A DNA stretch of 64,000 bases, taken from the IMG/VR virus record IMGVR_UViG_3300045988_180675, positions 135,478 to 199,477 of that record. The stretch is one strand, 5' to 3'. The notes below the pieces were generated by a model. The model saw only the letters and a program-made list of their open reading frames with translations. It was not told the DNA's origin and ran no database searches. Source of the stretch: a virus. Below are positions 1-64,000 of this stretch, one piece after another; positions within the stretch are counted from its first letter, which is position 1; each line of letters begins with the position of its first letter. Made by a program: the position numbers and the translations under genes.

Positions 1-226
1 TCCAACTTTCTTCATTAAACTTGATTGGAATGAAATATATACTTTCTTTCCATGTTTCACCTTTTTCTTCAGCCTTGGCATTGATATAGTCTTGTGCCAT
101 TTTCGAATTTTCAAAAAGTCTATTTGTAAAATCTTTGTCAATATATGGAATCATTGCAAATTTGTTTGCTAGAAAATATAAGGTTATGTTCTTTTTAATA
201 AATTCATTCAGCTTTCTTTCTTCCAT
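1..226 (-). CDS. hypothetical protein, 5-prime part only (continues beyond window start)
   Basis: Own translation of the reverse complement from ATG at 226..224 gives MEERKLNEFIKKNITLYFLANKF... open to position 1. SD GAGG lies 7 nt upstream and Box-1 at 241..253. Not in the supplied ORF track because it is truncated. Confidence 0.5.
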   Translation of the reverse strand, partial: MEERKLNEFIKKNITLYFLANKFAMIPYIDKDFTNRLFENSKMAQDYINAKAEEKGETWKESIYFIPIKFNEESW

Positions 227-240
227 TTTAACCTCACATA

Positions 241-253
241 TATATTATGCTAT
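241..253 (-). promoter_or_regulatory. Box-1, exact copy (plus TATATTATGCTAT = minus ATAGCATAATATA)
   Basis: Exact 13-mer. It follows terminator hairpin 268..287 and lies 15 nt upstream of the ATG at 226. Confidence 0.6.
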
Positions 254-260
254 ATCCAAA

Positions 261-287
261 AGAAAAAGTAGAGAATTTCTTCTCTAC
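261..287 (-). terminator. Rho-independent terminator after the hydrolase gene
   Basis: 8-bp stem gtagagaa/ttctctac (268..275 / 280..287) followed on the minus strand by a T-run (reverse complement of agaaaaa). Confidence 0.7.
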
Positions 288-294
288 TGTTTAC

Positions 295-3200
295 TCACTC
301 CGTAGGATTGTAGCCTGCTGGTGGATGGAACCCGTATGTCCAGCCACTCCAATCTGTAGGACCTTCACTGATTTCTTCACCAGTTTGGTCGCCGCCGATC
401 GCACCTTGTACGCCACCTACTTCATCGATATGGGCACCAACTGTTCTGCCGCCACCAATATAGATTTCTGTATGTTCTTGCCGCCACAAGATGTCTCCTG
501 GTCTTAGATCATCTGGAGATGTGATTTCGTACTGGACGAAGCCTGCTTCAGTCATTAGGTTGATCTGACTATAGGTTGAGAATGCTGGTGGTCCGACATT
601 AAATCCAGCTTGTGTAAGGGCATAATAAACTAGTGATGAGCAGTCGTAGTCTGGGTTTCCTAAACGATGAACCCAAGAATATCCATGTGAATCATCTGCA
701 GCAATTTCTCTTGCCCATTTTACATAAGGTAAATTAGAAATACCACCAAAGCCATCTGCCCATTCTGGGTTTGCATTTCCGCCAACATAACCAAATGAAA
801 GAGCCCTGATTTTGACATTAAATACCTTTTCAAAGTCGCTAGAGCGTAACGCAATATAACTTTGTACTAGCTTGTCCCCATAAGTCTTGTTTGATAGATC
901 CCAAGAATAGTTAAACATCTTGTCGTTTTCTTCTAATTTTGCAAGATCACATAGAACTGGGATCTTGACCGTTGCGACGATCTTCTTCCCATTAACTTCT
1001 ACTTTGTTTCCTTCTTCATCTGTCCAACTTTCCTTTTGCCCACTGGCAGTTGTTCTAAGTTCTACTGTGATACCCTGACCATGACCTGCAATTGCATAAT
1101 CTGCTAATGTGACACAATACTTTTGGAAATGGTAGTTATCCTTTGGATCACCACTGTATCCAGCCACGGCACCCATACTTAGGATTTCTTTTACAAACAA
1201 TAGTTGTCCAGCTCCAGAACTACTTGATGTTCCCGATGTTCCTGCTTGTACGACATCGATTGCTCCAGCACCCGTTACTTCAACGTTGGCTAGATCAACC
1301 TCCATGTTTTCTGGAATCTTTTCATCGATCCATTCCTTATATTTTGCATGTCTTGAATTGTATAAGGAAGCACCGATTTGGCTACCTTCATTACGCTTTT
1401 TCAAATTCTTTAAAATATTTTCTGTACTGTAATCTCCATTACAAGCTTGGAATACTGCATCTACAGGGCTAGAAGCATAATCGCCTCCCCCAAGTTCTGC
1501 TAGTTGGGTATACCAAAATACAGCTCTTAAATTCGTTGTGTAAGTATTGGCACAATAATTCCAATGTTTTACCACACGTTCTGCTGCAATTCTATCTTGT
1601 AGCTTTTTACCTTCGCTGCTTGTTAAAATTTTCTTTACAACTTCTGTTTGTTCAGCATTTAGTTCTATCCGATCTGCTTCCCAATCCTTCTCAAGAAGAG
1701 GAGCGATGATTCCATTACTATCGAGTTCGGAGAACTTACTTTGGTTTTCGCTTCTGAATCTTGTTAAATAATTTCTTGCATTATTTCCATATAAAGAACT
1801 CCAACCAATTGTAGAAGCCACTTCTCCACCTGCTTCAGCGTTGATTACATTACTATAATCTCTCTGCCCATAAACCTGTCCGCCAGTTTCCATGGCACCA
1901 AGCATATTTAACATGATATCCATTTGCGTTTCAGAGCCAAGTTTAGCGGAAGAATCGCCAGATGTATTCTGGATCGTTGTATTTGTTTTGGCAGCTTTAC
2001 CAGCTGTGCCATTTGGAAATACAATATCGCTTTCTGGACTTAATAAGAATTTATCATTTCCGATCGTATTTCCTTCCCCATCTACAAAGTCATAGGTAGG
2101 AATCACGGCAGATACGCCGATGTTCTTTTTAAATAATCCAGAAAAAATACTTCCATTTTTATCGGTTTTGCTACCAGACAAATTGTATTCAGCTGAGAAA
2201 TTCTTTAAATTTGACATTGTGATGCTGCCTGCATCGATCTCTGCCCCATCTAAGGTAGCCTTTGTAATTGTAATATCTTGTAATGGAACGTAATCGGATC
2301 CAGCCTTCTTCTTTTCTTCTTCTGTAAGGGTTTCTCCCTTTAAGATCTTGTAATAAGCCTTCAAGCGTTCCTGCAACATGTTTGCCATTTCTTGCATCAT
2401 GTTCTCATCTTTATCTGCTGACGACTTATTTACAGCTTGTACAGGTTGGACGATATGGGTATTGTTACTTCTGATTCTGCCCTGATACAAAGCTGTACCA
2501 CCAAAGATTCCACCCATCGTCACGGATGTTGCAAGACCTGCTGTAAGAGCCTTTTTACCAATACTCTGTACAATAGCTTTTCCGCCATTCGCAATGCCCT
2601 GTGGGCTGAATATGTTTTGACTAGGTGTAACATTTCCTCTTCTTGCAAGGAACTGTTTCATCTTGCTGGCTTCTTTGTCTGCCCTTGCAAGGGAGCCTTC
2701 TCTTTGTGCCCCAATTAAACTATCTTTACCTGTAAGAACCTTATCTTTATCCCCGATAGCTCCTGTTGATATTTTATCTTTTACTAATGTTCTTTTTTCC
2801 GTTGAAAGCTGCTGTCCTGCATCTACGTTGACTTCTCCTCCACTAATTTTAACAAGCTTCTTCTTTTCTGGTTGAAGAACGGATTTTTCTTGTGATGGTT
2901 TTAGTTTCTTAGCAATGCCTGCATCGTATTCTTTCTGAGAGATATATCGCATGGTGCCATCAGCACGCTTTTCAATGAATCGCCCTGATGATTTCAGATA
3001 CTCGACATTTTCTTTTGGACCTGGTGAATTTATAATGCCAGAACTTTGTCCAATGGAATTCTTCTCACTTATCGAAGAAATACCTGGCATGTTGTTTCTT
3101 GTGATGTTTGAGATTGCATCTTTTAACTTCTTCGCTTTTTGTTCATCAATTGACTTTTGCTGTTCTAAAAATGAATTTTTTACAATCTGTTTATTAGGTT

Positions 3201-4881
3201 GAGCAATTTGACGTTCATTCTTTATAACCCGCTTATTATCTGTAGGTACATTTACCTTTTTCATTAATCCACTGCGGTCAAAATTTTGTTGTTGTGTAAT
3301 TGCTCCGCTATCGCCTTGACTAAAAGCTCCACTTGAGAAATCATTCTTACTTGATATTCCACTATTTATATTTGGTTTGTTATCTGTAATATTTGGATGA
3401 TTGTTTGGAATATCTCCAATTTGTTTCTTCGCTATATTTTCAGGGCTAATATTTCTTTTAACATTCGCAATATTTTTATTGATCTTATTTAATAATTCTT
3501 GTTCTTTTTCAGCTACATGTTGGATAACTTCACTACTATATTTTTGTTTATTAACAACTTTATTTACATCTGTCTTTAATCCACTAAAGTTACCTTCTAG
3601 TTTATCTTCGATAAATGTTTCTTTCTGGGAGAATGCTTCATTACTAAAGTTTTGGTGAGAATCAATTCCAGTTCTACCAATATTCGTATTTTGTGCTTGT
3701 TGATTCTTAAACCCACTATTTTCCTGAATAATATTCTTATCTGCATTCTTAACTACTTGCTTATTTCCTGTGTGGGTATTCGATAATCTTTCATTGATCT
3801 TATCTGATAGTCTTTGACGCTCATAACTAAGTGCATCTGATGGCTGCTCTTTTGTAGCCGTAGAGAAAGCGTCATTACTTAATTCTTTGTTTAAATTTGA
3901 AAAGACTTCTTGTTGAGCCTGTGGAAAGGTTCTTTCCCTTACTCTTTCCTCATTTAAAAACTTATGGTCAGCCTTTGCTGCATGCTCTTGCTTAGCAGCT
4001 TTCTTATCAATATCATTGTTGATCCGTTTTGCTAGTTGTTGTCTTTCATATTCGATCGGATCAGAAGCTGTTGCTGTATCAATCTGTGAAAAAGCATCCC
4101 TATTGAGTTCTGTTGGGGGCTCAATATTTTGTCTAAACTCTCTTGACGGCTGATCAAAATAGTTATTGTTTAAACGTTGCTCTTTAAAGCCTTCTCTTCC
4201 GTTAGGGGTCTTTTTAATTTCTTTATTTAATTTTTCTGATAATCTTCTTTGTTCGTATTCAATTGGGTTAGATGCCTCTGGGACATCTTCAATATTATCT
4301 TCTAATAGGTTCTCAACGCTATCCCCATGAGGCTTATTTAAAGGGTTAAATTGAGCCGATTGTGACTCTAATGGAGTACGTTCCAATCTGTTCTCAAACG
4401 GCTCTGTACTGCTATTTAACATCGCTTCTTGTTTGTTTAATAACTCTTGTTCTCTGTATTGTTGTTTGATTAATTCTTTACGATGTTCTTCTTGTTGTTT
4501 TTTAAAAAAATCTTCTTTTGCTTTTTTCTCTTTTTCACCTGAGAATCTTGCGTGATCCTTTTCTACATCGATTTCTTTTGGTTCATCAACTTTGTCTGTG
4601 TTTTCTTCTAAATCCTTATCATCTTCATTTGGTTCTTCTTCTAAATCTTCATTACTATCATCTTGATCCTGATCACGCTCTAATTCATCCTTATCATCAT
4701 CTTCTGATTTTTCTTCTTCGTTTCCTTCTTTTTCAGTATCTTCTTCAGAAGCTTCTTCATCGTCCATGCTTAAAGCATCTCCTAGATCTGGAGACTGTTC
4801 TTCTTTTTCTTCACTGCCAGAACCTTCGCTTGGTTCAATGTCATCAGTTTCTTTTATTTCTTTCTCATTGATTTCTGTCAT
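295..4881 (-). CDS. conjugation-associated cell-wall hydrolase, C-terminal NlpC/P60 domain (CwlT/TcpG/PrgK-like role)
   Basis: SD AAAGGAG upstream of the ATG. The C-terminus carries the NlpC/P60 pattern (DYDCSSLVYYALTQAGF ... EHTEIYIGGG). One hydrophobic segment (TMGGIFGGTALY) follows a roughly 750-aa acidic/polar N-terminal region. The gene sits beside T4SS genes. Confidence 0.8.
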   Translation of the reverse strand: MTEINEKEIKETDDIEPSEGSGSEEKEEQSPDLGDALSMDDEEASEEDTEKEGNEEEKSEDDDKDELERDQDQDDSNEDLEEEPNEDDKDLEENTDKVDEPKEIDVEKDHARFSGEKEKKAKEDFFKKQQEEHRKELIKQQYREQELLNKQEAMLNSSTEPFENRLERTPLESQSAQFNPLNKPHGDSVENLLEDNIEDVPEASNPIEYEQRRLSEKLNKEIKKTPNGREGFKEQRLNNNYFDQPSREFRQNIEPPTELNRDAFSQIDTATASDPIEYERQQLAKRINNDIDKKAAKQEHAAKADHKFLNEERVRERTFPQAQQEVFSNLNKELSNDAFSTATKEQPSDALSYERQRLSDKINERLSNTHTGNKQVVKNADKNIIQENSGFKNQQAQNTNIGRTGIDSHQNFSNEAFSQKETFIEDKLEGNFSGLKTDVNKVVNKQKYSSEVIQHVAEKEQELLNKINKNIANVKRNISPENIAKKQIGDIPNNHPNITDNKPNINSGISSKNDFSSGAFSQGDSGAITQQQNFDRSGLMKKVNVPTDNKRVIKNERQIAQPNKQIVKNSFLEQQKSIDEQKAKKLKDAISNITRNNMPGISSISEKNSIGQSSGIINSPGPKENVEYLKSSGRFIEKRADGTMRYISQKEYDAGIAKKLKPSQEKSVLQPEKKKLVKISGGEVNVDAGQQLSTEKRTLVKDKISTGAIGDKDKVLTGKDSLIGAQREGSLARADKEASKMKQFLARRGNVTPSQNIFSPQGIANGGKAIVQSIGKKALTAGLATSVTMGGIFGGTALYQGRIRSNNTHIVQPVQAVNKSSADKDENMMQEMANMLQERLKAYYKILKGETLTEEEKKKAGSDYVPLQDITITKATLDGAEIDAGSITMSNLKNFSAEYNLSGSKTDKNGSIFSGLFKKNIGVSAVIPTYDFVDGEGNTIGNDKFLLSPESDIVFPNGTAGKAAKTNTTIQNTSGDSSAKLGSETQMDIMLNMLGAMETGGQVYGQRDYSNVINAEAGGEVASTIGWSSLYGNNARNYLTRFRSENQSKFSELDSNGIIAPLLEKDWEADRIELNAEQTEVVKKILTSSEGKKLQDRIAAERVVKHWNYCANTYTTNLRAVFWYTQLAELGGGDYASSPVDAVFQACNGDYSTENILKNLKKRNEGSQIGASLYNSRHAKYKEWIDEKIPENMEVDLANVEVTGAGAIDVVQAGTSGTSSSSGAGQLLFVKEILSMGAVAGYSGDPKDNYHFQKYCVTLADYAIAGHGQGITVELRTTASGQKESWTDEEGNKVEVNGKKIVATVKIPVLCDLAKLEENDKMFNYSWDLSNKTYGDKLVQSYIALRSSDFEKVFNVKIRALSFGYVGGNANPEWADGFGGISNLPYVKWAREIAADDSHGYSWVHRLGNPDYDCSSLVYYALTQAGFNVGPPAFSTYSQINLMTEAGFVQYEITSPDDLRPGDILWRQEHTEIYIGGGRTVGAHIDEVGGVQGAIGGDQTGEEISEGPTDWSGWTYGFHPPAGYNPTE

Positions 4882-4906
4882 TTAAAGATGCTCCTTTCGT
4901 ACATCT

Positions 4907-4919
4907 TATATTATGCTAT
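4907..4919 (-). promoter_or_regulatory. Box-1, exact copy
   Basis: Exact 13-mer, 25 nt upstream of the ATG at 4881 and directly downstream (minus sense) of terminator 4934..4961. Confidence 0.6.
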
Positions 4920-4933
4920 TTTTCATAAAATCA

Positions 4934-4961
4934 AAAAGAAAAAGACTATATTTTTAGTCTT
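4934..4961 (-). terminator. Rho-independent terminator belonging to the gene remnant
   Basis: Stem aagacta/tagtctt (4942..4948 / 4955..4961) plus a T-run on the minus strand. It is a near copy of terminator 6503..6534. Confidence 0.65.
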
Positions 4962-4968
4962 TTCTTCT

Positions 4969-5046
4969 TTAATCCATATTCTTGTGAACTGCTTTGCATA
5001 CTAAATACACGATTATCATGTATACCAAATATATGATTATCGCCAG
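4969..5046 (-). pseudogene. 3-prime remnant of a paralogue of gene 6520..7260, truncated at the IS right end
   Basis: Own translation gives ...LAIIIYLVYMIIVYLVCKAVHKNMD*, comparable to the C-terminus ...LVIIIYMAYKAVCQIWIKEKRLDK* of 6520..7260. The downstream terminator is also duplicated. Homology stops at the IS boundary near 5046. Confidence 0.5.
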
Positions 5047-5260
5047 TCAACTACCCACCACCTAAAGGTAGTGGGCTTGTAACTGCCCAGTCGTACTAGC
5101 GGCTTACGCCTCCGACCTTTAACCCCAATGAGCATTGCTACTCAAAGTGGCGTTACATCATAGGATGGTTGACACAACACCCTTTACGATAAAGTTTACT
5201 CTACCGTAACTGTATCTGGTACTTGAGCTTCTTTGAGATAGCTGATTCCCATGTGATACA
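5028..5260 (-). ncRNA. probable TnpB omega RNA (right-end RNA) with guide running into the flank
   Basis: A visibly G+C-richer, structured stretch lies immediately 3-prime of and overlapping the tnpB end. A 9-bp subterminal hairpin CCCACTACC-TTTA-GGTGGTGGG (reverse complement of 5054..5075) sits 8 nt from the boundary. The call rests on position and family knowledge only. Confidence 0.4.
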
Positions 5261-6495
5261 GATTCATAGCTCCAATGCGATCATCGTTAGAACTGTAGCC
5301 ACAGTTTTTACAAGTAAACAGATGTATCTTCTTGTTTCGATTAGACTTTTCAATATGTCCACATACAGGGCAACATTGACTTGTGTAACGAGGATCAACC
5401 TTAATAACAGTCGATTGATTCTGTTTTGCCTTGTAAATCAGTTTTTGTTCAAGGTCATAGAATGACCACGATACAGATACATAACGATCTTTTGTTTTAA
5501 CACGTTCTGTAACACTACGAATACCTGTCAGATCTTCAAGAACAAAGAGTGTATGCTTCGGATTAGATTCAACGAGTGCCTTACTAATGCAATGATTAAC
5601 ATCTTGCATCCAACGGTTTTCTCGCTGACCGATAGCTTTCAATCTGCGTCTTGCAGATGGAGTCTGACGCTTTTGTAGTTCTTTACGGAGCTTGGAGTAG
5701 TGGGCACGTTTCTGTTTGATAGATCTGCCACTTACAAATCCAGATTTGTGCTTACTATCATAAGTAGCAATAACAAAGTTGATACCTCTATCAATCCCTA
5801 CAACGTTACAGATATCTGATATGTTACTTTCTTCGACCTCATAACTTACAGGGATATGTAAAAAATACTTACCATGCTTATTTACAAGCTTGGCTGTACC
5901 AAACTTATAGGTTGTATGATCGAAGTATTTAGACATGCCCTTTGCAAAGTATGGTAGCTTGACACGACCATCCAGTGTATTAACTGAAAAACAGTTCTGC
6001 GTTAAGGAATAATCTCGATTCCAAACAAGGTCGTATTGAGGCTTATCAAAATTTGGCTTGATCCATTTTTTCTGGTTTTCAAGAATTGTCTTGTACCTTG
6101 CAATAACGGTCTTAAAAACAGATTGAGCCATTTGTGATCTGAGTCCAAATTGTTCTCTAAGTGTAGAGTACAAAACCTGATTCAAAGAAAACTGCTTTAA
6201 GTTCTTTGTATTAAATATATATTCAGATACAAAATTACAGGCATCAGAATAGGCAGACATCGTTTTATCAAGTAAAGCTTTACTGTCTGTATCAACTGAT
6301 ATTTGGATTTTAGCTGTAACTGTCATCCGCTCCATAAATAAACCTTATTGTCCTTTCATTAAATATAGTATATACTATTATTAGTGAAAGTCAACAACTT
6401 TGAGGGGATTCAACTAAGGTTGATACTTACAAACTTATAAGGCTCCTCCCCCGCCCAATGGCAGTGGGTTTCCGCAGATAGAATAGGGAGGACTT
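5046..6495 (-). mobile_element. IS200/IS605-family element carrying tnpB only (IS1341-like, no tnpA)
   Basis: Intact tnpB is flanked by related subterminal imperfect hairpins (left end AAACCCACTGCC..., right end AAGCCCACTACC...). There is no Y1 transposase ORF. The right boundary is placed where similarity to the second copy at 63841 begins. The left boundary is approximate (plus or minus 10 nt). Confidence 0.65.
5196..6335 (-). CDS. tnpB: TnpB (OrfB) RNA-guided endonuclease
   Basis: 379 aa. RuvC-like motifs are present (GIDRGINF, VLEDLTG, NDDRIGAMN) together with a zinc ribbon (CPVCGH...CKNCG). This is typical IS605 OrfB architecture. Confidence 0.9.
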   Translation of the reverse strand: MERMTVTAKIQISVDTDSKALLDKTMSAYSDACNFVSEYIFNTKNLKQFSLNQVLYSTLREQFGLRSQMAQSVFKTVIARYKTILENQKKWIKPNFDKPQYDLVWNRDYSLTQNCFSVNTLDGRVKLPYFAKGMSKYFDHTTYKFGTAKLVNKHGKYFLHIPVSYEVEESNISDICNVVGIDRGINFVIATYDSKHKSGFVSGRSIKQKRAHYSKLRKELQKRQTPSARRRLKAIGQRENRWMQDVNHCISKALVESNPKHTLFVLEDLTGIRSVTERVKTKDRYVSVSWSFYDLEQKLIYKAKQNQSTVIKVDPRYTSQCCPVCGHIEKSNRNKKIHLFTCKNCGYSSNDDRIGAMNLYHMGISYLKEAQVPDTVTVE

Positions 6496-6502
6496 TATTT
6501 AT

Positions 6503-6534
6503 AAAAGAAAAGAAAAAGACTATTTATCTAGTCT
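6503..6534 (-). terminator. Rho-independent terminator of gene 6520..7260
   Basis: Stem agacta/tagtct (6517..6522 / 6529..6534) overlapping the stop codon, with a T-run on the minus strand. Confidence 0.6.
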
Positions 6535-7260
6535 CTTTTCTTTAATCCATATTTGGCAGACTGCTTTATATGCCATATATATAATTATTACCAATGAAAT
6601 CATAGTAAACGCTGTTCTCACAACAATAGCTGGGGGAAGATTTTCCCCTTCCTTTTCTGCCTCGATCACCTTTTGTTCTTCTTTGTTTTCTTGCTTGTAT
6701 TTCTCTTTCATCGGCTTTCCGAGCACTTCGTTTGCGTATTTATTTTCGAGTGTCTTTAACATGTTTAGATCATAGACTCCACCGTAATCTTCTGGCTTAT
6801 TGGCAAAAGGGAAGTTGACGATCCAACCGTATTTATACATTAGGTCTTCATTACCGACAAAGGTTCTAAAACTTGCTACTTCATTATCCTTTACTTCGAT
6901 ATTGCCATAAATATCAAATGTATACAGTTTTTCAGAGGAAGAGCTATTATGACCGTTCTCCAAACCAATTACAGATGTCTTGATATGATATTTGCCAACT
7001 GGTAAATGGATCTTCTCTTGGAACTTATCTGTACTATATGACATTTGGACAGAAAGAACCTCGTTTTCATTGGCATCGTAGAACTTTGTTTCAATAATAA
7101 CATCTTTGTAGTCTTCGACCACAAAGCCAGCAAGGATTGCTTCTCCACATGGGGAGCCTGCAACACATGCATTGTTGGCTTCTTCTGCGTATGAAGCCTG
7201 TGGAACAAGTGCTAATCCCATAATAGCAATAATTGTTAATAAAATCTTAATGAATTTCAA
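6520..7260 (-). CDS. hypothetical exported protein with C-terminal membrane anchor
   Basis: N-terminal signal peptide (MKFIKILLTIIAIMGLALVPQASYAEE) and a C-terminal hydrophobic segment followed by basic residues. No family recognised. Confidence 0.7.
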   Translation of the reverse strand: MKFIKILLTIIAIMGLALVPQASYAEEANNACVAGSPCGEAILAGFVVEDYKDVIIETKFYDANENEVLSVQMSYSTDKFQEKIHLPVGKYHIKTSVIGLENGHNSSSSEKLYTFDIYGNIEVKDNEVASFRTFVGNEDLMYKYGWIVNFPFANKPEDYGGVYDLNMLKTLENKYANEVLGKPMKEKYKQENKEEQKVIEAEKEGENLPPAIVVRTAFTMISLVIIIYMAYKAVCQIWIKEKRLDK

Positions 7261-7272
7261 AATGGATCCTCC

Positions 7273-7512
7273 TTACTCGATTACAATATCGAACGTGTTA
7301 TCACTTTCAAAAGTTTCTAGCACATCTCTGTTCAAATATGCGGCAAAACGTTCTTGTGGTACCCAGTCTGTTTTCGTGAGCCAGTGGACGTGCAGTCCGT
7401 TAGGTGTTGTCGCCTGAACTATATACCAACCAGCAAAATTGTTTTTAGCCCACAAAGAAATGTTTTCGTACTTCTTTTCTTGAATCTGTTCTAAACATTC
7501 TCTTAACTTCAT
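7273..7512 (-). CDS. hypothetical protein (79 aa)
   Basis: SD AAAAGGAGAA upstream and a sigma-A-type promoter at 7537..7565. No family recognised. Confidence 0.6.
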   Translation of the reverse strand: MKLRECLEQIQEKKYENISLWAKNNFAGWYIVQATTPNGLHVHWLTKTDWVPQERFAAYLNRDVLETFESDNTFDIVIE

Positions 7513-7536
7513 TTCATTTTCTCCTTTTCTAAGCGT

Positions 7537-7577
7537 ATTTTACCATAAAGGATATTATCTTGCAATATACTGTTATG
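7537..7577 (-). promoter_or_regulatory. sigma-A-type promoter TTGCAA-N17-TAAAAT (TGg extended -10) with abutting ATACTGTTAT box
   Basis: -10 at 7537..7542 and -35 at 7560..7565, read on the minus strand. The box ATATACTGTTAT lies at 7565..7576. Confidence 0.65.
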
Positions 7578-7589
7578 TCATTTTTAGCA

Positions 7590-7622
7590 AAAGAAAAAGA
7601 GGGGCGGTACCACCAACCTCTC
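7590..7622 (-). terminator. Rho-independent terminator after 7681..8295
   Basis: Stem gagggg/cctctc (with one G-T pair) plus a minus-strand T-run. Confidence 0.55.
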
Positions 7623-7680
7623 TTTCTTTTAGACCTGATCTTCCTCAAATAGAATCGCAACATCGTCGATTACGATATCG

Positions 7681-8295
7681 TCATTCTTCAATGTAAAGTG
7701 TGAAAACATACTTATCATCCTTCCATTGTTCATCCATCTTATCAAAGCCCAAGAATACATTGTGGAATTCTGTAGCCATGACCTTAAAATCAATATGATG
7801 ATTTTTGAGCTTTTTGGCTTCTGTTGGGTAGACCATTGAATAAGAACTCAACAATTCCATTCCAACGAGATCTTCCCAGTTTACCTGAGTGTTTTCAAAG
7901 TCTGGTGTTCCATCTTTATAGAATGCCCAGTCAATGTAGACAACCGAACCGTCGAAGTTGACGATCTTTTCCTCAATGTTCTTTAAAGCCTTCTGCCCAG
8001 CTGTAAATTCATCGGCAGAACCCATTAGATATCTGTTAATATCTTCTAGCTTCTGAATTTGATTCTGGAAGTCCTTTCCTTTTAGAACTGTGTTTGATCC
8101 AGATGAAGCACAATAGCAAACAGTGTTAAATGGGTTCTTTACACTATTTACACCATTCTGTGTTTGATAAAGCATTTTCATGCGAAGCAAGAATTCATCT
8201 GTCACCTCTAGTCCTGGGTAGGTTGAACCGCATAGATAATGGAAGAATACATTTTCGATCTTACCATTCCTTCTATTTACTACTAATAATTTCAT
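7681..8295 (-). CDS. hypothetical protein (204 aa), carries the class-2 leader
   Basis: SD AGGAGG. Preceded by the conserved leader at 8296..8393. No family recognised. Confidence 0.7.
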   Translation of the reverse strand: MKLLVVNRRNGKIENVFFHYLCGSTYPGLEVTDEFLLRMKMLYQTQNGVNSVKNPFNTVCYCASSGSNTVLKGKDFQNQIQKLEDINRYLMGSADEFTAGQKALKNIEEKIVNFDGSVVYIDWAFYKDGTPDFENTQVNWEDLVGMELLSSYSMVYPTEAKKLKNHHIDFKVMATEFHNVFLGFDKMDEQWKDDKYVFTLYIEE

Positions 8296-8393
8296 TTGAT
8301 TTTCCTCCTATAGCCATTTTGGCTTTATTATTTCCCACCTTATTCGAATCTTTTCTCCATGATCATCAAATAAAGTCATATTTATTATGCGAT
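8296..8393 (-). promoter_or_regulatory. class-2 conserved leader, copy A
   Basis: Core ttctccatgatcatcaaataaagtcatatttattatgcga (8354..8393) is shared with copies at 36814..36853 and 45316..45354. A hairpin agcca-ttt-tggct (8312..8324) abuts the SD. Confidence 0.6.
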
Positions 8394-8401
8394 ACAAAAG
8401 G

Positions 8402-8429
8402 AAAAGAAAAAGATAGGGGTTTCCTATCT
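8402..8429 (-). terminator. Rho-independent terminator after 8436..11324
   Basis: Stem agatagg/cctatct (8411..8417 / 8423..8429) plus a T-run on the minus strand. Confidence 0.7.
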
Positions 8430-8435
8430 TCTTTC

Positions 8436-11324
8436 TTATTTTTTCTTCTTCTTAAAGAAGGCGAATAATCCCGCTGATAATGTTCCTACTGTTGCCATAA
8501 TAGAGACGATAGGATTTGCCTCAATACCAGTTGAAATAATTTCCTTAACCTTTTCTACAGGCTTTTCAACTGGAGAATCAACTGGAGAAGTAGCCTTCTT
8601 ATAGAAGTGAACAATATCACCATTTTCTAACTTCTCTGTTCGAACGTATTCGTATGAAGAAATTTCACCTGGCTTTTCAATTGCTCCATCAGATTCCTTT
8701 AGTAAAGTATTAGAGCCTTCTTCAACCCAAGTTGTATGTAATTTATGGTAAACATGAGTTGTTGTATCGTGGTCCTTATCAACACTTGTTGTAATATACG
8801 TATAGCCGCCGATATCTTGTTTTTCAGCAAATTTGTTACCCTTGACCATATCTAAGATATCATTGTTATCTTCATCAACGAATCTCGTTAATAGTTGCTT
8901 AAAGATGTATGTTACATTTCCATCTTCATCAACTTTCTTTTCTTTGAATACGTATCCGTCGATATCGCCCTGTTCCATGATCTTACCACCTGTGAATGGA
9001 TCTTTAATATCCTTGCCTTCTGGATCAACCCACTTTGTCTTCAATTGTTTAAACACGTGTGTTTCATTTCCATTTTCATCACGGTCTGTATGATCAAATA
9101 CATAGTTTTCGATTTCACCATGTTCTTCTGGAGTAGAGTTCTTTGATAATGGCTTTAACTCCTTACCATCCTTATCAACCCACTTTGTAGTGAATTGCTT
9201 GAAGAAATGAGTAACATTACCATCTTCATCTACACTCGTTGAAACAAATGAATATTTCTCGATAGAACCTGCTTCAAAAGTTTTTTCATCTGTTACAGGA
9301 TCCTTTAGTTCCTTTCCAGTTTCCTTATCGATCCATTTTGTTGTGTATTGGGCAACCAGCGTTCTATGATAATGAACCTCTAATGGTTTCACTTCTTCCG
9401 CTGGATTTGTTGGAACAGAAGGTTCTGTTACGCTTGGTCTAACTGGTTCTACTGGATCGACCCATGTATTTAACTCAGGAGCCTTTGGCTCTTCTGGCTT
9501 AACAGGCTTTTCTAAACGTTCAGGAATTTCATTGTAAGATGGCTCATCTGGTGTTGGAGTAGGTGTTGGTTCTTCTGGAATTTCTCCATCTGGTGATACA
9601 GGTGGATGTCCTGGCTTTGACTTAAACTCAATTGTAGAAGAGTTGAAGTTTAATGCACCACCATCTCCATTCCATGTATCGACGATTGTATCACCAGCAA
9701 ATACACCAATCACTGTTCCCAGTGGAGTAGAATTAGTATTTCCATAAGTATTTGGTTGACCTTCTAAGCGTGGCATATTTAGATCCGCCATGTGAACATC
9801 ACCTGCGTATGTCGCAGCATTGTCAGATGTATTTGTAATACTTGGATAGCCATGTGTTCCTTCTTGCATGCCAGCAGTCTTATCTGATGGAGCCATTGGA
9901 ACAATCATACGTAGCTTATCTGGTGTGCCATTTGTTGTTGCTTCTAGTGTTTGTCCTTCACCAGCTTCTGTATCGTCCATATAGAAATAGCGTACTAACT
10001 TAATTGGTTCGCCTGTTGCTTCATCGAAGAAGTGATATGTTGTACGAATACCATCACCGAATCCGCCCATAATACCATTTCGATAAGTGAATGTTGCACT
10101 TTCCTTTTCGCTAGACCACTTAGATGCTTCAACACGAGCAGAGATAGTCTTTCCACTTTCTGTTGTACCGATGTTATGAAGTACAAATGACATAAACTTG
10201 CCTGTCTCTGTCTTATCTGCTGGCTTGAACTCGTAGTTTTTTCCATATTGGTCATCGAATACTCTAACACGAGGATCCTTTTCAGTGACTTCCATCGTTG
10301 TCTCTGGGTTGATACCAATATTGCCCTTTGAATATTCATATCCATTCTGATAGATCAACTCTTCATCATACATCGCAAATACATTCTTGAAGTAAGCATC
10401 TTTATCAGCACCACCGTAAACGGTAAAGTCGAGTCCTCCATCCCATAGAGCCTTGTACTTAGGATTTACAGTAGTCATATATTGCCACCATTCCTTGTAC
10501 TTTGTATTTTCTCCCATTGCATGATACTTAACGGAATCATCGTATCTACCAACAATAGAGATACCTCTTTCTGCATAGAGATCAGCTAATACAGGGTTGC
10601 TATTTAACCATTCTTCAAAATCATTCTTTTGCTTTTCATACTTAGCAACTTCAGCATTGTGTTCATCGTTAATGCGATCAACCTCAGCTTGCCACTCGGC
10701 ATGCTTGTCGGCATTTTGCTTATTGATTGCTTCGACTTGAGCCTGCCAAGCCTTCTTAGCAGCTTCATTTAGAGCTGTCTTATCAGCAATCTCCTTTTCA
10801 CGAGCGTTATATGCTTCTACATCAGCGTTGTACTGATTCATATCCTTATTGTACTGTTCAACTGCTGATTGATATTGAGCCTTCTTCGCTTCATTTTCTT
10901 TCTTTAATTCTTCAATATGAGCCAACTGCTGATCATATTGAGCTTTTTGTTCATTGTATACTCGCATAAGCTCATCGAATGTAATCTTATCCTGCTTATA
11001 TTGTTCTACGGCAGTTTCATATTCCTTTGTTAGCTTTTCGAATTGAGCAATCTTCTCTTTTATTTCTTCATCGGAAGCTTTTAAAGACTTCAATTGCTCT
11101 GTATATGCAGCTTGAGCTTCCTTTGCAGAAGAATACATCACTGGTTCATCTTCCACTACATTCAGCTTTGGATTTTCCTTCTTTAATCTTTCGATGTATT
11201 CCAAAAAGTCTTTTTCAGTTACATCCTTTGTTTGGATCTGTGCAAAAGCTGGTGTAATACTACCAACAGTTGTGCCTGCTAAAAGTAAGGCAACAGCACT
11301 TGTCTTAATCATTTTCTTTAACAT
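8436..11324 (-). CDS. surface adhesin with antigen I/II / PrgB-like layout
   Basis: The order is signal peptide, Ala/Gln/Glu-rich coiled coil (AQYQSAVEQYNKDMNQYNADVEAYN...), a central globular region, a Pro-rich stretch (EEPTPTPTPDEPS...KPEEPKAPE), five roughly 60-aa repeats (T[KR][WF]VD..G..[IL] ... TH.[FY]K, MucBP-like), then a C-terminal TM plus KKKKK. Domain identities are by recall only. Confidence 0.55.
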   Translation of the reverse strand: MLKKMIKTSAVALLLAGTTVGSITPAFAQIQTKDVTEKDFLEYIERLKKENPKLNVVEDEPVMYSSAKEAQAAYTEQLKSLKASDEEIKEKIAQFEKLTKEYETAVEQYKQDKITFDELMRVYNEQKAQYDQQLAHIEELKKENEAKKAQYQSAVEQYNKDMNQYNADVEAYNAREKEIADKTALNEAAKKAWQAQVEAINKQNADKHAEWQAEVDRINDEHNAEVAKYEKQKNDFEEWLNSNPVLADLYAERGISIVGRYDDSVKYHAMGENTKYKEWWQYMTTVNPKYKALWDGGLDFTVYGGADKDAYFKNVFAMYDEELIYQNGYEYSKGNIGINPETTMEVTEKDPRVRVFDDQYGKNYEFKPADKTETGKFMSFVLHNIGTTESGKTISARVEASKWSSEKESATFTYRNGIMGGFGDGIRTTYHFFDEATGEPIKLVRYFYMDDTEAGEGQTLEATTNGTPDKLRMIVPMAPSDKTAGMQEGTHGYPSITNTSDNAATYAGDVHMADLNMPRLEGQPNTYGNTNSTPLGTVIGVFAGDTIVDTWNGDGGALNFNSSTIEFKSKPGHPPVSPDGEIPEEPTPTPTPDEPSYNEIPERLEKPVKPEEPKAPELNTWVDPVEPVRPSVTEPSVPTNPAEEVKPLEVHYHRTLVAQYTTKWIDKETGKELKDPVTDEKTFEAGSIEKYSFVSTSVDEDGNVTHFFKQFTTKWVDKDGKELKPLSKNSTPEEHGEIENYVFDHTDRDENGNETHVFKQLKTKWVDPEGKDIKDPFTGGKIMEQGDIDGYVFKEKKVDEDGNVTYIFKQLLTRFVDEDNNDILDMVKGNKFAEKQDIGGYTYITTSVDKDHDTTTHVYHKLHTTWVEEGSNTLLKESDGAIEKPGEISSYEYVRTEKLENGDIVHFYKKATSPVDSPVEKPVEKVKEIISTGIEANPIVSIMATVGTLSAGLFAFFKKKKK
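8590..9385 (-). repeat. five tandem coding repeats of about 60 aa in the adhesin gene
   Basis: Repeated peptide pattern ..TTKWVDKDGKELK...NGN.THVFKQ.. read in the ORF translation. Confidence 0.6.
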
Positions 11325-11370
11325 TGTTTTTTTCTCCTTTTTCTCTTCCGTTGTTTTTACAACTACGAGA

Positions 11371-11383
11371 TATATTATGCTAT
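11371..11383 (-). promoter_or_regulatory. Box-1, exact copy
   Basis: Exact 13-mer, 46 nt upstream of the ATG at 11324 and downstream of terminator 11433..11457. Confidence 0.6.
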
Positions 11384-11432
11384 ATGCTTGTGAAAAACAA
11401 GCGATTTGCGTAATAAAATTTCAACAAAAGAA

Positions 11433-11457
11433 ATAAAAAAGGAGACGGTTTGTCTCC
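11433..11457 (-). terminator. Rho-independent terminator after the VirB4 operon
   Basis: Stem ggagac/gtctcc (11441..11446 / 11452..11457) plus a minus-strand T-run. Confidence 0.75.
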
Positions 11458-11475
11458 AATTTTATACATTATATT

Positions 11476-13887
11476 TTAATCCGTCTTTTTGTCAGTGTTC
11501 GTTATTCTATACAAGTTTGTATTCTTCGGAATCTTATTTGAAAAAGGAATAATAATATCTCCCGCTTTAAATAGTCCTGTTCCAGATGGGGCATTTGTAA
11601 TTACTTCTAATTGTGAATCAGAAAGATTCAATAATTCCTGAAGATTACTTCTATCCATTTGAGAAGAGTTCATCATAGTAACGAAAGAAGTATTGTTGAT
11701 AATGTTTCTTGTCGCTTCAGAACGCAATAGATCTTCTGTATTTTGCATGATTCCAGTTGGGATTCCGTTCCATTTTCTTGCACGTTTCCAGATCTGAACC
11801 AAGAACTCTACAGCTGCATCGGACTTCAACAGAACGTGGAATTCATCAATATAAACCCATGTAAATAGTCCTTTATCATGATTTTCCATCATTTTGTTCC
11901 AAATATCGTTTAGACAGATAAATAGACCAATTTCTTTTAAGGTCGTTCCTAGATTACGGATATTGTATACCAAGAAGCGAGAATCAGATTCAACATTTGA
12001 TCTATGTGCAAACATATCGTATCCACCGACTGCATAGTTCTCAATTACAGTAGCTAAAGTATTGGCTTCTGGATCAGGCTGTCGTTTAAGCTCTCCATAC
12101 AAGTTCGCCAGTGTTGGAGCAGATTGTTTATCACATGTGATACGTGGATCGATCTCTCTTAATTTTTTAACATGTTGAATATATGGATTGTAAATATTTT
12201 TAATACATCTAGTCAAAACTGATTTTCCAGTTGGATTCAATGCTGCATTTTTACCAAGCATGATCTCAACTAGTGATGTGATGTAGTCTGTCTTTGATGC
12301 TACAGGATCGGTTTCATCATCTGTAATATTGATATCCATTGGATTCAAATAAGATTGTGAACCTGGAGCAATCGAAATCGTTTCTCCCCCTTTAATTTGG
12401 GCTGCAATTCTGGAATATTCTCCATCTGGGTCAATAATATATACAATATTTCTTTCATCTGATAGATAAGCCGCCAACATCTCCTGCTTAACCTGCATGG
12501 ATTTACCAGAACCAGACTCACCAAATGTTAGTCCGTTAAAGTTTCTTCCTGTTTTTCTATCATATACTAATAGATTATTAGAAGATTTATTGACGCCATA
12601 CATGATTCCGCTCTTTTGATAGATTTCAACATTTGAATATGGTAAAAATGCTGCCGCAGATTCTGTTGTATGTAAACGTCTTACACTTAATTGGTTAATA
12701 CATAATGGAAGTGCGACGTTCATTCCTGCTTCCTGTTGAAAAGATAAAACTCGGATAGGACATAATTTACCATTTGCACAGTTTTGAAGATCTTGTGTGT
12801 ACTTATCTAATTCTTCCTTTGTATTTCCAAACACATTCACTACAAATGTCATGTAAAACAAGTGTTGATCACGATCTGAAATGTCATCCTGCAATTCTTT
12901 AATTGCATCATTCGCTTTTTGTAGTGAAGGAGGAAGTAAATCGAAACTATATCCATTTTTAAGAGCACTCTTTTGATTTTCTGCAATCTGTCCCTGAATT
13001 GCCATAAATTGATTTTTAACCATCTTAGAACCCTTTGCAATGTCGATAGGGTTATATTGCATAGAGATATTCAGACTAAACTGTAAGTCAGCGATACTAG
13101 CTAAAAATTCAACAGAAAGGGATGTTGGCAATCGTTCCAAGAATAAGGCTCTTCCGAATTTATTTCCCATCATGTAATAATCAGAAAAGAACTGAAAGCC
13201 AGATGGACCGATAATATCTTTTGATGTTAATCCACCCATACCGATCTTCTTATAATTAAAGAAAGGTTTTTTGTTTGTATCAAAATCATTGTAAAAGACA
13301 CTTGTCCCATCTTGATTGTAAAAATCAAATAATGTATGTAATCGTTCTTCAATTGTTAATCTTGTAAGTTCAGATGATTTCCCAAAGTTCTTTATAACCG
13401 TATCTAAAGCTCTTTCTGTACTATCTAAATGCTGAAAAGCATTTTGAATATTTGGATTTTTACAAGCAATAATAAGATATTTTTCCTGCTGTAACATCTT
13501 AGCCCCATGCTTAATGCGATATAACGTCAATTGGTTAAATTCATTTCTAATCGCATCTTCAATACTTCCATCACCCTTGATCTTCATCTTTGTATCAGAC
13601 AATTTGATATCCTTAGCTGAAGTATTTTGAATAATAAATTGGAACTTGATTTCAGGTGAAAATGTGTTTAAAACATCTTTAAATACACTGAAAATCTCCA
13701 ATTGTCTCTCTTCAGACTCTTTGGAGAAATTTAACTCATTTAACTTAAAGGCTCTTGTATAATATCCTTCCTTATTTTCAATTGTTCCATCATTAAAGAT
13801 TCTTTTATATGGAATCGTTTCCTGAACTGTTTTTGGCAGTTCTTTAATTCCGTTTACTGTACCCTTCTTTTTACTGAATAGTCCCAT
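11476..13887 (-). CDS. VirB4-like conjugative transfer ATPase (TcpF/PrgJ/Tn916 Orf16 type)
   Basis: 803 aa. Walker A GESGSGKS and Walker B-like VYIDEFHVLL. The N-terminus (...TVQETIPYKRIFNDGTIE...) is typical of Firmicutes VirB4 homologues. Confidence 0.9.
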   Translation of the reverse strand: MGLFSKKKGTVNGIKELPKTVQETIPYKRIFNDGTIENKEGYYTRAFKLNELNFSKESEERQLEIFSVFKDVLNTFSPEIKFQFIIQNTSAKDIKLSDTKMKIKGDGSIEDAIRNEFNQLTLYRIKHGAKMLQQEKYLIIACKNPNIQNAFQHLDSTERALDTVIKNFGKSSELTRLTIEERLHTLFDFYNQDGTSVFYNDFDTNKKPFFNYKKIGMGGLTSKDIIGPSGFQFFSDYYMMGNKFGRALFLERLPTSLSVEFLASIADLQFSLNISMQYNPIDIAKGSKMVKNQFMAIQGQIAENQKSALKNGYSFDLLPPSLQKANDAIKELQDDISDRDQHLFYMTFVVNVFGNTKEELDKYTQDLQNCANGKLCPIRVLSFQQEAGMNVALPLCINQLSVRRLHTTESAAAFLPYSNVEIYQKSGIMYGVNKSSNNLLVYDRKTGRNFNGLTFGESGSGKSMQVKQEMLAAYLSDERNIVYIIDPDGEYSRIAAQIKGGETISIAPGSQSYLNPMDINITDDETDPVASKTDYITSLVEIMLGKNAALNPTGKSVLTRCIKNIYNPYIQHVKKLREIDPRITCDKQSAPTLANLYGELKRQPDPEANTLATVIENYAVGGYDMFAHRSNVESDSRFLVYNIRNLGTTLKEIGLFICLNDIWNKMMENHDKGLFTWVYIDEFHVLLKSDAAVEFLVQIWKRARKWNGIPTGIMQNTEDLLRSEATRNIINNTSFVTMMNSSQMDRSNLQELLNLSDSQLEVITNAPSGTGLFKAGDIIIPFSNKIPKNTNLYRITNTDKKTD

Positions 13888-13905
13888 TATTTTCCCTCTT
13901 CCTTC

Positions 13906-14331
13906 TTATAATTTTGCATCATATTTTTTAAGTAATAACTTTGTTCTGATTTTTTCTTTTTCGCTTTCTTTTATATTTGCCTGCGGTTGTTCTGGTTTGT
14001 AGCCAGAGATATATTTGTTGATTGTTTTATATGGTCTTGTTTTACTTGCAAAAACAGACGGTAATACACATTTCATAATGTATGTTTCTAGTGGCATTCC
14101 GAGCATTTTCACCCATCCACATGCAAGAATAGGCGTTACCAAAGATCCAGCAATCATGATCTGCATCGCAAGTTCCATTTTAAAGATTCCTAATAGCTTA
14201 AATAGACCATATCCAATTACAGAAGAAATAACAAATAAGACTGTCTGGCGTTTTGTAAGTGGTCCAATGAAGCGTGCTTCAAAATCTTGAATATCTCTTG
14301 GAATAGCCACCTTAATTGATGTAGCAGCCAT
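13906..14331 (-). CDS. PrgI/TcpE-family small membrane protein of Gram-positive T4SS
   Basis: 141 aa with the motif ...FEARFIGPLTKRQ... followed by two hydrophobic helices. It lies immediately upstream of virB4, as in Tn916/pCW3-type loci. Confidence 0.65.
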   Translation of the reverse strand: MAATSIKVAIPRDIQDFEARFIGPLTKRQTVLFVISSVIGYGLFKLLGIFKMELAMQIMIAGSLVTPILACGWVKMLGMPLETYIMKCVLPSVFASKTRPYKTINKYISGYKPEQPQANIKESEKEKIRTKLLLKKYDAKL

Positions 14332-14334
14332 AGA

Positions 14335-15360
14335 TTATACCCCTACAAGCTCATCTGCAATTCCACTTGATTGCATCATCATAAGAGCTGTAACAACAGG
14401 TGAACCTAGCATTAGGATCATATCCATATTTAAGCCTTCAATGATAACCGAAGAAGTGATGACCTTATTATAGAAATATAACATTGAAAATGTGCCGATT
14501 GCAGCAATACCAAAGTAAATCGCAATTCGTAACATGCAAGCTAAGAACTTCTTAACAAATCGTATTGCAGATCCTCTAAAGCCATCCGAAATAACGGACG
14601 AAAGTGCGATCGGAGCAAACATTTGTCTTAGTTTGATTTCCATGATTGCCGTATATGTTAAAAATAAACATACAAAGATTGGTGCCCATGCGACAATCGT
14701 TAATAAATCAAATGATTCACCGAGCGATTGTAGATTGTAATAATTGATCTGTGTATTTGCAGGATCTAAAGCGTCACCAAGACCATTGAGCATTGGGATC
14801 GTTTCCAACCCCTTAATAACTTTATTGTATGCCTGTGGATTTCCGCCACTTGTGATATCGATCGTTGCATTCTTGATCGTATTTACACTTTCAATTACAG
14901 CATTTACTCTCTGGATAATTAAATCCCCTAATTTGTATAAGAGGTCCAGCATATCACCGATCATAAAGATTGCAATGAGTGTAAAGCCGATCGTAAACAA
15001 TGTTCTTTGCCAAAATTCTTGTGATAGATCACCCTTCTTTGCTTCTTCATAAATCAAGATAAAACCATGTAAGGTGGCAATCAACAACCCGAATCCGATC
15101 ATGATACTTTTCATTGTATTAGGGAAAGTATATTGACCAGTTGTTAAAAACCCATTAAAAGAGCTATACGCCTCTTTCATCTGTTCAAACATTGTTTGAC
15201 TATATCCTTCCATGAAGGCAACAACTTTTGCTGCAAGTGTAGCACTATCTACTACTGAAGCCCACACTGGAGCTGAAACTAATAAACATAAACATATAGC
15301 TCCTGCCAGAACCTTTAATGATATATGTGGCAGTCTCAACTTCTTTAATTTGAATACCAT
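14335..15360 (-). CDS. polytopic membrane protein, VirB6/TcpH-like by position
   Basis: 341 aa with several hydrophobic segments, located between the small membrane protein and the PrgI-like gene. No sequence motif recognised. Confidence 0.5.
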   Translation of the reverse strand: MVFKLKKLRLPHISLKVLAGAICLCLLVSAPVWASVVDSATLAAKVVAFMEGYSQTMFEQMKEAYSSFNGFLTTGQYTFPNTMKSIMIGFGLLIATLHGFILIYEEAKKGDLSQEFWQRTLFTIGFTLIAIFMIGDMLDLLYKLGDLIIQRVNAVIESVNTIKNATIDITSGGNPQAYNKVIKGLETIPMLNGLGDALDPANTQINYYNLQSLGESFDLLTIVAWAPIFVCLFLTYTAIMEIKLRQMFAPIALSSVISDGFRGSAIRFVKKFLACMLRIAIYFGIAAIGTFSMLYFYNKVITSSVIIEGLNMDMILMLGSPVVTALMMMQSSGIADELVGV

Positions 15361-15424
15361 AAAACTTCCTTTCTTAGAAAATTAGAGGACAAGATCATTC
15401 TTGCCCCCTTCTTTGTTTCATCAA

Positions 15425-15850
15425 TTACTTAACAAGGTCGATAAACTTGACGATCTGGTTTTCTAAATGCAAGTTAAAGATGATGGCTGGAATAAAGATT
15501 CCTGCGATAGACCATGCAATCTTATTTGTAGCCTTAGACTTAGCTGGACCGTCATCAGCACCAGCCGAGGAAAGTTCTCCAATCGCAACTACCAAGTTAA
15601 ATACAGCGATGACTGCAAAGACTACACAGATGATTGTGATAATTGTCTTAGCAATACCCTTTGCAATTTCTTTTTCTCCTTCTGCAAAACCAAATGGAGC
15701 TAATGCAATTGGTGCTGCCAGTGTTGCTGCTGCCAGTGTAAATGATACAGCCTTATGCTTTTCTAACCACTTCTCTGTCTTGTTTAGTGCTGAAGCCATG
15801 TTGTTTCTAGCCAGCATCATAGATTGTCCTACAATTTCTTTCGTACTCAT
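15425..15850 (-). CDS. small membrane protein, first gene of the T4SS core operon
   Basis: 141 aa with three hydrophobic segments. SD AAAGGAAG. Box-1 lies at 15897..15909. The function (VirB2/Maff2-like?) is not supported by any motif. Confidence 0.6.
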   Translation of the reverse strand: MSTKEIVGQSMMLARNNMASALNKTEKWLEKHKAVSFTLAAATLAAPIALAPFGFAEGEKEIAKGIAKTIITIICVVFAVIAVFNLVVAIGELSSAGADDGPAKSKATNKIAWSIAGIFIPAIIFNLHLENQIVKFIDLVK

Positions 15851-15896
15851 TTTTTCTTCCTTTCTTCACTTTTTGTGAAACCAAAATGGTTACACT

Positions 15897-15909
15897 TATA
15901 TTATGCTAT
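15897..15909 (-). promoter_or_regulatory. Box-1, exact copy
   Basis: Exact 13-mer, 46 nt upstream of the ATG at 15850 and downstream of terminator 15927..15953. Confidence 0.6.
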
Positions 15910-15926
15910 ATTTCTTTGAAAATAAA

Positions 15927-15953
15927 TAAAAAAAAGAGAGGAATTTTCCTCTC
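15927..15953 (-). terminator. Rho-independent terminator after 15965..19471
   Basis: Stem gagagga/tcctctc (15936..15942 / 15947..15953) plus a long minus-strand T-run. Confidence 0.75.
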
Positions 15954-15964
15954 AATTTTTAGAA

Positions 15965-18900
15965 TTACTTAGATTCCTTCTTTTTCTTCTTGCCAATTAC
16001 GATACCGAAACCAGCTAGAGCTGTTGCTACTAATGCTCCGATACCAACCTTAGCAACTGTATCATCTGAAGATTCTTCGCTCTTCTTCTCTTCTGTAGCG
16101 ACATCCTTCTTGTTGTCGTTCTTCTGAGTTTCTGTCTTTTTATCATCAGACTTCTTTGCATCCTGCTTATCGTTCTTGCTATCCTTTGATGCTTCCTTTT
16201 GCTTATCGGATGCCTTCTTTTCATTCTTTTCAACCATTGCGTCTGTACCAACGGACTTGTTTGTTGCACTTTCGATTTGACGTGCTGCCTGATTAGCTAA
16301 CTCAGCTTGACGAGCTGCTTCTGCTTTTTGAGCCGCTTCTGTAGCGACACGAACGTTGTATGCTGCAAGTTCACGGATGTAGTTTGCTTCAGCCTTAGCT
16401 GCACGTGTTGTAGCTTCTTCAAGAGCTTCGTTTGCTTCCACTAAAGCTTGCTTTGCAGTTGCTAATGCCGCACGAGCCTTTTGTACTGCTTCGATATAAG
16501 GATTCACTGTAGAAGCGAATTCTGGATCACTTACTAAGGTATTGAATGTTTCATCGAATGTAAATGCGTTTGTACGGTCTGCCTTAGCACGAGCTTCTGT
16601 TGCCTTAGTTGTTAATTCTACTAGAGCATCCATAGCCTTTGTATGTGCTGCCTTAGCATCTTCGTAAGCCTGAGCCTTCTTAGCTGCTTCTGCCTTGGAA
16701 TCTTCTAATTCCTTAACCTTAGCATCGTATGCTGCTACCTTATCAGTAAGAGCCTTCAATGCAAGTTCAGCATTTGTAAGATCAGTTGTCTTAGCCTCTA
16801 GTGTAGATTGAGCTGTTGCTAACTCGTTTGTCTTTGTATCAACATTTGCCTGAGCTGTGTTACGAGCTGCTACTGCATCGTTATAAGCATTTGTGGCATC
16901 ATTCAATGCGTTCTGCTTCTCTTCAACGACTTTTTCACTAGCCTTCTGAACTTCCTTCGCATCGGCTACAGCCTTGCGTAGAGCCTTCATTTCTTCAACG
17001 CCTACCATAGAGTCAACTACTGCTGTCTTTGCAGATAAGTCGTCATCAGCAGTCTTTGCATCTGCTTCTGCATTCTTACGTTCTGCAACCTTTGCATCAT
17101 ATACGCCCTTTGCTGCATCGTATGTGGATTGAGCTGTTACTGTTTTAGCCTTTGCTGCATCATGTGCCAACTTCGCACTGTCACGAGTTGCTTTTGCTGC
17201 CTCTAATTCACTCTTAGCATTTTCTAATGCTGTTGTAGCATCTGTTAATACCTTCTGAGCATTTGTAAGTGCTGTATTTGCTTCAGCCAACTTCTGTACT
17301 GCTGCATCGTATGCTTTTTCTTCAGGTAATACTTCACGTTCACCTAGAGCTGGTTCACCCTTATATGCATCACGAACTGTTACTGCATCGTTATACTTCT
17401 TATTTGCTTCGTCTAACTTAGCGTTTAACTTCGTTGTATCTACAGTATCCATATATTCATCGAATAGACTTGTGAACTCTGCAATTGTATAAATCTTTTC
17501 AGCCTCTGGACCATTTCCTTCGGTGCTTGTTGAGAATGTCTGGCTGAATGTAATACCATAAGAATCTAACTGATCTTCAGTATATTTCTTTTCTCCGCCA
17601 ACCTCAACAAACTTTTGTAGCTGTTGGTCATAAACCATCTTGCCACGCTTGTTGGCTACTGTACTACGTCCGATACCTGTCATGATGTAATTTCTATTTA
17701 CTGCGTTTGTGTAATGACCTGTTTGGATATTGAAGAACTTCTTCTCATTCTTTGCATAATTTGTCCAAGCATTCTCGAACGCTGTCTTTTCTGGACCTCT
17801 CTTAGTGATGTTTACACCAGGATGTTCTGCCAAATACTTAGCTGTAAATTCTTGTAATGCTTCCCAAACAACCTTTTCCTCTTCGTACCAACCCTTGTTA
17901 GGATCTGCATAGCCCCATGCTAAGTTTTCACCCATATTGAAGTGTCTTGTGTGTCCATTTGCTGGGTTTGCTGAGTTGTCTGCATTAGAGATTGCTGTAG
18001 CCATCATGTAGAATGTTGTGCCTAATGGATCTAATCCTGTAAAGTGTTCATCATGTACACGCTGTTCATTGTACTTAATTAAAACCTTTAATGCTTCCTT
18101 AACGTTGCGTAAGCTTGTAGCATCATTTTCATCGCCCACAATCATTCCTGCTGGGTACTGATGTAGAGCCTTTACGGCACGCTCAATGTCTTTTAATGTA
18201 TTTTCATCGCCAGCAAATTTTGTCTTTGCCCAACCTAAGAATCCTTCAAAGCCCTTCTTCACTTGTTCGCTTGCATTAGCGATTTTCTGAGAGATGGCAT
18301 TCTTTTCTGTATCTGCATCTGTAACGTCCTTATTTAACTTCTCACGCTTAGCTGCTTCTGTTGCGGCACGGTTTGTTTCATAATCCTGACGTTCCTTAGC
18401 CTGTTTTTCAAGAGCCTTGTTCTTTTCTGTTTCCTTAGTGTTGACATCACTCTTAGCGTTTTCGACATTGTTCTTTGCTGTATCTACAGAAGTTGAAGCA
18501 CTATTCTTTTGAGCTTCCTTTTCGGATGCAACAGATTCTTTAGTAGAAACATTTGCGTTTTCTGCATCTAATGCATTCTTCTTTTCTGCTTCTACACTCT
18601 TCTTATCATTTAAGATGGATTCCTTTGCGTCAGCATCCTTCTTTGCTTCTGCTTCAGCAGTCTTCTTCTCTTCAACCTTTTCATGAGCCTTTGCAGATTC
18701 TTTTTCTGCATTTAGCATAGCCTTGTATTCATCAGTTTCAAGGACATCCTTGCCACCATTCTTCTCTAATGCCTTACGAAGATCATTTTCCTTTTCTGCT
18801 GTTACTCCCTTATCGCTATTTAACTTAGCGTTGGCATTTTCTAAATCTGTATTAGCGGAATTCTTAGCGTTTTCCTTAGTAGTAACATCGTTAGTCTTCT

Positions 18901-19471
18901 CTTCTAATACTGCCTTAGCATCATTTAAAGCGTTATTTGCTTCTGTTACTGCTCCTTGTGCAGAATCCTTGTTTGCCTTTGCTGTATCTACATTTGATGT
19001 AGCTGTATTGATCTGCTCTTCTGATGGCTTCTCAGCGTTTGCTGCTTCTACTTCTGCTGTTTTTGTTTCTACAGTAGCCTTAGCGTTTTCAGATGCAACC
19101 TTAGCATCTTCTTCAGCCTGTTTTGCGTTTTCGATCACAGTAGGCTGGTTCTTTGCTGCTTCCTCTGCTGCCTTAGCGTCTGCTTCTGCATTAGCCTTCA
19201 TGTCTACAACTGCCTTGTGAGCGTCTTCTTCTGCCTGCTTAATAGAGCTTTCTGTTTCTGTTACTGTGTTTGCCGCACTCGTTGCATTTGCTTCTGCTGT
19301 AGCCTTTTCTGCATCTGCATTAGCCTTTACTGCTGTTGCTGTATCGAGTGCTGCCTGTGTTCCTGTTGCTTGTTCATTTGTTTCCTCTGCGAATGTTGTT
19401 GCTGTTGTTGCAGCGATTGAAGCTGCTGCTGTTGCTGTGATAACTGCTGTCTTAACTAATTCCTTTTTCAT
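15965..19471 (-). CDS. Ala-rich coiled-coil surface protein with central CAP/SCP (PR-1-like) domain
   Basis: Signal peptide, long A/K/E-rich coiled coils, and a central block (...HFTGLDPLGTTFYMMA...GHTRHFNMGENLAWGY...) matching the CAP-domain pattern. C-terminal TM plus KKKKK. Confidence 0.7.
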   Translation of the reverse strand: MKKELVKTAVITATAAASIAATTATTFAEETNEQATGTQAALDTATAVKANADAEKATAEANATSAANTVTETESSIKQAEEDAHKAVVDMKANAEADAKAAEEAAKNQPTVIENAKQAEEDAKVASENAKATVETKTAEVEAANAEKPSEEQINTATSNVDTAKANKDSAQGAVTEANNALNDAKAVLEEKTNDVTTKENAKNSANTDLENANAKLNSDKGVTAEKENDLRKALEKNGGKDVLETDEYKAMLNAEKESAKAHEKVEEKKTAEAEAKKDADAKESILNDKKSVEAEKKNALDAENANVSTKESVASEKEAQKNSASTSVDTAKNNVENAKSDVNTKETEKNKALEKQAKERQDYETNRAATEAAKREKLNKDVTDADTEKNAISQKIANASEQVKKGFEGFLGWAKTKFAGDENTLKDIERAVKALHQYPAGMIVGDENDATSLRNVKEALKVLIKYNEQRVHDEHFTGLDPLGTTFYMMATAISNADNSANPANGHTRHFNMGENLAWGYADPNKGWYEEEKVVWEALQEFTAKYLAEHPGVNITKRGPEKTAFENAWTNYAKNEKKFFNIQTGHYTNAVNRNYIMTGIGRSTVANKRGKMVYDQQLQKFVEVGGEKKYTEDQLDSYGITFSQTFSTSTEGNGPEAEKIYTIAEFTSLFDEYMDTVDTTKLNAKLDEANKKYNDAVTVRDAYKGEPALGEREVLPEEKAYDAAVQKLAEANTALTNAQKVLTDATTALENAKSELEAAKATRDSAKLAHDAAKAKTVTAQSTYDAAKGVYDAKVAERKNAEADAKTADDDLSAKTAVVDSMVGVEEMKALRKAVADAKEVQKASEKVVEEKQNALNDATNAYNDAVAARNTAQANVDTKTNELATAQSTLEAKTTDLTNAELALKALTDKVAAYDAKVKELEDSKAEAAKKAQAYEDAKAAHTKAMDALVELTTKATEARAKADRTNAFTFDETFNTLVSDPEFASTVNPYIEAVQKARAALATAKQALVEANEALEEATTRAAKAEANYIRELAAYNVRVATEAAQKAEAARQAELANQAARQIESATNKSVGTDAMVEKNEKKASDKQKEASKDSKNDKQDAKKSDDKKTETQKNDNKKDVATEEKKSEESSDDTVAKVGIGALVATALAGFGIVIGKKKKKESK

Positions 19472-19622
19472 TTCCTTTTCCTCTTTCTTTCTAACTTTTT
19501 TAACTACTTCACAACATATATTATATACGAAGATTTGATATAAATATACAGTGTTTTTTCGTTATTTACTTGTAAAAGTTTTATTTTCTTCCTTTCTTTT
19601 TTCTACTTCCTTTACAACTATT

Positions 19623-19651
19623 ATTTTATCATAACAGTATATATAAGTCAA
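19623..19651 (-). promoter_or_regulatory. sigma-A-type promoter TTGACT-N17-TAAAAT (TGa extended -10) with ATACTGTTAT box in the spacer
   Basis: -10 at 19623..19628 and -35 at 19646..19651. The box occupies 19630..19642. About 25 of 29 nt are identical to the promoter at 43988..44016. Confidence 0.65.
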
Positions 19652-19679
19652 TACATTTTGTGTTCTTTATAGAAAATAT

Positions 19680-19868
19680 TTACCATTTGTAATCTAATAT
19701 TTTCTTTGCGGTTGAAAGCGTCATATTTTCTAGCTTATACTTACCATTCCGATATCTGCTGATCATTGACTTATTGATTCCTGTACTTTTTGAAAGCTCG
19801 TGACCACTGATTCGACTGTTGTACAGAATGTTTTTGATCTTTTCTTCGATCTTTTCGATCTCTTTCAT
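19680..19868 (-). CDS. XRE-family helix-turn-helix transcriptional regulator (62 aa)
   Basis: HTH pattern ISGHELSKSTGINKSMISRYRNG and SD GGAAAGGG. Confidence 0.8.
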   Translation of the reverse strand: MKEIEKIEEKIKNILYNSRISGHELSKSTGINKSMISRYRNGKYKLENMTLSTAKKILDYKW

Positions 19869-19893
19869 ATTTCCCTTTCCTTTCTATACCCAT

Positions 19894-19922
19894 AGTATAG
19901 CATATTAGTTGCTATATTACAA
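19894..19922 (-). promoter_or_regulatory. promoter TTGTAA-N17-TATACT (TGc extended -10) overlapped by inverted repeat TATAGCA-N7-TGCTATA
   Basis: -10 at 19894..19899 and -35 at 19917..19922. Inverted-repeat arms at 19896..19902 and 19910..19916. The half-site equals the core of Box-1. Confidence 0.6.
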
Positions 19923-19948
19923 CCATTATTTAAAAAGAAAACATGCTT

Positions 19949-20659
19949 TTAGCATGCTTCCTCTTCCTTTTTTGAAATCATATAAGCTCCAGCAGATGCT
20001 GTTAACAACACAGCTAGTAATGTTAATAGGCTTGAGTTTGCACTGATACCTGTATCTGCCTTTGGTTTTTCCTTTGGCTTTTCGCTTGGGGGCACAACAG
20101 GTTTTTCGTTTGGAATCTTTTTAACTTCACTCTTTGGTGAAATTGTAACATTATGTTTCCACTCACCACTTGTATACAGTGGTAGTGAAACAAGGAACGG
20201 CTTAGCAAGTTCATATTTGCCTGCTTCTCCTTCTGCCTTTGTTTCTGCAACTAAATACATTCCATCTGGTAAATTCGCAAATGTTGCCTGTCCATCTTCA
20301 TTCGTTTTTCCTGTTGCAACAGGATCAATTTTATTTGCTAAAGCAAAAATCTTTTCTGCTGCCTCATTTGATTTCTCTGCTGTCATCCCATCGAAATTGA
20401 TTTCTGTTTCTTTGTATTCATCAACCAGTGTATATGTAGCAGAAGCTGCATTTCCATTGTATGTGATATCAGCAACCTTATAAACTACAAATGTTGCATC
20501 TGGAATATTTGTAATTGTAGCTGTTTCGGAATCTTTTTCTGAGAATTGGATTGTTGCTGTATTTTCCTGTTGTTCTGCCAAAACAAGAAAGCTGGAAGAA
20601 TTAAATAAGAAAATACTCGTGATTCCTGTGATTAATATTTTTTTGAATAAGTTTTTCAT
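19949..20659 (-). CDS. SpaA-like pilin / isopeptide-domain fimbrial subunit with sorting signal KADTG
   Basis: The start is trimmed to MKNLFKK (SD AAAGGA, 7 nt spacing). Signal peptide, pattern ...GMYLVAETKAEGEAGKYELAKPFLVSLP..., and a C-terminal KADTG plus hydrophobic segment plus charged tail. Confidence 0.6.
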   Translation of the reverse strand: MKNLFKKILITGITSIFLFNSSSFLVLAEQQENTATIQFSEKDSETATITNIPDATFVVYKVADITYNGNAASATYTLVDEYKETEINFDGMTAEKSNEAAEKIFALANKIDPVATGKTNEDGQATFANLPDGMYLVAETKAEGEAGKYELAKPFLVSLPLYTSGEWKHNVTISPKSEVKKIPNEKPVVPPSEKPKEKPKADTGISANSSLLTLLAVLLTASAGAYMISKKEEEAC

Positions 20660-20726
20660 CGTTTTTCCTTTCTGGACCAATGGTTGAGCGTAGCCAGAAG
20701 ACTACGCTCCCCTTTCATTGATCACT

Positions 20727-23700
20727 TTAATTCTTTTCTTTCTTTTTCGCACTGATCACAAGATAACCAGCACCACCAAGTAATACCATTGCGATAATTA
20801 CAAATGTAATCATTCCTCGACCACCAGTAGAAGGTAATACCTTTAACTTATCGTCGTGAAGTTCAATTTGAACTGTTGTATTTAATTGGTTTTTCTTAAT
20901 TTCAAACTCATGCTTATTAGGATCTAAAGCGTATCCCTCTGGAGCCTTTGTTTCAATTAAGTAATAGTTACCAACGCCAATACCATCGATTTCATCTGAT
21001 TTACCATTGCTATTGATATCAATATTCTTGATAAAGAATGTTCCCTTGTATAAAGCGTATGTTGCTCCACCCAACTTCTCGTTGTTTTCACCAAACTTCG
21101 TTAGTTGGATCTTAGCTGATGGAGGTGTGATGTTTGTAAATATTACAGTTGCATCTTCTCCATCATCAATCGTTTCAAGCTCTGTTACAAGATCAAGCAT
21201 TGCTTCATCATTTTCCTTTGTTGCGTTTGCGAAGTTTCCTTTGTCGGCTGTTAGTGCATATTTTGCAAGCTTCTTATTTGCTTGTTCAATAACTTTGTAT
21301 TCAACACCAACAGGAATATCTGTAAACTTAACGCTTTCGCCATTTCCTAATGTGAAATCCTTAGTTGCTTCTCCGTTTTCATCAGCTCTTACAAGACCGA
21401 TATCAGAACTAAAGAAACTATTAGGTTTCATATTTGAGAATTGGATCGAGAATGGATACTTCTCAGTTGTTACTTCTGGTTCAACCTTGGTTACAACTAA
21501 TGATTGCTTATGTTCAATCGTATTTGTGAATGTAATAGATACGTTTTCATTAGCATCAACAGTTTCTACAGCTGTACTTAAATCTTTATTTTCTTCTTCA
21601 TTCAATCCATTTTCAGAATTAAATTTATTGATTCCTCTATCATCAGAGAGTTCGTACTTAGAAGTATAAGCACCTGCTAGTTCTGTTACTTGATATGTTG
21701 CACCAACAGGTAGTTTCTTAAACATGATCGATTCATCTTTTCTTAATCTTAAATCAAGTAATGCGTGTCCAGACAAGTCTGAATCAAAGTAAACACCATT
21801 ATTTGTCGTTAAATATCTTGTATTTGGAGTCAAATTACTAAATTCAACACGGAATGGGTATTCTGTATTTTCATCAGCAATTCCTGATACTTTCTTAACA
21901 AGTGTGACATTGCTCACTTCACCTGGTTCTGGAGGTGTAAATGTATTTGTACAAACGATATCAGATTGCTTTCCTGATTCTATTGTTACATTTTTAGCAC
22001 TATAAGTTGTCTGATAAGGACCTGTTTGTTCATGTACACCTACCACTGTTCCTTCTGGTAATCCTTCGATAACTAGATCCTGTCCACCCTTTAGCTGTAC
22101 CATAGCATGTCCACCAAAGATAGATACGCCAGATAAAACTCTAGGTTTGTTGAAGAATCCGTTCGGATTACTGAAGTTCAAGAAGAATGTATAAGATGCT
22201 CCTGGGACTAATTCACCATTTACAACCTTTGATAAGTGGAATGAACCAGTTCCTACAGTTGACTTATTAGTGATTGTTGCTCCCTTGCTTTGTGTACCAT
22301 TGACAATTGCGTACTTAGGTAACATTGCTTCGGAAGTGTATCCATCCATCTTTTCTTCGAACAACTTATATTCCAAAGTATCATCGAATACATTGAATGT
22401 ATATGTCCAAACGTTATCATCACCCTTCACCCATTTATCTGCTTGTGATCTATAAGTGATGGTGCCGTCTAGCATTTGTTTCACTTCTGGTTCTGCTGGC
22501 TCTGGGACAGGTCTCCACCCAAGCTCGTTCCAGTCTACGGATGTTACTCCATTGCGGTCGTATGAAGATTTAGAGTCATCCATCTTTATATTATTTCTAC
22601 TTGTTTTTGATAAGGCATATCCCGAAACATCTATGCCATAGGTGAAGCCGAGTTTCTTTATAACGCCATTTATTTTTGCGACACTAGCTCGTATTTCATT
22701 TGGAGCTGCTTTTTCTGGAGCAAAACCAATTACCACCTTAGATGTTGTCTTTAGGTCTCCAAGCAACTTGTTAATTACAGATGCCATCTCTTCTTCACTT
22801 AAATGAGCAAACTCTCTTAAACTTGTGTTATAAAAATTTAGATTTGTAAGAGTTCTATTACCCTGTTTTATCGTGTTTCCCAAATTCATTTTTATTGCGT
22901 CTAATTTTTGCTTATCTTTTACCAATTTAACTAGATCCATTGAGAACGCAAAATATTGAAAATCTTTTGCGGTTGCTGTTGGACTATTTGGTTGGGTTGG
23001 CTTTGCAAAACTTGAGCCCTTGAACATGTCTTCAAAATCTACTACGTTTTCGACGTTTAGAGAATCTATAATTTTATCAATGTCGCCATTTACACTTTGG
23101 AAGTTCAAGAACATTCCCTTTGCAATTTTTAAATTTCCACTAGATTTGCTTCCGATTGCAGATGTTGGCAAGGATATATTCGCTTGTTGGTTTGCGAACA
23201 TTTCTGTTGCGTTTTCTACTTTGCTAAAGTCAAATTGTGTCAATGCAATTCTAGATAGTTGAAAAATATTTTCATTACTATTACTATCGTACTTAAACAA
23301 CTCGGAAGAGTCTTTTGGTAAGAATAGTGTATTAGCCTCTGAAGATAAAATAATTTGTCCATTCCTAATGTTAACGTGTGCATAAATTTTGTACGGAGAA
23401 TCTTCTGAAGAAACAATTAAATAATCAGTTTGTTTATTTATCTCCATGATTGCTTCTTTCGTTATTGACCGATCCACGAAGAGTGTAAACTTTTTACCAT
23501 TTACAGATGAATGTGTTAAATTTTCTGCTTGTACAATCTTATTAAGGAAATGTGGTTCCAAATAAGCAACTTTGAACTTGTTGTCCTTGAAAACGAATGT
23601 TCTTGTATATAAGTCCGACTCGTTCAACGTTCCTGTGAACAAGTGGGACTGATCAAATATGATCTCTCTAAATATAACTTCTCCGTTTTCAAAGCTATTA

Positions 23701-26700
23701 AGAGTAGTTTCTCTTTCTGGGAAAGCAGAGCTTATAATAGTTTCATTTCTCTTCGCAAAAGCCTTGATTTGCTCGCCGACTTTTTTAACTATATAAGTTG
23801 TTAAACTGTTATTCGAATCAGAGTTTCTTTCTATCTCTTCTTTGCTGAACGTTATAATTACCTTTCGTTCGCTTTCTGGAATGCCTGGAATATTTCCAAA
23901 ATCAACTGTATAAACGATATTATTCACGTTTGGATCAGTGGCTGTCATCGTTAATTGTGGGATTGGTCTGTTTTCGTTATTCTTATCTGCGTCTTCCCAC
24001 ACTTTTTTAACAATAATTTTTCCATCTTCTGATCTTTCATTTTTAACGATGAAGAATCCTGTATTATTTTCTTTTTCCAAGCCGTCAATCGTTATTTCTC
24101 CGAGTTTACTGATGTGAACAATATATTCTTTTTGATCTTTAATATAATTTCTGTTTCCACCCTTTTTACCATCAGCAGTAACATTTGTTGGAGCTGTGAT
24201 TTCTTTTAATGTGTATGTACCCTTCTCAATATTTTCAAATGTTAATACACCATTTTCGTCTGATGTTGCAGTAATATTTGTACTTGTTCCAAGTTCTGAT
24301 ACACCTTTAAGTAAGAACTCTGCCCCCTCTAACCATATAGAGTTATTGTCTGCATCTATCTTGCGAAGTTTGAAACCGTTGTATCTATGCTCATTGAATA
24401 CTGTTTCGTTCTTGTAATATTCAGAATTGTCACTTGATATTGAATATTTACCAAACTCATCGACGAGAATATTTACAGTTAGTTCTTTATTTGGGACATA
24501 TCTCTGGTTTTCTAAAGCAATTTCTTTAATTGCATAGCGACCTTTTTCTACATCATCAAATTTAACTTCTCCATCGCTGTTTGATGTTGCAAATTTTACA
24601 ATATCTGTTCCGTAATCAGATGTTCCATATAATTTGAATATAGCACCAGAAACCTTTGCAAAAGAATTACCCAATTCACTCTTCTTAAATTTTATATCTG
24701 TATGAATTCTTGGCTTATCTGATAATACTAATTCTTTATTTGTATAATTGACTCCATCTACAATTACATTATTTGATTTATCTATAGTTACTACTCTTGT
24801 TGTTGCATCTAAAAGCCAATCTTTTGTAGCTTTATATTCTTGTAATGTATATGTACCAAGCTCAACGTCAGAAAATATTGCAGAACCCGAAGAACCTGTT
24901 TTAACTGTTTCGTCATAAACAGTTCCATAATTAGAAATTCCACTTAATTTATATTCAATACCTTCAATAGTTAAAGCTGTATCATTTTCACTAACTTTCT
25001 TGATCATCAAATTACCAGAAATTTTTAACCCAATCTGCGTATAATCTTGATGAACAAGATGTGTTTCTGCTTTATTATTTGAACCGAGAATTGTAGCGTT
25101 CATATAAATGTTGTTATATGCCATTGGAATACGTCCAATATCATTTGCTCCATTTGGAGCTTGCATATATAAGTATGCTGTCAACGACTCTGTTTCATCT
25201 AACACAAAATCTGTTCCATCTGCCTTTTTGGAAGCATCAATAGCAATAGCTTTTGCATTTGAAATATTTGATAGATCTGTTACTTTTTGCCAAATTGAAG
25301 AGTCTGTTAAATCTCGATGTTCATCAATTGATAAATTTTCTACTGTACTAATATAAACTACAGGCTTGATTCCTCTTGCCTCTAATTGTTTTAATCCAAT
25401 GGAGTTTAGTGTGCCATGCCAATCAGATTGCTTCCCATCTTCTGTAACGTAGTTTTCCAAACTATCATAAAAAATAATATCTTTAGCTTTAGAGGAGCCG
25501 CTATTTGCCATACGTAACTCATAACTATATTCTTTTCCAATATTAGTCATTGTTTCGTATGAATACTTCTTATCTTTTTCGGCTTTTACCTTCTTTGTTA
25601 AGCCTGAAGTAGCAGCTGTTAAATTGTTTACATCATAAATTTCTTCCGCATAAATAAACTTAGAAACTCCAGATGTCCAATCATCAGGTTCTCCGCTGTC
25701 TAATCCAGCCATATTTTCTTTGATTTGATGTTCTGGGGATTTTCCATTCTTATCAAATCTTCCACCATTATCAGCCGTTCCACCTGCGATGCTCTTATTG
25801 CCAGTTTTGTAGGCTACTGGGTTGTAAATATTTGTGCCAAAATCTTTTAGGTTGTTCCATGAATAAGTTGTATCAAAAAATACAGTATATTTTTCTGATG
25901 GATCTTTTATATCCAAACGGAACATTGTACGACCAGTATCATTAAAGTTGTCGATTGTTGTTACTGTGTAATCTGCAGGTGAAACCATTCCACCTTCTCG
26001 CTTGTTTATGATAATACTAGACTTATCAAGTACACTGCCAAGTGGCAACAAATCATAGAATGTTCCGCCATTTTGGACTACATACTCTATCTTTCCTGAT
26101 TGTCCAGAAACAATTTGTTCATCTGCACTGATTCTCCATGTAATATCGAAAATTCTTTGCTTTGCGTTATTGGAAGAAGAAACGACATGCTTCTCTACTT
26201 CTGATGATCGCTGTGTTACTCTTGCATAATCAACCGCATTAGAATTTGTTTCTAAAATCTTTTCATTCTTATAGTTAAAGAATTGACCATTTACATTGTT
26301 TGCAAGACCAATACGTTCTTTACCTTTTACAAAATTCATTACCTTTTCAGAATTCTTTAATGTCAAAAATGGATATGCGTAAATGGCAGAAAAATAATGC
26401 TTATTAGAAAAAGTTATTCTGTATGCAATGATATCTTTTCTTGAAAACTCAATAGTCTCATTTGTAAAATTACTTACAAAATTAGAGTCAAAATTTGCTT
26501 GTGATGTTGAAAAGTTATATGTTCCAACCGTCTTAAATTCTTCATCTTGACCATGTTTGACCTGTAAAGTAATAATATCACTTTCATCATATTTCTTTTC
26601 TTTATCGTATTCAAAAGTTGCTTCTTCAGCATTGTAATGGGCTGTGCGAGTTATATATCTATAATTCACTGATTCAATATAAACATCATCAGATGTTAAT

Positions 26701-28850
26701 AGTGTTCCTTTTTCATATCTTACGCCATCTGACGAAGGATTCTCTCCTCTTTCTTTATCTGTTGTCAAATATATTCCTTCATCAGTAAACTGATATGTTA
26801 CTGGACGTTGTCCATACGCAGAAGGGTCTTTTATATCCTTTGATTCATCTCTTGTCCATGGATATGGATAACCTACAATGTCGGAATAATATCTCATATT
26901 TTTATATTCTGTCATTGTTATTTCGGCATTGTCATAGCCATTAAAAGAATCAAGATCATATCTCATTTTCATTCCTTCCTTTTTATGAACATTAAAATGA
27001 CCATAAGGAAGCGAAAACGTCGGCTTGCTCCACTCCCATTTTATAGAGCTTTCTTTACTTGTTGCTGCGTCAATTCCATCAACAGGAGTTACAACAGCAT
27101 TAACTTTTAAAGTGTTTTGTAAATAAGTTTTGTTTTCAAACTCTGTATTTGGGATACGTACAACTACAGTATCAAACCGTTTATTAGACGGATTTGTTTG
27201 ATCGGTTACTTCATTTGAATTTTGGAATTTACCACCAAAAACATATCCGACAATTTCATAATTAGAGGAAGTTGCTTCTAATTTAAAATTGTATGGTTGA
27301 GTAGCATAAATGGTTGATTCAACTACATAGCTTAAATAAGTATAGTTGTCTACGTTAGCTGGTTTGTCTCCTTCGTATATCCATTTTTTATTTTTGGTTG
27401 GATATTTAACAGATGAAGATGCAATATTTGCTGTCGTATTAATTTTAACTGTTAGTGGATCGGCATTACGTACTTCGCTGCCTAATTCCATTTTGGCTGT
27501 AAATGACTTACTTTCAGCCATATCACGATATCTAAAAGAACTTTCTGCTGTGTGATAACCAACTTCTACATATCCTTCTGTACCTGCTGCTAACTTTCTG
27601 AAGTTATAGATAACAATGTTGTCACCATCTTCATAGTACGCAAAGTTTACATCCTTGTCGATCTGTTCGCCTGTACCAGCCATCATTGCATCTACTTCTC
27701 TTTGGTGTGGAATGGACATTTCATATTTGTCTGATGCCTGTCCATTGCGGTTTAACAAAATGCTCTTAGGAACTGTAAACATTACGGCGTTTTCACCTAC
27801 TTCATCTACACCAGAAATAGAGAAATTCACACGGAACACAAACATGTGTCCAGCTGCATATCCTCCAGTGTTAATTGTAGGTACTGTCCAAACGTTCGTT
27901 CCCTTATCTACACCGCCAACTAGCTTTGTATTAAAGTCGCCAATGTGCACATCTCTAACAGTAGTGTTACGCTCTACAGAACGAAGAGAAGCATCTTCTG
28001 CATTTTCTTCATTTGTTTTTACTGTAGGAGTAAAATTTACCTTATAAGTTATTCCATTGATCGTAACCAAGGCAAACATTTCGCTAGAGAAATCTTCTAC
28101 CTTTTCGATCATTTGATCTTTCGCTACGATATAACTTGAATTGCTTACTTCAAGATTTTGGATCTGTCCTACTAGTCCAGTCTGTGTCAGTAATTCGTCG
28201 TAAGAAATTGAACCAGCACTTAAATCTAGTGTCTTTGGTTGATAACTATAACGAAGCATATATACTTCATCCATCTTTTCGATAGATGTTTCTACCTTAT
28301 TTTCGTCATCAGTAGATTTCTTGATATCCAAAGGCTTAAATTCAAACTTGGCTAATTCAGTTTCTTTACCTTCTTTCTTATCTTCCTCTACTTTTTCAGT
28401 ATCCTTTTTCATTTCTACTAATCGATCAGCAGAAATCGAATATAAAGATACCTTAATATTTTTATCACCCAGTTTTTCATTCTTTAATGAAAGTTCAACT
28501 TTCTTTGTTGGGTTAAGTTTGTTTCCATCCTCATCTTCAAAAGAAACGTTAAAATACTGCTTTTTAGCAGTTTCGTAACCTTTTTCTTCTGTTAGATATA
28601 CATCTGATAGATCCTGATATTCTTTCGCAACCTCTGTAACGTGAAGTTTTGCTCCCTCTGGAAGCGAATCCTTCTCGGTCGTTGCTACGATATCATAATC
28701 ATCGTATGTCGTGGATAGTTCGAGCTTTTCAATCTTCTTTTCGCCTGTTCCTTCTTTTGCAAATGCCGCTACTGTATTTGGCATCATCATCAAAACAGAC
28801 AATGTAATAATTAAAAAGCTCTTGATTCGGTTTGTTATGCTTTTTTGCAT
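20727..28850 (-). CDS. giant LPXTG-anchored adhesin (2707 aa) with SpaA/Cna-B-type domains and DUF285-like repeats
   Basis: Signal peptide and several [EG]-rich ...F.L.G...T.D..G...F..[LV]E.G.Y.L.E..A... modules. A Cna-B-like block (KIIVKKVWEDADKNNENRP) and BspA/DUF285-like repeats (FDFSKVENATEMF..., NVENVVDFEDMF...). C-terminal LPSTG plus TM plus KKKEK. Confidence 0.85.
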   Translation of the reverse strand: MQKSITNRIKSFLIITLSVLMMMPNTVAAFAKEGTGEKKIEKLELSTTYDDYDIVATTEKDSLPEGAKLHVTEVAKEYQDLSDVYLTEEKGYETAKKQYFNVSFEDEDGNKLNPTKKVELSLKNEKLGDKNIKVSLYSISADRLVEMKKDTEKVEEDKKEGKETELAKFEFKPLDIKKSTDDENKVETSIEKMDEVYMLRYSYQPKTLDLSAGSISYDELLTQTGLVGQIQNLEVSNSSYIVAKDQMIEKVEDFSSEMFALVTINGITYKVNFTPTVKTNEENAEDASLRSVERNTTVRDVHIGDFNTKLVGGVDKGTNVWTVPTINTGGYAAGHMFVFRVNFSISGVDEVGENAVMFTVPKSILLNRNGQASDKYEMSIPHQREVDAMMAGTGEQIDKDVNFAYYEDGDNIVIYNFRKLAAGTEGYVEVGYHTAESSFRYRDMAESKSFTAKMELGSEVRNADPLTVKINTTANIASSSVKYPTKNKKWIYEGDKPANVDNYTYLSYVVESTIYATQPYNFKLEATSSNYEIVGYVFGGKFQNSNEVTDQTNPSNKRFDTVVVRIPNTEFENKTYLQNTLKVNAVVTPVDGIDAATSKESSIKWEWSKPTFSLPYGHFNVHKKEGMKMRYDLDSFNGYDNAEITMTEYKNMRYYSDIVGYPYPWTRDESKDIKDPSAYGQRPVTYQFTDEGIYLTTDKERGENPSSDGVRYEKGTLLTSDDVYIESVNYRYITRTAHYNAEEATFEYDKEKKYDESDIITLQVKHGQDEEFKTVGTYNFSTSQANFDSNFVSNFTNETIEFSRKDIIAYRITFSNKHYFSAIYAYPFLTLKNSEKVMNFVKGKERIGLANNVNGQFFNYKNEKILETNSNAVDYARVTQRSSEVEKHVVSSSNNAKQRIFDITWRISADEQIVSGQSGKIEYVVQNGGTFYDLLPLGSVLDKSSIIINKREGGMVSPADYTVTTIDNFNDTGRTMFRLDIKDPSEKYTVFFDTTYSWNNLKDFGTNIYNPVAYKTGNKSIAGGTADNGGRFDKNGKSPEHQIKENMAGLDSGEPDDWTSGVSKFIYAEEIYDVNNLTAATSGLTKKVKAEKDKKYSYETMTNIGKEYSYELRMANSGSSKAKDIIFYDSLENYVTEDGKQSDWHGTLNSIGLKQLEARGIKPVVYISTVENLSIDEHRDLTDSSIWQKVTDLSNISNAKAIAIDASKKADGTDFVLDETESLTAYLYMQAPNGANDIGRIPMAYNNIYMNATILGSNNKAETHLVHQDYTQIGLKISGNLMIKKVSENDTALTIEGIEYKLSGISNYGTVYDETVKTGSSGSAIFSDVELGTYTLQEYKATKDWLLDATTRVVTIDKSNNVIVDGVNYTNKELVLSDKPRIHTDIKFKKSELGNSFAKVSGAIFKLYGTSDYGTDIVKFATSNSDGEVKFDDVEKGRYAIKEIALENQRYVPNKELTVNILVDEFGKYSISSDNSEYYKNETVFNEHRYNGFKLRKIDADNNSIWLEGAEFLLKGVSELGTSTNITATSDENGVLTFENIEKGTYTLKEITAPTNVTADGKKGGNRNYIKDQKEYIVHISKLGEITIDGLEKENNTGFFIVKNERSEDGKIIVKKVWEDADKNNENRPIPQLTMTATDPNVNNIVYTVDFGNIPGIPESERKVIITFSKEEIERNSDSNNSLTTYIVKKVGEQIKAFAKRNETIISSAFPERETTLNSFENGEVIFREIIFDQSHLFTGTLNESDLYTRTFVFKDNKFKVAYLEPHFLNKIVQAENLTHSSVNGKKFTLFVDRSITKEAIMEINKQTDYLIVSSEDSPYKIYAHVNIRNGQIILSSEANTLFLPKDSSELFKYDSNSNENIFQLSRIALTQFDFSKVENATEMFANQQANISLPTSAIGSKSSGNLKIAKGMFLNFQSVNGDIDKIIDSLNVENVVDFEDMFKGSSFAKPTQPNSPTATAKDFQYFAFSMDLVKLVKDKQKLDAIKMNLGNTIKQGNRTLTNLNFYNTSLREFAHLSEEEMASVINKLLGDLKTTSKVVIGFAPEKAAPNEIRASVAKINGVIKKLGFTYGIDVSGYALSKTSRNNIKMDDSKSSYDRNGVTSVDWNELGWRPVPEPAEPEVKQMLDGTITYRSQADKWVKGDDNVWTYTFNVFDDTLEYKLFEEKMDGYTSEAMLPKYAIVNGTQSKGATITNKSTVGTGSFHLSKVVNGELVPGASYTFFLNFSNPNGFFNKPRVLSGVSIFGGHAMVQLKGGQDLVIEGLPEGTVVGVHEQTGPYQTTYSAKNVTIESGKQSDIVCTNTFTPPEPGEVSNVTLVKKVSGIADENTEYPFRVEFSNLTPNTRYLTTNNGVYFDSDLSGHALLDLRLRKDESIMFKKLPVGATYQVTELAGAYTSKYELSDDRGINKFNSENGLNEEENKDLSTAVETVDANENVSITFTNTIEHKQSLVVTKVEPEVTTEKYPFSIQFSNMKPNSFFSSDIGLVRADENGEATKDFTLGNGESVKFTDIPVGVEYKVIEQANKKLAKYALTADKGNFANATKENDEAMLDLVTELETIDDGEDATVIFTNITPPSAKIQLTKFGENNEKLGGATYALYKGTFFIKNIDINSNGKSDEIDGIGVGNYYLIETKAPEGYALDPNKHEFEIKKNQLNTTVQIELHDDKLKVLPSTGGRGMITFVIIAMVLLGGAGYLVISAKKKEKN

Positions 28851-28873
28851 ATTGGAATCCCCTTTCTACTAGT

Positions 28874-28886
28874 TATATTATGCTAT
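28874..28886 (-). promoter_or_regulatory. Box-1, exact copy, extended to an inverted repeat TATGCTA-ttt-TAGCATA
   Basis: Exact 13-mer, 23 nt upstream of the ATG at 28850. The palindrome spans about 28880..28896. Confidence 0.6.
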
Positions 28887-28923
28887 TTTAGCATACAAAA
28901 TAAACTATAATTTTTGTTTTTTA

Positions 28924-28961
28924 CAGAAAATAAAGAAGAGAAAAGTAACGCTTCCTCTTCT
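28924..28961 (-). terminator. probable terminator after the coupling-protein operon
   Basis: Stem agaagag/ctcttct (28934..28940 / 28955..28961) plus a T-rich tract on the minus strand. Confidence 0.5.
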
Positions 28962-28985
28962 TATCTTCTGATTTGTTGTCTTTTG

Positions 28986-31442
28986 CTACATCTTGACATC
29001 ATCGGCAACAGATTCTTTCACCTGGATTGCGGTGAGGTGATTTGCGTATGAGCCTACGCTTTCATCTCTTAGACTATCTAATGTTTTATCCAATGTGGAA
29101 TCTGCGTATCTCATTATTTCTTGGTTCTGTTCTAGTTTTTCTGATGCCTTAACAAGATCAATTGCAAGCTTATCCTTATTTTCTTCAATGTTATTGGCAA
29201 AACCTACAACGGTATTTCCATTGGCATCTTTGTTTTCGGATATTTCTTTCGCATTTTGCTTCTTAGCTTCTTCTCGATCTTTTCTCTTTGCTTCTTCATC
29301 TGAAGTCTCTTCTTGAACTTCACCATGTCGATCTTCCTTGGTTAATTCTTCATCCTTTTTAACACCGTTGGCATTAAAGTAATTGATCTTAGAATGATCA
29401 AAGTAAAATCCAGGCAAGCTTTCTACAAGTTTTCTATTTGGATGATCTAATGTCGTATACTTCTTGTCTCTAACAGGATCCAAAGACTTCATAATGATAA
29501 TACATTCATCTTCGCCGATTCTTCTTACTTCAGCAGGAGAAATCAGCTCTACGCCAGTGTTGTTAATTGAAACGCTACCCGCAGCACCTTTTGAGAATGA
29601 TTGGTTCATGATCTTACGTGTTTCTTTACCGATTGCGGCGGAAACGTACTTCGCAGTATCTTCATCCCAACCACCACCGATGTACATGAATGTGTCGCAG
29701 TTACCAGATAGCTCGCCCCATGAATCCTTATACATCTTCTTTAACTGGGCAAGTGACTGCAAGATGATCCATACAGAAATTTCATATTTACGAATCGTAG
29801 CAAGTTTCTCTTCGAACTTCGGAATCTTACCGATATTGGCAAACTCATCGGCAATTAATGATACGTGAATAGGTACACGTTGACCTCTATTGGATTGCTT
29901 GTTGGCTGGTATTACCTTACCAAATTCTTTGATGCCATCAAGCCATTCTTTAGCCTTTTCTTTTTGTCCACGCCATGTAATTAGCTTGTCATCTTTTGTT
30001 CGGATCTCATACCAGTTATATTGCTTGTTATATTTAATATATCCAGTCTTGATTCCTTCCAATATTTCCTTGGCTTCTTGCTGAGCCGCTGCTGACTCAC
30101 GTTCAGATTTAGCTCTAACTGTTTTAACGACCTGATTACTTGCGTCCATGATCAGATGACCATATTCCGCATTTCCTTCGGAATAATCGTATAAAAGCGT
30201 AAACAACTGAGAATACATTGTTGATGCTAAGAAGTTAAATGGTCCACCACCTGTAGGCAAGCAGATAAATATCGCAGTCTTTTCATCACCGATCTTATCT
30301 AATTCGATATCATCATCATCTGTCAGCTCTACTACGTCCTGAAGGTCGAAAGCCTTTAGTCGTGTAACGACAGAAATCAACACGGATTTCAAAGTCTTAC
30401 CAGCAGCCAATTTAAAGTTTTTGTACTGCTTTACAGCAAAGTTTTCTGGATCATATTGAGCAACTTCTTCAAAAATTGCATCTAATGGTGACTTGGAAGA
30501 ACTATCATTTTCATCTACATCAGCTGCACGAATTAATCTCATTACGTTTGAGAAATTTTGCTGGCTCTTGATTGTAAAGTGGTATAAGTAAGCAATTAGT
30601 GCTAATAGCAATGTCGTTTCTGCATTTTCCCAGAAGGCATCGCCACCCTTTTTATCAGCTGGCGTTGTATTAGCAATAATTGTATCAACAAGAATCGTAA
30701 TATCCTTATCTGAACGAATATATGTAAACGGGTTATAATGTGCAGATCGATCCATGTTTGTAAGATCAAACAATTTAACTTTATAACCTAACGCTTCCAA
30801 AAATCTTCCGTATTCTTTATTTAGACCACCAGAAGGGTCGGTTACAAGATAGGAACAGTTGGCTTGCATAATATTAGGACCAACGATGTTAAATGATTTA
30901 CCAGCACCAGATCCTCCGATTGCAAGAAGGTTTAAGTTTCTTCTTGTTCTCCATGCACTTAGCGAAAGTCTGATTTCTTGTGAAAAGATAACGTTGTTTG
31001 GACCACTATCATCTACTACCCCAAAAGGCTCTGTAAACCTCTTTTTATATTCGGAATAATCTTCCATCCATTTAGCAGAACCTTGGGCAATATCAGAATC
31101 GTAGTGGTTTTTAATTCTATCCCTACTGATCAATACAAAGGCATACATCCCCGCTGCAATAAATAGTAATAGAGAAATAACGAATGTTCCACTTGGAATT
31201 GGAAATATCGAAAAAGGCTTGAAGATCATGTGAGGTATTCCTTGAATAACATCATCAAAAATATCATTTCGAGGATTGTTATGAGCAACGACTCTAACAT
31301 GAATAATGTATAGTGCAAATAAAGCATACACAATCAATGTGTAGATGATCAATCTCTTGTATCTAGCACGTTGTTTCTCTGAAAGATTCAGAAGCTTATA
31401 AAACTTCTTTTGGAGTTCGGCTAATTTTTCTTTATTCATCAT
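28986..31442 (-). CDS. VirD4/TraG-type type IV coupling protein
   Basis: 818 aa with N-terminal TM helices, Walker A GGSGAGKS and the characteristic ...LIADEFANIGKIP... Walker B region. The ATGA start/stop overlaps the upstream gene. Confidence 0.9.
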   Translation of the reverse strand: MMNKEKLAELQKKFYKLLNLSEKQRARYKRLIIYTLIVYALFALYIIHVRVVAHNNPRNDIFDDVIQGIPHMIFKPFSIFPIPSGTFVISLLLFIAAGMYAFVLISRDRIKNHYDSDIAQGSAKWMEDYSEYKKRFTEPFGVVDDSGPNNVIFSQEIRLSLSAWRTRRNLNLLAIGGSGAGKSFNIVGPNIMQANCSYLVTDPSGGLNKEYGRFLEALGYKVKLFDLTNMDRSAHYNPFTYIRSDKDITILVDTIIANTTPADKKGGDAFWENAETTLLLALIAYLYHFTIKSQQNFSNVMRLIRAADVDENDSSSKSPLDAIFEEVAQYDPENFAVKQYKNFKLAAGKTLKSVLISVVTRLKAFDLQDVVELTDDDDIELDKIGDEKTAIFICLPTGGGPFNFLASTMYSQLFTLLYDYSEGNAEYGHLIMDASNQVVKTVRAKSERESAAAQQEAKEILEGIKTGYIKYNKQYNWYEIRTKDDKLITWRGQKEKAKEWLDGIKEFGKVIPANKQSNRGQRVPIHVSLIADEFANIGKIPKFEEKLATIRKYEISVWIILQSLAQLKKMYKDSWGELSGNCDTFMYIGGGWDEDTAKYVSAAIGKETRKIMNQSFSKGAAGSVSINNTGVELISPAEVRRIGEDECIIIMKSLDPVRDKKYTTLDHPNRKLVESLPGFYFDHSKINYFNANGVKKDEELTKEDRHGEVQEETSDEEAKRKDREEAKKQNAKEISENKDANGNTVVGFANNIEENKDKLAIDLVKASEKLEQNQEIMRYADSTLDKTLDSLRDESVGSYANHLTAIQVKESVADDVKM

Positions 31443-32836
31443 TTCGCAACCTCACTCTTTTCTTCTGTTTCTTTCTCTTGTGTCTTTTCAACTGTCTTAG
31501 GTTCATATTCCTTAACCTTTTCTGTCGAACGAGCAATCTTTTCGTCAATAGAAGTAACCTTTTCAATTCCAGCTTCTTTTGCATAGACTTCGATTCTCGA
31601 TAAGATACTAGCCATTTTAGCCATGACGTTAATATCTAAACCTGTAATACGAGAAATCTTGATCAGATCAACGATATCTTCTTTGATGTATCCCTTTGGC
31701 ACGGTTCCTTTTTGAGCAGCCAGAATGGCTTCTGCGGTATAGGATTGAAATAGTTTAAACTTCGAATCCCACATGCCACTCTTTTGCATGATCGGCTCAT
31801 AAAGCAACTTTCTTCTAGCAATTTCTGTCGCTTTTGTTATAAAGTTTTTAGTTCCAACTACAACCACGTTTAGTCTTGGTTTTGGATTTTTGAAATGCTC
31901 GATCACATCTTCTTCAGAATACAGACATTTGTGCTTGGTAATACTTGCCAAACAACTGTTTAGCTTTTCTTCAAATGCTTCGTCATCTTGATCAATATTG
32001 ATATCTACGACCAGATCGATTTCATTATCTGGCGTTGTCTCTGGATGACCGTATTGGATGCCATACGGAGTTCTCTTTACGTAAAGCTGTTCTTGACCTA
32101 CGATCCAGACTGGTTTTTTCATATCACCATTTTCATCTGGAAAGTTTTTCGCTTTTTGCATTTGGTAATGGCTCTCATTTAAAGACTCTTCTTTTACGAT
32201 TTTAGAAACATCTCCATGTGTAAGCATTTTTGCTTCTGCAATAAGCCCCATAATCGTTATATTATTGGATACAGCGATACTCTTTGGAGCAGAATATGTT
32301 AAAACAAATGTGCCGTCGATCATCTTATCAATACCGATCGTTTCATCTGGTAGTACATCGTCGATCTTGCCTTCAATATAGGAAATCTCCGCTTCTGATA
32401 ATCCGCAGACCTCCAACATTTGCTTTTCTTTGCCACCTTTTTGCATATAGATTTTTGCAGCTTCGGCTGAAGTCTTGATATGACAATATTTCGATGCGTT
32501 TGGCAGAATTTCTTTTACAACTAAGATCCGTTGCTTTTCTGCATCACATTCTCTAATGATGAAGCCATAGTTACCAGTTGCTTCTCGCATTAAAAGATAT
32601 GGGATCATTTGAGAATTCATAGCCTGCATCATTCGATCAATCAGATCCCCTCGACAAGTAAAAGAACTTAGTTTCCCACCCTTTTCCATCCAACTAAGGA
32701 TTGCCTTTTCATTTGGGAAATTACTATTGCTCAAATAATCATGTAATTTCTTTTTAAATAACTTGACGATATCTAATGTATCATTATTGATATTATTAGC
32801 TACATCAAGTTCTTTTTTTGTTACATTAAACGCCAT
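31439..32836 (-). CDS. hypothetical protein (465 aa) translationally coupled to the coupling protein
   Basis: Long ORF whose stop overlaps the virD4-like start (ATGA). No motif recognised. Confidence 0.7.
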   Translation of the reverse strand: MAFNVTKKELDVANNINNDTLDIVKLFKKKLHDYLSNSNFPNEKAILSWMEKGGKLSSFTCRGDLIDRMMQAMNSQMIPYLLMREATGNYGFIIRECDAEKQRILVVKEILPNASKYCHIKTSAEAAKIYMQKGGKEKQMLEVCGLSEAEISYIEGKIDDVLPDETIGIDKMIDGTFVLTYSAPKSIAVSNNITIMGLIAEAKMLTHGDVSKIVKEESLNESHYQMQKAKNFPDENGDMKKPVWIVGQEQLYVKRTPYGIQYGHPETTPDNEIDLVVDINIDQDDEAFEEKLNSCLASITKHKCLYSEEDVIEHFKNPKPRLNVVVVGTKNFITKATEIARRKLLYEPIMQKSGMWDSKFKLFQSYTAEAILAAQKGTVPKGYIKEDIVDLIKISRITGLDINVMAKMASILSRIEVYAKEAGIEKVTSIDEKIARSTEKVKEYEPKTVEKTQEKETEEKSEVAK

Positions 32837-32839
32837 TCG

Positions 32840-33451
32840 TCACTCCTCCTGTATCTCGTCAAACAACTTCTTTAATTCAACAAACATCTTCTCTGGATAA
32901 TCCTTTTCCTTATAATCCTTCTCTTTAAACCCATAAGATTGCATGAAGTTCATATATTCTAAATCATGGATAAAGGAAAGAAATTCATTCATCCCATAAT
33001 ATTCAACTACTGGACGCAACAGCCCTTTCTTTTCTTCCTTCTTCATTCTTCTCCATAGGGCTGAAGGGACGATCTGTAAAGGTAGTAAATCCTTATCCTC
33101 AATAATATCCAAATGATATTCAAATAGTTTTTTAATATATTTCAGGGTTTCGATGTACCCATCATCTTCCATTAATTCTTCTAATTTGATCGTCTTATAG
33201 AAAATCAAATATGGTAAAAAATCTCTAAATCGTTCTTCAACATTGTGATTGATCAACTGAGCAACGGTTGGATAATGGTTTTCATCGGTGAACTGATTTT
33301 TAAAGTTCATATTAGAAATGTCCGCTGTATTTTCATGAATCTTTTGGGCAATAGCAACCATTCTATCGTACTTGTTCTGTGAAATATGTACGATTTCCTC
33401 GCCTTTTAGTGGATCTACATCATATTTTTCAACCAATCTATCTAACAGCAT
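32840..33451 (-). CDS. hypothetical protein (203 aa)
   Basis: Lies within the operon and overlaps the exonuclease gene end by 14 nt. No motif recognised. Confidence 0.7.
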   Translation of the reverse strand: MLLDRLVEKYDVDPLKGEEIVHISQNKYDRMVAIAQKIHENTADISNMNFKNQFTDENHYPTVAQLINHNVEERFRDFLPYLIFYKTIKLEELMEDDGYIETLKYIKKLFEYHLDIIEDKDLLPLQIVPSALWRRMKKEEKKGLLRPVVEYYGMNEFLSFIHDLEYMNFMQSYGFKEKDYKEKDYPEKMFVELKKLFDEIQEE

Positions 33452-34325
33452 CCTTATTCACCTGTCTCTCTTTTAATTTTTTTATCAATTCCTTTTCATT
33501 GGCAACACCTTCTCTTGATAAAACCATTTGTCTTACAAGTGGAAGGTTGATCGTATCACTATCGCTGCACCATTCCTTTTTATATCCATCGTAGTATGTC
33601 TTGGTTTGTGGGTTTGTAGCCACATATACACGTTCTACACGATGGCTAGGAGCATACAATCTTGGATTGTAGATCTTATAAAAATCGTATTTCTTCTCTT
33701 CTTTTTGCCCCATTTCTTTTTCTCTGATTCTCTTCTTATATACACCAAGAGATAATTGCAAAACACGAGTCGTAGCAATTACGTCATCCATTGATTGGTG
33801 GAACGTTAATCCCTTATTGAGTCCGTATTTTTCTGCTACCATACTCAGCTTATATTTTTCACAATCTAATAATTCTTTTGCCATTGGGAAAGCATCGATA
33901 TGAAGATCATAAGTAAAATCTTCACCAAACACACGTTGGTACATGGAGTTCATAAAGCCTTCGTCAAATCCTGTTGAATTATATCCAGAAATCAATGCCT
34001 TTTCGCCAATAAAATTTCTGATCGTTACAGCTGCTACATCTTCTGTTGGTTTATCCTTGACCATCTCATTTGTAATGCCATTGATATCAGAAACTTCTTT
34101 TGGAATTATCATTTCTGGATTGATAAACTGATTGATCCGATCGACTTCTCGAAAGGATACTCCATCATACGTTACCTTTACAGCACTAAAAGACAGAATT
34201 CTATCTGTCAGCTTTTTCAAACCAGTTGTTTCAAGGTCGAATACGATTAACTCTCGTCCCTTGTTAAGTTCTTCTAATAGAACCTTAGCTTCTGGTTCTC
34301 TATTTTCTAAAGATAATCTGCTCAT
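33438..34325 (-). CDS. DEDDh (DnaQ/epsilon-like) 3-prime-5-prime exonuclease with extra C-terminal domain
   Basis: Exo I VFDLETTGL, Exo II GYNSTGFDEGFM, Exo III HQSMDDVIAT. The start is trimmed to MSRLSLEN, whose ATG (34325..34323) overlaps the sortase TGA (ATGA coupling). Confidence 0.8.
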   Translation of the reverse strand: MSRLSLENREPEAKVLLEELNKGRELIVFDLETTGLKKLTDRILSFSAVKVTYDGVSFREVDRINQFINPEMIIPKEVSDINGITNEMVKDKPTEDVAAVTIRNFIGEKALISGYNSTGFDEGFMNSMYQRVFGEDFTYDLHIDAFPMAKELLDCEKYKLSMVAEKYGLNKGLTFHQSMDDVIATTRVLQLSLGVYKKRIREKEMGQKEEKKYDFYKIYNPRLYAPSHRVERVYVATNPQTKTYYDGYKKEWCSDSDTINLPLVRQMVLSREGVANEKELIKKLKERQVNKDAVR

Positions 34326-35140
34326 TTTTCCCGTCCTTTCCATATCAATGCAACGGTTATAATACAAGCGAATGTCATAACAATAACAATGCCAGATTCA
34401 ATCAATGCTGGCTTTATCACATCACGCATTGGATCCGTATAGTTTTCTTTTGGTGCAGCCGTTAGATCTACTCTATGTCCAGTAACTAATAACCGATGCG
34501 TATTAATACCGTATGGAGTACAAGTAACAAGTGTAGCGAGATCCTTCCCGTCCTGGATCTTCAAGGCGTTTACTTCAGATGGCAAGACCGTTTGTATATT
34601 GTCTACCTCATAAGCCAACTTTTTGTTGCCAACGGTAATATAGAAGATATCACCTGTTACTAGCTTATCTATATCCGTAAACAATTTTGCTGTTGCAAGT
34701 GCCCTATGTCCACTTAGCACTGTATGTGTATCTACTCCTCCGATCGGGAAACTTGTTCTTTCGATATGCCCAATACAATTTTCTAACACATCATCTTCTG
34801 TACCGTGCTTGATTGGTAGTTTTACATTGATTTTCGGAATATCTACATAACCTATTATGCTATTTTTCAGGTCTAAGATTTCAAAATAATTACTGTTCTT
34901 CAAAAGAAATTGGTTGCCGTTAGTTTTAGAATATTCATAAAGTTCTTCGTTATATTTTTCCGCTTCTTTTATTTTTTCTTCTATATCGTTTTCGTGTATA
35001 ACTTCTTCAGAATAAGAAACAATATCTTTTGCAGCATGGTATTTATTGAGTGTATCCGTTATAGAAGGAATTAAAAGACAAATGATTGCTATATAGGTTA
35101 ATAAAACAGCACATGTGAATCTAATTCTTGTTTGTCTCAT
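34322..35140 (-). CDS. class C (pilin-polymerising) sortase
   Basis: N-terminal TM, HRAL..., active-site block LATLVTCTPYGINTHRLLVTGHR, and a C-terminal hydrophobic lid/TM. Confidence 0.85.
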   Translation of the reverse strand: MRQTRIRFTCAVLLTYIAIICLLIPSITDTLNKYHAAKDIVSYSEEVIHENDIEEKIKEAEKYNEELYEYSKTNGNQFLLKNSNYFEILDLKNSIIGYVDIPKINVKLPIKHGTEDDVLENCIGHIERTSFPIGGVDTHTVLSGHRALATAKLFTDIDKLVTGDIFYITVGNKKLAYEVDNIQTVLPSEVNALKIQDGKDLATLVTCTPYGINTHRLLVTGHRVDLTAAPKENYTDPMRDVIKPALIESGIVIVMTFACIITVALIWKGREK

Positions 35141-35143
35141 AGC

Positions 35144-35935
35144 TTATTTCACCAATTTATAGACCAACTGGATTCTCTCTGTATTTCCTTCTTCGACACT
35201 TTTACATGTTGATAATACAGTTATCTTATCATTCGTCTTAGGATCATCACCTAAAGTATAATCAGCTTTGTTTTTTAGTTCTGTTAATAGGTTTTGATAC
35301 TCTAGTGATTCTGACATATATGGTGTGTTGTATATATTATCGTATGCATCCCCGTTTATCATCGCCCACAACGTCCAGTGTTCTGTTCTGTCTGGATAAT
35401 ACATGTACAGATCTGGATTTGCTGTACCGTATGCCTGGTCTTGATATCTAGTTAGTGAAGAGAATGCAATTGCTTCTGTATTGGACCAAATTGTATCTGT
35501 ATTGCTGAACATTTTGTGACCGAAAATAATCGTGTGCATATCTTCTGGTACATTTGCAATAAATAATGATCCACCAATGTAATAATCCTTGTTAAAATCA
35601 TGGGTTAAATAAAAATATTGATCAGGAACTGGTTCCTTCATAACTGGATAATCAATAGGCGTGTTTGGTACTGTAAGCCATGCGTATGTATCTTCATTTT
35701 TACTTAATAATGCACCAAAATCGATCTTGCGATCCATATAATCATTTCTTACCACATCTTTTCCGTTTGTTTCTTCATTTGTTGCAATCTTTTGTACATC
35801 ATTTGAGACAGCTGTAAAATGTTTCTCCGTTTCAAATTCCTTAATTGCCTTATATCCAAAAAATATACTAACACCTATCAGTGCTACTCCAACCGTTTTT
35901 CTAACAGCATTTTTAATACTCTTTTTTAATTTCAT
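35144..35935 (-). CDS. class B-like sortase
   Basis: N-terminal TM, HTIIFGHKM, ITVLSTCK... and a downstream Arg (TERIQLVYK). Size and motif order are as in SrtB. Confidence 0.7.
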   Translation of the reverse strand: MKLKKSIKNAVRKTVGVALIGVSIFFGYKAIKEFETEKHFTAVSNDVQKIATNEETNGKDVVRNDYMDRKIDFGALLSKNEDTYAWLTVPNTPIDYPVMKEPVPDQYFYLTHDFNKDYYIGGSLFIANVPEDMHTIIFGHKMFSNTDTIWSNTEAIAFSSLTRYQDQAYGTANPDLYMYYPDRTEHWTLWAMINGDAYDNIYNTPYMSESLEYQNLLTELKNKADYTLGDDPKTNDKITVLSTCKSVEEGNTERIQLVYKLVK

Positions 35936-35966
35936 GAATTTCTCCTACTTTCTTTATACATATTAT

Positions 35967-35996
35967 ATTCTACCACATACTGTTATTATTTACCAA
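35967..35996 (-). promoter_or_regulatory. sigma-A-type promoter TTGGTA-N18-TAGAAT (TGg extended -10) with ATACTGTTAT box in the spacer
   Basis: -10 at 35967..35972, -35 at 35991..35996, and the box CATACTGTTATT at 35976..35987. Confidence 0.6.
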
Positions 35997-36002
35997 TGAA
36001 AC

Positions 36003-36029
36003 AAAAAAAAGAAGCTTATATTAAGCTTC
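36003..36029 (-). terminator. Rho-independent terminator after 36041..36760
   Basis: Stem gaagctta/taagcttc (36011..36018 / 36022..36029) plus a long T-run on the minus strand. Confidence 0.7.
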
Positions 36030-36040
36030 TCTTTCTTTTT

Positions 36041-36760
36041 TTACTCCCAACCGACTAAAACTTGTTCGTCATGAGCTGGAGAATCCTCAACCCAAACTTG
36101 AGTTGTTACTGCATCATGATGGACAGAACCGACTTGAACCTCTCTTACAGCATAGTTCCCGTCTCCATACAAGCTCCCATTTTCTATAAAGTCATCTGCT
36201 GAATCATAAATATGACCAGAAGAAATACCCACAATTCGTCTTTCGAACTGAGGATCATCATAAGCTTCTGAGATAACTTGCGTTTCCCAGTGACCAGTAG
36301 CATCATAATGAACTGTCTGATAGACAGGTTTCTTTTCCTTCTGAACAGAAGGCTGTTCTACCGCATTGTTATTTGCGGTGTTTTCAGAAGGTTGATTAGT
36401 GACATTAGAAGTATTCTCTGCGTTTGTTGCAGATTCTGTATTTGTTTTTTCTTCTGTTGTTACCTTTTTATCATCCTTCTTTTCATCAGCTTTCTTTTCG
36501 TCAGACTTCTTTTCTTCGTTCTTCTTCTCTGATTCCTTCTTTGTAGTGTCTTCCTTTTCCTTCTTCTTCTCATTTCCAGAGTGGTTAATCTCCTTAACAT
36601 AAGAAGAACCAGAAGAGCCGTTGTCTCCACTATTATTAAGTGGAGTAAAAATCATAACTAACATCACCACAATAAAAGTCACAAGTGCAGCTACGATACC
36701 GTATACCAACTTTGGTACGGACTTTAATCCTCTTTTTAATTTTTCTAATAAATTTTTCAT
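36041..36760 (-). CDS. membrane-anchored hypothetical protein (239 aa), carries the class-2 leader
   Basis: N-terminal TM, a K/E-rich low-complexity linker and a roughly 100-aa C-terminal domain of unknown family. Confidence 0.7.
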   Translation of the reverse strand: MKNLLEKLKRGLKSVPKLVYGIVAALVTFIVVMLVMIFTPLNNSGDNGSSGSSYVKEINHSGNEKKKEKEDTTKKESEKKNEEKKSDEKKADEKKDDKKVTTEEKTNTESATNAENTSNVTNQPSENTANNNAVEQPSVQKEKKPVYQTVHYDATGHWETQVISEAYDDPQFERRIVGISSGHIYDSADDFIENGSLYGDGNYAVREVQVGSVHHDAVTTQVWVEDSPAHDEQVLVGWE

Positions 36761-36854
36761 TTTTCCTCCTTAGCCCTCTTCGGCTTTTTTATTTTCTGCC
36801 TTATTTAACAACGTTCTCCATAATCATCAAATAAAGTCATATTTATTATGCGAG
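36761..36854 (-). promoter_or_regulatory. class-2 conserved leader, copy B
   Basis: The core at 36814..36853 is nearly identical to 8354..8393. A hairpin agcc-ctcttc-ggct (36772..36785) abuts the SD. Confidence 0.6.
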
Positions 36855-36864
36855 AAATAAGAAA

Positions 36865-36891
36865 TGAAAAAAGGATGTTTTACAACATCCT
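36865..36891 (-). terminator. Rho-independent terminator after 36899..40954
   Basis: Stem aggatgtt/aacatcct (36872..36879 / 36884..36891) plus a T-run on the minus strand. Confidence 0.75.
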
Positions 36892-36898
36892 CTTATCA

Positions 36899-39800
36899 TT
36901 AGTGCTTCTTCTTAATAAGTAAGTATGCACCGCAAGTCATTGCTGCAAGAGCAACGAATGCTAGAGCGATTACGCCACCAGTTGATACGCCTGTACCAAT
37001 TTCTGGAGCTAACTCATTTTCAACAGTAATCTGAATTGGATTTTCTTTTGCGAAATTCTTATCATCTACTGGGTTTACAACATACTTGTTATTATTTAAC
37101 TTGTAACCATTTGGAGCCTTAGTTTCTTGCACATAATATCCACCAAGATCATCCTTGTATTCAACGTTGAATGAAACAAGTCCGTCCGCACCAGTTGTGG
37201 CAATGCACTGCTTACCGTCAACATCAACAGCTACTGATCCATCAGCATTGAATAGTGTGAATTCTGCTCCTGTAAGTGTCTTATTCTTGTCAGCAGCATC
37301 AACTTTCTTGATTGCAACAAAGTAATTCTTGCGAGCATCTGTCATTGATACAAGCTGCTTTTCAGCAGATGATCCAGTTGCAGTAAACTCGATTTCCTTA
37401 GCCTTTTCAAAGCCCTTTGGAGCTTCTACTTCGCTTAGGATATATGTCTTTCCACCGACTAGCTTTTCTGATACATTGTGCATTTCCTTATCGGAAACAA
37501 ACTCGTCAACAACTTCTCCTGTTTCCTTGTTTGTAATCTTCAATTTTGCACCACTGATTAGTGTTCCGTGGTTGTCTACCTTAGCAACTTGAATGTCGTT
37601 ATCTAAGTCTACCATTGTGATTGTAACAGGTTCATCTGTACCAACCTTGGCAACCTGGAATACCATTGATGTGCTTAATGCTTTGCCATTTACGGATTCC
37701 TTTTCAACTAATTGGTATGTATGCTCAGCCTTTAGAACCTTCTTTAATTCGAATGGTTCCTTTGTTGTAATTCCGTTATTTGGTAGCTCAACAGTTACAG
37801 GGTTTTCCTTATCCGTGATGTCTGTTAATTCTAACTTAACACCTTCGACATATTCTCCCCTTTCATCAACCTTTGCAATCTTATAATTGATAGCACCATC
37901 AATCATTGTGATTGTAACAGGCTTATCAGGATGGAACATGTCAACAGTTACTTCACGTTCTGTTGTGTAGTAGTATCCATCGATTGGTTCTGTTTCACGG
38001 ATGATGTATGTCTTACCAGCAAACAACTTCTTGCCGATCTGATGTTCTTCATCAGGCTTTGTCTGCCAGCTTTGAATTACTTCACCAGATTCCTTATCGA
38101 CAACTTCCAACTTAACATTTGCTAATGGATGACCATCAGAATCTACCTTCTTAACCTTGATATCGATATCTTCGTCAACCATTGTGATTGTAACCTTTTG
38201 ATCAGGCTTAAACTTATCAACTGTAAATGTGATGTCAGCTGACTTGTAGTGACCAGCAACTACCTCTGTTTCACGCAAGATGTATGTGTTTCCAGCTTTA
38301 ACAATGTTTCCGATCTGGTGTTCTTCGTCTGGCTTTGTCTGCCAAGAAGTAACAACTTCTCCCGTTTTGCTATCAATTACCTCTAACTTGACATCAGCTA
38401 ATGGATGACCGTCTGAGTCCACCTTCTTAACAACTAGATCAATTTTATCTTCTGGAATTGTTAGATTTACTGGAAGATTTGTAGGAGTATTCTCGTCAAT
38501 AGTGATTTCTACAGGTTTAGCATTGTAGTATCCTACTGGAGCTTCCTTTTCGATAATCTTGTATGTCTTTCCTCTACGGAAGATATTTACTTCTTGAGGC
38601 TCTTTTGAAGATGTGATTTCGCCAACCTTCTCATCTGTTGTAGCGTCATACACCTCGAATGTTACGCCTTCAATCTTTTCGCCTGTTGCAGCATCAATCT
38701 TAGCAAATTCATAACGAACATGTTCATTCTTGAAACTTACTTGGATTGTGTCGTTTGCTGGCTTTGTTTCTGGAACTAAGAAGTCCATTGCTTGTGCAAT
38801 ATAGAATTCCTTGTCGGCATTCTTTTCGATAATTCGGTACATGTGACCAGCCTTTAACAAATGACCAACCTGTTCACCATGTTCGGCAACGCTTGTCCAC
38901 TTATGTACTGGTGTTGTTGCATTTGGATCTTCTGTAATATCATATAACTCTAGTTCGGCATTAGCTACAGGGTTTCCCTTTTCATCTACCTTTACGATTT
39001 CACGCTTAATAGATTCATCTGTAACGTTAATTCCTTCCAATACCTTATGGTCTTCAGAAATTGTAAACGCTACTGGATTAGGGTTTACGAAATAACCTGT
39101 AGGAGCCTTCTTTTCTACTAGCTCATAGTTTCCGTATGGTAAGAAGTTCTTAGGAGTTGAATAACTTCCGTCTTCCTTTGTTGTGATTCTGTATGACAAT
39201 TCTTCTCCAGCGTTTGCTGTACCAAGAACATCACCGTCATCATTTCGAGCTACTACGTCAAAATCATTTTTGTTTACAACTGCAAACTCTGTAACACCCT
39301 TGATAACATTTCCTGTCTCGTTGTCAAGCTTTGTTCCTTCGAATTCGCCACGTAATACACCTTCTTTAACTGTAAAGTGATTTCCAGCGTTCATTGATGC
39401 GACAGTATTATCATCAACAATATTCATTAAAGCAACACCGTTTCGTTGTTCTACAGTATCACCAACAGCAGATAATACTTTGTTTTCCAATTTGTATCCG
39501 TTTGGAGCCTTTGTTTCCTCAACAGTTACAGTACCGAGAGGGAACGTTGGGTTACTATTATCTAAATAAAAATCATCACCAGAAACCTTGTATTTCTCAC
39601 TTAATCCCGTTACAAACTCTCCTCTTCCATTCTTCAATGTTTTAATAACCCATTGTCTTGTTGGAGTTGATGGAAGCGTGTCAAATGTATATTGACCAGC
39701 ATAGAATTTAACTGTGAATTCAGCACCTTCTAGGCTTGCTGGATTGTTAATTACATCTCCATCTTCAGAAACTTTATTTAATTCAATTCTGAGCGGGTCA

Positions 39801-40954
39801 TTTAATGGCATGTCTTTAGAATATACATCCCAGCCATCTGATGCAGTAGACAATGAATAAACTGAATAGATCTTAGAGTCTAAAGCGAAGCCCTTTGGAG
39901 CCTTTAACTCCTTGACATAAAGATTGTCACCTGGATTAACTACGACATGGTTTAATACGCCACGACCAGAAGCGTCAGTTGTAATTTCTCCAACCTTATC
40001 TGTTGTTGCTGTAGAATCACGATATACACCGTATACAGCACCTGACATGTCCTGTGCATAGCACTGGTTTCCAGTTGTTAACTCTGCGTTTCCGTTTGTC
40101 TTGTTTACACGAACGTACATTTCCATTGTGCGTGGAGCTGTTTTGATTGTCCAAACACCTGCACAACGCTGATAAGGTACTGTTCCGCCCATATCTAGGT
40201 TCCAACCAGTTGCCTCTTGTCCTGTGTATGGGTTTAAATAACGTGGGACATTAATATTCATTGTTACTGTTCCATCTGGTGCTACAGAAGTGACTGTAGC
40301 TGTAAATGGGTAATATGTCTTATTCCCTGGTTCATACGCTGTTTTGTACGTAATGCCAACATAACCATGTTCTTGACAGTCAACAAACTGAACGCCATTG
40401 ATCTGATCCGCTACTGCAGCAAGAATACCTGTAACATCGTCAATATAGAAACGACTTACACCGATTGGATTCGTATTACTTGTACCAAGAGTACCAGAGA
40501 ATGTATCTCCTACAGCCAATTCATTTACGCTTCCTGTAGAACGTCTGTTTCTTGAGCGTGCTGATAATACAGACCCTTTGATAACAGAGATATAAGCTGT
40601 CTTTTCAGATGTCTTATATTCCATGTCACCCTTGTAACTTTCTTGCGTTCCATCGTTGTTGAATACGGCAATCTGTGTTGCATCAGAAATCTTTAGAGTC
40701 GCACCCTGCTCGATTTCTTTTCGATCGCCATCTTCACTTGTGTAGGTAGTGCCATTTACTGTTACCGTTGCACCCTTTAAATCAAGAATAAACTTGCCTT
40801 CTTGTGCCTTTTCTCCCGTTGCGTTGTAGCCTGTATTTACTTCAGCGTGTGCTGGAGTTGCAGGTACTAACGGAGATAGTGGTAACATCATGACTGCTAA
40901 AGTCAATGCCACTGCCTTTGAAAATGTCTTTTTTACTTTTTTGAAAAAATTCAT
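36899..40954 (-). CDS. multi-domain surface adhesin (1351 aa) with tandem SpaA/Cna-B-like domains
   Basis: Signal peptide (…PATPAHAE) and about ten modules of the form VKKVD..G.PL..[AV].LE[LV]........W.T......I..L.AG.TY.[IL].E..AP.GY. C-terminal ...EIGTGVSTGG plus TM plus KKKH. Confidence 0.8.
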   Translation of the reverse strand: MNFFKKVKKTFSKAVALTLAVMMLPLSPLVPATPAHAEVNTGYNATGEKAQEGKFILDLKGATVTVNGTTYTSEDGDRKEIEQGATLKISDATQIAVFNNDGTQESYKGDMEYKTSEKTAYISVIKGSVLSARSRNRRSTGSVNELAVGDTFSGTLGTSNTNPIGVSRFYIDDVTGILAAVADQINGVQFVDCQEHGYVGITYKTAYEPGNKTYYPFTATVTSVAPDGTVTMNINVPRYLNPYTGQEATGWNLDMGGTVPYQRCAGVWTIKTAPRTMEMYVRVNKTNGNAELTTGNQCYAQDMSGAVYGVYRDSTATTDKVGEITTDASGRGVLNHVVVNPGDNLYVKELKAPKGFALDSKIYSVYSLSTASDGWDVYSKDMPLNDPLRIELNKVSEDGDVINNPASLEGAEFTVKFYAGQYTFDTLPSTPTRQWVIKTLKNGRGEFVTGLSEKYKVSGDDFYLDNSNPTFPLGTVTVEETKAPNGYKLENKVLSAVGDTVEQRNGVALMNIVDDNTVASMNAGNHFTVKEGVLRGEFEGTKLDNETGNVIKGVTEFAVVNKNDFDVVARNDDGDVLGTANAGEELSYRITTKEDGSYSTPKNFLPYGNYELVEKKAPTGYFVNPNPVAFTISEDHKVLEGINVTDESIKREIVKVDEKGNPVANAELELYDITEDPNATTPVHKWTSVAEHGEQVGHLLKAGHMYRIIEKNADKEFYIAQAMDFLVPETKPANDTIQVSFKNEHVRYEFAKIDAATGEKIEGVTFEVYDATTDEKVGEITSSKEPQEVNIFRRGKTYKIIEKEAPVGYYNAKPVEITIDENTPTNLPVNLTIPEDKIDLVVKKVDSDGHPLADVKLEVIDSKTGEVVTSWQTKPDEEHQIGNIVKAGNTYILRETEVVAGHYKSADITFTVDKFKPDQKVTITMVDEDIDIKVKKVDSDGHPLANVKLEVVDKESGEVIQSWQTKPDEEHQIGKKLFAGKTYIIRETEPIDGYYYTTEREVTVDMFHPDKPVTITMIDGAINYKIAKVDERGEYVEGVKLELTDITDKENPVTVELPNNGITTKEPFELKKVLKAEHTYQLVEKESVNGKALSTSMVFQVAKVGTDEPVTITMVDLDNDIQVAKVDNHGTLISGAKLKITNKETGEVVDEFVSDKEMHNVSEKLVGGKTYILSEVEAPKGFEKAKEIEFTATGSSAEKQLVSMTDARKNYFVAIKKVDAADKNKTLTGAEFTLFNADGSVAVDVDGKQCIATTGADGLVSFNVEYKDDLGGYYVQETKAPNGYKLNNNKYVVNPVDDKNFAKENPIQITVENELAPEIGTGVSTGGVIALAFVALAAMTCGAYLLIKKKH
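37890..38445 (-). repeat. two near-identical tandem 279-bp coding repeats (93-aa domains)
   Basis: IDLVVKKVDSDGHPLADVKLEV...WQTKPDEEHQIG... versus IDIKVKKVDSDGHPLANVKLEV...WQTKPDEEHQIG.... DNA similarity is visible at 38120..38150 and 38390..38420. Confidence 0.7.
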
Positions 40955-41099
40955 CTCTTTTCTTCTCCTTTTTCTTTCTGTTGCTTAGCAGTATCGAAAC
41001 AGCAAGATACCATTGCACCGTCATATTGTTGAACAACACAACAAAATAACTCACCAACTGAGGTATGGTTCACCAAAAGGATACTTATCCTTTACAGAA

Positions 41100-41112
41100 G
41101 ATATTATGCTAT
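41100..41112 (-). promoter_or_regulatory. Box-1, one mismatch (gatattatgctat)
   Basis: Lies 145 nt upstream of the adhesin ATG at 40954, implying an unusually long leader. Confidence 0.5.
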
Positions 41113-41147
41113 TTTTCTGAAAAAATAAATATATTTTTAGAAAAAAA

Positions 41148-41342
41148 TTAGCGAAATCTTGTAAGCAACGAAAACCCTGTTGCCCCGATCATGTCTGAAG
41201 CGACAACGAGTAGTGCTACAATGCTAATAATTGTCACAACCGTAAACAACTGTTTCACCACTTCCGAATGCTTCATCCACTTGATTCGCTTGAATTCACT
41301 TCTTACACCCTGTAAAAAAGATGCTTTTTTTATCTTTACCAT
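41148..41342 (-). CDS. SecE-like preprotein translocase subunit paralogue (64 aa)
   Basis: By eye FLQGVRSEFKRIKWMKHSEVVKQLFTVVTIISIVALLVVASDMIG aligns with Bacillus SecE [45 protein letters not shown]. It has a single C-terminal TM, SD AAGGGAG and its own promoter and terminator context. Confidence 0.6.
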   Translation of the reverse strand: MVKIKKASFLQGVRSEFKRIKWMKHSEVVKQLFTVVTIISIVALLVVASDMIGATGFSLLTRFR

Positions 41343-41371
41343 AATTTTTACTCCCTTCTATATACACTATC

Positions 41372-41400
41372 ATTATATCATATACTGTTATATAAGACAA
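41372..41400 (-). promoter_or_regulatory. sigma-A-type promoter TTGTCT-N17-TATAAT (TGa extended -10) with ATACTGTTAT box in the spacer
   Basis: -10 at 41372..41377, -35 at 41395..41400, and the box ATATACTGTTATAT at 41380..41393. Confidence 0.65.
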
Positions 41401-41424
41401 GAATAAAGGAGCGTAAAGCTCCTT
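41399..41424 (-). terminator. terminator after topB
   Basis: Stem aaggagc/gctcctt (41406..41412 / 41418..41424) plus a T-rich tract on the minus strand. Confidence 0.65.
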
Positions 41425-43852
41425 ATTTTTTAAACGCTAGTTTTGTTGTCTTTTGAGTGTAATCAAAGGCTACTTTGGCATCTGACATTGGCGTTCCATC
41501 CTTTTTCTTCAAGTTCTTCAAGAATTCTGTTTCGCCGTTTTCGAATAACTGATCCAGTTCATTTTCTGCCATTCTTCTACCACCGACATACATCCACATG
41601 CTGAAGCCACATGAACAAGAAAACTTTCCGCCTTCCTGTTTTAATTCTTGACTACAAATCGGACAACTGCGTTTTTTGTATACAGCCTTTACAAATTCTA
41701 CTCCATAATTAGCGTCACATCTAAGCTTTTGTGTCCATACAGAGCCATCATTTTTCATTTTCTTTTCTATGACTTTTCCATTTAGAAGATCTAGCATATC
41801 CTGCTCACTGATCTTAGCAGAACAAATTTCTGATATACTTCCTGCCTTGCAGCCACTTTTCCAGTTGGAACAGAAGTATCCTTTTTCACCTACAAGAATA
41901 TCTCCACCACAACTTGGACATTTTGTTAATATTTTTAATTTGCTCTTTCTTTGGAATCCGCCTTCTGAAAGTGGCTTCATTGGACTGTTTTTAAATTCTA
42001 CAATCAGTTTGGCTACAGTATCTTTCATTACTTGTTCAAAGTGTTGTAATGACATTTCACCTTGACGCACTGCCTCAAGTTGTCTTGTCCATTCTGCCGT
42101 CATATCAACATTACAAATATCGAAGTCCTTTAGGTTTTCAATAATCTCCTTGCCTACAGGGGTTGGTTTGATAATGTCCCGTCCTGTTAGCTCCATATAT
42201 TTGTTTCTAGTGATCAGCTCTTCAATAATAGGTGCCCTTGTTGCTGGCGTACCAATTGTAAGATCCTTATCTCTCAATGTTTTATCATTTAAGAACTTAT
42301 TTGGATTTTCGCATGCTTCAATCAGTTTTGCAGTTGAGAATCGCTTCGGCATCGTTGATGTTTTCTCATTGAAACTATAATTACTTACTTGTAACATCTG
42401 CCCTTTATTTAGTTCTGGAATTTCAATATCGGTTGTTGTTTTTCCGAAAACATCCAACCAACCACGTTGCAACAACTTTTTGCCAGTGGATCTAAAAGTA
42501 TTTTCGCTTCCATCTTGTGCAAGAACGCTAGTGATAACAGTCGTTACTTTTTGTTCCATGTTTGGCATGAATATCGAGACAAATTGACGACAGATAGTTT
42601 CATAGATTTCTCTTTCTGGTTTACTTAATGAATTCATGTCTGGCTTATGTGTGGTTGGAACAAGTCCTGAATGTCCTTCCTTCTCCAACTTTTCATCATT
42701 ACACCATTTCTTTGTATGCCGAACACGACCAATCGCTGATGAGTCAATAGACGCTACAAACGGAGCAAGGGAAGGAATGCATGCAACAGAGTTTAATAAT
42801 CCTTCCAAATTTTCGTTACTTCCAATGTATTCACATGATGTTCTTGGATACGATAGCAACTTTTTCTCGTATAGCATCTGTAAATAACGCTGCGTGTCAC
42901 CTGCCGAGTATCCTAGTGAGCCACATGCTACCTGGGCAGATGCAAGATTAAACAATTTCGGTGGTAATGTAGATTTCTTTTCGGTCTTATATTCTATTAC
43001 CTTTGCACTATTTGAAAGAGTTGATACCTTATCTAATGCTTCTTGTTTTGTATCAAACCAAACAACGCCATCTTCTCTATTTTCATCGTCTTCTTTTTGA
43101 CCACTTGAAGCTACAAATAAGGTTCCATCAAAACCCTGTAAATAGTTTGCACTAATTCCGTATACTGTCTTAGGAGTGAAATTTTCAATTTCTTTTTCTC
43201 TATCAACGACAATCTTCAGCATTACAGTTTTAACTCTACCAACACTTACTAACCCATTCATCGTTAAACTTGCCGCTTCAGAAAGGTTCATCCCAAATAG
43301 CCAATCGGCATGCTGTCTTCCATAGGCGGCAGATAAAAGATTTACGAGTCTTGGAGAATTGTTGTCATCCTCTAAATTTTTAAGTGCATGGAAAATGTTT
43401 TCATCTGCAATATTATTGGTCCAGAATCTAAGGATCGGTAAAGTATTTTTTAATTCAGCCAATACGATTCTAATTAGAAGCTCTCCTTCTTGATCTGGGT
43501 CTCCTGCGTTGACGATGAAATCGTAATTTCCAGACTCTATTTCCTGCTTGATTGCCTGAATACGTTCCTTTGCAGTTAAGAAGTTGCCAACCTTCTGTTC
43601 TTCGATCGGTTTGTACTTCCAACCACCAAAGTTTTCTGGATAAATCGGTAATGTTTCCCAATTCCACATCTTTAAAGATTCATCTAATTCATTTGGTTTT
43701 AAAAGCGTAAATAGATGTCCTCGTTGGGCAACGAATCCGTTTAATGTATATGGTAATTCATTTTTATGTGTATAGTAGCTTTCTTTTATCACGCCTAATA
43801 GCGATGGCTTTTCAGCAATAACCAAGCCTCTTTTTCTGTAAAGATCGATCAT
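41423..43852 (-). CDS. topB: DNA topoisomerase III (type IA) with C-terminal zinc ribbons
   Basis: Toprim N-terminus (LVIAEKPS..., GDPDQEGE), active-site region LLSYPRTSCEY, and several C-terminal CxxC...CxxC ribbons. Confidence 0.9.
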   Translation of the reverse strand: MIDLYRKRGLVIAEKPSLLGVIKESYYTHKNELPYTLNGFVAQRGHLFTLLKPNELDESLKMWNWETLPIYPENFGGWKYKPIEEQKVGNFLTAKERIQAIKQEIESGNYDFIVNAGDPDQEGELLIRIVLAELKNTLPILRFWTNNIADENIFHALKNLEDDNNSPRLVNLLSAAYGRQHADWLFGMNLSEAASLTMNGLVSVGRVKTVMLKIVVDREKEIENFTPKTVYGISANYLQGFDGTLFVASSGQKEDDENREDGVVWFDTKQEALDKVSTLSNSAKVIEYKTEKKSTLPPKLFNLASAQVACGSLGYSAGDTQRYLQMLYEKKLLSYPRTSCEYIGSNENLEGLLNSVACIPSLAPFVASIDSSAIGRVRHTKKWCNDEKLEKEGHSGLVPTTHKPDMNSLSKPEREIYETICRQFVSIFMPNMEQKVTTVITSVLAQDGSENTFRSTGKKLLQRGWLDVFGKTTTDIEIPELNKGQMLQVSNYSFNEKTSTMPKRFSTAKLIEACENPNKFLNDKTLRDKDLTIGTPATRAPIIEELITRNKYMELTGRDIIKPTPVGKEIIENLKDFDICNVDMTAEWTRQLEAVRQGEMSLQHFEQVMKDTVAKLIVEFKNSPMKPLSEGGFQRKSKLKILTKCPSCGGDILVGEKGYFCSNWKSGCKAGSISEICSAKISEQDMLDLLNGKVIEKKMKNDGSVWTQKLRCDANYGVEFVKAVYKKRSCPICSQELKQEGGKFSCSCGFSMWMYVGGRRMAENELDQLFENGETEFLKNLKKKDGTPMSDAKVAFDYTQKTTKLAFKK

Positions 43853-43873
43853 ATATATACTCCTTATTCCTTT

Positions 43874-43886
43874 TTTATTATGCTAT
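43874..43886 (-). promoter_or_regulatory. Box-1, one mismatch (tttattatgctat)
   Basis: Lies 21 nt upstream of the topB ATG and immediately after leader terminator 43892..43925. Confidence 0.55.
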
Positions 43887-43891
43887 TTCTG

Positions 43892-43925
43892 CAAAAGAAA
43901 AGCGAACCACCGTAAGATAGTTCGC
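43892..43925 (-). terminator. Rho-independent terminator inside the topB upstream region
   Basis: Stem GCGAAC/GTTCGC (43920..43925 / 43902..43907 read on the minus strand) followed by TTTTCTTTT. Confidence 0.7.
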
Positions 43926-43987
43926 AATCAAAATCAACAGAAAGGGGAGTATGGGTGGTTTTGGGAGATCCCCTTCTGTATGATTAT

Positions 43988-44016
43988 ATCTTATCATAAC
44001 AGTATATTTTAGTCAA
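43988..44016 (-). promoter_or_regulatory. sigma-A-type promoter TTGACT-N17-TAAGAT (TGa extended -10) with ATACTGTTAT box in the spacer
   Basis: -10 at 43988..43993 and -35 at 44011..44016. The box lies within 43994..44007. Divergent from the plus-strand promoter at 44031. Confidence 0.65.
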
Positions 44017-44030
44017 TGGGAAAACCCCTC

Positions 44031-44059
44031 TTGACATTATTTTCTTTAAAGAATATAAT
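44031..44059 (+). promoter_or_regulatory. consensus sigma-A promoter TTGACA-N17-TATAAT
   Basis: TTGACA at 44031..44036, an exact 17-nt spacer, and TATAAT at 44054..44059. It lies 25 nt before the ATG at 44085, with SD AAGAGG. Confidence 0.8.
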
Positions 44060-44084
44060 ATAGATATAGAAAAGAGGTATTGAA

Positions 44085-44327
44085 ATGAATCAAGATGTAT
44101 TAAAGATTGCTTTTGCTATTATGATTACTATTCTTAGTGGCTATATCTGTATTAACGTTTTAACCGCTGAGATCAAGAATTCAAAATCAATTACGATGGC
44201 TGGAACAGAAAATTCTTATTGGAATAAAAATAAGTCACGATCAACAGAAGCAAAGAAAGATAGAATTATGAAGATTGCAATTCTGTTATTCTTAGTCGCT
44301 ACAATTTCTGCAAATATTCTCTTTTAG
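44085..44327 (+). CDS. small membrane protein (80 aa), the only plus-strand gene
   Basis: Two hydrophobic helices flank a basic loop. It has a perfect promoter, an SD and a bidirectional terminator. Confidence 0.65.
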   Translation: MNQDVLKIAFAIMITILSGYICINVLTAEIKNSKSITMAGTENSYWNKNKSRSTEAKKDRIMKIAILLFLVATISANILF

Positions 44328-44330
44328 AAA

Positions 44331-44364
44331 ATAAAAAAAGTAGGGACCAACCTACTTTTTTTTT
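44331..44364. terminator. bidirectional Rho-independent terminator between convergent genes
   Basis: Stem gtagg/cctac (44340..44344 / 44351..44355) flanked by an A-run on one side and a T-run on the other. Confidence 0.7.
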
Positions 44365-44773
44365 ACAATGTACTCAATTTCAATACAAATCCATTGATAA
44401 TGGAAGCGACAGTCTTTGTCTTTTCCTCAATATTTTCTGCAATTAGATCTACAGCCACGCTATAGATTTCTGTTGCACTCTTCATTGTTACCATTGGAAC
44501 GATACCGTGTCCGTATTGAGAAGCAAACAATGCTTCTGTAACGTTTTCGTTAGAATCAAATCGAATATTAGCAATATAAGAGTCTTCTGCCACCTTTTCA
44601 ATATTTGATTCTAAAATCTTCACGCCATGTCCAACACGAAGACGTTGAGTCGTCTCGCACAAAGCAGCAAGGAAAGAGTTGATATTGTCCTCTGTTCCCT
44701 TGATTACAGCTTCGCCCTTAGAGCGAGTTACTGTAACACCAAAATCTAATTCCAATTGTAAATCCTGATTCAT
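44363..44773 (-). CDS. hypothetical protein (136 aa)
   Basis: SD GGGGGA. Last gene of a three-gene unit. No family recognised. Confidence 0.65.
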   Translation of the reverse strand: MNQDLQLELDFGVTVTRSKGEAVIKGTEDNINSFLAALCETTQRLRVGHGVKILESNIEKVAEDSYIANIRFDSNENVTEALFASQYGHGIVPMVTMKSATEIYSVAVDLIAENIEEKTKTVASIINGFVLKLSTL

Positions 44774-44774
44774 T

Positions 44775-44975
44775 TTAATTTTCCCCCTTGGCTTCTAAAG
44801 CCTTTTCTTTACTGAATCTTTCTTTTTCTGTATTTTTAACAATTGAAGCCACAAAAGCGGCAATACCTAGTGCTACTGCAATTATTGCTAGTAACAATAG
44901 ACCAGAGAATAATGCAACAACAAGATTTGTTACAATACCCCACAAAGAACCAAAAAACGTAAATACTAAAGTCAT
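44775..44975 (-). CDS. small single-pass/hairpin membrane protein (66 aa)
   Basis: SD AGGAGG and a roughly 45-aa hydrophobic core. Confidence 0.6.
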   Translation of the reverse strand: MTLVFTFFGSLWGIVTNLVVALFSGLLLLAIIAVALGIAAFVASIVKNTEKERFSKEKALEAKGEN

Positions 44976-45011
44976 TTTTATTTTCCTCCTATAATGTAAA
45001 ACGACTAACCG

Positions 45012-45287
45012 CTATGCGATCTTGGAGACTTTGTAGGTCGCAAAACCTACGAAGTATCTCTCAACATCTTCTAGTGATAGTTCCTTACCACGCATTTCTG
45101 CTGGAAGGTTCATATCGACAGAAGTGATCGTATTGGCGAGTGCTGCCAAGTGTAAAGGTAAGACTCCGTAGATGTCTTTTCCCTTTACAGTCTCAGCATC
45201 GGCATGGCTCACCACCATGTCGAATTCGAGTCCCTGCTTCTGCAAGAACTCTACGAGAGCCTCGTGACGTGTAATCAAAATCTTCAT
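45012..45287 (-). CDS. Csx16-family (VVA1548-like) small protein, orphan (no CRISPR locus nearby)
   Basis: 91 aa. The pattern MKILITRHEA...GVLPLHLAA...LPAEMRGKELSLEDV matches my recollection of the Csx16/TIGR02620 family (ITRH.GA...G.LP..LAA...P.E.RG.EL). Not verified by search. Confidence 0.55.
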   Translation of the reverse strand: MKILITRHEALVEFLQKQGLEFDMVVSHADAETVKGKDIYGVLPLHLAALANTITSVDMNLPAEMRGKELSLEDVERYFVGFATYKVSKIA

Positions 45288-45354
45288 ATCATTTTCCTCC
45301 TTAGCCTATCAGCTTTATCCATGATCATCAAATAATTACAATTGTATTATGCAA
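45288..45354 (-). promoter_or_regulatory. class-2 conserved leader, copy C (shorter)
   Basis: The core at 45316..45354 (tatccatgatcatcaaataattacaattgtattatgcaag) is related to copies A and B. A hairpin agct-gata-ggct (reverse complement of 45303..45314) abuts the SD. Confidence 0.55.
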
Positions 45355-45382
45355 GAAATAAGAAATTAAAAAAAAGAAGAGA

Positions 45383-48300
45383 TTAATTCTCTTCTTCTTT
45401 CTTTCTACGCTTTCCAAATAAGAAGAATAATAGAATGCTGATAATAGCTACAATGCCGATCGCAATCTTTGACCAAATCCCGTTAATGAAACGTGTGAAC
45501 CAATTTGAAGAAACAAGCACTTTGATTTCTTCTGATTCTCCCTGGTTTCCTGCTGCATCTACAGTTACAACTTTTAGTGTCTGCCATTTATCTGATTCAT
45601 GCAAGATATAGGACATGTTTCCATCGTTCTTCGCTACCTCTTTAGCATTGAAGTCTTGTACCTCTTCGCCATTTAGATAAACTTTGGCTGTACCTAGTGC
45701 AATGTTATCTGAAAGCTTAATCCCCACTGTCATTTCCTGATCAGAATATAGTTTTCCGTTTTCAATACCAGTAATGACTGCACTTGGATTTGTCTTGTCA
45801 ATTACAAACTTAACATTCACCTTTTTGATCTGATTTGACTGCTTGTTGCCTGCTTCATCTTCAGAAGAAACAATGATTTCATAAGTTCCTTCTTTTTCGA
45901 ATAGCGAGCTTGGTAACTTGTACTCATATCTATTCCAAGTTTCTTCGTTTGTCTTATTAAGCTTATACTCATTTGCCTTCAAGATCGTTGACTTGCCATC
46001 ATGTAAGACTGTTACCTCCTGTTTGATCAACTTGTTTGGGTTGATCTCATAGAGTGTAATGTCTTGTCCTGACTTGTGATAGATTCCCTCAACAAATGCC
46101 TTACTATCTTTTGATAGTTCGTATGTGGAGCCAAATCTATTCACAGAGAATGTGATCGACTTCGTTGTGGTGTTGTTAGCTTTATCCGTTGCAGTGGCTG
46201 TAAGAGTATATACATCATCATTTTCTTCAATATGTTCAAAATCTGGCAATGTTACTTGAACGCCATTTTGATTGACTAAAACAGAACCACTCACTCTTAC
46301 TTCAGGATGTTTTTGACCTTTTAATGTCAATACAATATTTTCTGCATTAAAATTAACGTCTGTCATTGTTACAACAGGTTGAACAACATCTCGATTCGCT
46401 GAGTTTTCTTCTACACCAGAGAATGTAATCACTGGAGCGACCTTATCAATTGTAAATTGTTCTTTACTAAATGTAGGGGCACTATTTCCAGCTAGATCCA
46501 TTGCATTTAATGTAAAATTGTAATCTCCATCTGCATCAAACGTTAGCGTTGCAGTATGTACATCTCCATTGTGGCTCCAACCACTCAATGTTGGAGAAGC
46601 AATTCCTTGACCATTTAGTGTTGCAATAACAGCTGCGGTCGTAGCTGCTTCATTGAAGTTCTTTTCTGTAACCGTGATCGTAGCAGTTTGCGTTGAATTG
46701 AAGTATTTTCCTTCACTCATTGCTACCGAGATAGATGGCTTTGTTTGATCGATTGTGAATCTATCAGTTTGACCATATTCTGAACGATTTCCAGCCTTAT
46801 CTTCAACTGCAAAATCCAATGTGGCTTTCGTATCATTTGCAAATGTAACGGTTAAGATATTTACATTTTCATCTGAACTATCTGTTCCAACTTGCCAATT
46901 ACTGATCGAAGTGTATCCAACAGTCTTTAAACTAGCAAGTGATGGATCAAAGTTTCTTTCATATACCTTGATTGTCGCTGTACGAGGAGCATTATAATAC
47001 TTTCCGTTTTGCACATTTTGGTTATCATAAGAAATCTCAATTCTTGGTGCAGTTGTGTCGATCTTGTATACAAAATCCTTTTCAACTTTATTTCCAGCAT
47101 AATCTTCACCAGTGATATGAAGAACAACGTTGTTGCTGTTATTCTTGCTGGCATCGATCTTGATATTTCCAGAAATGCCTCTAACCTTGGCTTCTTCATT
47201 TGTGAATTCGCCAGATTGAGTAACCTCACCATTACTTGATACTGTATAGGATAATTTCTTCATACCTGCAAATACGCCGATTCCACCATTGTCTGGATCA
47301 GAAACAGAAACATTTACATCAATATCAGAGTTATATACTTCTTTTTGCTCTTGCTTGATTGTTACGATAGGCTCGTTAGGGTTTGCCTTATCAACAACAA
47401 ATCCGCCATTAGAAGAAATATATGTGATATTCCCTGCCTTATCTGTGATCTTTTGATAAATAACAGCATTTCTATCTGCGGAAATCACGACATCCTCTGT
47501 TACTGGACTCCAATTCATCTTAGAAAAATCTGTAGATGCATTAAATGTTTGTGCCGCATCAGAAGGAGCATCCAGAATTGCATACTCAATCGATTTCACA
47601 CCAGAAATCTCATCTGCTGCATTTAATACAAAGTGTAAGTCATTCATGTGGAATAAATTAAAGATAAATTTCTTTAGACCACTTTGCTTCTCAATATCTT
47701 CTACAGCTTGATAATAATCCTTTTCCTCATTTCCTTGTTTTACTTTGATTGTTCCAGTAGGGGCTGTATTATCAATTGTAAAATAGTATTTTCCAAGCTC
47801 GACTTTATTTCCAGCTTCATCCTGATAAATTGCCTTGATCGCATAATTACCATTGGAAGTAAACTTACCAATATTTAATTTATGTATCGAGTTTTCCGTA
47901 GTCCAAGAACCCTGAGCTGGTTGTGTATAGTTGATCGTTTCTCCAGATGAATTCGTTACAGAAACTTCAATATTAACTCTACTAGAGTCGAATCTATCTT
48001 TAGCTTTTTCTGTCCATCCTTCTGAGTCACCATCAAAATCTTCTACAGAAATTTCTGCATTGACACTGTTAATTGTGTAATATGGGTTCTCTTTATCTTC
48101 TGATAATTCAATTGCCTCGTTATTATCACCTGTTAATTTCATTATGACTTTTGGCTTATTTGTATCAATAACAAAGTCCGTCTTAGCACGAGTTCCTTCC
48201 GTATATTTAACACCACCTGGGTTTGTATAGATACCACCTGTTAAGAAAGATGAATCCCATATATATTGTTCTTTATTAAATTCTATAAACCCATCATCTT

Positions 48301-51109
48301 CACCTAGTTCGAATTGGTAGGTATTAGTTCTTTCATTTGTATACGTTTCTTCATTTTGATCTGCTTGTGAATCAATTCGATCTTGTTTTAATTTAATACC
48401 ATTCACTCGACCATTTTTAATATCTTCAAGATTAAAGAGATGAACCGCCCCAGTCCCAGTTGGAGAATCTTGGAATAATAGTTTAACATCGTTTTCGTTG
48501 AAATTTCTTCCTCTATAAGTAATGTTCATTACTCGTTTTTGGTTGAAGAATTTCTCATTTTCTGGTTCATTTTGAAGATATGTGATCGTCATTTCTCGAT
48601 CAAGCTTATCAACAATGATATTCTTGTATTCTTCTGTTTGAACAACGTTTCCAGCTCTATCAAAAGCTTCAACCTGAATCGAAACATTATTGCTATCAAC
48701 GCTAATATTTCCTTCGATATTGATTACTTTGTTGGACTTCTTGCCACGAGACATATTTTCATCTGTTACTGTCTTTTCATCACTTGAATAAAGCTCATCT
48801 TTTGTTAATGTAAAAGAATTTGTTTTAGGTTCTTCTGATGTGAGTTTTACACCTTTATCCTTGACTGTAACAACGACGTGATCAATACCAGAGCTTTCAT
48901 ATTTTGGTCCATCTTCTATTCTGATGGTATATGGTCTATTACGTCCGAGACTATCTGGATAGAGATTTATAACTGGCGGTGTTGTATCTACTACAATACC
49001 GTTAGATGTGGTAATAACTTCGTTACCAACATTATCGGTCGCTTTAACAAGTACGATATATGTACCTTCTCTTTCGCTACTTATTTCGATATTTCCATCT
49101 GAAGGAAGAGTTTGCCAACCTGATGTGTTTGCTTCTCTAACAATATCAGCTTCCTGGCTATCTTTAGAAGGTGCAGTAACAACTTTGTATTCAACATTTT
49201 TAACGCCACTATCAGCGTCGTTTACATCAACGTGTAATCTGTAGCCATCTTTACCTACAAACTTATTGAATTCTAGCTCGCCATTGTTTGATATCTTGTT
49301 GCCTTTGACATCTGTAAACTTCCCATTATCGAAATTAACTGTAGGCAGTGTTGCATCAACTTTTAATAATCCATCTGGAATTGTCGTTTCACCTGATCTT
49401 GTTGCAGGGCTACTTGTGTTTCCTAGATAGAATTGGTTTGTAACATCTCCAGTTGTTGCGTCATCTTTAATTGATAATGTATTTGAATATGTTCCATCCT
49501 CTTGCTTTACATTGACACTATTAAATAAGCCTTCATTGTCATTTGCTTCAAATTCAACTTCAGCTCCTGGACGAACGTAGGTTGTATTACCAGATTTATA
49601 GACACTGGAATTATCACTATTTTTTACCTTGATCTTGCTTTGAATCTTTTGGTCGTTCATTGTGCTTGCTGTGACATTGATATCAGCACTTGCATCATCT
49701 AAGATCAAGTTCCAATTTCCTACAGAAGCCTGTTTTAAAGATAGTGTAATTGCATTTGTATTATTTCCAACATAATACTTTCCACCTGTGAATGTGGCTT
49801 CTAAATAGTTTTCTACACCATTTTTCTTTAGGAAATCTTTAACATCTTCATCGATATTTAGATTGTCTAGCAAACTGGTTGGGAAATGCCCACTTGATAA
49901 AGACTTCCATTCATTAGAGCCATATTCCACTGTAATGTCCTTAATAGATAAATGGGCATCTTTCTTAGTGATAGTAACATCTGGACCACTTGTGAAAGAC
50001 TCGGTAAAAGAATACTTATCAGAACCTGTAACATTAATATCGGACAATGTTGCATGATGATTTCCGACTTCTTTTCCATCGAGAGTTGCTGTTGCAGTAA
50101 TGTCAATATGATCAGATCCAACAATTCCCTTTGCTGCCTTTACATGTCCATTTAATTGCAACTGATTGTTATCATCATATACCTTCTGGACGGTATCCCA
50201 TTCAATATCCTGTGATGTGATCGTTCCAAGATTCTTCTTGTTGACATTTATCCTTACAGATACCTCTGTAGCTTTATAACGAGGTGTATCTTCCGTTTTC
50301 ACATTGATTACGGTCTCACCAACACCATTCACTACGACATCGTTTCCATTAATAGATACACTGTTTCCAGATGTAACCGTATATGTGACAGAACCAGTAT
50401 AATCACTCGGTAGGTCTACCAATGTGTTTTTAGCGAAACTTGCATCTCCATAAACCTTTTCCTGATCATGTTTGACCATTGGTACATCGACCTTTTGATA
50501 GCGGGCAAGTGTTTTTGTTGTATTTGCGTCTGTTAACACAAATTCGCCTTCTGCATCTGGAGAATCTGCAATATTAAGTCTATACTTAATGATTTTGTTC
50601 ATTTCCTGACCAGAAAAATCAAAAGAACCATTTGCATAAGGAATTGTTAATGCATTTCCTTTGCTATCTGTAAATTGAATATCTGTGTCTGCAATGACAT
50701 TACCAGTATCGAAGTTGAAAGCAATCTTTCCGCCCGTCTTAGTTGCGGACACGAAATTTTCTTTAATCGTATCCCCAAACTTGAACTGTCCTTCGATCGG
50801 CTTTGAACCTGCATTTGTTAAGCGATAATAGAACACATCATTACTATCATGCGTTTCTGCAATATTGATATAGTCCTTTTCATCTTCATTTGACAACGTG
50901 AAAGCAACAGGAGTCGTACGTCCTGCATCTTTGAATAATTGTATATCTGTTGTTGTTAAGTGGAGCTTGGTTGATCCACTTGTAATACTCATCTGGCTTT
51001 TACCGTTTGTTCTAGTTTCAGCATTTACAAGTAATACACTTGGGTTAGCTGTAGAAATAACCGTCATCCCAGCCAGTGCCGTAGCGATAATTCGTTTTGA
51101 TCGAGTCAT
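45383..51109 (-). CDS. giant Ig-like-repeat surface protein (1908 aa) with C-terminal TM anchor
   Basis: Signal peptide followed by a long series of beta-rich repeats (recurring ...D.AGN.... / ...TAP.I... / ...DKT.P... boundaries typical of bacterial Ig-like domains). C-terminal TM plus KRRKKEEEN. No LPXTG. Confidence 0.75.
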   Translation of the reverse strand: MTRSKRIIATALAGMTVISTANPSVLLVNAETRTNGKSQMSITSGSTKLHLTTTDIQLFKDAGRTTPVAFTLSNEDEKDYINIAETHDSNDVFYYRLTNAGSKPIEGQFKFGDTIKENFVSATKTGGKIAFNFDTGNVIADTDIQFTDSKGNALTIPYANGSFDFSGQEMNKIIKYRLNIADSPDAEGEFVLTDANTTKTLARYQKVDVPMVKHDQEKVYGDASFAKNTLVDLPSDYTGSVTYTVTSGNSVSINGNDVVVNGVGETVINVKTEDTPRYKATEVSVRINVNKKNLGTITSQDIEWDTVQKVYDDNNQLQLNGHVKAAKGIVGSDHIDITATATLDGKEVGNHHATLSDINVTGSDKYSFTESFTSGPDVTITKKDAHLSIKDITVEYGSNEWKSLSSGHFPTSLLDNLNIDEDVKDFLKKNGVENYLEATFTGGKYYVGNNTNAITLSLKQASVGNWNLILDDASADINVTASTMNDQKIQSKIKVKNSDNSSVYKSGNTTYVRPGAEVEFEANDNEGLFNSVNVKQEDGTYSNTLSIKDDATTGDVTNQFYLGNTSSPATRSGETTIPDGLLKVDATLPTVNFDNGKFTDVKGNKISNNGELEFNKFVGKDGYRLHVDVNDADSGVKNVEYKVVTAPSKDSQEADIVREANTSGWQTLPSDGNIEISSEREGTYIVLVKATDNVGNEVITTSNGIVVDTTPPVINLYPDSLGRNRPYTIRIEDGPKYESSGIDHVVVTVKDKGVKLTSEEPKTNSFTLTKDELYSSDEKTVTDENMSRGKKSNKVINIEGNISVDSNNVSIQVEAFDRAGNVVQTEEYKNIIVDKLDREMTITYLQNEPENEKFFNQKRVMNITYRGRNFNENDVKLLFQDSPTGTGAVHLFNLEDIKNGRVNGIKLKQDRIDSQADQNEETYTNERTNTYQFELGEDDGFIEFNKEQYIWDSSFLTGGIYTNPGGVKYTEGTRAKTDFVIDTNKPKVIMKLTGDNNEAIELSEDKENPYYTINSVNAEISVEDFDGDSEGWTEKAKDRFDSSRVNIEVSVTNSSGETINYTQPAQGSWTTENSIHKLNIGKFTSNGNYAIKAIYQDEAGNKVELGKYYFTIDNTAPTGTIKVKQGNEEKDYYQAVEDIEKQSGLKKFIFNLFHMNDLHFVLNAADEISGVKSIEYAILDAPSDAAQTFNASTDFSKMNWSPVTEDVVISADRNAVIYQKITDKAGNITYISSNGGFVVDKANPNEPIVTIKQEQKEVYNSDIDVNVSVSDPDNGGIGVFAGMKKLSYTVSSNGEVTQSGEFTNEEAKVRGISGNIKIDASKNNSNNVVLHITGEDYAGNKVEKDFVYKIDTTAPRIEISYDNQNVQNGKYYNAPRTATIKVYERNFDPSLASLKTVGYTSISNWQVGTDSSDENVNILTVTFANDTKATLDFAVEDKAGNRSEYGQTDRFTIDQTKPSISVAMSEGKYFNSTQTATITVTEKNFNEAATTAAVIATLNGQGIASPTLSGWSHNGDVHTATLTFDADGDYNFTLNAMDLAGNSAPTFSKEQFTIDKVAPVITFSGVEENSANRDVVQPVVTMTDVNFNAENIVLTLKGQKHPEVRVSGSVLVNQNGVQVTLPDFEHIEENDDVYTLTATATDKANNTTTKSITFSVNRFGSTYELSKDSKAFVEGIYHKSGQDITLYEINPNKLIKQEVTVLHDGKSTILKANEYKLNKTNEETWNRYEYKLPSSLFEKEGTYEIIVSSEDEAGNKQSNQIKKVNVKFVIDKTNPSAVITGIENGKLYSDQEMTVGIKLSDNIALGTAKVYLNGEEVQDFNAKEVAKNDGNMSYILHESDKWQTLKVVTVDAAGNQGESEEIKVLVSSNWFTRFINGIWSKIAIGIVAIISILLFFLFGKRRKKEEEN

Positions 51110-51136
51110 TTAACCGACCTCCTTTTTCTTACATCT

Positions 51137-51149
51137 TATATTATGCTAT
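51137..51149 (-). promoter_or_regulatory. Box-1, exact copy
   Basis: Exact 13-mer, 27 nt upstream of the ATG at 51109. The extended identity AAAAATAGCATAATATAAGATGTA is shared with the copy at 4907. Confidence 0.6.
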
Positions 51150-51182
51150 TTTTATAGAAAATTGAGAACAAAAAAAGATGGG

Positions 51183-54107
51183 TTAATCCATCTTTTCTTT
51201 TTTGTATAACAATACCATATATCCAACGATAGCAAACAAGGATGATAAACATAGGAATGTGAATCCATACATCGCTGCACCAGTGTCTGCTGGCTTGCTA
51301 CTTGGCTTGTTAGCTGTATTGTACTTCTTTGCAAAATCTAGTTCGTGATTTGCCTCGTATTTGACATAGATTATCATGTCATCGTTTACGACTTCTTCGA
51401 ATGTAACAGGATCTGTCATCGCTGCATCCTTGTAGAACCCGATAAAATCATATCCATTAATTTTGATGCCAGAAAACCTTGGCAGAACTTCTCCAAATGT
51501 AACATCAAACTCATTGTATCTTGGACCATCTGCAATATTTGCAATGAAGGAAATATGTCCAGATGTCTTATTCGTTTCGACACGTACATCTAATGAAGCT
51601 TCCTTCTTCGTGATGTCATATTCTACTGTTCCTACGATATGCATTCCATCTGGAGCAGTTAGATCTTGGTTTGTGATCTTATCACCAATATTCTTCTTTA
51701 AATCTTCTTGTTTAACGATGTTTTCATCTTTATCTTTATAAATGATTTTAACGACAGCATCGCTAGATTCGTTTTCTTCTACAGTTCTTTCGATCTTGTC
51801 ATCTTTTCCTGTAACAGTGTACTCATCGAACTTGTCAACAAAGTGCATTCCGTCTGGAGTAGATGGTAGTTCTGATTCTTTGATGTTGCTACCAATCTTT
51901 TTCTTTAATTCTTCAGCCTTAATTTCTTTGCCATTCTTGTCCTTGTAGACAACCTTAACTGTTACCTCGTTATAATCAACTGCTCTTTCAATTTTGTTGT
52001 CTTTTTCAGTAACGGTATAATCTGTTGGATCACCAATAAAATGTGTTCCATCTGGTGCAGTCAGATCGTTATCTGTTACCTTTTCGCCGACCTTCCTTGC
52101 AACATCTTCTTCTTTTACAACTTTTCCATCTGAATCCTTATAGATAACGTGTACAATTACTTGTGTTGCTGTGTCATCGTCTACAAGTCTTGTGATTTGG
52201 TCATTCTTTCCTGTTACAGTGTAGCCTGTAAATTCATCAATGAAGTGCATGTTGCTTGGTAAGGCAGGTAAATCTTCGCTTGTTACAACATCCTTGACCT
52301 TCTTGGTGATAACTTCTGTCTTTACAACATCTTCACCTTTCTTATAGATGACGCCAATTTCTACTGTGTTGTATTCGATCAATGCTACGAACTTGTTGTC
52401 ATCTTCGTTTTCGGACACTGTATGATTCACCTCTTCTGCTAAATGAGTTCCTTCTGGAGCATGTAAGTCATCATTTGTGATCTTAGAGCCGATCGGTTTT
52501 ACAATTTCCTCTGTTCCAGCAGTAATACCATTTGCGTCATTGTAAGTGATGAATGATTTAGCGGTATTCATTGCTAGTGTGCGTTCAATCTTATTGACGC
52601 CATCAACCACTTTATAGCTTACGAATTCATCTGTAAAATGCATGTTTGGTAGGGCTGGGGGAAGATCTGATTCTTTGATAACCTGGTTTGTATCAAACTC
52701 AAAATCTTGGGCAAATGCTTGGCTTCCGTCTTCTAGTTTATATACAACTGAAACCATTGCCTTTCTTTCTGCTGGAGAAACAGGAGTATTTCGTTTTACA
52801 ATACGAACAATTTCGTTGTTGTTGTCTGTGATCGTGTATGTAGAGAATGTATCCTTAAATTCTAAGTTGCTTTGTAGTTTAGGTAGATCGGACTCTTTAA
52901 TAACACTATTTGGTAACTCCCATTGTGTCTTTTCTAATATAGTTTCGCCATCTTCATATTTATAGAGAATGTGCAACTGTTTCTTGTCATCAAGCGTCAA
53001 CTCAATATCTTCTCCACGAGTTCGTCCTGCTGGAAATTCATTTTCTACAATATAGTAACTTCTGTTTTTATCAAAATTTGCTCTATTTAAGATGCCAGCT
53101 TCTGAATATGTAGTAATATCCGCAGATAGTGTGTCTTTTGTTGCAAGGCGGTAATCGTTTTCCATTGGTCCATTAAATACCTTTAATGCCTTGTTATCTT
53201 CGATTTTTTCTTTTGACATTACAGATGAGAATTCTGAATTGTTTATAAATTCATCTGTAAAATCACGATGGTCTTTCCAACGGTATGTGATCTTAGCAAA
53301 TGATGGAGTTTGCTTCCATGGTTTTAGTAGTCCTCTATCATTGTGATCTTCATCTCCAAAATATCCGAATCTGATTTGAGGGATGTTCCAACCTGCTCTA
53401 ATTGGGAATGTTGTATGCACGCCCTTTTTATCAAATTGTAACAATTCGAAAGATGGGTTGGATGCCTTCAGATTATCGTTCCAAACCTTTAACTCTGGAT
53501 TCGCTTCGTAAATAGCGGCTCTGATTTGCTCCTTATCATAATTTGTTACATCTTCTAGTCTGAATGCTTCACTACTGTTTTCTAGTGAGTACAATCTGAT
53601 ATTACGATTGACCTTAATGATGTTATAAGAGATTATATTTGCTGCTCTGTTTCCAGTAGTGGTCTTAACAACATTTTCTCCATATTGTAAGAAGTAGTCG
53701 TTATACTTTTCTTGTGCTGGTACGATTGATGCACGATATGCAAAAGTATTGCCGTCTGGGTTTTCTTCGATTTGGACCTCTGGAGTTGTAAATTCGTAAT
53801 TTTTGTTTCCTACAGTTTGATTCAGCTCTGCATTATCACTAATGTAAGTTTTGGAAATAGTCTTAGACTGATTACCAATTGAATATTCAAACTTAAACCC
53901 GATGTTTCCGTCTGCAAAATATTTTGCAAATTCGGTGTTCTCGTCTGAACCTTCATTTTTTTCTTTGAAAAGAAATACCGTTTGATGGGACGTTGTTTCT
54001 TCTTCAGCATGTACATTTGTGATACTTGGAATGATGCTTGATGTAGACATTAGACCAGCCAGAATTACAGTCGTTAGTCTATTTTTTAAATTCTTTTTTG
54101 TGAACAT
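51183..54107 (-). CDS. repeat-rich surface protein (974 aa after start trimming) with sorting signal PADTG
   Basis: The start is trimmed to MFTKKNLKN (SD AAAGGAG, 7 nt spacing), because the longer ORF would run over Box-1. Signal peptide, seven roughly 66-70-aa repeats (V.YKD..G..VK.E.L.K.[IV]G.K.T..DL.AP[DE]G[MT]H...Y.VT.KD.KIER.V), then PADTG plus TM plus KKEK. Confidence 0.8.
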   Translation of the reverse strand: MFTKKNLKNRLTTVILAGLMSTSSIIPSITNVHAEEETTSHQTVFLFKEKNEGSDENTEFAKYFADGNIGFKFEYSIGNQSKTISKTYISDNAELNQTVGNKNYEFTTPEVQIEENPDGNTFAYRASIVPAQEKYNDYFLQYGENVVKTTTGNRAANIISYNIIKVNRNIRLYSLENSSEAFRLEDVTNYDKEQIRAAIYEANPELKVWNDNLKASNPSFELLQFDKKGVHTTFPIRAGWNIPQIRFGYFGDEDHNDRGLLKPWKQTPSFAKITYRWKDHRDFTDEFINNSEFSSVMSKEKIEDNKALKVFNGPMENDYRLATKDTLSADITTYSEAGILNRANFDKNRSYYIVENEFPAGRTRGEDIELTLDDKKQLHILYKYEDGETILEKTQWELPNSVIKESDLPKLQSNLEFKDTFSTYTITDNNNEIVRIVKRNTPVSPAERKAMVSVVYKLEDGSQAFAQDFEFDTNQVIKESDLPPALPNMHFTDEFVSYKVVDGVNKIERTLAMNTAKSFITYNDANGITAGTEEIVKPIGSKITNDDLHAPEGTHLAEEVNHTVSENEDDNKFVALIEYNTVEIGVIYKKGEDVVKTEVITKKVKDVVTSEDLPALPSNMHFIDEFTGYTVTGKNDQITRLVDDDTATQVIVHVIYKDSDGKVVKEEDVARKVGEKVTDNDLTAPDGTHFIGDPTDYTVTEKDNKIERAVDYNEVTVKVVYKDKNGKEIKAEELKKKIGSNIKESELPSTPDGMHFVDKFDEYTVTGKDDKIERTVEENESSDAVVKIIYKDKDENIVKQEDLKKNIGDKITNQDLTAPDGMHIVGTVEYDITKKEASLDVRVETNKTSGHISFIANIADGPRYNEFDVTFGEVLPRFSGIKINGYDFIGFYKDAAMTDPVTFEEVVNDDMIIYVKYEANHELDFAKKYNTANKPSSKPADTGAAMYGFTFLCLSSLFAIVGYMVLLYKKEKMD
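51575..52990 (-). repeat. seven tandem coding repeats of about 200 bp
   Basis: Repeated peptide modules read in the ORF translation. Confidence 0.6.
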
Positions 54108-54132
54108 TGCTTTACTCCTTTCACTAGTCTTA

Positions 54133-54145
54133 TATATTATGCTAT
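54133..54145 (-). promoter_or_regulatory. Box-1, exact copy
   Basis: Exact 13-mer, 25 nt upstream of the ATG at 54107 and after terminator 54151..54178. Confidence 0.6.
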
Positions 54146-54150
54146 ATTTC

Positions 54151-54178
54151 AAAAAGAAAAGAAGGCTTTTTCGCCTTC
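54151..54178 (-). terminator. Rho-independent terminator closing the kinase cassette
   Basis: Stem gaaggc/gccttc (54161..54166 / 54173..54178) plus a T-run on the minus strand. Confidence 0.7.
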
Positions 54179-54181
54179 TTT

Positions 54182-54781
54182 TTAATTGGCGTTATAAAAT
54201 TCTTCGTCATCGACAACAAATTGGCGTGTCTTCTTGAGTGTTTCTTGTTTTTCTTCACTTCCTTTTGTCTTGAAGGAATCAGCAATATTATTCGTACCAA
54301 GGAATCCTGTCTCATCATCATCCGTGGCTGCTAGAGCGGTTGTTTCTGCTTCACCAAGTTCTCCAGTAGGAGCTTGATTTGCATCCAATAAAGAAGTTTC
54401 CTCTTCTCCTGTAGACAGCATTGTTGTTTCGGTGTTACCACTATCCAATAAAGAGGTTTCTTCTTTCCCACTTTCTAAAGGAATCGGTTCTTTCTGTTCT
54501 TTCTTTATACCTTTTTCTTGAATTGACTTCTTAATGTTTTCTACACGTTTAGAAAGTTCTGCGGAAGAGGAATTTGCATGAGGTTCATTTTTAATTTTTT
54601 GCACTTTCTTCTCTTCCTTTTTTATTCTGCGACTAAAGTTTTTGTCTCGTTGCTTTAAAAGGGCTTTGTAGCCCCATGGCTTCAAAATAAACCCAACGGC
54701 AATAAAAATGATAACAAGCAGCACTCCGATAATCAAACACCAGAATCCGATTATTTTTAATAAGTTTACGGTTTTTAACAT
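54182..54781 (-). CDS. bitopic membrane protein with five cytoplasmic E-T-[ST]-x-L threonine repeats (candidate kinase substrate / FHA ligand)
   Basis: N-terminal TM followed by a basic stretch, then KEETSLLD, NTETTMLS, EEETSLLD, EAETTALA and DDETGFLG within about 55 aa. Confidence 0.7.
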   Translation of the reverse strand: MLKTVNLLKIIGFWCLIIGVLLVIIFIAVGFILKPWGYKALLKQRDKNFSRRIKKEEKKVQKIKNEPHANSSSAELSKRVENIKKSIQEKGIKKEQKEPIPLESGKEETSLLDSGNTETTMLSTGEEETSLLDANQAPTGELGEAETTALAATDDDETGFLGTNNIADSFKTKGSEEKQETLKKTRQFVVDDEEFYNAN

Positions 54782-54786
54782 ATTCT

Positions 54787-56508
54787 CTATTTTTTCTCCT
54801 GTTGATTGCTTCGATCAGAATATACCACGTCTAAATTGCTCTTTGCAGCTTTGATATTTGTCATGATCTGATCATATAACTCAACTTCATCACCCTTTAG
54901 ACCGTGGGACTTTAATTCTTCTGTCTTTTTAGATATTGTATCAAGCTCTGATTTGATATCCTCGATTTTAATACCAGCGTTATAGAAGTTGACACCATTG
55001 GTATTTAATTGAAATGTAAGTTCTTTATAAACAACTAACGCTGTTTTGATATTATCCTTCTTTGCAATATCATCAGAAGAGATATCCATCAATTGCTTAT
55101 AAAAGTTTTTGTAATCGACCTTTGTATCTCCAGCCTTATTTACATTTCCAGATTGGATATAGTAATCTGCGACCTGATAAAACTTCGATGCTCTTTCTTT
55201 CTTTTGTTCTTCTAATGAAGAACTATTTCTTGCGATATCGAACCATGGTTTACTTAACTGCTTGTTTCCATCCGTTTCATAATAGTAAAAGTAGGCTAGT
55301 CCCATATTATACGCAAAATCATCGTATCCTTCTGAATTTCCATCTTTAAATCTATCCTGTACGGTCTTTCCATTTGTCTTATAGCCGACAAGGCTTGTTA
55401 GCTGGTTGGCTTCATTCTGACTAAAGTTTCCATCCTTCAGATATACATTATCCAAAAGTTCATCAAATGCCTCTGCTCTTGTTGGATCCAGTTTAATCGC
55501 ATCTGAGTAATTTTTGATTTGATCTTCATCTGTTACTGAGATACGTGCATTTTGAAGTTCTTCATCATAGGTATTTGCCAATAATGAATCTGCGTATAAT
55601 CTAAGTCCAGTTGAAATCGAACATAATAAGATTCCAACAAATCCGATCGTCATCCATCTATGATACGTTGCTGTCTGCTTCTTTAATGATTCAACCTCAA
55701 GCTCTTGATAATGTTCTAGGGCAAATTCCAATTCTTCTACCGTTTGATATCTATCATCAGGGTTATTTGCAATACATTTTAAAATGATTGATTCAAGACC
55801 AGATGATAGCGTCTTATCAATTCTTCTAATAGGAAGAAATTCATACGGAGGTTTTGTTGGGTTTTTCCCAGTGACAAGATGATACATCGTAGCACCAAGA
55901 TTATAGATATCTGTTCTAGCATCTGATTGATGGTGCTGTTCTCCTTGGAATTGTTCAGGAGCAGCGTAGCCTCTGGTTCCTAAGAAGGTTGTATCTCCAT
56001 CCTGTCCCCCCTTGTATTCTCTTGCTGTACCAAAGTCGATCAACATAATATTTCCATCTGGTTTTAACATGATGTTCCCTGGTTTCATATCACGGTAAAT
56101 GATCGGAGGATTTAGTCCGTGCAGATATTTTAAAACCGAACATATCTGTAATGACCAATCCACGACATCTTCTTGAGATTGTTTTCCCTGCTCTTTCAAG
56201 ATGTCACTCAATGTTCTACCTTCAATATAGTCCATAACGATCAAGAAAGTATCATCCTGATCAAAGATATCGACAATACTAGGTAAATGTTCATGCTTTA
56301 GGTGACGAAGGATATTTGCCTCTGTAACAAGGTTTTGCTTGATGATCTGCGAAGTTGCGGAAGTAGATGTTTTTTTGACTTCCTTAATTGCCCACTGCTT
56401 ATTCACCTTTTCATTGATGGCTAACCAGACCGTACTCATTCCACCTTGTCCAGTTCGGTTAATAATTTTGTATTTGCCATCTACTAGGTCCCCTATTCGA
56501 AGTCCCAT
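54787..56508 (-). CDS. Hanks-type Ser/Thr protein kinase, membrane-spanning, non-PASTA extracellular domain
   Basis: G-loop GQGGMSTVW, AIKEV lysine, catalytic loop YRDMKPGN, DFG, APE. A TM (WMTIGFVGILLCSISTGL) is followed by a roughly 270-aa helical/TPR-like C-terminal region. Confidence 0.9.
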   Translation of the reverse strand: MGLRIGDLVDGKYKIINRTGQGGMSTVWLAINEKVNKQWAIKEVKKTSTSATSQIIKQNLVTEANILRHLKHEHLPSIVDIFDQDDTFLIVMDYIEGRTLSDILKEQGKQSQEDVVDWSLQICSVLKYLHGLNPPIIYRDMKPGNIMLKPDGNIMLIDFGTAREYKGGQDGDTTFLGTRGYAAPEQFQGEQHHQSDARTDIYNLGATMYHLVTGKNPTKPPYEFLPIRRIDKTLSSGLESIILKCIANNPDDRYQTVEELEFALEHYQELEVESLKKQTATYHRWMTIGFVGILLCSISTGLRLYADSLLANTYDEELQNARISVTDEDQIKNYSDAIKLDPTRAEAFDELLDNVYLKDGNFSQNEANQLTSLVGYKTNGKTVQDRFKDGNSEGYDDFAYNMGLAYFYYYETDGNKQLSKPWFDIARNSSSLEEQKKERASKFYQVADYYIQSGNVNKAGDTKVDYKNFYKQLMDISSDDIAKKDNIKTALVVYKELTFQLNTNGVNFYNAGIKIEDIKSELDTISKKTEELKSHGLKGDEVELYDQIMTNIKAAKSNLDVVYSDRSNQQEKK

Positions 56509-57281
56509 TCTTCATCCCCCATTCTAAACGCTAATACCGTGATATTGTCTTTTTCGTTTCTTTCTTTTGATAGCTCTACGATTTTTTCTAATTGAGCTTT
56601 TAGCTCCTCATTAGACTTTGTAGATTCAAGTGAAAGCGTGGACGCCATCTCTTTTTCACTTACGACATGGACAAATCCATCGCTACAAACAAGAAAGAGT
56701 GTGTTGTTGGCGTATTTGCCAGTGTAGAACTGTGGTGATGGAAGTTGATTTCCTGCTCCGCAACATTGCATTAAAACGCTTCTATCTTTATGCGTTAGAG
56801 CCTCTTCTTTTGTGATAGCTTTCGTATCAATCAGATATTGGACAACGCTATGATCATGTGTAATCTGTTCAAGCTCTTTAGAACCTTCATCCAGCTTGTA
56901 ACCACGAGAGTCTCCAACATTGAATGCAATATACATATTCTTCATTACAAACATGCCAACGACGGTTGTTCCGCCTTGTTGCCGTCCAAGCTCTTTTTTA
57001 ATTTCGGTATGTAACTCTTCAGTTGCTTTTGTTATGGAATCTTTGAAACCATCAACGCTAAACCCCTGTTCAAATAACACATTCAAATCACTTACGAACC
57101 AATTCTTAAATTTTTCAACTGCTAAACGTGAAGCAGCTTCTCCACGGGACATTCCTCCCATGCCATCTGCGACCATCGCAAACACAATGAGTTCTCCATC
57201 TAGGCGAGCTGTTTTTAATAAGAGGGCATCTTGGTTTGTCGCCTTTTTGATGCCCTTATCTGTACAATATGCTTTAATCAT
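56493..57281 (-). CDS. PP2C-family Ser/Thr phosphatase
   Basis: NQDALL, VADGMGGMSRGEAAS, VGDSRGY, SDGF and DNITVL motifs. Confidence 0.9.
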   Translation of the reverse strand: MIKAYCTDKGIKKATNQDALLLKTARLDGELIVFAMVADGMGGMSRGEAASRLAVEKFKNWFVSDLNVLFEQGFSVDGFKDSITKATEELHTEIKKELGRQQGGTTVVGMFVMKNMYIAFNVGDSRGYKLDEGSKELEQITHDHSVVQYLIDTKAITKEEALTHKDRSVLMQCCGAGNQLPSPQFYTGKYANNTLFLVCSDGFVHVVSEKEMASTLSLESTKSNEELKAQLEKIVELSKERNEKDNITVLAFRMGDEEWDFE

Positions 57282-57285
57282 AGAA

Positions 57286-59001
57286 CTAGTCCTCGATAAA
57301 TAACTGGAAGCGAACGTTGGAGAATTGAATCAGCATTCCATTTGTTAATTTTACTGGTGTGTATTCTGGAATTGGTCTTCCATTGATATATGTAAAATTC
57401 TTCGAACCGAGATCTTCGATACAAATCTCTCCATCTACGATATGGAACGTTGCATGTGTTCTACTGATCGTTGTATTTCCAGAAATACAATAATCTACCT
57501 TTGCACGCTCTTTACCAATAATGAAACCATCCTTGGTAATGTTTACCTGTTCACCAGTATCCTGTCTGATCATGTATACATTCTTTGTTAATGGAGAACT
57601 TGAAAGCAATGTCGTTCCTTCTGCTCCATCGTCTAAAATATTAGCTCCTTCATCTTCTCTTGCATAATCAAGATCTGTACGAGCTTCTTTTGTAATACGC
57701 ATGCTTCTTGGAGCGGATTGGACTGTAATATCCATGTCATCCATATCAACACGTCTACCTGTCTTATTATCAACTAAGTGTGGATCGTGATTCAAGTTTC
57801 CTAATTCTTGTGAGAAGTCTTCTTCGTAATCTTCTTGTTCTTTTAAGATTTCTGCTTCTAACTTCTGACGCTTCTTCTTTTGAACATTTAATATTGCAAC
57901 GATAATTGCAATTGCTACCACTCCACCAAATACATAAGGCAAGAATGGGAATTTCTGTAACAGTCCTTTTGTTTCAAGAGCATCTTGTGCGTCCTTGATA
58001 TCTGTAACCGCAGCATCAATCTTCTTTTGTGTACGGCTGTCATCTTCTAATAGGTCCTTACCTGCCTTGATTGCGTCATTTAACTTCTCAACAGATTGAG
58101 GTGTGTATTCACTAGTATCAACATCTTCAGCTGACTTGATTGCCTTTTCAAGCTCATCGGTATCTAAAGAAGACAATTCTTCCTTCTTACGTTTTTCATC
58201 AAGCTTTTCTTTATTTTCTTTTTCCTTTTCTGTTGAAACCTGACCTTCTGTCTTATATTCAATTCCGTTTTCACTCAGTACACTTTGGATACGCTCGTTT
58301 GGAATAAAGTATGAGTTGTTATCTACAGAAGAGGATACGATTCCCATAATACTGTACTTACTATTTACGATTGGGGATCCTGTTGCTACTGCCGTATTGC
58401 CTGCAAAGATATATTCCTCGCTGGTTTGTGACTTTGCTGTTACAGTTCCATCGAGCGATACAACGGCGTTCTTTTCTACATACAATGCTTTTGCTGGAGC
58501 ATTTGTTTCTAGTCCTGCATTGGTATCCGTGAAACTCATGTATTGAGCTTGCTTTGATGCAAGACCGATAACCCCAACCCCTTGTTTAAAATTCTTGGTT
58601 GTGATTTCAACCTTGGAGCCTGTAGCGGTAGAAACTTTGATCTTAATGTGTGGAGCTGTTTCCTTCTCACTCTTCAGTGAAATTCCTAGCTTTTCATAAG
58701 CATCTCCTTTTTCAGATAAAATCTTTTTGTATAAAAGGCTAGATGTTGTATCATCCGTTAAGGTTTCGGTTGTTACCATATCACTTTCTGAAACCATGGT
58801 ACCTGTACCTGATGCCCATACATCAAAGGAACCATCAGAGAACTCATATCCGATCTGAATATTCATGATCGCCTTTTCTGGAATTGCCTCGATCGTATCA
58901 GCTGTCTTAGAAGTGCCTTCTTCCGCATGAACCATTGTTGGCATCATAACCAAACAAGAAGCAGCTACAACTTTTAATATATTCTTTTTAATATTGAACA
59001 T
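57286..59001 (-). CDS. bitopic FHA-domain protein with extracellular trypsin-like pseudo-protease domain
   Basis: Signal peptide and an ectodomain resembling S1-family proteases. The His position reads TTETL and the Ser position reads ATGSPIVN instead of G.SGGP. A coiled coil and TM (FPFLPYVFGGVVAIAIIVAIL) follow. A cytoplasmic EGTTLLS motif is followed by an FHA domain (IIGKER...ISRTHA...SKNFTYINGR). Confidence 0.8.
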   Translation of the reverse strand: MFNIKKNILKVVAASCLVMMPTMVHAEEGTSKTADTIEAIPEKAIMNIQIGYEFSDGSFDVWASGTGTMVSESDMVTTETLTDDTTSSLLYKKILSEKGDAYEKLGISLKSEKETAPHIKIKVSTATGSKVEITTKNFKQGVGVIGLASKQAQYMSFTDTNAGLETNAPAKALYVEKNAVVSLDGTVTAKSQTSEEYIFAGNTAVATGSPIVNSKYSIMGIVSSSVDNNSYFIPNERIQSVLSENGIEYKTEGQVSTEKEKENKEKLDEKRKKEELSSLDTDELEKAIKSAEDVDTSEYTPQSVEKLNDAIKAGKDLLEDDSRTQKKIDAAVTDIKDAQDALETKGLLQKFPFLPYVFGGVVAIAIIVAILNVQKKKRQKLEAEILKEQEDYEEDFSQELGNLNHDPHLVDNKTGRRVDMDDMDITVQSAPRSMRITKEARTDLDYAREDEGANILDDGAEGTTLLSSSPLTKNVYMIRQDTGEQVNITKDGFIIGKERAKVDYCISGNTTISRTHATFHIVDGEICIEDLGSKNFTYINGRPIPEYTPVKLTNGMLIQFSNVRFQLFIED

Positions 59002-59030
59002 GTTCTTTTCTCACTTTCTTTCTAGTCACT

Positions 59031-59043
59031 TATATTATGCTAT
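59031..59043 (-). promoter_or_regulatory. Box-1, exact copy
   Basis: Exact 13-mer, 29 nt upstream of the ATG at 59001. Confidence 0.6.
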
Positions 59044-59046
59044 TTT

Positions 59047-60213
59047 TTATGCGACTAGTGTTAAATTAACATTCTGTTTTACTTCTTCTGGAGCCTTAAA
59101 GAATAACAGCATCAGATCAGCATTAAACATGGACTTCAATATATCGCAATTCTTTTCAACCTTATCACAACGTATTTTTCTAAGAGGGATCGTCTCACCA
59201 TTATAGTTAAAGGCATAATCCGAAAAGATCTTTTTGTATTTCTCCCATAACCTTACGACTTCCTTCATAAATGGGCTTCTTACGCTCTTTTTCGCTTCAT
59301 AATATTCTTTATCACTCATGAAACCGCCCATTGCGATCTGATAAGCAAGATCTTGGACGCTTAATGGGTTTGCTTCCACAGCATAATGCCAAATATAACT
59401 TAATTCACGCTCTACGTATGAGATCGTATTATTCAATGCGGAAACACAACGTCTGATCCACTTTGACATTGGGTAATTCGATTTCTTTCTCTCTATCATG
59501 AGTCCTTCTATAATTTTAACTCTATAATCACGTACAGATTGAACAGCATATTCTAAGAGCTGCTTTCTGACCCTTTGGATATAATTATCAGATCCATCGA
59601 ATAAACGTGTCTTCTTAACAGAGAACCATCTATAACTAGGCTTCACATCTTCTCTCACATCACCTTTTTTAAATTTAGCAACAGCATTTGGATTGTTCTT
59701 TCCACAGAACTTTCCTGTAACACTATCGACATACTGAGTTTTTGTATAAGTCGGATAAACTTCCTTTTCCATTTCATACATAAAACGATCACAGAACCAG
59801 AAGCGAATCATAAAAGCACTTTTCATCGTGTAATGGAAAGCAAACCACTTGATTCCTTTGTTTCCATTTGTAACTTTATTAGCAAAAGATAAAGCCACTT
59901 TCTTAGTGCTTTCGTAATTGTGGAAGCCTCTTGGCAACATTAAGGTAACACAAGTACCATAACGATTATTCTTATACTGCTTCCCTATTTCTTCATTTTC
60001 TCTAATATACTGCTTTAAAAATTGACTAAAGCCTAAAGAATTAAGTGGAGAACAACATAGCAAAGCTAGTCCTCTCATCTTTTTTCTTCTTGCTCTTTTC
60101 TTACCCAAAATAATATCCTTAGCTCTTTTTACTGGTTCGATCCTTACGAAACCTCTATATTCCTTATCGGAAGCGTTACATAATATCGTTACTCCATCTG
60201 AATTAATGTCCAT
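59047..60213 (-). CDS. hypothetical basic protein (388 aa)
   Basis: Long ORF with a basic patch KKRARRKKMRG. No HUH, Rep or HTH motif recognised. The start codon choice is uncertain because SD spacing is long. Confidence 0.6.
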   Translation of the reverse strand: MDINSDGVTILCNASDKEYRGFVRIEPVKRAKDIILGKKRARRKKMRGLALLCCSPLNSLGFSQFLKQYIRENEEIGKQYKNNRYGTCVTLMLPRGFHNYESTKKVALSFANKVTNGNKGIKWFAFHYTMKSAFMIRFWFCDRFMYEMEKEVYPTYTKTQYVDSVTGKFCGKNNPNAVAKFKKGDVREDVKPSYRWFSVKKTRLFDGSDNYIQRVRKQLLEYAVQSVRDYRVKIIEGLMIERKKSNYPMSKWIRRCVSALNNTISYVERELSYIWHYAVEANPLSVQDLAYQIAMGGFMSDKEYYEAKKSVRSPFMKEVVRLWEKYKKIFSDYAFNYNGETIPLRKIRCDKVEKNCDILKSMFNADLMLLFFKAPEEVKQNVNLTLVA

Positions 60214-60265
60214 ATTTTCTTTTCATTTTCCTTCCTTTTTTTTTAACCTACTCTTCAATTTGTAT

Positions 60266-60345
60266 CCTAAATTTAATGTCCCAGTTGTCATATATACGCA
60301 GTATCGTACTGCTTTTTCTCTGGGAGAAAATTTTTGAGAAAATCC
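60266..60345 (-). promoter_or_regulatory. duplicated leader with twin hairpins, copy 1
   Basis: Palindrome GCAGTA-CGA-TACTGC (60298..60312) is adjacent to the inverted repeat TTTTCTC-N3-GAGAAAA (60314..60330). Homologous to 61636..61718. Confidence 0.6.
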
Positions 60346-60377
60346 ACGTTTTTTGCAGATTTTCTCTTCTCATTCCT

Positions 60378-60406
60378 AGTATATACTGCTATTTTTAATT
60401 TTGCAA
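60378..60406 (-). promoter_or_regulatory. sigma-A-type promoter TTGCAA-N17-TATACT
   Basis: -10 at 60378..60383 and -35 at 60401..60406. The spacer contains ATAGCAGTATAT, a hybrid of the two box types. Confidence 0.55.
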
Positions 60407-60434
60407 TAAAAAAATAGGAATTATCTCCTATTTT

Positions 60435-61598
60435 TTAAAGTGGATACTCTGGGAATGGTTCCATAAATGTAAATGTCCAATACACCGTTCCATATCGTTC
60501 AGCTGATAGTTGTTTTGCTAGACGACTTGTAATTAGCTTTAGAGTGATAGGATTGATTTCCGTAGACGCTACAGTTGGTACAGCGAACATTCGTAAGCCC
60601 CTATCCTCTCTGTAGATCCATGCAAACCCTGTTTCTACTCTGAGTATATCTAAAATTAAGGCTTCTGGACCATATAATTCTTCATCAAACATCGACTGAT
60701 AATCTTCGTAATAATCATTGCCTACAAATACTTTCTGTACGCCATCAGGCAAACTTATTACATGTTTCGCTGCAAAGTTTTTAACATCCCTTTCTGTTGG
60801 TTTGGCTGGAAGATAAAATCCAAATCCAGTCTCAATCATTGGAATCTCTTCAAGCTCTACTACCTTATTTCCAATCTGATATTTATTTGTGAGTGCCTCT
60901 TTTAACAAACGTTCTTTATCAATGGTCTCATCTTTAGGCAATACTTCCTGGTTTGAATATAAGAAATTATATCCTCCTTCAGAAACAAATTCCCCGCTAA
61001 TAATCATGTCTTGAATCGTTTTGTCAAATCCCATCTTAACAATGTCTACCGTATCTGTAGTCACATTGATCGGGCAGAATCCATTTAGTTGCTGTGAAAA
61101 CATTACACAAACAACAAGCTTCTTTAAAGACGTTCCAAATTCGCTTGAGACAATAAACATCGAAACCTTATTTTTGGCAAACATGATCGAAGTTACCTTC
61201 TCTACAGATACAGGGAAAGAAAATGTAGATTGCATAATTTCTTTCATATATACTTCTCTGCTCTTGACTGTATCTTGGATTGTATTGATACTCTCAATGA
61301 TTGCCTTTTTCATTGTTGTAACAAATTCCTTTGGATCCAACATCTCCTTTATCGAACTCAATTTGATTTCTGTATCCTTTGTAATTAGAGGATATCCACA
61401 CGCTTTTACAAGTTCACTTAATGTCACGTAGTTATATGCATTATTGGCAAACTTTTGAAGCATCTGCATCGTTGGTTTTGGTCCGTTCCCATTTAATAAT
61501 TTACTGATAGTACCTTTTGATACCCCACAATTCTCTGCAAATTGTGCAACTGTTCTTGGCTTCATTGCAATTCTTAATAACACTTTAAAATCTTCCAT
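60435..61598 (-). CDS. HTH (XRE-like) domain protein with large C-terminal domain of unknown function (387 aa)
   Basis: N-terminal TVAQFAENCGVSKGTISKLLNG helix-turn-helix. The remainder is unrecognised. Confidence 0.7.
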   Translation of the reverse strand: MEDFKVLLRIAMKPRTVAQFAENCGVSKGTISKLLNGNGPKPTMQMLQKFANNAYNYVTLSELVKACGYPLITKDTEIKLSSIKEMLDPKEFVTTMKKAIIESINTIQDTVKSREVYMKEIMQSTFSFPVSVEKVTSIMFAKNKVSMFIVSSEFGTSLKKLVVCVMFSQQLNGFCPINVTTDTVDIVKMGFDKTIQDMIISGEFVSEGGYNFLYSNQEVLPKDETIDKERLLKEALTNKYQIGNKVVELEEIPMIETGFGFYLPAKPTERDVKNFAAKHVISLPDGVQKVFVGNDYYEDYQSMFDEELYGPEALILDILRVETGFAWIYREDRGLRMFAVPTVASTEINPITLKLITSRLAKQLSAERYGTVYWTFTFMEPFPEYPL

Positions 61599-61635
61599 AT
61601 TTATTCCTTTTCTTATTCCTTTTTCTTAATTAGAA

Positions 61636-61718
61636 CCTAAAATTCAATTTTGAGCCTGTCATAAATACGCAGTATCGTACTGCTTTTTTCTCTTGAGAAA
61701 ATTTCAGAAGAAAATGCC
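61636..61718 (-). promoter_or_regulatory. duplicated leader with twin hairpins, copy 2
   Basis: Palindrome GCAGTA-CGA-TACTGC (61669..61683) plus the inverted repeat TTTTCTC-N2-GAGAAAA (61686..61701). Confidence 0.6.
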
Positions 61719-61759
61719 TATTTTTCAACGTTTTGGGCAATTTCTTCTCTACAAAATAT

Positions 61760-61788
61760 ATTGTACATCACGCCTACAAAGAAAGCAA
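61760..61788 (-). promoter_or_regulatory. possible promoter TTGCTT-N17-TACAAT
   Basis: -10 at 61760..61765 and -35 at 61783..61788, read on the minus strand. A weaker match than the others. Confidence 0.4.
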
Positions 61789-61826
61789 TGGGCAAGTTGC
61801 TTGGCAATAAAAAAGAAGAAACCAAT

Positions 61827-61970
61827 CTAGTTTTTCTTCTTCTTTAATAGGTTGTCTAGCACGACCTTGACAAATCCAACTAGGACAATAAGTCCGCTTA
61901 GCTCTGCAAAGATGCCATTTGACAATGCAATGCCTAATAGCATGACGCCAAATCCAATTTCACTTTTCAT
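61827..61970 (-). CDS. small membrane protein (47 aa)
   Basis: Trimmed to MKSEIGFGVMLLG... because SD AAGGGAG lies 9 nt upstream of this ATG. The longer track ORF overlaps the upstream gene out of frame. Confidence 0.5.
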   Translation of the reverse strand: MKSEIGFGVMLLGIALSNGIFAELSGLIVLVGFVKVVLDNLLKKKKN

Positions 61971-62032
61971 TTTTAATTTCTCCCTTCTTTTATATTTTTT
62001 TACATAACAATCAGAATTACTGGAATTCTGCT

Positions 62033-62332
62033 TTAACCGATATACTTGGCTATTACAACGAAAGCTGAAAGACAACATGAGATAAATGCCAAGAAAAGCA
62101 TTAAAATCCCAACCGCCATGTCCTCCTCCTCGTTTGTACTGCAAAATATAGCCACGAACAGATTTGAGCATGGGAACAACAATGTTACCAACCCGATCGC
62201 CAAGTTGCCCTTGATAAATATCTCTTCACTTTGTAATAAATAGCTAACGATATATACGATGGCTGTTATTGTTGCCCATATTATCCAGATAATCTTTTTC
62301 TCTTTTGCTGTGTCGTCCATTACCATTCCCAT
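62033..62332 (-). CDS. membrane protein (about 97-99 aa, three hydrophobic segments)
   Basis: The true start is probably the 3rd or 5th codon (ATG at 62326 or 62320), given SD AAAGG at 62334..62338. Confidence 0.55.
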   Translation of the reverse strand: MGMVMDDTAKEKKIIWIIWATITAIVYIVSYLLQSEEIFIKGNLAIGLVTLLFPCSNLFVAIFCSTNEEEDMAVGILMLFLAFISCCLSAFVVIAKYIG

Positions 62333-62335
62333 CCT

Positions 62336-62611
62336 TTACATAAACCTCTTCGTGAGGATCAATATGATTAACGATACCCCAGCCAATACGGCTGCCGTCA
62401 ATTCTGTTTCGAATGTATCTTCGTGTGTCTTTTTGTATAGTAGAAACTCCAAGCCGTTCTTGAATGGGATCGCAGCGAAGAAAATTCCAGAAACAAAAGC
62501 TGTGATCATTAGGAATATCGATTGTTTATACAGTAAAGCAGCTGCAATCGCTAACGCTAAAAGCAAGATCCAGATATTTACTAATACTCTCATTTTTCTT
62601 CGCATATTCAT
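62336..62611 (-). CDS. membrane protein (91 aa, three hydrophobic segments)
   Basis: SD AAAGGAGAA. A Box-1 variant TAGCATATAATAAG (reverse complement of about 62636..62649) lies upstream. Confidence 0.6.
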   Translation of the reverse strand: MNMRRKMRVLVNIWILLLALAIAAALLYKQSIFLMITAFVSGIFFAAIPFKNGLEFLLYKKTHEDTFETELTAAVLAGVSLIILILTKRFM

Positions 62612-62680
62612 ATATTTTTCTCCTTTTCTATACCCTTATTATATGCTAAAAAGAAAGTAAAGTCAAGAAAAAAGAGCTTT

Positions 62681-63241
62681 TTATCGCTCTTCTTTCGTTG
62701 CTGATTCTTTTGCCTTGTTGATAACTTGTTCTTTTGCTGACTTGCCTAATCCGTCTACAGAAATCTTCTTTTCTGCATTCTTGATCAGATCTTGTACATT
62801 AGCAACCTTGTTAACTGTCTTTGTAGCTTGATTTGCAATGCCTTTGGCTGCCTCTACACCTTTTTTGGCAACAACTACCTTGCCAGCTACTGGCACAGCT
62901 ACAGCAGCCTTTTCTGCTGCTTTCTCAGCGGCTTTTTCAGTTGTCTTTGCAGCTGTCTTTTGTACCGCCTTAGCAGAAGCCTTCTTGATTGTATCCTTAG
63001 CCTTATTGACACCCTTCTTGGCAATTTCTTTTGCCTTTTCAACTGCCTTTGTTTTTGCCTTATCTACTTCTGTCTTGATAGGACTTTTCTTGTAAATATC
63101 TTTTGCTGTCTTACCAGATTGGTGTTTTGCCATCTGCTTTGCATTTTTTTCTAGTTCTTTTTCTTGAGCTTCCTTTTTTAAGCCCTGAAGGGCTTGTTTT
63201 GCAAGATCAGAACCTACGTTCTCAATTCCCATGTTATTCAC
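62681..63241 (-). CDS. Lys/Ala-rich low-complexity basic protein (186 aa)
   Basis: SD AAAGGTGA. The composition is dominated by K, A, E and T (…KAKTKAVEKAKEIAKKGVNKAK…). No family recognised. Confidence 0.6.
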   Translation of the reverse strand: MNNMGIENVGSDLAKQALQGLKKEAQEKELEKNAKQMAKHQSGKTAKDIYKKSPIKTEVDKAKTKAVEKAKEIAKKGVNKAKDTIKKASAKAVQKTAAKTTEKAAEKAAEKAAVAVPVAGKVVVAKKGVEAAKGIANQATKTVNKVANVQDLIKNAEKKISVDGLGKSAKEQVINKAKESATKEER

Positions 63242-63244
63242 CTT

Positions 63245-63778
63245 TTATCTTTCTTTTCCGATATCAATATTCTTAATCGGTGCAGCCTTTACTGGGGCTG
63301 ACTTTGCTACCTCTGTTGCTTTTGAAATTGTTGAAGATACATCTTTAACAAGTGGTGGCTTTACTTTGTTGGCAACCTTGTTGATGTCACGTTCGCCTTT
63401 CTTCATAGATGGACCAGACCACATTGTTGCATCATCCTTGCTTCTAGTAATATTCTTATTCTTCATTCGCTTCTTTTCCTGTTGAATAAGTTTTGTTGGA
63501 TTCTTCTTTAGCTCAGCTTCTTTCTTAGCTTTTTCTTCAATGCCACCAGCCTGTAATGCTTTGTTGGTTAGTCCTTCTTTCAACTTGAAGGCTGACTTAA
63601 TTAGTGTAGTCTTAAATTTATTAAGGCTTCTTTCGATGTCAGACTTCATTGGAAGTAAGGACATGTCGTTTGAAATGTTTTTGATTGTATTTCCAATTAC
63701 TCTTCCAGCTCCCTTGAAGAATCTTCCGATGCCTCCAAAGAAATTTGAGATTGGATTTCCATTGTTATTTTCGCTCAT
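63245..63778 (-). CDS. Lys-rich basic protein (177 aa)
   Basis: SD AAGAGG. A Gly-rich N-terminus (FFGGIGRFFKGAGRVIGN) is followed by a K-rich region. No family recognised. Confidence 0.6.
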   Translation of the reverse strand: MSENNNGNPISNFFGGIGRFFKGAGRVIGNTIKNISNDMSLLPMKSDIERSLNKFKTTLIKSAFKLKEGLTNKALQAGGIEEKAKKEAELKKNPTKLIQQEKKRMKNKNITRSKDDATMWSGPSMKKGERDINKVANKVKPPLVKDVSSTISKATEVAKSAPVKAAPIKNIDIGKER

Positions 63779-63840
63779 TTTTTACCTCTTTCTATCTACC
63801 AATCGGTCTATATTTTCGCTCATTTTATCTTTTCTGCTAC

Positions 63841-64000
63841 GTGAACTAACCATCACCTAAAGGTAATGGGCTTCTAAGAGTCTAAAAGACTCTATTTAAG
63901 AAGTTTGATATTTAAGTTTCCACCTAAATGATTAGGCAATCCTTATTCTTATAGGCGTGTCCACTTCGCCTCTACTGTATAGGATATTCATATCCACAAC
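63841..64000 (-). mobile_element. right end (omega-RNA region) of a second IS200/IS605-family element running off the window
   Basis: gtgaactaaccatcacctaaaggtaatgggctt parallels gtcaactacccaccacctaaaggtagtgggctt at 5046..5078, followed by a G+C-richer structured sequence. No ORF is visible because the window ends. Confidence 0.45.

What the first reader, a model, noticed from the sequence alone, without database searches (positions are those of the whole stretch)
241..62649. Element-wide 13-nt box ATAGCATAATATA placed between terminator and ribosome-binding site of transfer and surface genes
The plus-strand 13-mer TATATTATGCTAT occurs exactly 8 times: 241, 4907, 11371, 15897, 28874, 51137, 54133 and 59031. 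One-mismatch copies lie at 41100 and 43874, and looser variants at 8381, 36842, 45342, 19517 and about 62638. Every copy has the same orientation as the minus-strand genes. Each lies 15-46 nt upstream of a start codon (145 nt for the 1351-aa adhesin), usually right after a terminator hairpin.

The box contains a -10-like hexamer (CATAAT/TAATAT), but I could not find a consistently spaced -35. This suggests either a -35-independent promoter class with an extended ATAGCA upstream element or a common regulator site. Chance occurrence of eight identical 13-mers is negligible.
Basis: seen in the sequence. Interest (0 to 1): 0.7.

Follow-up and report, generated by a model that had tools for sequence, protein, structure and literature searches.

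The report
Plasmid-wide promoter box without −35
A 13-base sequence repeated in front of the DNA-transfer and cell-surface genes of a roughly 200-kb gut-bacterial conjugative plasmid is most likely the core of a special promoter class that lacks the usual upstream (−35) half, and related plasmids each carry their own version of it, which points to a still unidentified reader that evolves together with the plasmid.

Summary
TATATTATGCTAT occurs exactly 8 times (0 expected). All copies are on the + strand, so they read ATAGCATAATATA in the sense of the minus-strand genes. All are intergenic, 14-46 nt before a start codon (145 nt once), and mostly just after a terminator hairpin.

The box is best read as the −10 region of a −35-less promoter that starts at least 10 terminator-insulated transcription units. 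These encode the T4SS operon, giant surface proteins, an FHA/PP2C/kinase operon and a topoisomerase. Canonical TTGnnn-17-(TGn)TATAAT promoters in the same element drive other, mostly small, genes, so two promoter classes coexist.

The box is the conserved island in otherwise diverged intergenic DNA of relatives with 80% VirB4 identity. More distant relatives (33-69% VirB4 identity) carry different repeated boxes of the same shape at orthologous positions: a lineage-specific pentamer followed by CATA, in 13 types. Box type follows the VirB4 clades.

This argues for a reader that co-evolves with the plasmid. None was found: no Pfam sigma-70 domain in about 110 kb of this lineage or in an 83-kb relative. 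Host sigma-A alone, or an operator role, remain possible.

The element resembles the "Hodor" gut megaplasmids. The box is not described in the literature I could search.

The parts
241..253 (-). Exact box ATAGCATAATATA, 14 nt before the start of a 266-aa gene that runs off the left end of the window
   Evidence: terminator at 267-288 just upstream
4907..4919 (-). Exact box, 25 nt before the 1528-aa protein (295-4881; C-terminal NlpC/P60-type cell-wall hydrolase)
   Evidence: hairpin plus T-run at 4933-4961
11371..11383 (-). Exact box, 46 nt before the 962-aa SSSPR-51 surface protein (8436-11324); sits just after the VirB4 terminator
   Evidence: (terminator 11441-11457)
15897..15909 (-). Exact box, 46 nt before the T4SS operon (141 aa, 341 aa, PrgI, VirB4; 11476-15850)
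   Evidence: (terminator 15936-15953)
28874..28886 (-). Exact box, 23 nt before the 2707-aa LPXTG/SpaA protein (20727-28850), which is followed by a pilin-like 243-aa gene
41100..41112 (-). One-mismatch box ATAGCATAATATC, 145 nt before the 1351-aa SpaA-repeat protein (36899-40954)
43874..43886 (-). One-mismatch box ATAGCATAATAAA, 21 nt before the topoisomerase gene (41423-43852)
   Evidence: terminator 43902-43925
51137..51149 (-). Exact box, 27 nt before the 1908-aa Big_3 surface protein (45383-51109)
   Evidence: hairpin 51173-51196, scored on the + strand only
54133..54145 (-). Exact box, 25 nt before a 974-aa secreted protein (ATG at 54107; 51183-54107)
   Evidence: (terminator 54157-54182)
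59031..59043 (-). Exact box, 29 nt before the FHA / PP2C phosphatase / Ser-Thr kinase / 199-aa operon (54182-59001); no terminator upstream
8381..8393 (-). Subclass B box ATCGCATAATAAA followed by the conserved leader TATGACTTTATTTGATGATCATGGAGAA; precedes the 204-aa gene
36842..36854 (-). Subclass B box CTCGCATAATAAA with the same leader; precedes the 239-aa gene
45343..45355 (-). Subclass B box CTTGCATAATACA with a related leader; precedes the 91-aa Cas_VVA1548-like gene and two small genes
62638..62666 (-). Canonical promoter TTGACT-17-TATAAT whose spacer ends in TTAGCA ('class D'); not a −35-less box
   Evidence: three homologous copies in L492
60378..60406 (-). Canonical promoter TTGCAA-17-TATACT that contains ATAGCAGTATATA; a look-alike, not a member of the box class

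Best explanation
The 13-bp box is the core (−10-region) element of a promoter class that works without a −35 hexamer.

Each copy starts its own transcription unit, and most are insulated from the gene upstream by an intrinsic terminator. Together the boxes form one regulon of the plasmid's structural genes: the T4SS operon, the cell-wall hydrolase, five giant surface proteins, the FHA/PP2C/kinase operon and the topoisomerase.

The box holds a −10-like hexamer, either CATAAT (box positions 5-10) or TAATAT (positions 7-12), plus 4-6 invariant bases directly upstream. Those upstream bases take over the role of the missing −35.

Related plasmids have replaced the upstream bases at all their promoters in concert while keeping the CATA core. 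I therefore infer that the box is read by RNA polymerase together with a specificity factor that co-evolves with the plasmid lineage. That factor would be a divergent sigma-like protein or some other factor that contacts the −18 to −13 region, and it was not identified here.

Shown: occurrence, orientation, placement, absence of a −35, conservation, and lineage-specific variants.
Inferred: promoter function, the position of the transcription start, and the existence of a dedicated reader.
For: Occurrence and placement:
- 8 exact and 2 one-mismatch copies, all co-oriented and all intergenic.
- 14-46 nt from the start codon, mostly right after terminators.
- No −35 by consensus scan, while canonical TTGnnn-17-TATAAT promoters are found elsewhere in the same DNA.

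Conservation:
- The box is the conserved island in diverged intergenic regions of relatives with 80% VirB4 identity. Only position 4 varies (G/A).
- Further copies lie outside the window in a 92-95% identical IMG/VR contig.

Family-wide pattern:
- 24 of 66 related VirB4 loci have their own gene-strand, intergenic repeat of the form NNNNN-CATA, with at least 3 copies and 0 of 200 shuffles reaching that count. There are 13 types.
- Examples: TTTTACTCTGACATAYT x9 in L146, and 27 sites of [A/T]ATCATACT in the 83-kb record MT835474, 13 of them the exact 12-mer AAAAATCATACT.
- The site just after the VirB4 terminator carries the lineage's box in most relatives.
- Box type follows the VirB4 clades.

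Precedent: plasmids can carry their own promoter consensus, as in the SigN regulon of pBS32 (PMC6751061). The promoter consensus of sigma factors encoded on conjugative transposons of Clostridia is still unknown (PMC7438776).
Against: - No transcription start site or expression data were available, so promoter function is inferred from sequence only.
- No sigma-70 Pfam domain, and no other candidate reader, was found. The material searched was the window, about 46 kb of flanking DNA of the same lineage, 137 ORFs next to VirB4 in 15 relatives, and 54 ORFs of the 83-kb relative.
- The −10 register is ambiguous. Sister lineages fit TnTGn-CATAYT, which is an ordinary sigma-A extended −10 apart from C at −12. 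Canonical promoters of this lineage instead place AGCA directly before TATAAT.
- The host chromosome could not be examined.
Confidence: 0.6

Rival explanations
1. The boxes are −35-less promoters read by the host's housekeeping sigma-A alone. The invariant bases upstream of the hexamer act like an extended −10, and no plasmid factor is involved.
For: - Sister lineages have T[A/G]TGG-CATACT and TCTG[A/T]-CATAYT. Apart from C at −12 these match the Gram-positive TnTGn extended −10.
- In C. difficile, 245 transcription starts have TGNTATAAT with a weak or absent −35 (PMC7438776).
- Class D promoters of this lineage combine (T)AGCA with a perfect TTGACW-17-TATAAT.
- No plasmid sigma was found.
Against: - The window's box has A, not G, at the position of the TG motif.
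- Sigma-A recognition is degenerate, as the varied canonical promoters of the same plasmid show. It therefore does not explain 13 invariant bases.
- It also does not explain why lineages differ at −18 to −13 while each is uniform within itself.
Confidence: 0.2
2. The box is mainly an operator. A plasmid regulator, for instance the 62-aa XRE protein or the 387-aa HTH protein, binds ATAGCA next to or over a weak −10 and switches the whole regulon on or off.
For: - The XRE gene's own promoter (19894-19922) contains TATAGCA-N7-TGCTATA, which holds the 5' half of the box as an inverted repeat. The left half is kept in relatives.
- In MT835474, 8 box promoters carry a dyad, TATrG-N4-CyATA, exactly 22 nt upstream of the box. 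Regulators therefore do act at these promoters.
Against: - The box is not dyad-symmetric, and it occurs as a single copy in one fixed orientation.
- The right half of the XRE palindrome is lost in L089.
- An operator would not need to include an invariant −10-like hexamer.
- An operator role would still leave the promoter itself unexplained.
Confidence: 0.12
3. The box acts at the RNA level in read-through transcripts, as a processing, stabilising or antitermination signal at the start of each cistron. Transcription would then come from a few upstream promoters.
For: - All genes point one way, with terminators between them.
- Processive antitermination is widespread in Gram-positive conjugative elements (PMC8191782).
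- Several boxes are followed by a small hairpin.
Against: - The box looks like a −10 region, and in sister lineages like an extended −10.
- No Rfam family matches.
- The distance to the ribosome-binding site varies from 5 to more than 100 nt.
- In MT835474 a dyad sits at a fixed 22 nt upstream, the geometry of promoter control.
Confidence: 0.05
4. The copies are neutral remnants of a duplicated promoter cassette, or of gene conversion, with no shared function beyond ordinary promoters.
For: Other promoter cassettes in the element are repeated over longer stretches: class B with its leader, and class D with its spacer.
Against: - The flanks of the 13-mer are unrelated between copies.
- The 13-mer stays fixed where flanks have diverged in the relatives with 80% VirB4 identity.
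- Independent lineages show the same pattern with different sequences.
Confidence: 0.03

Closest known systems
Extended −10 (TGn) sigma-A promoters of Firmicutes
   Same: They function with a weak or absent −35. Conserved bases directly upstream of the hexamer supply the extra contact. They are common in Clostridia, with 245 transcription starts in C. difficile (PMC7438776). Sister plasmid lineages fit TnTGn-CATAYT.
   Different: The window's box has TAG/GCA where TGn should be. If the hexamer is CATAAT, it carries C at −12. Thirteen bases are invariant rather than about 9 degenerate ones. The upstream bases differ between plasmid lineages.
SigN (ZpdN) regulon of Bacillus subtilis plasmid pBS32
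   Same: One promoter consensus is repeated before many operons of a large plasmid and is essentially confined to that plasmid. An early sigma-A-driven step switches on a plasmid-specific class (PMC6751061).
   Different: SigN promoters have both −35 and −10 elements, and the sigma gene is known. Here there is no −35 and no sigma gene was found.
Phage T4 late promoters (gp55; TATAAATA) and streptococcal ComX cin-box (TACGAATA)
   Same: Both are promoter classes defined by a single extended −10-type box with no −35, read by a dedicated, divergent sigma. This comparison rests on my own knowledge and was not tested here.
   Different: The sequences differ. No homologue of gp55, gp33 or ComX was detected. 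Those systems belong to a phage and to a chromosomal competence regulon.
Sporulation sigma-E / sigma-K type −10 elements (CATA...)
   Same: The −10 begins with CATA. The window's CATAATATA fits CATAnnnTA. The consensus is recalled from memory and was not tested.
   Different: Those promoters have a −35 element. The relatives' boxes (CATACTT, CATATT) do not fit the rest of the consensus. A host sporulation sigma would not explain the lineage-specific upstream bases.
'Hodor' conjugative megaplasmids of the human gut (bioRxiv 2026, PMC12934698)
   Same: A large gut plasmid with T4SS (VirB4, VirD4), several sortases including class B, its own SecY and SecE, and giant surface proteins. It is also found in viral databases.
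   Different: GC is 36% rather than 45-47%. Size is about 200 kb rather than about 357 kb on average. Membership was not tested by the Rep/ParA/ParB phylogeny. That paper does not mention promoters or sigma factors.

Membership tests
Canonical sigma-70/sigma-A promoter | −35 hexamer (TTGACA-like, at least 4/6) placed 16-18 bp upstream of a TATAAT-like −10 | tested here: not met
   The consensus scan finds none at 241, 4907, 11371, 15897, 41100, 43874 or 54133, and only chance-level 4/6 hits at 51137 and 59031. It does find the element's canonical promoters. Upstream flanks are unrelated between copies. Box 28874 lies outside the two scanned stretches; its flank shows no −35 either.
Extended −10 sigma-A promoter | TG at −15/−14, one base upstream of the −10 hexamer | tested here: not met
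   The window box has TAG before CATAAT, or GCA before TAATAT. The feature is met, with C at −12, in sister lineages: TRTGG-CATACT and TCTGA-CATAYT.
Extended −10 sigma-A promoter | Functions without a −35 | tested here: inconclusive
   Absence of a −35 is shown by sequence. Function was not tested.
Regulon of a plasmid-encoded sigma factor (SigN-like) | A sigma-70-family gene on the same replicon | tested here: inconclusive
   No Sigma70 Pfam hit in the window, in the flanks L001, L183 and L495 (the L007 flank has only the precomputed Pfam listing), or in the 83-kb relative.
Regulon of a plasmid-encoded sigma factor (SigN-like) | Promoter consensus confined to the replicon | not testable with these tools
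   The host chromosome is unknown.
Operator of a dimeric HTH repressor | Dyad symmetry of the site | tested here: not met
   The box is asymmetric and always in one orientation. The only ATAGCA...TGCTAT inverted repeat in the window is in the XRE promoter.
Known structured RNA element | Match to an Rfam covariance model | tested here: not met
   No Rfam family reaches its gathering score anywhere in the window.
Hodor megaplasmids | Surface/secretion module (SecY, SecE, class B sortase) together with VirB4 and VirD4 on a large gut plasmid | tested here: met
   SecE, class B sortase, a second sortase, VirB4 and the T4CP are in the window; SecY is in L001.
Hodor megaplasmids | Placement within group G1 or G2 (at least 90% nucleotide identity to members; GC 44.6-47.1%) | tested here: not met
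   GC is 33-42% across the window. The Hodor sequences themselves were not available for comparison.

The most novel reading that the evidence does not exclude
A whole family of large conjugative plasmids of gut Firmicutes may run an orthogonal 'late' transcription programme. Each lineage would encode its own promoter-specificity factor, one that standard sigma-70 profiles do not recognise. That factor would read a lineage-specific, −35-less box of the form N5-CATA-WW placed before every transfer and surface-protein operon. This would resemble phage late transcription, but on plasmids.
Probability: 0.3. Interest if true: 0.8.

Novelty: new variant of a known kind. Interest (0 to 1): 0.6.

Why it matters
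If the boxes are promoters of a single regulon, they give a sequence handle on how a widespread but uncultured class of gut megaplasmids switches on conjugation and remodels the host cell surface.

The lineage-specific boxes could serve three purposes:
- Predicting transcription units in these largely unannotated elements.
- Classifying the plasmids.
- Finding the unknown reader by covariation between box type and plasmid proteins.

The promoter consensus for transcription factors encoded on conjugative elements of Clostridia has been stated to be unknown (PMC7438776). This family offers many natural variants with which to address that.

Tried and rejected
Identifying the element:
- Megablast of the window against PLSDB plasmids and GenBank phages found nothing.
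- The nearest annotated VirB4 proteins are only about 35% identical.

Known RNA genes:
- No Rfam family and no tRNA in the window.

Literature:
- A full-text search for the 13-mer gave one irrelevant hit.

Looking for a dedicated RNA polymerase or sigma:
- The 1168-aa protein without Pfam hits is an alanine-rich coiled-coil surface protein, not a polymerase.
- The 388-aa ORFan has only close relatives and no hits in PDB, Pfam, NCBIfam or PHROGs.
- The 177-aa and 186-aa proteins are low-complexity and lysine-rich.
- Walking upstream along IMG/VR contig 3300045988_178166 (L183, L492, L495) found surface genes, a dUTPase, a homing endonuclease and small ORFans, but no sigma.
- Pfam scans of 137 ORFs near VirB4 in 15 relatives, and of 54 ORFs of MT835474, also found none.

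Other readings that were dropped:
- Sigma-54: the relatives' TGGCATA boxes lack the TTGC 5 nt downstream.
- Recombination site bounding gene cassettes: the presence/absence polymorphism of the 962-aa gene between the window and L091 does not break at the box.
- The 387-aa and 388-aa proteins as paralogues: no similarity.

Searches that were not informative:
- A scan with the class C operator returned only the two known sites of the relative.
Full report
**1. The observation**

The plus-strand 13-mer TATATTATGCTAT occurs exactly 8 times, at the stated coordinates. None occurred in 100 dinucleotide-preserving shuffles. With up to 2 mismatches there are 14 sites, against 4.4 expected and a shuffle maximum of 10, and every one is on the + strand. 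On the gene strand the box reads ATAGCATAATATA.

All credible genes but one lie on the minus strand. The 10 copies with at most 1 mismatch are all intergenic. They end 14-46 nt before a start codon, or 145 nt before the 1351-aa protein.

Intrinsic-terminator-like hairpins lie immediately upstream of most copies. Box 59031 is the exception: it follows the stop codon of the 388-aa gene by 3 nt.

A two-hexamer sigma-70 scan places no promoter at the boxes beyond chance-level 4/6 matches. It does recover the canonical promoters of the element.

**2. What the element is**

The window encodes:
- a Gram-positive type IV secretion set: PrgI/VirB3, a CD1110-type VirB4, a VirD4-type coupling protein and a cell-wall hydrolase;
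- a topoisomerase;
- a class B sortase and a second sortase;
- a SecE homologue;
- an FHA / PP2C phosphatase / Ser-Thr kinase operon;
- seven proteins of 960-2700 aa, six of them with repeat, Ig-like, coiled-coil or other surface-protein features (one with an LPXTG anchor) and one the cell-wall hydrolase counted above.

Identical proteins lie on gut-metagenome contigs of 199,811, 199,422 and 194,762 bp, and a SecY gene sits 7 kb upstream of the window. The similar contig sizes suggest a circular plasmid of about 200 kb. That is an inference.

No match exists in PLSDB or in GenBank phages. A 92-95% identical 178-kb contig is filed in IMG/VR.

The gene content recalls the recently described 'Hodor' gut megaplasmids, which share the SecY/SecE/class B sortase module, VirB4 and VirD4, and are often misfiled as viruses. 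Those have 45-47% GC against 36% here. That preprint mentions neither promoters nor sigma factors.

**3. Promoter classes in the element**

Reading all intergenic regions shows several repeated promoter types.

- **Class A** is the box itself.
- **Class B** (8381, 36842, 45343) keeps GCATAATA but differs upstream. It is followed by a shared leader of about 30 nt.
- **Class C** promoters are canonical, TTGnnn-17-TAnnAT, often with TGn. They carry a 10-bp element, ATAACAGTAT, in either orientation within the spacer.
- **Class D** promoters (62638, and three copies upstream of the window in L492) are TTGACW-17-TATAAT with a conserved spacer that ends in nAGCA.

A further stretch upstream (L495) has a run of small genes, each behind a textbook TTGyyw-17-TGnTATAAT promoter. 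The plasmid therefore uses ordinary sigma-A promoters for other genes: many small ones, but also the sortase-to-coupling-protein operon and the 1168-aa surface protein. It uses the −35-less box for the T4SS, surface, kinase and topoisomerase units. The layout resembles early and late promoter classes of phages.

**4. Comparative evidence**

In two relatives with 80% VirB4 identity (L089, L090), the intergenic regions that carry boxes 241, 4907, 11371 and 15897 have diverged. The box remains, and its only variation is G/A at position 4.

I fetched 80 metagenomic loci with VirB4 identities of 34-99%. I then looked for repeated words in them. Many relatives have a different repeated box of the same shape, on the gene strand, after terminators and before ribosome-binding sites:
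- T[A/G]TGGCATACTA
- TCTGACATAYT
- TCGTACATATT
- TCTGTCATAT
- AAACTCATATTA
- TTTTTCATATA
- AAATCCATATA
- TTTTACATATA
- TCTAACATATTTA

Restricted to intergenic DNA, 24 of 66 loci have a gene-strand NNNNN-CATA word present at least 3 times, with 0 of 200 shuffles reaching that count. There are 13 types.

The site directly after the VirB4 terminator carries the lineage's own box in most relatives.

Box type follows the VirB4 tree. It is kept within clades down to 66-80% identity and changes between clades.

The unannotated GenBank record MT835474 (83 kb, human faeces, VirB4 40% identical) has 27 sites of [A/T]ATCATACT. Thirteen are the exact 12-mer AAAAATCATACT. Eight of the 27 have a dyad, TATrG-N4-CyATA, exactly 22 nt upstream. 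That is the geometry of a regulator site placed in front of a core promoter.

**5. Mechanism**

The placement, the orientation, the −10-like hexamer, the lack of a −35, the short leaders and the family-wide pattern together make a core-promoter role the best explanation. The Shine-Dalgarno sequence can begin only 5 nt after the box.

The register is not settled.
- **Register A** takes CATAAT as the hexamer. It makes the sister-lineage boxes read TnTGn-CATAYT, the Gram-positive extended −10 with C at −12. It also leaves room for a start site before the closest Shine-Dalgarno sequence.
- **Register B** takes TAATAT as the hexamer. It is suggested by class D promoters, where AGCA directly precedes a TATAAT that is correctly spaced from TTGACW.

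In either register the window's box lacks the TG of a sigma-A extended −10.

Sigma-A recognition is degenerate, as the plasmid's own canonical promoters show. That does not account for 13 invariant bases. It also does not account for the concerted replacement of the −18 to −13 bases between lineages. I therefore favour a reader that co-evolves with the plasmid.

I could not find it. No sigma-70 domain appears in the window, in about 46 kb of flanks of this lineage, near VirB4 in 15 relatives, or in MT835474. Roughly 90 kb of the plasmid was out of reach.

The absence of a recognisable sigma raises the weight of two rivals: host sigma-A alone, and a regulator that binds ATAGCA. The second has one supporting detail. 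The promoter of the 62-aa XRE gene contains TATAGCA-N7-TGCTATA, although only the left half is conserved in relatives.

**6. Comparison with known systems**

- The nearest kinds are extended −10 promoters (PMC7438776) and plasmid-confined sigma regulons such as SigN of pBS32 (PMC6751061).
- From my own knowledge, −10-only classes such as T4 late promoters and the ComX cin-box work in a similar way.
- The same C. difficile study states that the promoter consensus of sigma factors carried by conjugative transposons is unknown.
- Processive antitermination, common in Gram-positive conjugative elements (PMC8191782), is the main RNA-level alternative. It does not fit the −10-like nature of the box.

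**7. Verdict**

The new points are three:
- the box is one member of a family-wide set of lineage-specific −35-less boxes in large gut conjugative plasmids;
- it coexists with canonical promoters in the same element;
- no recognisable sigma accompanies it in the DNA examined.

Noticed in passing
window 8296-8435, 36761-36898, 45288-45382; L492:11950-12054: Class B promoters share a conserved leader of about 30 nt (TATGACTTTATTTGATGATCATGGAGAA) and a hairpin just 5' of the Shine-Dalgarno sequence. A similar leader (TGTAATnTTTAGTGATGAT) follows the AAACTCATATTA boxes of the distant relative L125. It could be a regulatory RNA or a leader peptide (MTLFDD...).
   Followed up: partly
window 43988-44016, 41372-41400, 35967-35996, 19623-19651, about 7552-7581: Five canonical sigma-A-type promoters carry the same 10-bp element, ATAACAGTAT or its complement ATACTGTTAT, in the spacer. 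This is probably an operator that defines a second regulon.
   Followed up: partly
window 62638-62666; L492 about 9945-9975, 13505-13535, 17490-17520: A repeated canonical promoter cassette, TTGACW-yTAcTTTCTTTTnAGCA-TATAAT. It shares AGCA with the box and bears on which hexamer of the box is the −10.
   Followed up: partly
window 19894-19922: The promoter of the 62-aa XRE gene holds the inverted repeat TATAGCA-N7-TGCTATA, built from the 5' half of the box. The left half is conserved in L089 and L090; the right half is not. An 84-aa paralogue of this HTH protein lies upstream of the window (L492:14352-14606).
   Followed up: partly
window 60214-60434 and 61599-61826: The 388-aa ORFan gene and the 387-aa HTH gene share about 60 nt of 5' leader (GCAGTACGATACTGCGTATwTATGACA and TTTTCTCnnAGAGAAAAA), although the proteins are unrelated.
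   Followed up: no
window 41148-41342, 35144-35935, 34322-35140; L001:1819-3108: The plasmid encodes its own SecE, SecY, a class B sortase and a second sortase. This matches the surface/secretion module reported for Hodor megaplasmids, but the plasmid has 36% GC and is about 200 kb.
   Followed up: partly
window 4882-6519 and 63841-63982: A TnpB/IS605-type gene (5196-6335) is followed by a structured end containing CCACTACCTTTAGGTGGTGG. A related 142-nt piece lies at 63.85 kb, and a 96% identical copy sits at a different position of the IMG/VR relative, which suggests a small mobile derivative.
   Followed up: no
L146:4297-4808; L128: An array with 66-bp period and a repeat of about 34 nt (TTATATGTTACnnAGAAATAyCTGCTGwTGCAGG) separated by variable spacers. 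It lies upstream of the T4SS genes of a related element and looks like a CRISPR array.
   Followed up: no
window 44031-44327 (+ strand): The only plus-strand gene with a ribosome-binding site is an 80-aa membrane protein behind a perfect TTGACA-17-TATAAT. It is divergent from a class C promoter, in the 510-bp region upstream of the topoisomerase gene.
   Followed up: no
MT835474.1, sites at 3430, 4339, 11037, 11305, 16606, 33465, 41403 and 80283: In this 83-kb relative, 8 of 27 box promoters have the dyad TATrG-N4-CyATA exactly 22 nt upstream of the box. The other 19 have no such dyad, and most of them have an A-run there instead. This gives two sub-regulons on one core box.
   Followed up: partly

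Follow-up and report, generated by a model that had tools for sequence, protein, structure and literature searches.

Genes of the Sec translocase are essential and chromosomal, and the extra copies known as SecA2 and SecY2 belong to specialised chromosomal systems. Such accessory Sec (aSec) systems, with SecA2, SecY2, Asp4 and Asp5, are found in streptococci and staphylococci (NCBIfam TIGR03714, TIGR02920). The housekeeping secE gene is likewise chromosomal and adjoins nusG and rplK/rplA. Its product clamps SecY in every SecYEG complex, and a Trp-Pro hinge before the transmembrane (TM) segment is typical of the SecE family, without formally defining it.

Plasmid-borne copies have been described in the Hodors, conjugative megaplasmids of the human gut of 211-389 kb (average ~357 kb) with a GC content of 45-47% (Yuan et al., bioRxiv Feb 2026, PMC12934698). 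Hodors carry co-transcribed genes for SecY, SecG and SecE in the vicinity of sortase B and a gene for trigger factor, and their authors propose that these Sec proteins form an export pore for giant surface proteins (PMC12934698). Membership is defined by a nucleotide identity of at least 90% to a curated Hodor, or by a Rep_3, ParA, ParB or ParM protein that is at least 50% identical (PMC12934698). Beyond the Hodors, the literature searched contained no report of another naturally plasmid-encoded SecA, SecY or SecE.

The secE gene described here lies in a window of 64,000 nucleotides (IMG/VR record IMGVR_UViG_3300045988_180675, positions 135,478 to 199,477; coordinates below are those of the window), which is part of an element of ~200 kb. 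Like the Hodors, this element is large, conjugative and extrachromosomal and belongs to gut Bacillota; virus-detection pipelines tend to call such elements viral, and this one is part of IMG/VR. VirB4 and VirD4, multiple sortases and giant surface proteins bearing signal peptides are common to both, as are SecY, SecG and SecE, and in both a hypothetical gene immediately precedes secY. By their published description, however, the Hodors are set apart from this element in size and composition (~200 kb and about 36% GC here, range 33-40%). The organization of the sec genes also differs, as they are co-transcribed in Hodors and dispersed here, with secG at 2.7 kb and secY at ~29 kb from secE. The Pfam listings of the element contain no trigger factor or Rep_3 domain, and no protein of more than 7300 aa was found on it. 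In addition, a SecA of full length and two signal peptidases I are encoded here, which the main text of the preprint leaves unmentioned. An earlier note on this DNA had presented a translocon subunit as an undescribed plasmid function; in view of the SecY, SecG and SecE of the Hodors that wording is too broad, and what sets this element apart is its GC content, SecA, the signal peptidases and the dispersed arrangement of the genes.

The replicon and its host

A block of conjugation and adhesin genes (11476..31442, minus strand) contains genes for a VirB4-like ATPase (11476-13887), a PrgI/VirB3-like protein (13906-14331) and the VirD4 coupling protein (28986-31442), identified by Pfam on the minus strand, and because of these three we regard the replicon as a conjugative element. 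Elsewhere, the element encodes a ParM/Alp-like partition protein, DnaE, a primase-like protein and SSB. Metagenomic contigs with genes of the element are repeatedly 194-207 kb long; two of them, from JGI, are both 199,422 bp long and differ in coordinate offset, which suggests a circle. Overlapping loci, from a 178,493-bp IMG/VR copy and cluster members, tile the whole element and close on itself; the resulting gene map is stitched from variants that are 91-100% identical, rather than read from a single contig. The element is probably circular. No relaxase or replication initiator was identified.

Coupling protein, VirB4, partition protein and a circular replicon are the features of a conjugative plasmid, and on its gene content we classify this replicon as a ~200-kb conjugative megaplasmid-like element of gut Bacillota. 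Carriage by a mobile element, as the earlier note had it, is borne out by VirD4, VirB4, PrgI and the ParM-like protein, together with the lack of any tRNA gene in ~200 kb. Plasmid and genome collections contained no close relative: neither a megablast search of PLSDB with 10 kb around secE nor a tblastn search with SecE gave a match, the best PLSDB plasmid matches to TopB of the element are less than 30% identical, and a scan of the GTDB representative genomes with TopB peptides revealed no relative. A hint at the level of the family comes from a TnpB encoded in the window, whose relatives at 80-88% identity are mostly from Lachnospiraceae, with some from Erysipelotrichaceae such as Catenibacterium; the host is probably a member of the Lachnospiraceae.

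A SecE-family gene between topB and an adhesin gene

The secE open reading frame (41148..41342, minus strand) encodes a protein of 64 aa, MVKIKKASFLQGVRSEFKRIKWMKHSEVVKQLFTVVTIISIVALLVVASDMIGATGFSLLTRFR. Its assignment to SecE, made by eye in the earlier note, is confirmed by profile searches: the product scores 36.5 bits against Pfam SecE (PF00584; E 4.6e-9, gathering cut-off 22.7), with residues 8-60 aligned to profile positions 2-54/55, and 30.3 bits against TIGR00964 (secE_bact; cut-off 27.55). It can also be aligned to the SecE chains of solved structures from Aquifex (3DL8_C, E 0.0015) and Thermotoga (3DIN_D). An Asp4-like identity was considered and ruled out, as a scan against NCBIfam returned SecE models only and none of Asp4. 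In a phage collection the search gave a weak match to a secE annotated in the jumbo cyanophage MaAM05 (MW495066). This gene, too, is SecE-like and part of a large viral or mobile genome, but identity is limited to 30% over 43 residues (E 0.02) and the cyanophage has another host.

The architecture of the product is that of the short Gram-positive/Thermotoga-type SecE, with an amphipathic N-terminal helix bearing the E..K+I.W motif, followed by a single C-terminal TM segment; in the family alignment, the hydrophobic stretch is conserved at residues 32-52. Among 46 aligned members of the plasmid family Trp22 is invariant, and at least 90% of them carry Met at position 23. The plasmid SecE thus has WM where 3DL8 and 3DIN carry WP, and the proline of the Trp-Pro hinge is replaced. 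Given this substitution and the divergence of SecG described below, the function of the plasmid SecE and SecG may be altered.

We found 108 SecE homologues at 73-95% identity, all from metagenomic sources. In every locus inspected the synteny is identical and the element the same, in independent assemblies from several studies. Pairwise dN/dS values are 0.09-0.21 at dS 0.46-0.98, and secE is under purifying selection. The number of homologues in shared synteny and the low dN/dS show that the reading frame is not a chance occurrence; judged by profiles and conservation together, it is a genuine SecE-family gene.

In contrast to the housekeeping gene, secE is not adjacent to nusG or rplK/rplA, and the Pfam listings of the window include no NusG or ribosomal-protein domains. 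Its neighbours, in agreement with the earlier reading, are topB and the gene for a surface adhesin of 1351 aa. The former (41423..43852, minus strand) encodes a topB-like type IA DNA topoisomerase (Pfam Topoisom_bac, E 8.3e-88, and Toprim). The adhesin (36899..40954, minus strand; Pfam SpaA, E 8.4e-88) has a signal peptide, eight SpaA/prealbumin-fold repeats and a C-terminal TM segment with a charged tail, and is likely a Sec substrate.

Promoter motifs at secE and across the element

A sigma-70-like promoter scan placed a promoter-like site upstream of secE (41372..41400, minus strand), consisting of TTGTCT-17-TATAAT with an upstream TG. Variants L001, L003, L005, L006 and L008 share this site. 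Within its spacer a box scan found an inverted ATACTGTTAT box (41382-41391), so that the proposal of an own secE promoter carrying this box holds. A ribosome binding site, GAAGGGAG, is located ~8 nt before the ATG. Upstream of the promoter, at the end of topB, a hairpin with the sequence GGAGC-TTTAC-GCTCC (41406..41424, minus strand) separates secE from topB; it is terminator-like on both strands and kept across variants.

On the other side of secE, our terminator scan agrees with the earlier note, as it scored nothing terminator-like in the interval from secE to the adhesin gene, and the two genes are adjacent in all variants examined. Past the secE stop and ahead of the adhesin start there is nevertheless a copy of the class-2 promoter-like motif AAATAGCATAATA (41102..41114, minus strand; motif scan). 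A small hairpin follows this copy and is preserved in the variants via compensatory changes, and in some variants an insertion of 372 nt that matches HEARO RNA is found between the two genes. Because of the motif, the hairpin and the tolerated insertion, the adhesin gene most likely has its own promoter. A tight coupling of secE to the adhesin gene is then unlikely, the case for secE as a leader gene of the adhesin is weak, and the dedicated operon that had been suggested for the two genes is doubtful. The earlier note had overlooked this recurrent promoter-like motif in the secE-adhesin spacer, as well as a SecG homologue inside the window.

Two classes of motif recur in the element. In class 1, ATACTGTTAT is situated directly upstream of an extended -10. 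The window has five exact copies of ATACTGTTAT, all of them intergenic, and the box occurs more than 20 times elsewhere in the element. It precedes secA, the operon of secY with its hypothetical upstream gene, and the divergent region of topB and secG; with the inverted copy in the spacer of the secE promoter, each of the four sec loci has a promoter with a ATACTGTTAT box. Many DNA-metabolism genes are also preceded by it. From the common promoter box we infer that the dispersed sec genes may be co-regulated, but over 20 other genes of the element, unrelated to them, carry the box as well. Class 2 has the form A[A/T]ATAGCATAATA and is found 11 times in the window, where 0.56 copies would be expected by chance. 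All copies are on the gene strand, and most are positioned 23-50 nt before the starts of adhesin or type IV secretion system (T4SS) genes. The ATACTGTTAT box is thus common to sec and DNA-metabolism genes, and not to adhesin genes.

The other Sec genes of the element

The element has one copy each of secE, secG, secY and secA, at four separate loci. The secG gene (44085..44327, plus strand) encodes a divergent SecG homologue of 80 aa, located 2.7 kb from secE and transcribed divergently from topB; secE and secG flank topB within the conjugation region. It is preceded by a promoter-like site, TTGACA-17-TATAAT, with 12 of 12 matches (44031..44059, plus strand; promoter scan), and a ATACTGTTAT box (43996-44005; box scan) lies in the divergent region common to secG and topB. 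The product has two TM segments and a conserved loop, ITMAGTENSYWxKNKSRS. Matches to the SecG models are weak, with 21.5 bits against PF03840 (E 2.6e-4, cut-off 29.2) and 16.8 bits against TIGR00810 (E 0.005, cut-off 30.85). The assignment draws further on a profile of the family (37 members), which retrieves 40 distant proteins among 1.84 billion representatives; 39 of these 40 are PF03840 SecG proteins, with a best E of 3e-24. By hhalign, the family aligns to SecG over 78 columns with a probability of 99.1%. A profile search of the PDB with the SecG-like family gave no match. Values of dN/dS are 0.10-0.27, and secG is under purifying selection.

The secY gene (429 aa) is located ~29 kb upstream of secE, ~6.7 kb past the right end of the window, and shares contigs with window genes (L010, L011, L012). 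A gene for a membrane protein of 276 aa precedes it at a spacing of 11 nt. The product aligns over its full length to solved SecY structures and scores 320 bits against the canonical model TIGR00967, above the cut-off of 253.6. Against the SecY2 models TIGR02920 and NF009082 it reaches 135 and 139 bits, below the cut-offs of 249.6 and 353. An intact secA gene (829 aa) is found on the far side of the circle, on contigs of 204,259 and 204,189 bp, and its locus is tied to the SecY contig by an overlap of 6.1 kb at 94% identity. SecA has all four SecA Pfam domains, without the C-terminal zinc finger. It passes NF009538 (1066 bits, cut-off 814) and TIGR00963 (982 bits, cut-off 800) and fails each of the SecA2 models TIGR03714 (787 bits, cut-off 930), TIGR04397 (871, cut-off 1085), NF012136 (675, cut-off 1100) and TIGR04221 (589, cut-off 725). 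By these models, SecA and SecY of the element are of the canonical type.

The comparison with SecA2/SecY2 systems that the earlier note had drawn can be judged on these scores. As in the aSec systems, there would be a second Sec set in a Gram-positive cell, with a role in large adhesin export and small SecE-like and SecG-like subunits. In contrast to aSec, SecA and SecY score above the cut-offs of the housekeeping models and below every SecA2 and SecY2 cut-off, and the sec genes are dispersed on a plasmid, whereas aSec genes are clustered in a chromosomal locus. The Pfam listings of the element, in which many ORFs are without a match, include none of Asp1-3, the GtfA/GtfB glycosyltransferases or a serine-rich-repeat substrate; the alignment-mode Pfam scans among them name families only. 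Membership of the aSec system was rejected on the failed SecA2 and SecY2 cut-offs, and at that level the analogy does not hold. YidC, SecDF, SRP and trigger factor are likewise not present in the Pfam listings, with the same share of ORFs lacking a Pfam match to be kept in mind.

Surface proteins and their processing

Two genes for signal peptidase I were found on the element; the search for them included BLAST with a SipS query. The first follows two adhesin genes and passes the equivalog model TIGR02227; a role as SipA-type pilus chaperone was rejected for it on the strength of that match. Sortase-domain genes number at least four, two in the window and at least two elsewhere. Those in the window, both on the minus strand, encode a class C sortase (34322-35140; NF033745, 249 bits, cut-off 160) and a class B-like sortase (35144-35935; Pfam Sortase, with 93 bits against the SrtB model TIGR03064, which is below its cut-off), and they belong to a surface-anchoring module downstream of the adhesin.

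The potential substrates are many. The estimate that about half of the window encodes exported proteins is upheld, in that roughly half of its coding capacity is devoted to proteins with an N-terminal segment that, read by eye, resembles a signal peptide. The element as a whole has more than 10 proteins with signal peptides, many of them giant surface proteins. Within the conjugation and adhesin block, Pfam identifies a pilin (19949-20680, minus strand) and an LPXTG adhesin of 2707 aa (20727-28850, minus strand); one of the several giant surface proteins that the window encodes besides pilins matches the LPXTG anchor model. The window also encodes a 1528-aa NlpC/P60-type hydrolase, the TnpB, and a cluster of Ser/Thr kinase, PP2C and FHA proteins. 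The signal peptides of the exported proteins look ordinary and give no sign in their sequence that a private translocase is needed.

A proposed plasmid-encoded Sec translocase and its alternatives

A full canonical-type translocase, processing enzymes and a very large secretome are all encoded on one conjugative element. We favour the reading that secE is a subunit gene of a complete, canonical-type plasmid Sec translocase, which probably exports the surface proteins of the plasmid. As the element has its own SecY, SecG and SecA, SecE has cognate partners. The gene would be expressed from its own promoter and not as a leader gene of the adhesin, and its product would clamp the plasmid SecY and shield it from degradation. 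Plasmid SecYEG and plasmid SecA would then form a second translocase, working in parallel to that of the host or mixed with it. This would provide extra export capacity and make the surface proteome of the plasmid independent of the host Sec machinery. The plasmid signal peptidases and sortases could subsequently process the exported proteins and anchor them to the cell wall, where adhesins and pili would probably function in mating-pair formation and in colonisation.

The chief competing reading is that plasmid subunits mix with those of the host, for example with SecE stabilising host SecY, and make up no separate translocase. The benefit would be a higher number of translocons when the giant secretome is induced, or a fit to hosts with a poorly matching Sec system. 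The canonical housekeeping type of all four Sec proteins, none of them specialised, the ordinary signal peptides of the substrates, and a dispersal of the genes such as expected of independently retained helpers are in line with this. A self-sufficient set is nevertheless the simplest account of four subunits that are under purifying selection where this was measured, and the marked divergence of SecE and SecG from typical homologues suggests co-adaptation to the plasmid SecY, which makes mixing without a separate translocase the less likely reading, although the evidence is compatible with both. The narrower role put forward in the earlier note, of a stand-alone accessory SecE that joins the host SecYEG to help export the neighbouring adhesin of 1351 aa, with which it would share a transcript, in a SecA2/SecY2-like manner, draws on the conserved adjacency of the two genes and the lack of a strong scored terminator between them. 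We consider it improbable, as this SecE does not stand alone on its element, which has genes for SecG, SecY, full-length SecA and the two signal peptidases I as well. The adhesin gene is preceded by AAATAGCATAATA, a motif with ten further gene-strand sites in the window, most of them shortly before gene starts, the hairpin after secE is retained through compensatory changes, and the HEARO-like insertion of 372 nt is tolerated between the genes. The failure of SecA and SecY against the SecA2 and SecY2 models, and NCBIfam matches to SecE rather than Asp4, also speak against it.

A function of the Sec homologues unrelated to adhesin export, such as membrane insertion of the T4SS, interference with the host translocon, or exclusion of competing elements or phages, could be read from the position of secE and secG on either side of topB in the conjugation region and from the promoter box that the sec genes share with DNA-metabolism genes and not with adhesin genes. 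We found no specific evidence in its favour, and two signal peptidases, several sortases and more than 10 signal-peptide proteins point to export instead, so that such a function appears very improbable. Hardly credible is a chromosomal origin of the window, with secE as the housekeeping copy of the host or as a gene of a very small cell whose genome is reduced. SecA, SecY, SecE, SecG, signal peptidase, DnaE, primase and SSB do resemble a core cellular set, but ~200 kb without a tRNA gene, a window without any Rfam match at gathering thresholds (rRNA included), and Pfam listings of the element free of ribosomal-protein, nusG and rplK domains are at odds with a cellular chromosome. The same is true of the T4SS genes, the ParM-like partition protein, and the recurrence of the element as ~200-kb contigs that close on itself.

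Implications for export by mobile elements

It is possible, and we put it forward tentatively, that this plasmid is the first mobile element with a complete, self-sufficient general secretion pathway, comprising SecA, SecY, SecE and SecG together with its two signal peptidases I and its several sortases. If this is true, the plasmid would build and display its own surface proteome of adhesins and pili in whatever Bacillota cell it has entered, and its host range and mating would be independent of the export machinery of the recipient. The ability of megaplasmids to produce surface proteins of 1,000-2,700 aa in differing hosts would also find an explanation. The observation made for the Hodors is extended to a second, compositionally distinct family of elements, with SecA and signal peptidase added to the set. 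The divergent and presumably functional variants of SecE and SecG form a natural set in which the compatibility of translocase subunits could be studied. A plasmid with all four subunits, as well as processing and anchoring enzymes, would mean that export capacity itself moves horizontally in the gut microbiome.

Promoter-type motifs of the element

The ATACTGTTAT box occurs at five sites in the window (7567, 19631, 35977, 41382 and 43996), and outside it at position 934 of locus L010, at 13737 of L169 and at more than 20 sites in the metagenomic loci L013, L022-L026, L171 and L172. In the window and in further loci of the element, an extended -10 sequence (TGnTATAAT) lies directly downstream of the box, and the box is a promoter-type element that recurs across the replicon. 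The genes downstream of ATACTGTTAT include secA, the operon in which secY follows the gene for a hypothetical membrane protein, topB/secG and many genes of DNA metabolism; secE is also preceded by the box, but in inverted orientation. ATACTGTTAT may be an operator, or may mark one temporal class of promoters.

A different motif, A[A/T]ATAGCATAATA, looks like a second promoter class. It is present 11 times on the minus strand of the window (at 243, 4909, 11373, 15899, 28876, 34853, 41102, 43876, 51139, 54135 and 59033), versus 0.56 copies expected by chance; all 11 share the strand of the genes, and the majority stand 23-50 nt 5' of gene starts, with adhesin, T4SS and other genes downstream. 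The motif is perhaps read by a sigma-like factor encoded on the element, for which a weak Sigma70_r2 match at 18607-19710 of L013 provides a candidate.

Insertions and assembly breaks

Some variants only (L001, L002 and L003, 10366-10603) carry a 372-nt insertion between secE and the adhesin gene. The insertion matches the HEARO RNA (RF02033), the omega RNA of IscB systems, with 80 bits, below the gathering score of 83, and an E-value of 2.6e-16; no IscB or HNH open reading frame was found adjoining it. In the variant L005, another insertion, of approximately 105 nt, occupies the same position. The window also contains an IS605-family TnpB gene without TnpA (5196-6335, minus strand). Because L005 has a TnpA and TnpB copy at a different site, between the adhesin gene and the next gene (14789-16362), this IS is, or formerly was, active in the lineage of the element. 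TnpB relatives (80-88% identity) occur widely among the genomes of Lachnospiraceae.

The secA gene is interrupted near the conserved RGRSGRQGDPG motif in two independent assemblies, by a 10-N scaffold gap (11251-11260 of L164) and by the inferred contig end of IMGVR_UViG_3300045988_178166. These breaks could result from k-mers in common with the host's own secA.

Accessory genes and the wider element family

Two signal peptidase I genes are predicted, at 5159-5647 of L016 (119692-120183 of the IMG/VR record) and at 12309-12818 of L159. One directly follows two adhesin genes (1374 and 1167 aa), the same place that a SipA-like peptidase of a pilus locus would take; the other adjoins a ParM-like partition gene. 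On the minus strand of the window, a 91-aa protein (45012-45287) matches Cas_VVA1548 (PF09652, E-value 2.9e-23), and no CRISPR array or further cas genes were seen nearby. At 54787-59001, the same strand carries a gene cluster for a Ser/Thr protein kinase and a PP2C phosphatase, together with an FHA-domain protein that also has a FIVAR domain and an N-terminus resembling a signal peptide; such a eukaryote-like signalling module is unusual on a plasmid.

A 511-aa PARP-domain protein (354-1889 of L169) belongs to the replication/recombination arc, where it is accompanied by a guanylate kinase-like protein, two RecD2-like helicases, a RecG-like helicase and an SMC/SbcC-like ATPase. Dozens of IMG/VR contigs, 40-640 kb in length (L027-L071), encode relatives of a 158-aa protein of the element (32-77% identity), which suggests a far broader family of large virus-classified elements, whose members might also carry sec genes.

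What the first reader, a model, noticed from the sequence alone, without database searches (positions are those of the whole stretch)
54182..59001. Threonine-phosphorylation cassette (FHA sensor, PP2C, membrane kinase, Thr-repeat membrane protein) embedded in a conjugation/adhesin island
Four co-directional genes are tightly packed: a 4-nt gap at 57281/57286, a 16-nt overlap at 56493/56508 and a 5-nt gap at 54781/54787. They are bracketed by a Box-1 site (59031) and a terminator (54151..54178), so they look like one transcription unit.

All partners of a reversible phospho-threonine switch are present:
- an apparently active Hanks kinase (YRD, DFG and APE intact) with a TM and a non-PASTA ectodomain;
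- a PP2C phosphatase;
- a bitopic protein whose cytoplasmic end is an FHA domain;
- a bitopic protein with five E-T-[ST]-x-L repeats.

Three of the four proteins span the membrane, so the input is probably extracytoplasmic. The logic resembles the PpkA/PppA/Fha1 pathway that gates type VI secretion. Here the cassette sits between giant surface-protein genes and a Gram-positive T4SS on a mobile element. I do not know of a described phospho-threonine checkpoint for Gram-positive conjugation or mating adhesion.
Basis: partly seen in the sequence, partly recalled or inferred. Interest (0 to 1): 0.85.

Follow-up and report, generated by a model that had tools for sequence, protein, structure and literature searches.

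The report
Surface-filament-linked threonine phosphorylation sensor module
A real kinase, phosphatase, phospho-threonine reader and multi-site substrate gene set sits on a conjugative element, but in relatives it always accompanies a giant Ig-like surface protein, as in recently described type VII secretion loci, and not the DNA-transfer machinery.

Summary
The 199-aa membrane protein carries five [DE]-T-x-x-L repeats (0.26 expected by chance). A conserved promoter-like box and a terminator bracket the unit.

Comparative genomics changes the interpretation. In every relative examined, down to 27% identity, the kinase travels with a small membrane protein bearing T-x-x-L/F repeats in most loci. 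[quoted passage not shown]

The same block (kinase, PPM phosphatase, single-helix membrane protein, giant Ig-like protein, FHA protein) was described in 2024 as the TseD/F/H-K/I/J components of type VII secretion subtypes d/e/j. The Agathobacter rectalis copy matches at E 5e-133, 4e-48 and 3e-99.

Of the contexts sampled across the kinase family, five are plainly chromosomal and lack both T4SS and T7SS genes. Only one of 72,556 plasmids carries the kinase's sensor domain.

The window holds no T7SS core genes. This is therefore a detached variant of a known module carried on a large T4SS element. A role in conjugation is neither shown nor excluded.

The parts
59030..59043 (-). Box-1 promoter-like motif (ATAGCATAATATAA) 29 nt upstream of the FHA-protein start codon
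   Evidence: 10 copies in the window against 1.56 expected, all on the minus strand. Those I placed lie 20-45 nt upstream of gene starts. Sequence read.
57286..59001 (-). Bitopic FHA reader protein (571 aa). It has a signal peptide, an S1C-fold pseudoprotease ectodomain, a coiled coil plus FIVAR, a TM helix (about 351-376), a disordered linker with an invariant G-T-T-L-L (T463/T464/L466), and an FHA domain (494-560).
   Evidence: Pfam. AF2 model and Foldseek to HtrA1/DegS/RsgI9. Catalytic triad replaced. FHA pThr-site residues S513, R514, H516 and N535 are kept; the canonical Arg is Lys497.
56493..57281 (-). PP2C/PPM phosphatase (262 aa), TseF-like
   Evidence: Pfam PP2C_2 1.2e-13. 38% identity, E 4e-48, to the A. 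rectalis T7SS-locus phosphatase. The motifs DGMGG, GDSR, SDG and DN are readable in the translation.
54787..56508 (-). Receptor Ser/Thr kinase (573 aa), TseD-like. It has a cytoplasmic Hanks kinase domain, a TM helix (about 289-312) and an all-helical ectodomain with a TPR-like repeat (320-573).
   Evidence: Pfam 1.2e-49. Invariant catalytic residues in 40 homologues. AF2 pLDDT 88. TPR-like match. The ectodomain family has 233 representative clusters. 43% full-length identity, E 5e-133, to the A. rectalis kinase.
54182..54781 (-). Small membrane protein (199 aa), TseH/TseK-like. It has an N-terminal TM helix, a basic stretch, then an acidic tail with five [DE]-T-x-x-L repeats. It is the probable multi-site kinase substrate and FHA docking scaffold.
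   Evidence: Motif enrichment. An equivalent protein with 2-7 such repeats (one weak copy in L035) follows the kinase in most relatives with sequence there.
54157..54182 (-). Intrinsic-terminator-like hairpin after the 199-aa gene
   Evidence: 10-bp stem, 4 GC pairs, T-run; sequence.
51183..54152 (-). Repeat-rich surface protein (the real start is probably the ATG near 54107). It is a lineage-specific insertion between the cassette and the giant protein, with its own Box-1 at 54132-54145.
   Evidence: It occupies this position only in the 98% tier. In the 69% tier it lies about 8 kb upstream of the cassette, and in more distant tiers it is absent from this position. No Pfam domain.
45383..51109 (-). 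Giant Ig-like surface protein (1908 aa), TseI-like. It has a signal peptide, Big_3/Big_13 repeats and a C-terminal TM anchor with a short basic tail, and no LPXTG. It has its own Box-1 at 51136-51149. It is the conserved partner of the kinase.
   Evidence: Pfam. Sequence. Synteny in all tiers. Giant Big_13/Big_3 proteins lie next to family kinases. 32% identity over 832 aa, E 3e-99, to the A. rectalis Ig-like protein.

Best explanation
This is a five-gene envelope signalling module built around a giant Ig-like surface filament. Its parts are:
- the filament itself (TseI-like, 45383-51109);
- a receptor Ser/Thr kinase with a helical, TPR-like ectodomain (TseD-like);
- a PP2C phosphatase (TseF-like);
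- a small membrane protein whose cytoplasmic tail carries five [DE]-T-x-x-L sites (TseH/K-like);
- a membrane-anchored FHA reader.

Proposed mechanism (inferred, not shown). The state of the filament or of the cell surface is sensed outside the membrane by the kinase ectodomain. The catalytically dead S1C/FIVAR ectodomain of the FHA protein may contribute. The kinase then autophosphorylates its activation loop (D-T-T-F-L-G-T). It also phosphorylates the same motif on the 199-aa scaffold and at T463/T464 of the FHA protein's linker. The FHA domain binds these pT-x-x-L sites and assembles a membrane patch. PP2C resets the system.

In T7SSd/e/j loci the likely output is the FHA-bearing EssC ATPase. 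No T7SS core is present in this window. The module is carried as accessory cargo on a roughly 160-200 kb T4SS element and sits behind the element-wide Box-1 motif. Its output here is unresolved. I think it acts first on the filament or the envelope, and only secondarily, if at all, on DNA transfer.
For: - Domains and active-site residues.
- Conserved gene order with the giant protein across four identity tiers in about 35 loci.
- The repeat-bearing membrane protein is present after the kinase in most relatives even where its sequence is unalignable. Examples are L030 with 6x EDTTVL, A. rectalis with 2x DETTVL and L047 with 7x G-T-x-[IL]-[FL].
- The motif is enriched far above chance.
- The same [DE]-T-x-x-L sits in the kinase activation loop across the family (D/E 35/40, T 28/40, L 31/40).
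- An invariant T-T-x-L lies in the FHA protein's linker.
- A kinase plus giant Big_13/Big_3 pair is seen in all sampled contexts long enough to show it.
- Homology to the A. rectalis T7SS-locus block. That locus has EssC, YukD, WXG100 and a DUF6382-FHA protein.
- Published description of TseD/F/H/I/J/K.
- Experimental precedent for an Ig-like filament signalling through a kinase/phosphatase pair to a pThr on an FHA protein (the Esr pathway of oral Actinobacteria, PMC13622651).
- From my own knowledge, not tested here: FHA domains select on the pT+3 residue, with Leu/Ile classes known. GarA/OdhI use an E-T-T-S self-docking motif. Mycobacterial STPKs favour acidic residues upstream and a hydrophobic residue at +3.
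Against: - No phosphorylation, binding or phenotype data exist for any member of this block.
- The FHA domain has Lys in place of the canonical phosphate-binding Arg.
- The AF2 model of the FHA protein is of low confidence overall (pLDDT 58).
- Several chromosomal relatives have the kinase and giant protein without an FHA protein or PP2C within 10 kb, so the FHA reader is not universal.
- Natural variants of this same element carry TnpB-type insertions in or next to the PP2C gene (L001, L016, L011). The cassette may therefore be dispensable or decaying in some hosts.
- Only about 79 kb of the roughly 200 kb element was examined, so a T7SS core elsewhere is not excluded.
Confidence: 0.6

Rival explanations
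1. Conjugation or mating checkpoint. The module senses recipient contact and licenses the Gram-positive T4SS or the mating adhesins of this element through pThr-FHA interactions.
For: - The cassette lies inside a T4SS/adhesin element.
- It is retained with the same flanks in the 98% and 69% tiers.
- It shares the Box-1 motif with gene starts across the T4SS and adhesin region.
- No FHA or active-kinase component has been described for Gram-positive T4SS. Only the pseudokinase TraF of pIP501 is known (PMC13037476), so the niche is open.
Against: - Family-wide, the module associates with the giant Ig-like protein and with chromosomal or T7SS contexts, not with T4SS.
- Only 1 of 72,556 plasmids has the sensor domain, and that record is non-mobilizable.
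- No T4SS protein in the window has an FHA domain or an enrichment of [DE]TxxL.
- Variants with an IS-disrupted PP2C persist.
Confidence: 0.13
2. It is the regulatory and envelope half of a T7SSe/j-type secretion system. The core (EssC ATPase, WXG100, YukD) would lie elsewhere on the element or in the host chromosome, and the module would gate toxin secretion.
For: - Strong homology to the block inside the A. rectalis T7SS locus.
- Garrett et al. list TseD, F, H, I, J and K as core T7SSe components. They note pThr-competent FHA domains on TseC.
Against: - No FtsK/EssC, WXG100 or YukD domain was found in any window ORF scanned, including small intergenic ORFs, or in the 10 kb beyond the low-coordinate end of the window.
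- Chromosomal kinase plus giant-protein pairs likewise lack T7SS genes within 10 kb.
Confidence: 0.15
3. Threat or defence sensor. Like the actinobacterial Esr pathway, the filament would detect an attacking phage, epibiont or competitor and switch on a protective response for the host or the plasmid.
For: - It has the same logic as Esr: an Ig-like filament, a kinase/phosphatase pair, and a pThr in a disordered segment of an FHA protein.
- The cassette genes diverge faster (65-81% identity) than their flanks (83-89%) between the two closest tiers.
- The kinase and PP2C give generic matches to PADLOC defence models.
Against: - No MoxR, vWA, beta-propeller or transglutaminase partner was found, and no effector gene was identified in the window.
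- The PADLOC matches cover only the universal catalytic domains.
- The divergence contrast is modest.
Confidence: 0.1

Closest known systems
TseD/TseF/TseH-TseK/TseI/TseJ block of type VII secretion subtypes d, e and j (Garrett et al., microLife 2024, PMC11217815)
   Same: - A membrane kinase with a conserved active site and a helical extracellular C-terminus.
- A PPM phosphatase.
- A single-helix membrane protein with an unstructured cytoplasmic stretch.
- A giant protein with a Sec signal peptide, Ig-like domains and a C-terminal anchor.
- A separate FHA protein.
- Direct homology to the A. rectalis copy: kinase 43% full length, PP2C 38%, giant protein 32% over 832 aa.
   Different: - No EssC ATPase, WXG100 or YukD genes in the 64-kb window or the flanks examined.
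- The FHA protein is bitopic with an S1C-fold pseudoprotease plus FIVAR ectodomain, instead of the cytoplasmic DUF6382-FHA.
- The setting is a T4SS element.
- The T-x-x-L repeat and its match to the kinase activation loop do not appear in the passages of that paper I read.
Esr threat-sensing pathway of oral Actinomycetales (bioRxiv Sep 2026, PMC13622651)
   Same: A surface filament of Ig-like repeats signals through a Ser/Thr kinase and phosphatase pair. The result is threonine phosphorylation in a disordered segment of an FHA-domain output protein. The pathway is often linked to Esx/T7SS.
   Different: - Esr has MoxR, vWA, a terminal beta-propeller sensor and a transglutaminase anchor. None was found here.
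- It occurs in a different phylum.
- No sequence homology was tested.
- The resemblance is in how it works, not in membership.
T6SS threonine phosphorylation pathway (PpkA/PppA/Fha1; in Agrobacterium, PpkA phosphorylates TssL, which then binds Fha)
   Same: A membrane kinase phosphorylates a membrane protein. An FHA protein binds the phospho-site. A PP2C reverses it. (Summarised, otherwise from my own knowledge.)
   Different: - This is a Gram-positive organism with no T6SS genes.
- The kinase ectodomain is different.
- The scaffold is multivalent rather than a single site on a machine component.
GarA/OdhI self-docking FHA switches of Actinobacteria
   Same: An acidic E-T-T-x motif just upstream of an FHA domain in the same polypeptide. 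The FHA domain here is detectably similar to GarA (E 1e-5).
   Different: GarA is a soluble metabolic regulator.
Plasmid-borne kinase/FHA pair PknQ-MupFHA on Mycobacterium ulcerans pMUM001 (PMC4238996)
   Same: A Ser/Thr kinase and an FHA protein encoded together on a megaplasmid.
   Different: - It is an actinobacterial virulence plasmid.
- I saw no mention of a giant Ig-like partner, repeat scaffold or T4SS link in the title and abstract I read.
- Homology was not tested.

Membership tests
T7SSe (Garrett et al. 2024) | [quoted passage not shown] | tested here: not met
   No FtsK_SpoIIIE hit in any window ORF of 100 aa or more, nor in the 10 kb beyond the low-coordinate end of the window. The rest of the roughly 200-kb element was not seen.
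T7SSe (Garrett et al. 2024) | WXG100 proteins (TseA, TseA2) and a YukD-like ubiquitin-fold protein (TseB) | tested here: not met
   No WXG100 or YukD Pfam hit, including among six small intergenic ORFs scanned at E<=1.
T7SSe (Garrett et al. 2024) | TseD membrane Ser/Thr kinase with a helical extracellular C-terminus, and TseF PPM phosphatase | tested here: met
   Homology to the A. rectalis T7SS-locus proteins at E 5e-133 and 4e-48.
T7SSe (Garrett et al. 2024) | TseI giant protein with a Sec signal, Ig-like domains and a C-terminal TM helix | tested here: met
   (E 3e-99 to the A. rectalis Ig-like protein).
T7SSe (Garrett et al. 2024) | TseH/TseK single-helix membrane protein with a short unstructured cytoplasmic region | tested here: inconclusive
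   The architecture and gene position match. The sequence is low-complexity, so homology cannot be shown, and I could not tell TseH from TseK.
T7SSe (Garrett et al. 2024) | TseJ: N-terminal DUF6382 plus a C-terminal FHA domain, cytoplasmic | tested here: not met
   The FHA domain is present, but the N-terminal part is a secreted S1C-like domain plus FIVAR and a TM helix, with no DUF6382 hit. The A. rectalis protein does match DUF6382 weakly (26.0 bits against a cut-off of 26.7).
Hanks-type Ser/Thr kinase (active) | Gly-rich loop, VAIK Lys, alpha-C Glu, catalytic Asp/Lys/Asn, DFG and APE | tested here: met
   K42, D140, K142, N145, D158, G160, P184 and E185 are invariant and E63 nearly invariant in 40 homologues. 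From my own knowledge, the YRD variant of HRD also occurs in PKA-type active kinases.
FHA domain competent for phospho-threonine binding | Conserved Gly-Arg, Ser-Arg/Lys-x-His and Asn residues of the pThr pocket | tested here: inconclusive
   S513, R514, H516, N535 and G496 are conserved. The Arg after Gly is replaced by the invariant Lys497. Binding was not tested.
S1C (HtrA/DegS) serine protease | Chymotrypsin fold with a His-Asp-Ser catalytic triad | tested here: not met
   The fold is met (Foldseek E 2e-9, TM 0.73). The triad columns are T/G/T in the window protein, against H/D/S in the L035 relative. It is a pseudoprotease.
T6SS threonine phosphorylation pathway | Co-location with T6SS core genes (TssL/TssM, Hcp, VgrG, etc.) | tested here: not met
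   No T6SS family appears in any Pfam scan of window ORFs.
Esr pathway (PMC13622651) | MoxR ATPase, vWA protein, beta-propeller-tipped filament, transglutaminase | tested here: not met
   None of these domains appears in the Pfam scans of window ORFs. Sequence homology to Esr proteins was not tested.
Gram-positive conjugative T4SS component | Consistent co-occurrence with VirB4/VirD4 across relatives | tested here: not met
   T4SS genes accompany the cassette only in this element lineage, and even there I saw them only in the window. Five family members are in chromosomal settings without T4SS genes within 10 kb. The 10-kb flank limit means the 32% tier could not be judged.

The most novel reading that the evidence does not exclude
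The giant-filament/kinase module is an autonomous cell-contact sensor. This conjugative megaplasmid has captured it to detect a recipient cell and license mating, through the T4SS or the sortase-anchored adhesins, using a multivalent pT-x-x-L/FHA scaffold. That would be the first phospho-threonine checkpoint for Gram-positive conjugation.
Probability: 0.12. Interest if true: 0.85.

Novelty: new variant of a known kind. Interest (0 to 1): 0.5.

Why it matters
First, the kinase/phosphatase/FHA/giant-protein block listed in 2024 as 'core' to several new type VII secretion subtypes also exists on its own. It occurs in chromosomes and on a T4SS element, always next to the giant Ig-like protein. That argues the block is a portable surface-sensing unit that can be plugged into different outputs. 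This fits the 2026 finding that an Ig-like filament plus kinase and FHA pathway senses epibionts in Actinobacteria.

Second, the analysis yields a concrete, testable molecular hypothesis that I did not find in the papers I read. The small membrane protein is a multivalent [DE]-pT-x-x-L scaffold. Its motif copies the kinase's own activation loop and the FHA protein's linker.

Third, a mobile element carrying such a sensor could spread a surface-signalling capability among gut and oral Firmicutes.

Tried and rejected
- **Plasmid and phage databases.** Megablast of the cassette against PLSDB found nothing. tblastn of the FHA protein found only FHA-domain-level hits in B. thuringiensis plasmids, whose context is unrelated. 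The kinase ectodomain has no phage hit.
- **Word-indexed protein searches.** They returned very few homologues. The exhaustive HMMER search was needed to see the family.
- **PADLOC.** The hits are generic to any Hanks kinase or PP2C, so I did not take them as evidence of defence.
- **32% tier flanks.** Pfam on ten flanking ORFs of locus L030 gave no informative hit, so that tier's replicon type stays unknown.
- **Solved structures.** The PDB sequence search with the giant protein found nothing.
- **Kinase model.** I did not run a fold search on it, because kinase-domain hits would swamp the ectodomain.
- **'Trypsin_2' as an active protease.** Rejected after the triad check.
- **The A. rectalis record as a plasmid example.** Rejected as evidence because it carries rplA, rplK, nusG and secE.

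Full report
**1.

The four minus-strand ORFs are at the stated coordinates, with the stated 4-nt gap, 16-nt overlap and 5-nt gap. Pfam confirms the domains:
- FHA (2.8e-15, residues 494-560) and FIVAR in the 571-aa protein;
- PP2C_2 (1.2e-13) in the 262-aa protein;
- Pkinase (1.2e-49) in the 573-aa protein.

In an alignment of 40 kinases that share its ectodomain, the catalytic residues K42, D140, K142, N145, D158-F-G and P184-E185 are invariant. The kinase is therefore very probably active.

The 199-aa protein has an N-terminal hydrophobic helix followed by a basic stretch, so by the positive-inside rule its tail is cytoplasmic. The tail carries five [DE]-T-x-x-L repeats. That is 5 observed against 0.26 expected, with 0 of 20,000 shuffles reaching 5. 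The density is about four times that of any other protein in the window.

A hairpin plus T-run follows the last gene. ATAGCATAATATAA occurs 10 times with at most 2 mismatches, against 1.56 expected. All copies are on the coding strand, and those I placed lie 20-45 nt upstream of gene starts. They include the start of the FHA gene (59030), the 989-aa gene (54132) and the giant Ig-like gene (51136).

The surrounding window is indeed a Gram-positive conjugation and adhesin region. It holds VirD4, VirB4, PrgI, topoisomerase III, a sortase, SpaA/LPXTG giants and a peptidoglycan-hydrolase giant.

**2. What the proteins look like**

*FHA protein.* It has a signal peptide and an ectodomain whose AF2 model matches HtrA1, DegS and the S1C sensor domain of the C. 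thermocellum anti-sigma factor RsgI9 (E about 2e-9, target TM about 0.7). The model is modest, with pLDDT 58 overall and 65-75 in this domain. A relative at 27% identity (locus L035) keeps the His/Asp/Ser motifs (TCDHV, DFAVL, GNSGGP). The window protein and its closer relatives have T/G/T or other residues at those columns. The window protein is therefore a pseudoprotease, that is, a binding or sensing domain. After FIVAR and the TM helix comes a poorly predicted linker with an invariant D-x-G-x-[EG]-T-T-[LVI]-L, and then the FHA domain. The FHA domain aligns with pThr-binding FHA domains, a GGDEF-protein FHA (1.4e-8) and GarA (1e-5). It keeps S513-R514-x-H516 and N535. The canonical Gly-Arg is Gly-Lys, and this Lys is invariant in the family.

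*Kinase.* The model is confident (pLDDT 88.4). Its extracellular part is entirely helical, with one clear TPR-like repeat.

*Giant protein.* It has a signal peptide, Big_3/Big_13 repeats and a C-terminal TM helix followed by KRRKKEEEN, with no LPXTG.

**3. Relatives change the picture**

Metagenome, genome and contig look-ups gave more than 40 related loci.

*Gene order.* A tblastn synteny table shows the order FHA protein, PP2C, kinase, a gap, then the giant Ig-like protein. This order is kept in identity tiers of 98%, 69%, 32-34% and 27-31%. In the more distant loci no other window protein is conserved.

*The gap gene.* The gap always holds a small N-terminal-TM protein with repeated [DE][DE]-T-x-[VILMF]-L motifs. 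There are 3-5 copies in the close tiers, 4-6 in the 32% tier and one weak copy in L035. The 989-aa protein that separates the cassette from the giant gene in the window is a lineage-specific insertion.

*The kinase family.* An exhaustive HMMER search with the kinase ectodomain alone found 233 representative clusters, 102 of them at E<=1e-10. The full-length hits (many are fragments) are about 550-600 aa, with the domain at the C-terminus. Sampling their contexts gave these results:

| Locus | Setting | Arrangement |
|---|---|---|
| L043 | oriC-proximal chromosome (yidC, jag, mnmE, mnmG, rsmG, parAB, serS) | kinase, 115-aa TM protein (GETTII, EETVLL), Big_13 giant 7 kb downstream |
| L045 | between dnaN-recF-gyrBA-murT-gatD and fumarase | kinase overlapping a 1771-aa Big_3 giant |
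| L050 | beside PPDK, Psd and UbiA | PP2C, kinase, 150 aa, 2976-aa Big_13 |
| L051 | between the butyrate operon and rpsF-ssb-rpsR | kinase, 1455-aa giant |
| L035 | beside GGDEF/EAL genes | full module |
| L047 | MGE-like (IS200/605, SSB, SpaA/TQ giant) | PP2C, kinase, 254-aa protein with seven G-T-x-[IL]-[FL], 1466-aa giant |

Only one of 72,556 PLSDB plasmids has the ectodomain, and no phage record does.

The invariant partner of the kinase is therefore the giant Ig-like protein. PP2C and the repeat protein are frequent, and the FHA protein occurs in a subset. T4SS genes accompany the module only in the window's own lineage.

**4. It is a known block**

The single PLSDB hit, A. rectalis NZ_CP143948, has this order: an Ig-like giant, PP2C, kinase, a 139-aa TM protein (DETTVL twice), then a 346-aa FHA protein with DGTTVL before the FHA domain. 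It lies beside WXG100/EsxB genes, an LXG-type TNT toxin, EsaB/YukD and EssC. That FHA protein weakly matches DUF6382. The record also carries rplA, rplK, nusG and secE, so it is chromosome-like.

This fits the description by Garrett et al. (microLife 2024) of T7SSe, and of the related T7SSd and T7SSj:
- TseD: membrane kinase with a helical extracellular C-terminus;
- TseF: PPM phosphatase;
- TseH and TseK: single TM helix plus a short unstructured cytoplasmic region;
- TseI: giant protein with a Sec signal, Ig-like domains and a C-terminal TM helix;
- TseJ: DUF6382 plus FHA.

The window proteins are clearly homologous to the A. rectalis ones. The kinase is 43% identical over its full length (5e-133). 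PP2C is 38% identical (4e-48). The giant protein is 32% identical over 832 aa (3e-99).

However, no EssC-type ATPase, WXG100 or YukD domain is present in any window ORF, including small intergenic ORFs. None is present in the 10 kb beyond the low-coordinate end of the window either. In the passages of the paper I read, the authors proposed regulation by threonine phosphorylation but reported no experiments on it. In the library I searched, only that paper uses the T7SSd/T7SSe names.

**5. How it most likely works**

*Shown by sequence:*
- an apparently active kinase, a phosphatase and an FHA domain with a mostly intact pThr pocket;
- a multivalent acidic T-x-x-L tail;
- the same [DE]-T-x-x-L immediately before the invariant activation-loop G-T of the kinase family (D/E 35/40, T 28/40, L 31/40);
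- the same motif in the FHA protein's own linker.

*Inferred.* The kinase autophosphorylates and phosphorylates these look-alike sites. The FHA domain docks on pT-x-x-L. FHA selectivity for the pT+3 residue, the GarA/OdhI E-T-T-S self-docking switch, and the acidic-upstream, hydrophobic +3 preference of mycobacterial kinases are established knowledge that I did not test here. PP2C erases the marks.

The input is probably extracytoplasmic and tied to the giant filament, because the kinase plus giant pair is the conserved core.

There is an experimental analogue in another phylum. In the Esr pathway, a surface filament of 14 Ig-like domains is needed for phosphorylation of T152 in the disordered region of the FHA protein EsrG. 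That switches on transcription and Esx secretion against Saccharibacteria (PMC13622651). The Agrobacterium T6SS case (PpkA phosphorylates TssL, which then binds Fha) is the closest mechanistic parallel for a membrane substrate (cited).

**6. What about conjugation?**

In favour:
- the cassette is retained with the same neighbours in two tiers of this element;
- it sits behind the same Box-1 motif as gene starts across the T4SS and adhesin region;
- the literature I could search describes no FHA protein or active kinase in a Gram-positive T4SS, only the pseudokinase TraF of pIP501.

Against:
- the family-wide distribution described above;
- no FHA domain or motif enrichment in any T4SS protein of the window;
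- TnpB-type insertions in relatives of the same element. In L001 and L016 they lie between the FHA and PP2C genes and remove the first 41 or 6 codons of PP2C. In L011 a degenerate copy lies between PP2C and the kinase.

I therefore rate a dedicated mating checkpoint as possible but unlikely (about 0.12-0.13).

**7. The element**

The nearest named source is an uncultured Solobacterium MAG. The window's own contig is 199.8 kb, and related contigs are 160-206 kb. One of these is listed in IMG/VR. A DnaE-type polymerase lies about 15 kb beyond the low-coordinate end of the window. This looks like a conjugative megaplasmid or a very large ICE. I did not settle which.

**8. Verdict**

The finding is a new variant of a known kind, a T7SSd/e/j-type kinase and giant-filament module detached from T7SS. 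It has a membrane-anchored pseudoprotease-FHA reader and sits on a T4SS element.

Points I did not find in the papers I read are:
- the stand-alone distribution of the module;
- the [DE]-T-x-x-L scaffold that matches the activation loop;
- the pseudoprotease reader.

Interest is 0.5.

Noticed in passing
window 240, 4906, 11370, 15896, 28873, 41099, 43873, 51136, 54132, 59030 (all minus strand): Element-wide 14-nt box ATAGCATAATATAA with a -10-like core. Those I placed lie 20-45 nt upstream of gene starts. There are 10 copies against 1.56 expected. This suggests one shared promoter type, and perhaps one regulator, for the whole transfer, adhesin and signalling gene set.
   Followed up: partly
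window 8300-8412, 36761-36873, 45307-45373: A second family of conserved 67-113-nt intergenic repeats (77-81% identical). Two copies end at the starts of the 204-aa and 239-aa genes. The third lies just after the giant Ig-like gene and upstream of the Cas_VVA1548-like ORF. They contain a Box-1-like CGCATAATAAATA core.
   Followed up: no
window 41148-41342 (-): A 64-aa SecE homologue (Pfam SecE 4.6e-9) is encoded on the element just downstream of the topoisomerase III gene. An element-borne Sec subunit next to several giant secreted proteins is unusual.
   Followed up: no
window 45012-45287 (-): A 91-aa ORF directly after the giant Ig-like gene matches Cas_VVA1548, a putative CRISPR-associated protein family (2.9e-23). 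I looked for no CRISPR array or other cas genes.
   Followed up: no
L001 7419-8744; L016 12434-13759; L011 11336-12573 (relatives of window 56493-57285): TnpB-like (IS605/IS1341-type) elements are inserted in or beside the PP2C gene in three near-identical copies of this element. L001 and L016 share a 441-aa ORF at 90% nucleotide identity, and L011 has a degenerate copy. The PP2C N-terminus is truncated in L001 and L016. A different TnpB sits at window 5196-6335 and replaces part of the 989-aa gene in L017 and L019.
   Followed up: partly
L035 8863-10581: A 27%-identity relative of the FHA protein keeps an intact S1C catalytic triad and has three tandem G-E-T-x-L-L motifs before its FHA domain. 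The ancestral reader may therefore have been an active extracellular protease controlled from inside, or signalling inward.
   Followed up: partly
L009/L052 (NZ_CP143948.1, Agathobacter rectalis 'plasmid unnamed1'): This 252-kb PLSDB 'plasmid' carries rplA, rplK, nusG, secE, fliD and a full T7SS locus. It looks like a chromosomal segment or chromid rather than a plasmid.
   Followed up: no
L041 (IMGVR_UViG_3300045988_178166) = L012 contig; L053: A 178-kb contig carrying this same T4SS and adhesin element is catalogued as viral in IMG/VR. The window's own 199.8-kb contig also encodes a DnaE-type Pol III alpha subunit and a HipA_C-like protein beyond the low-coordinate end of the window. The replicon type (megaplasmid, ICE or phage-plasmid) is unsettled.
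   Followed up: no
window 54182-59001 vs L020: Between the two closest tiers, the cassette proteins are 65-81% identical (scaffold TM and basic parts 44-47%). The flanking 388-aa, HTH and giant proteins are 83-89% identical. This suggests faster evolution or allelic exchange of the signalling genes.
   Followed up: partly
window 51183-54152 (-): The 989-aa repeat protein ends in K-P-A-D-T-G followed by a hydrophobic stretch and KKEKMD. This may be a non-canonical sortase sorting signal. The listed TTG start overlaps the terminator, so the ATG near 54107 is the likelier start.
   Followed up: no
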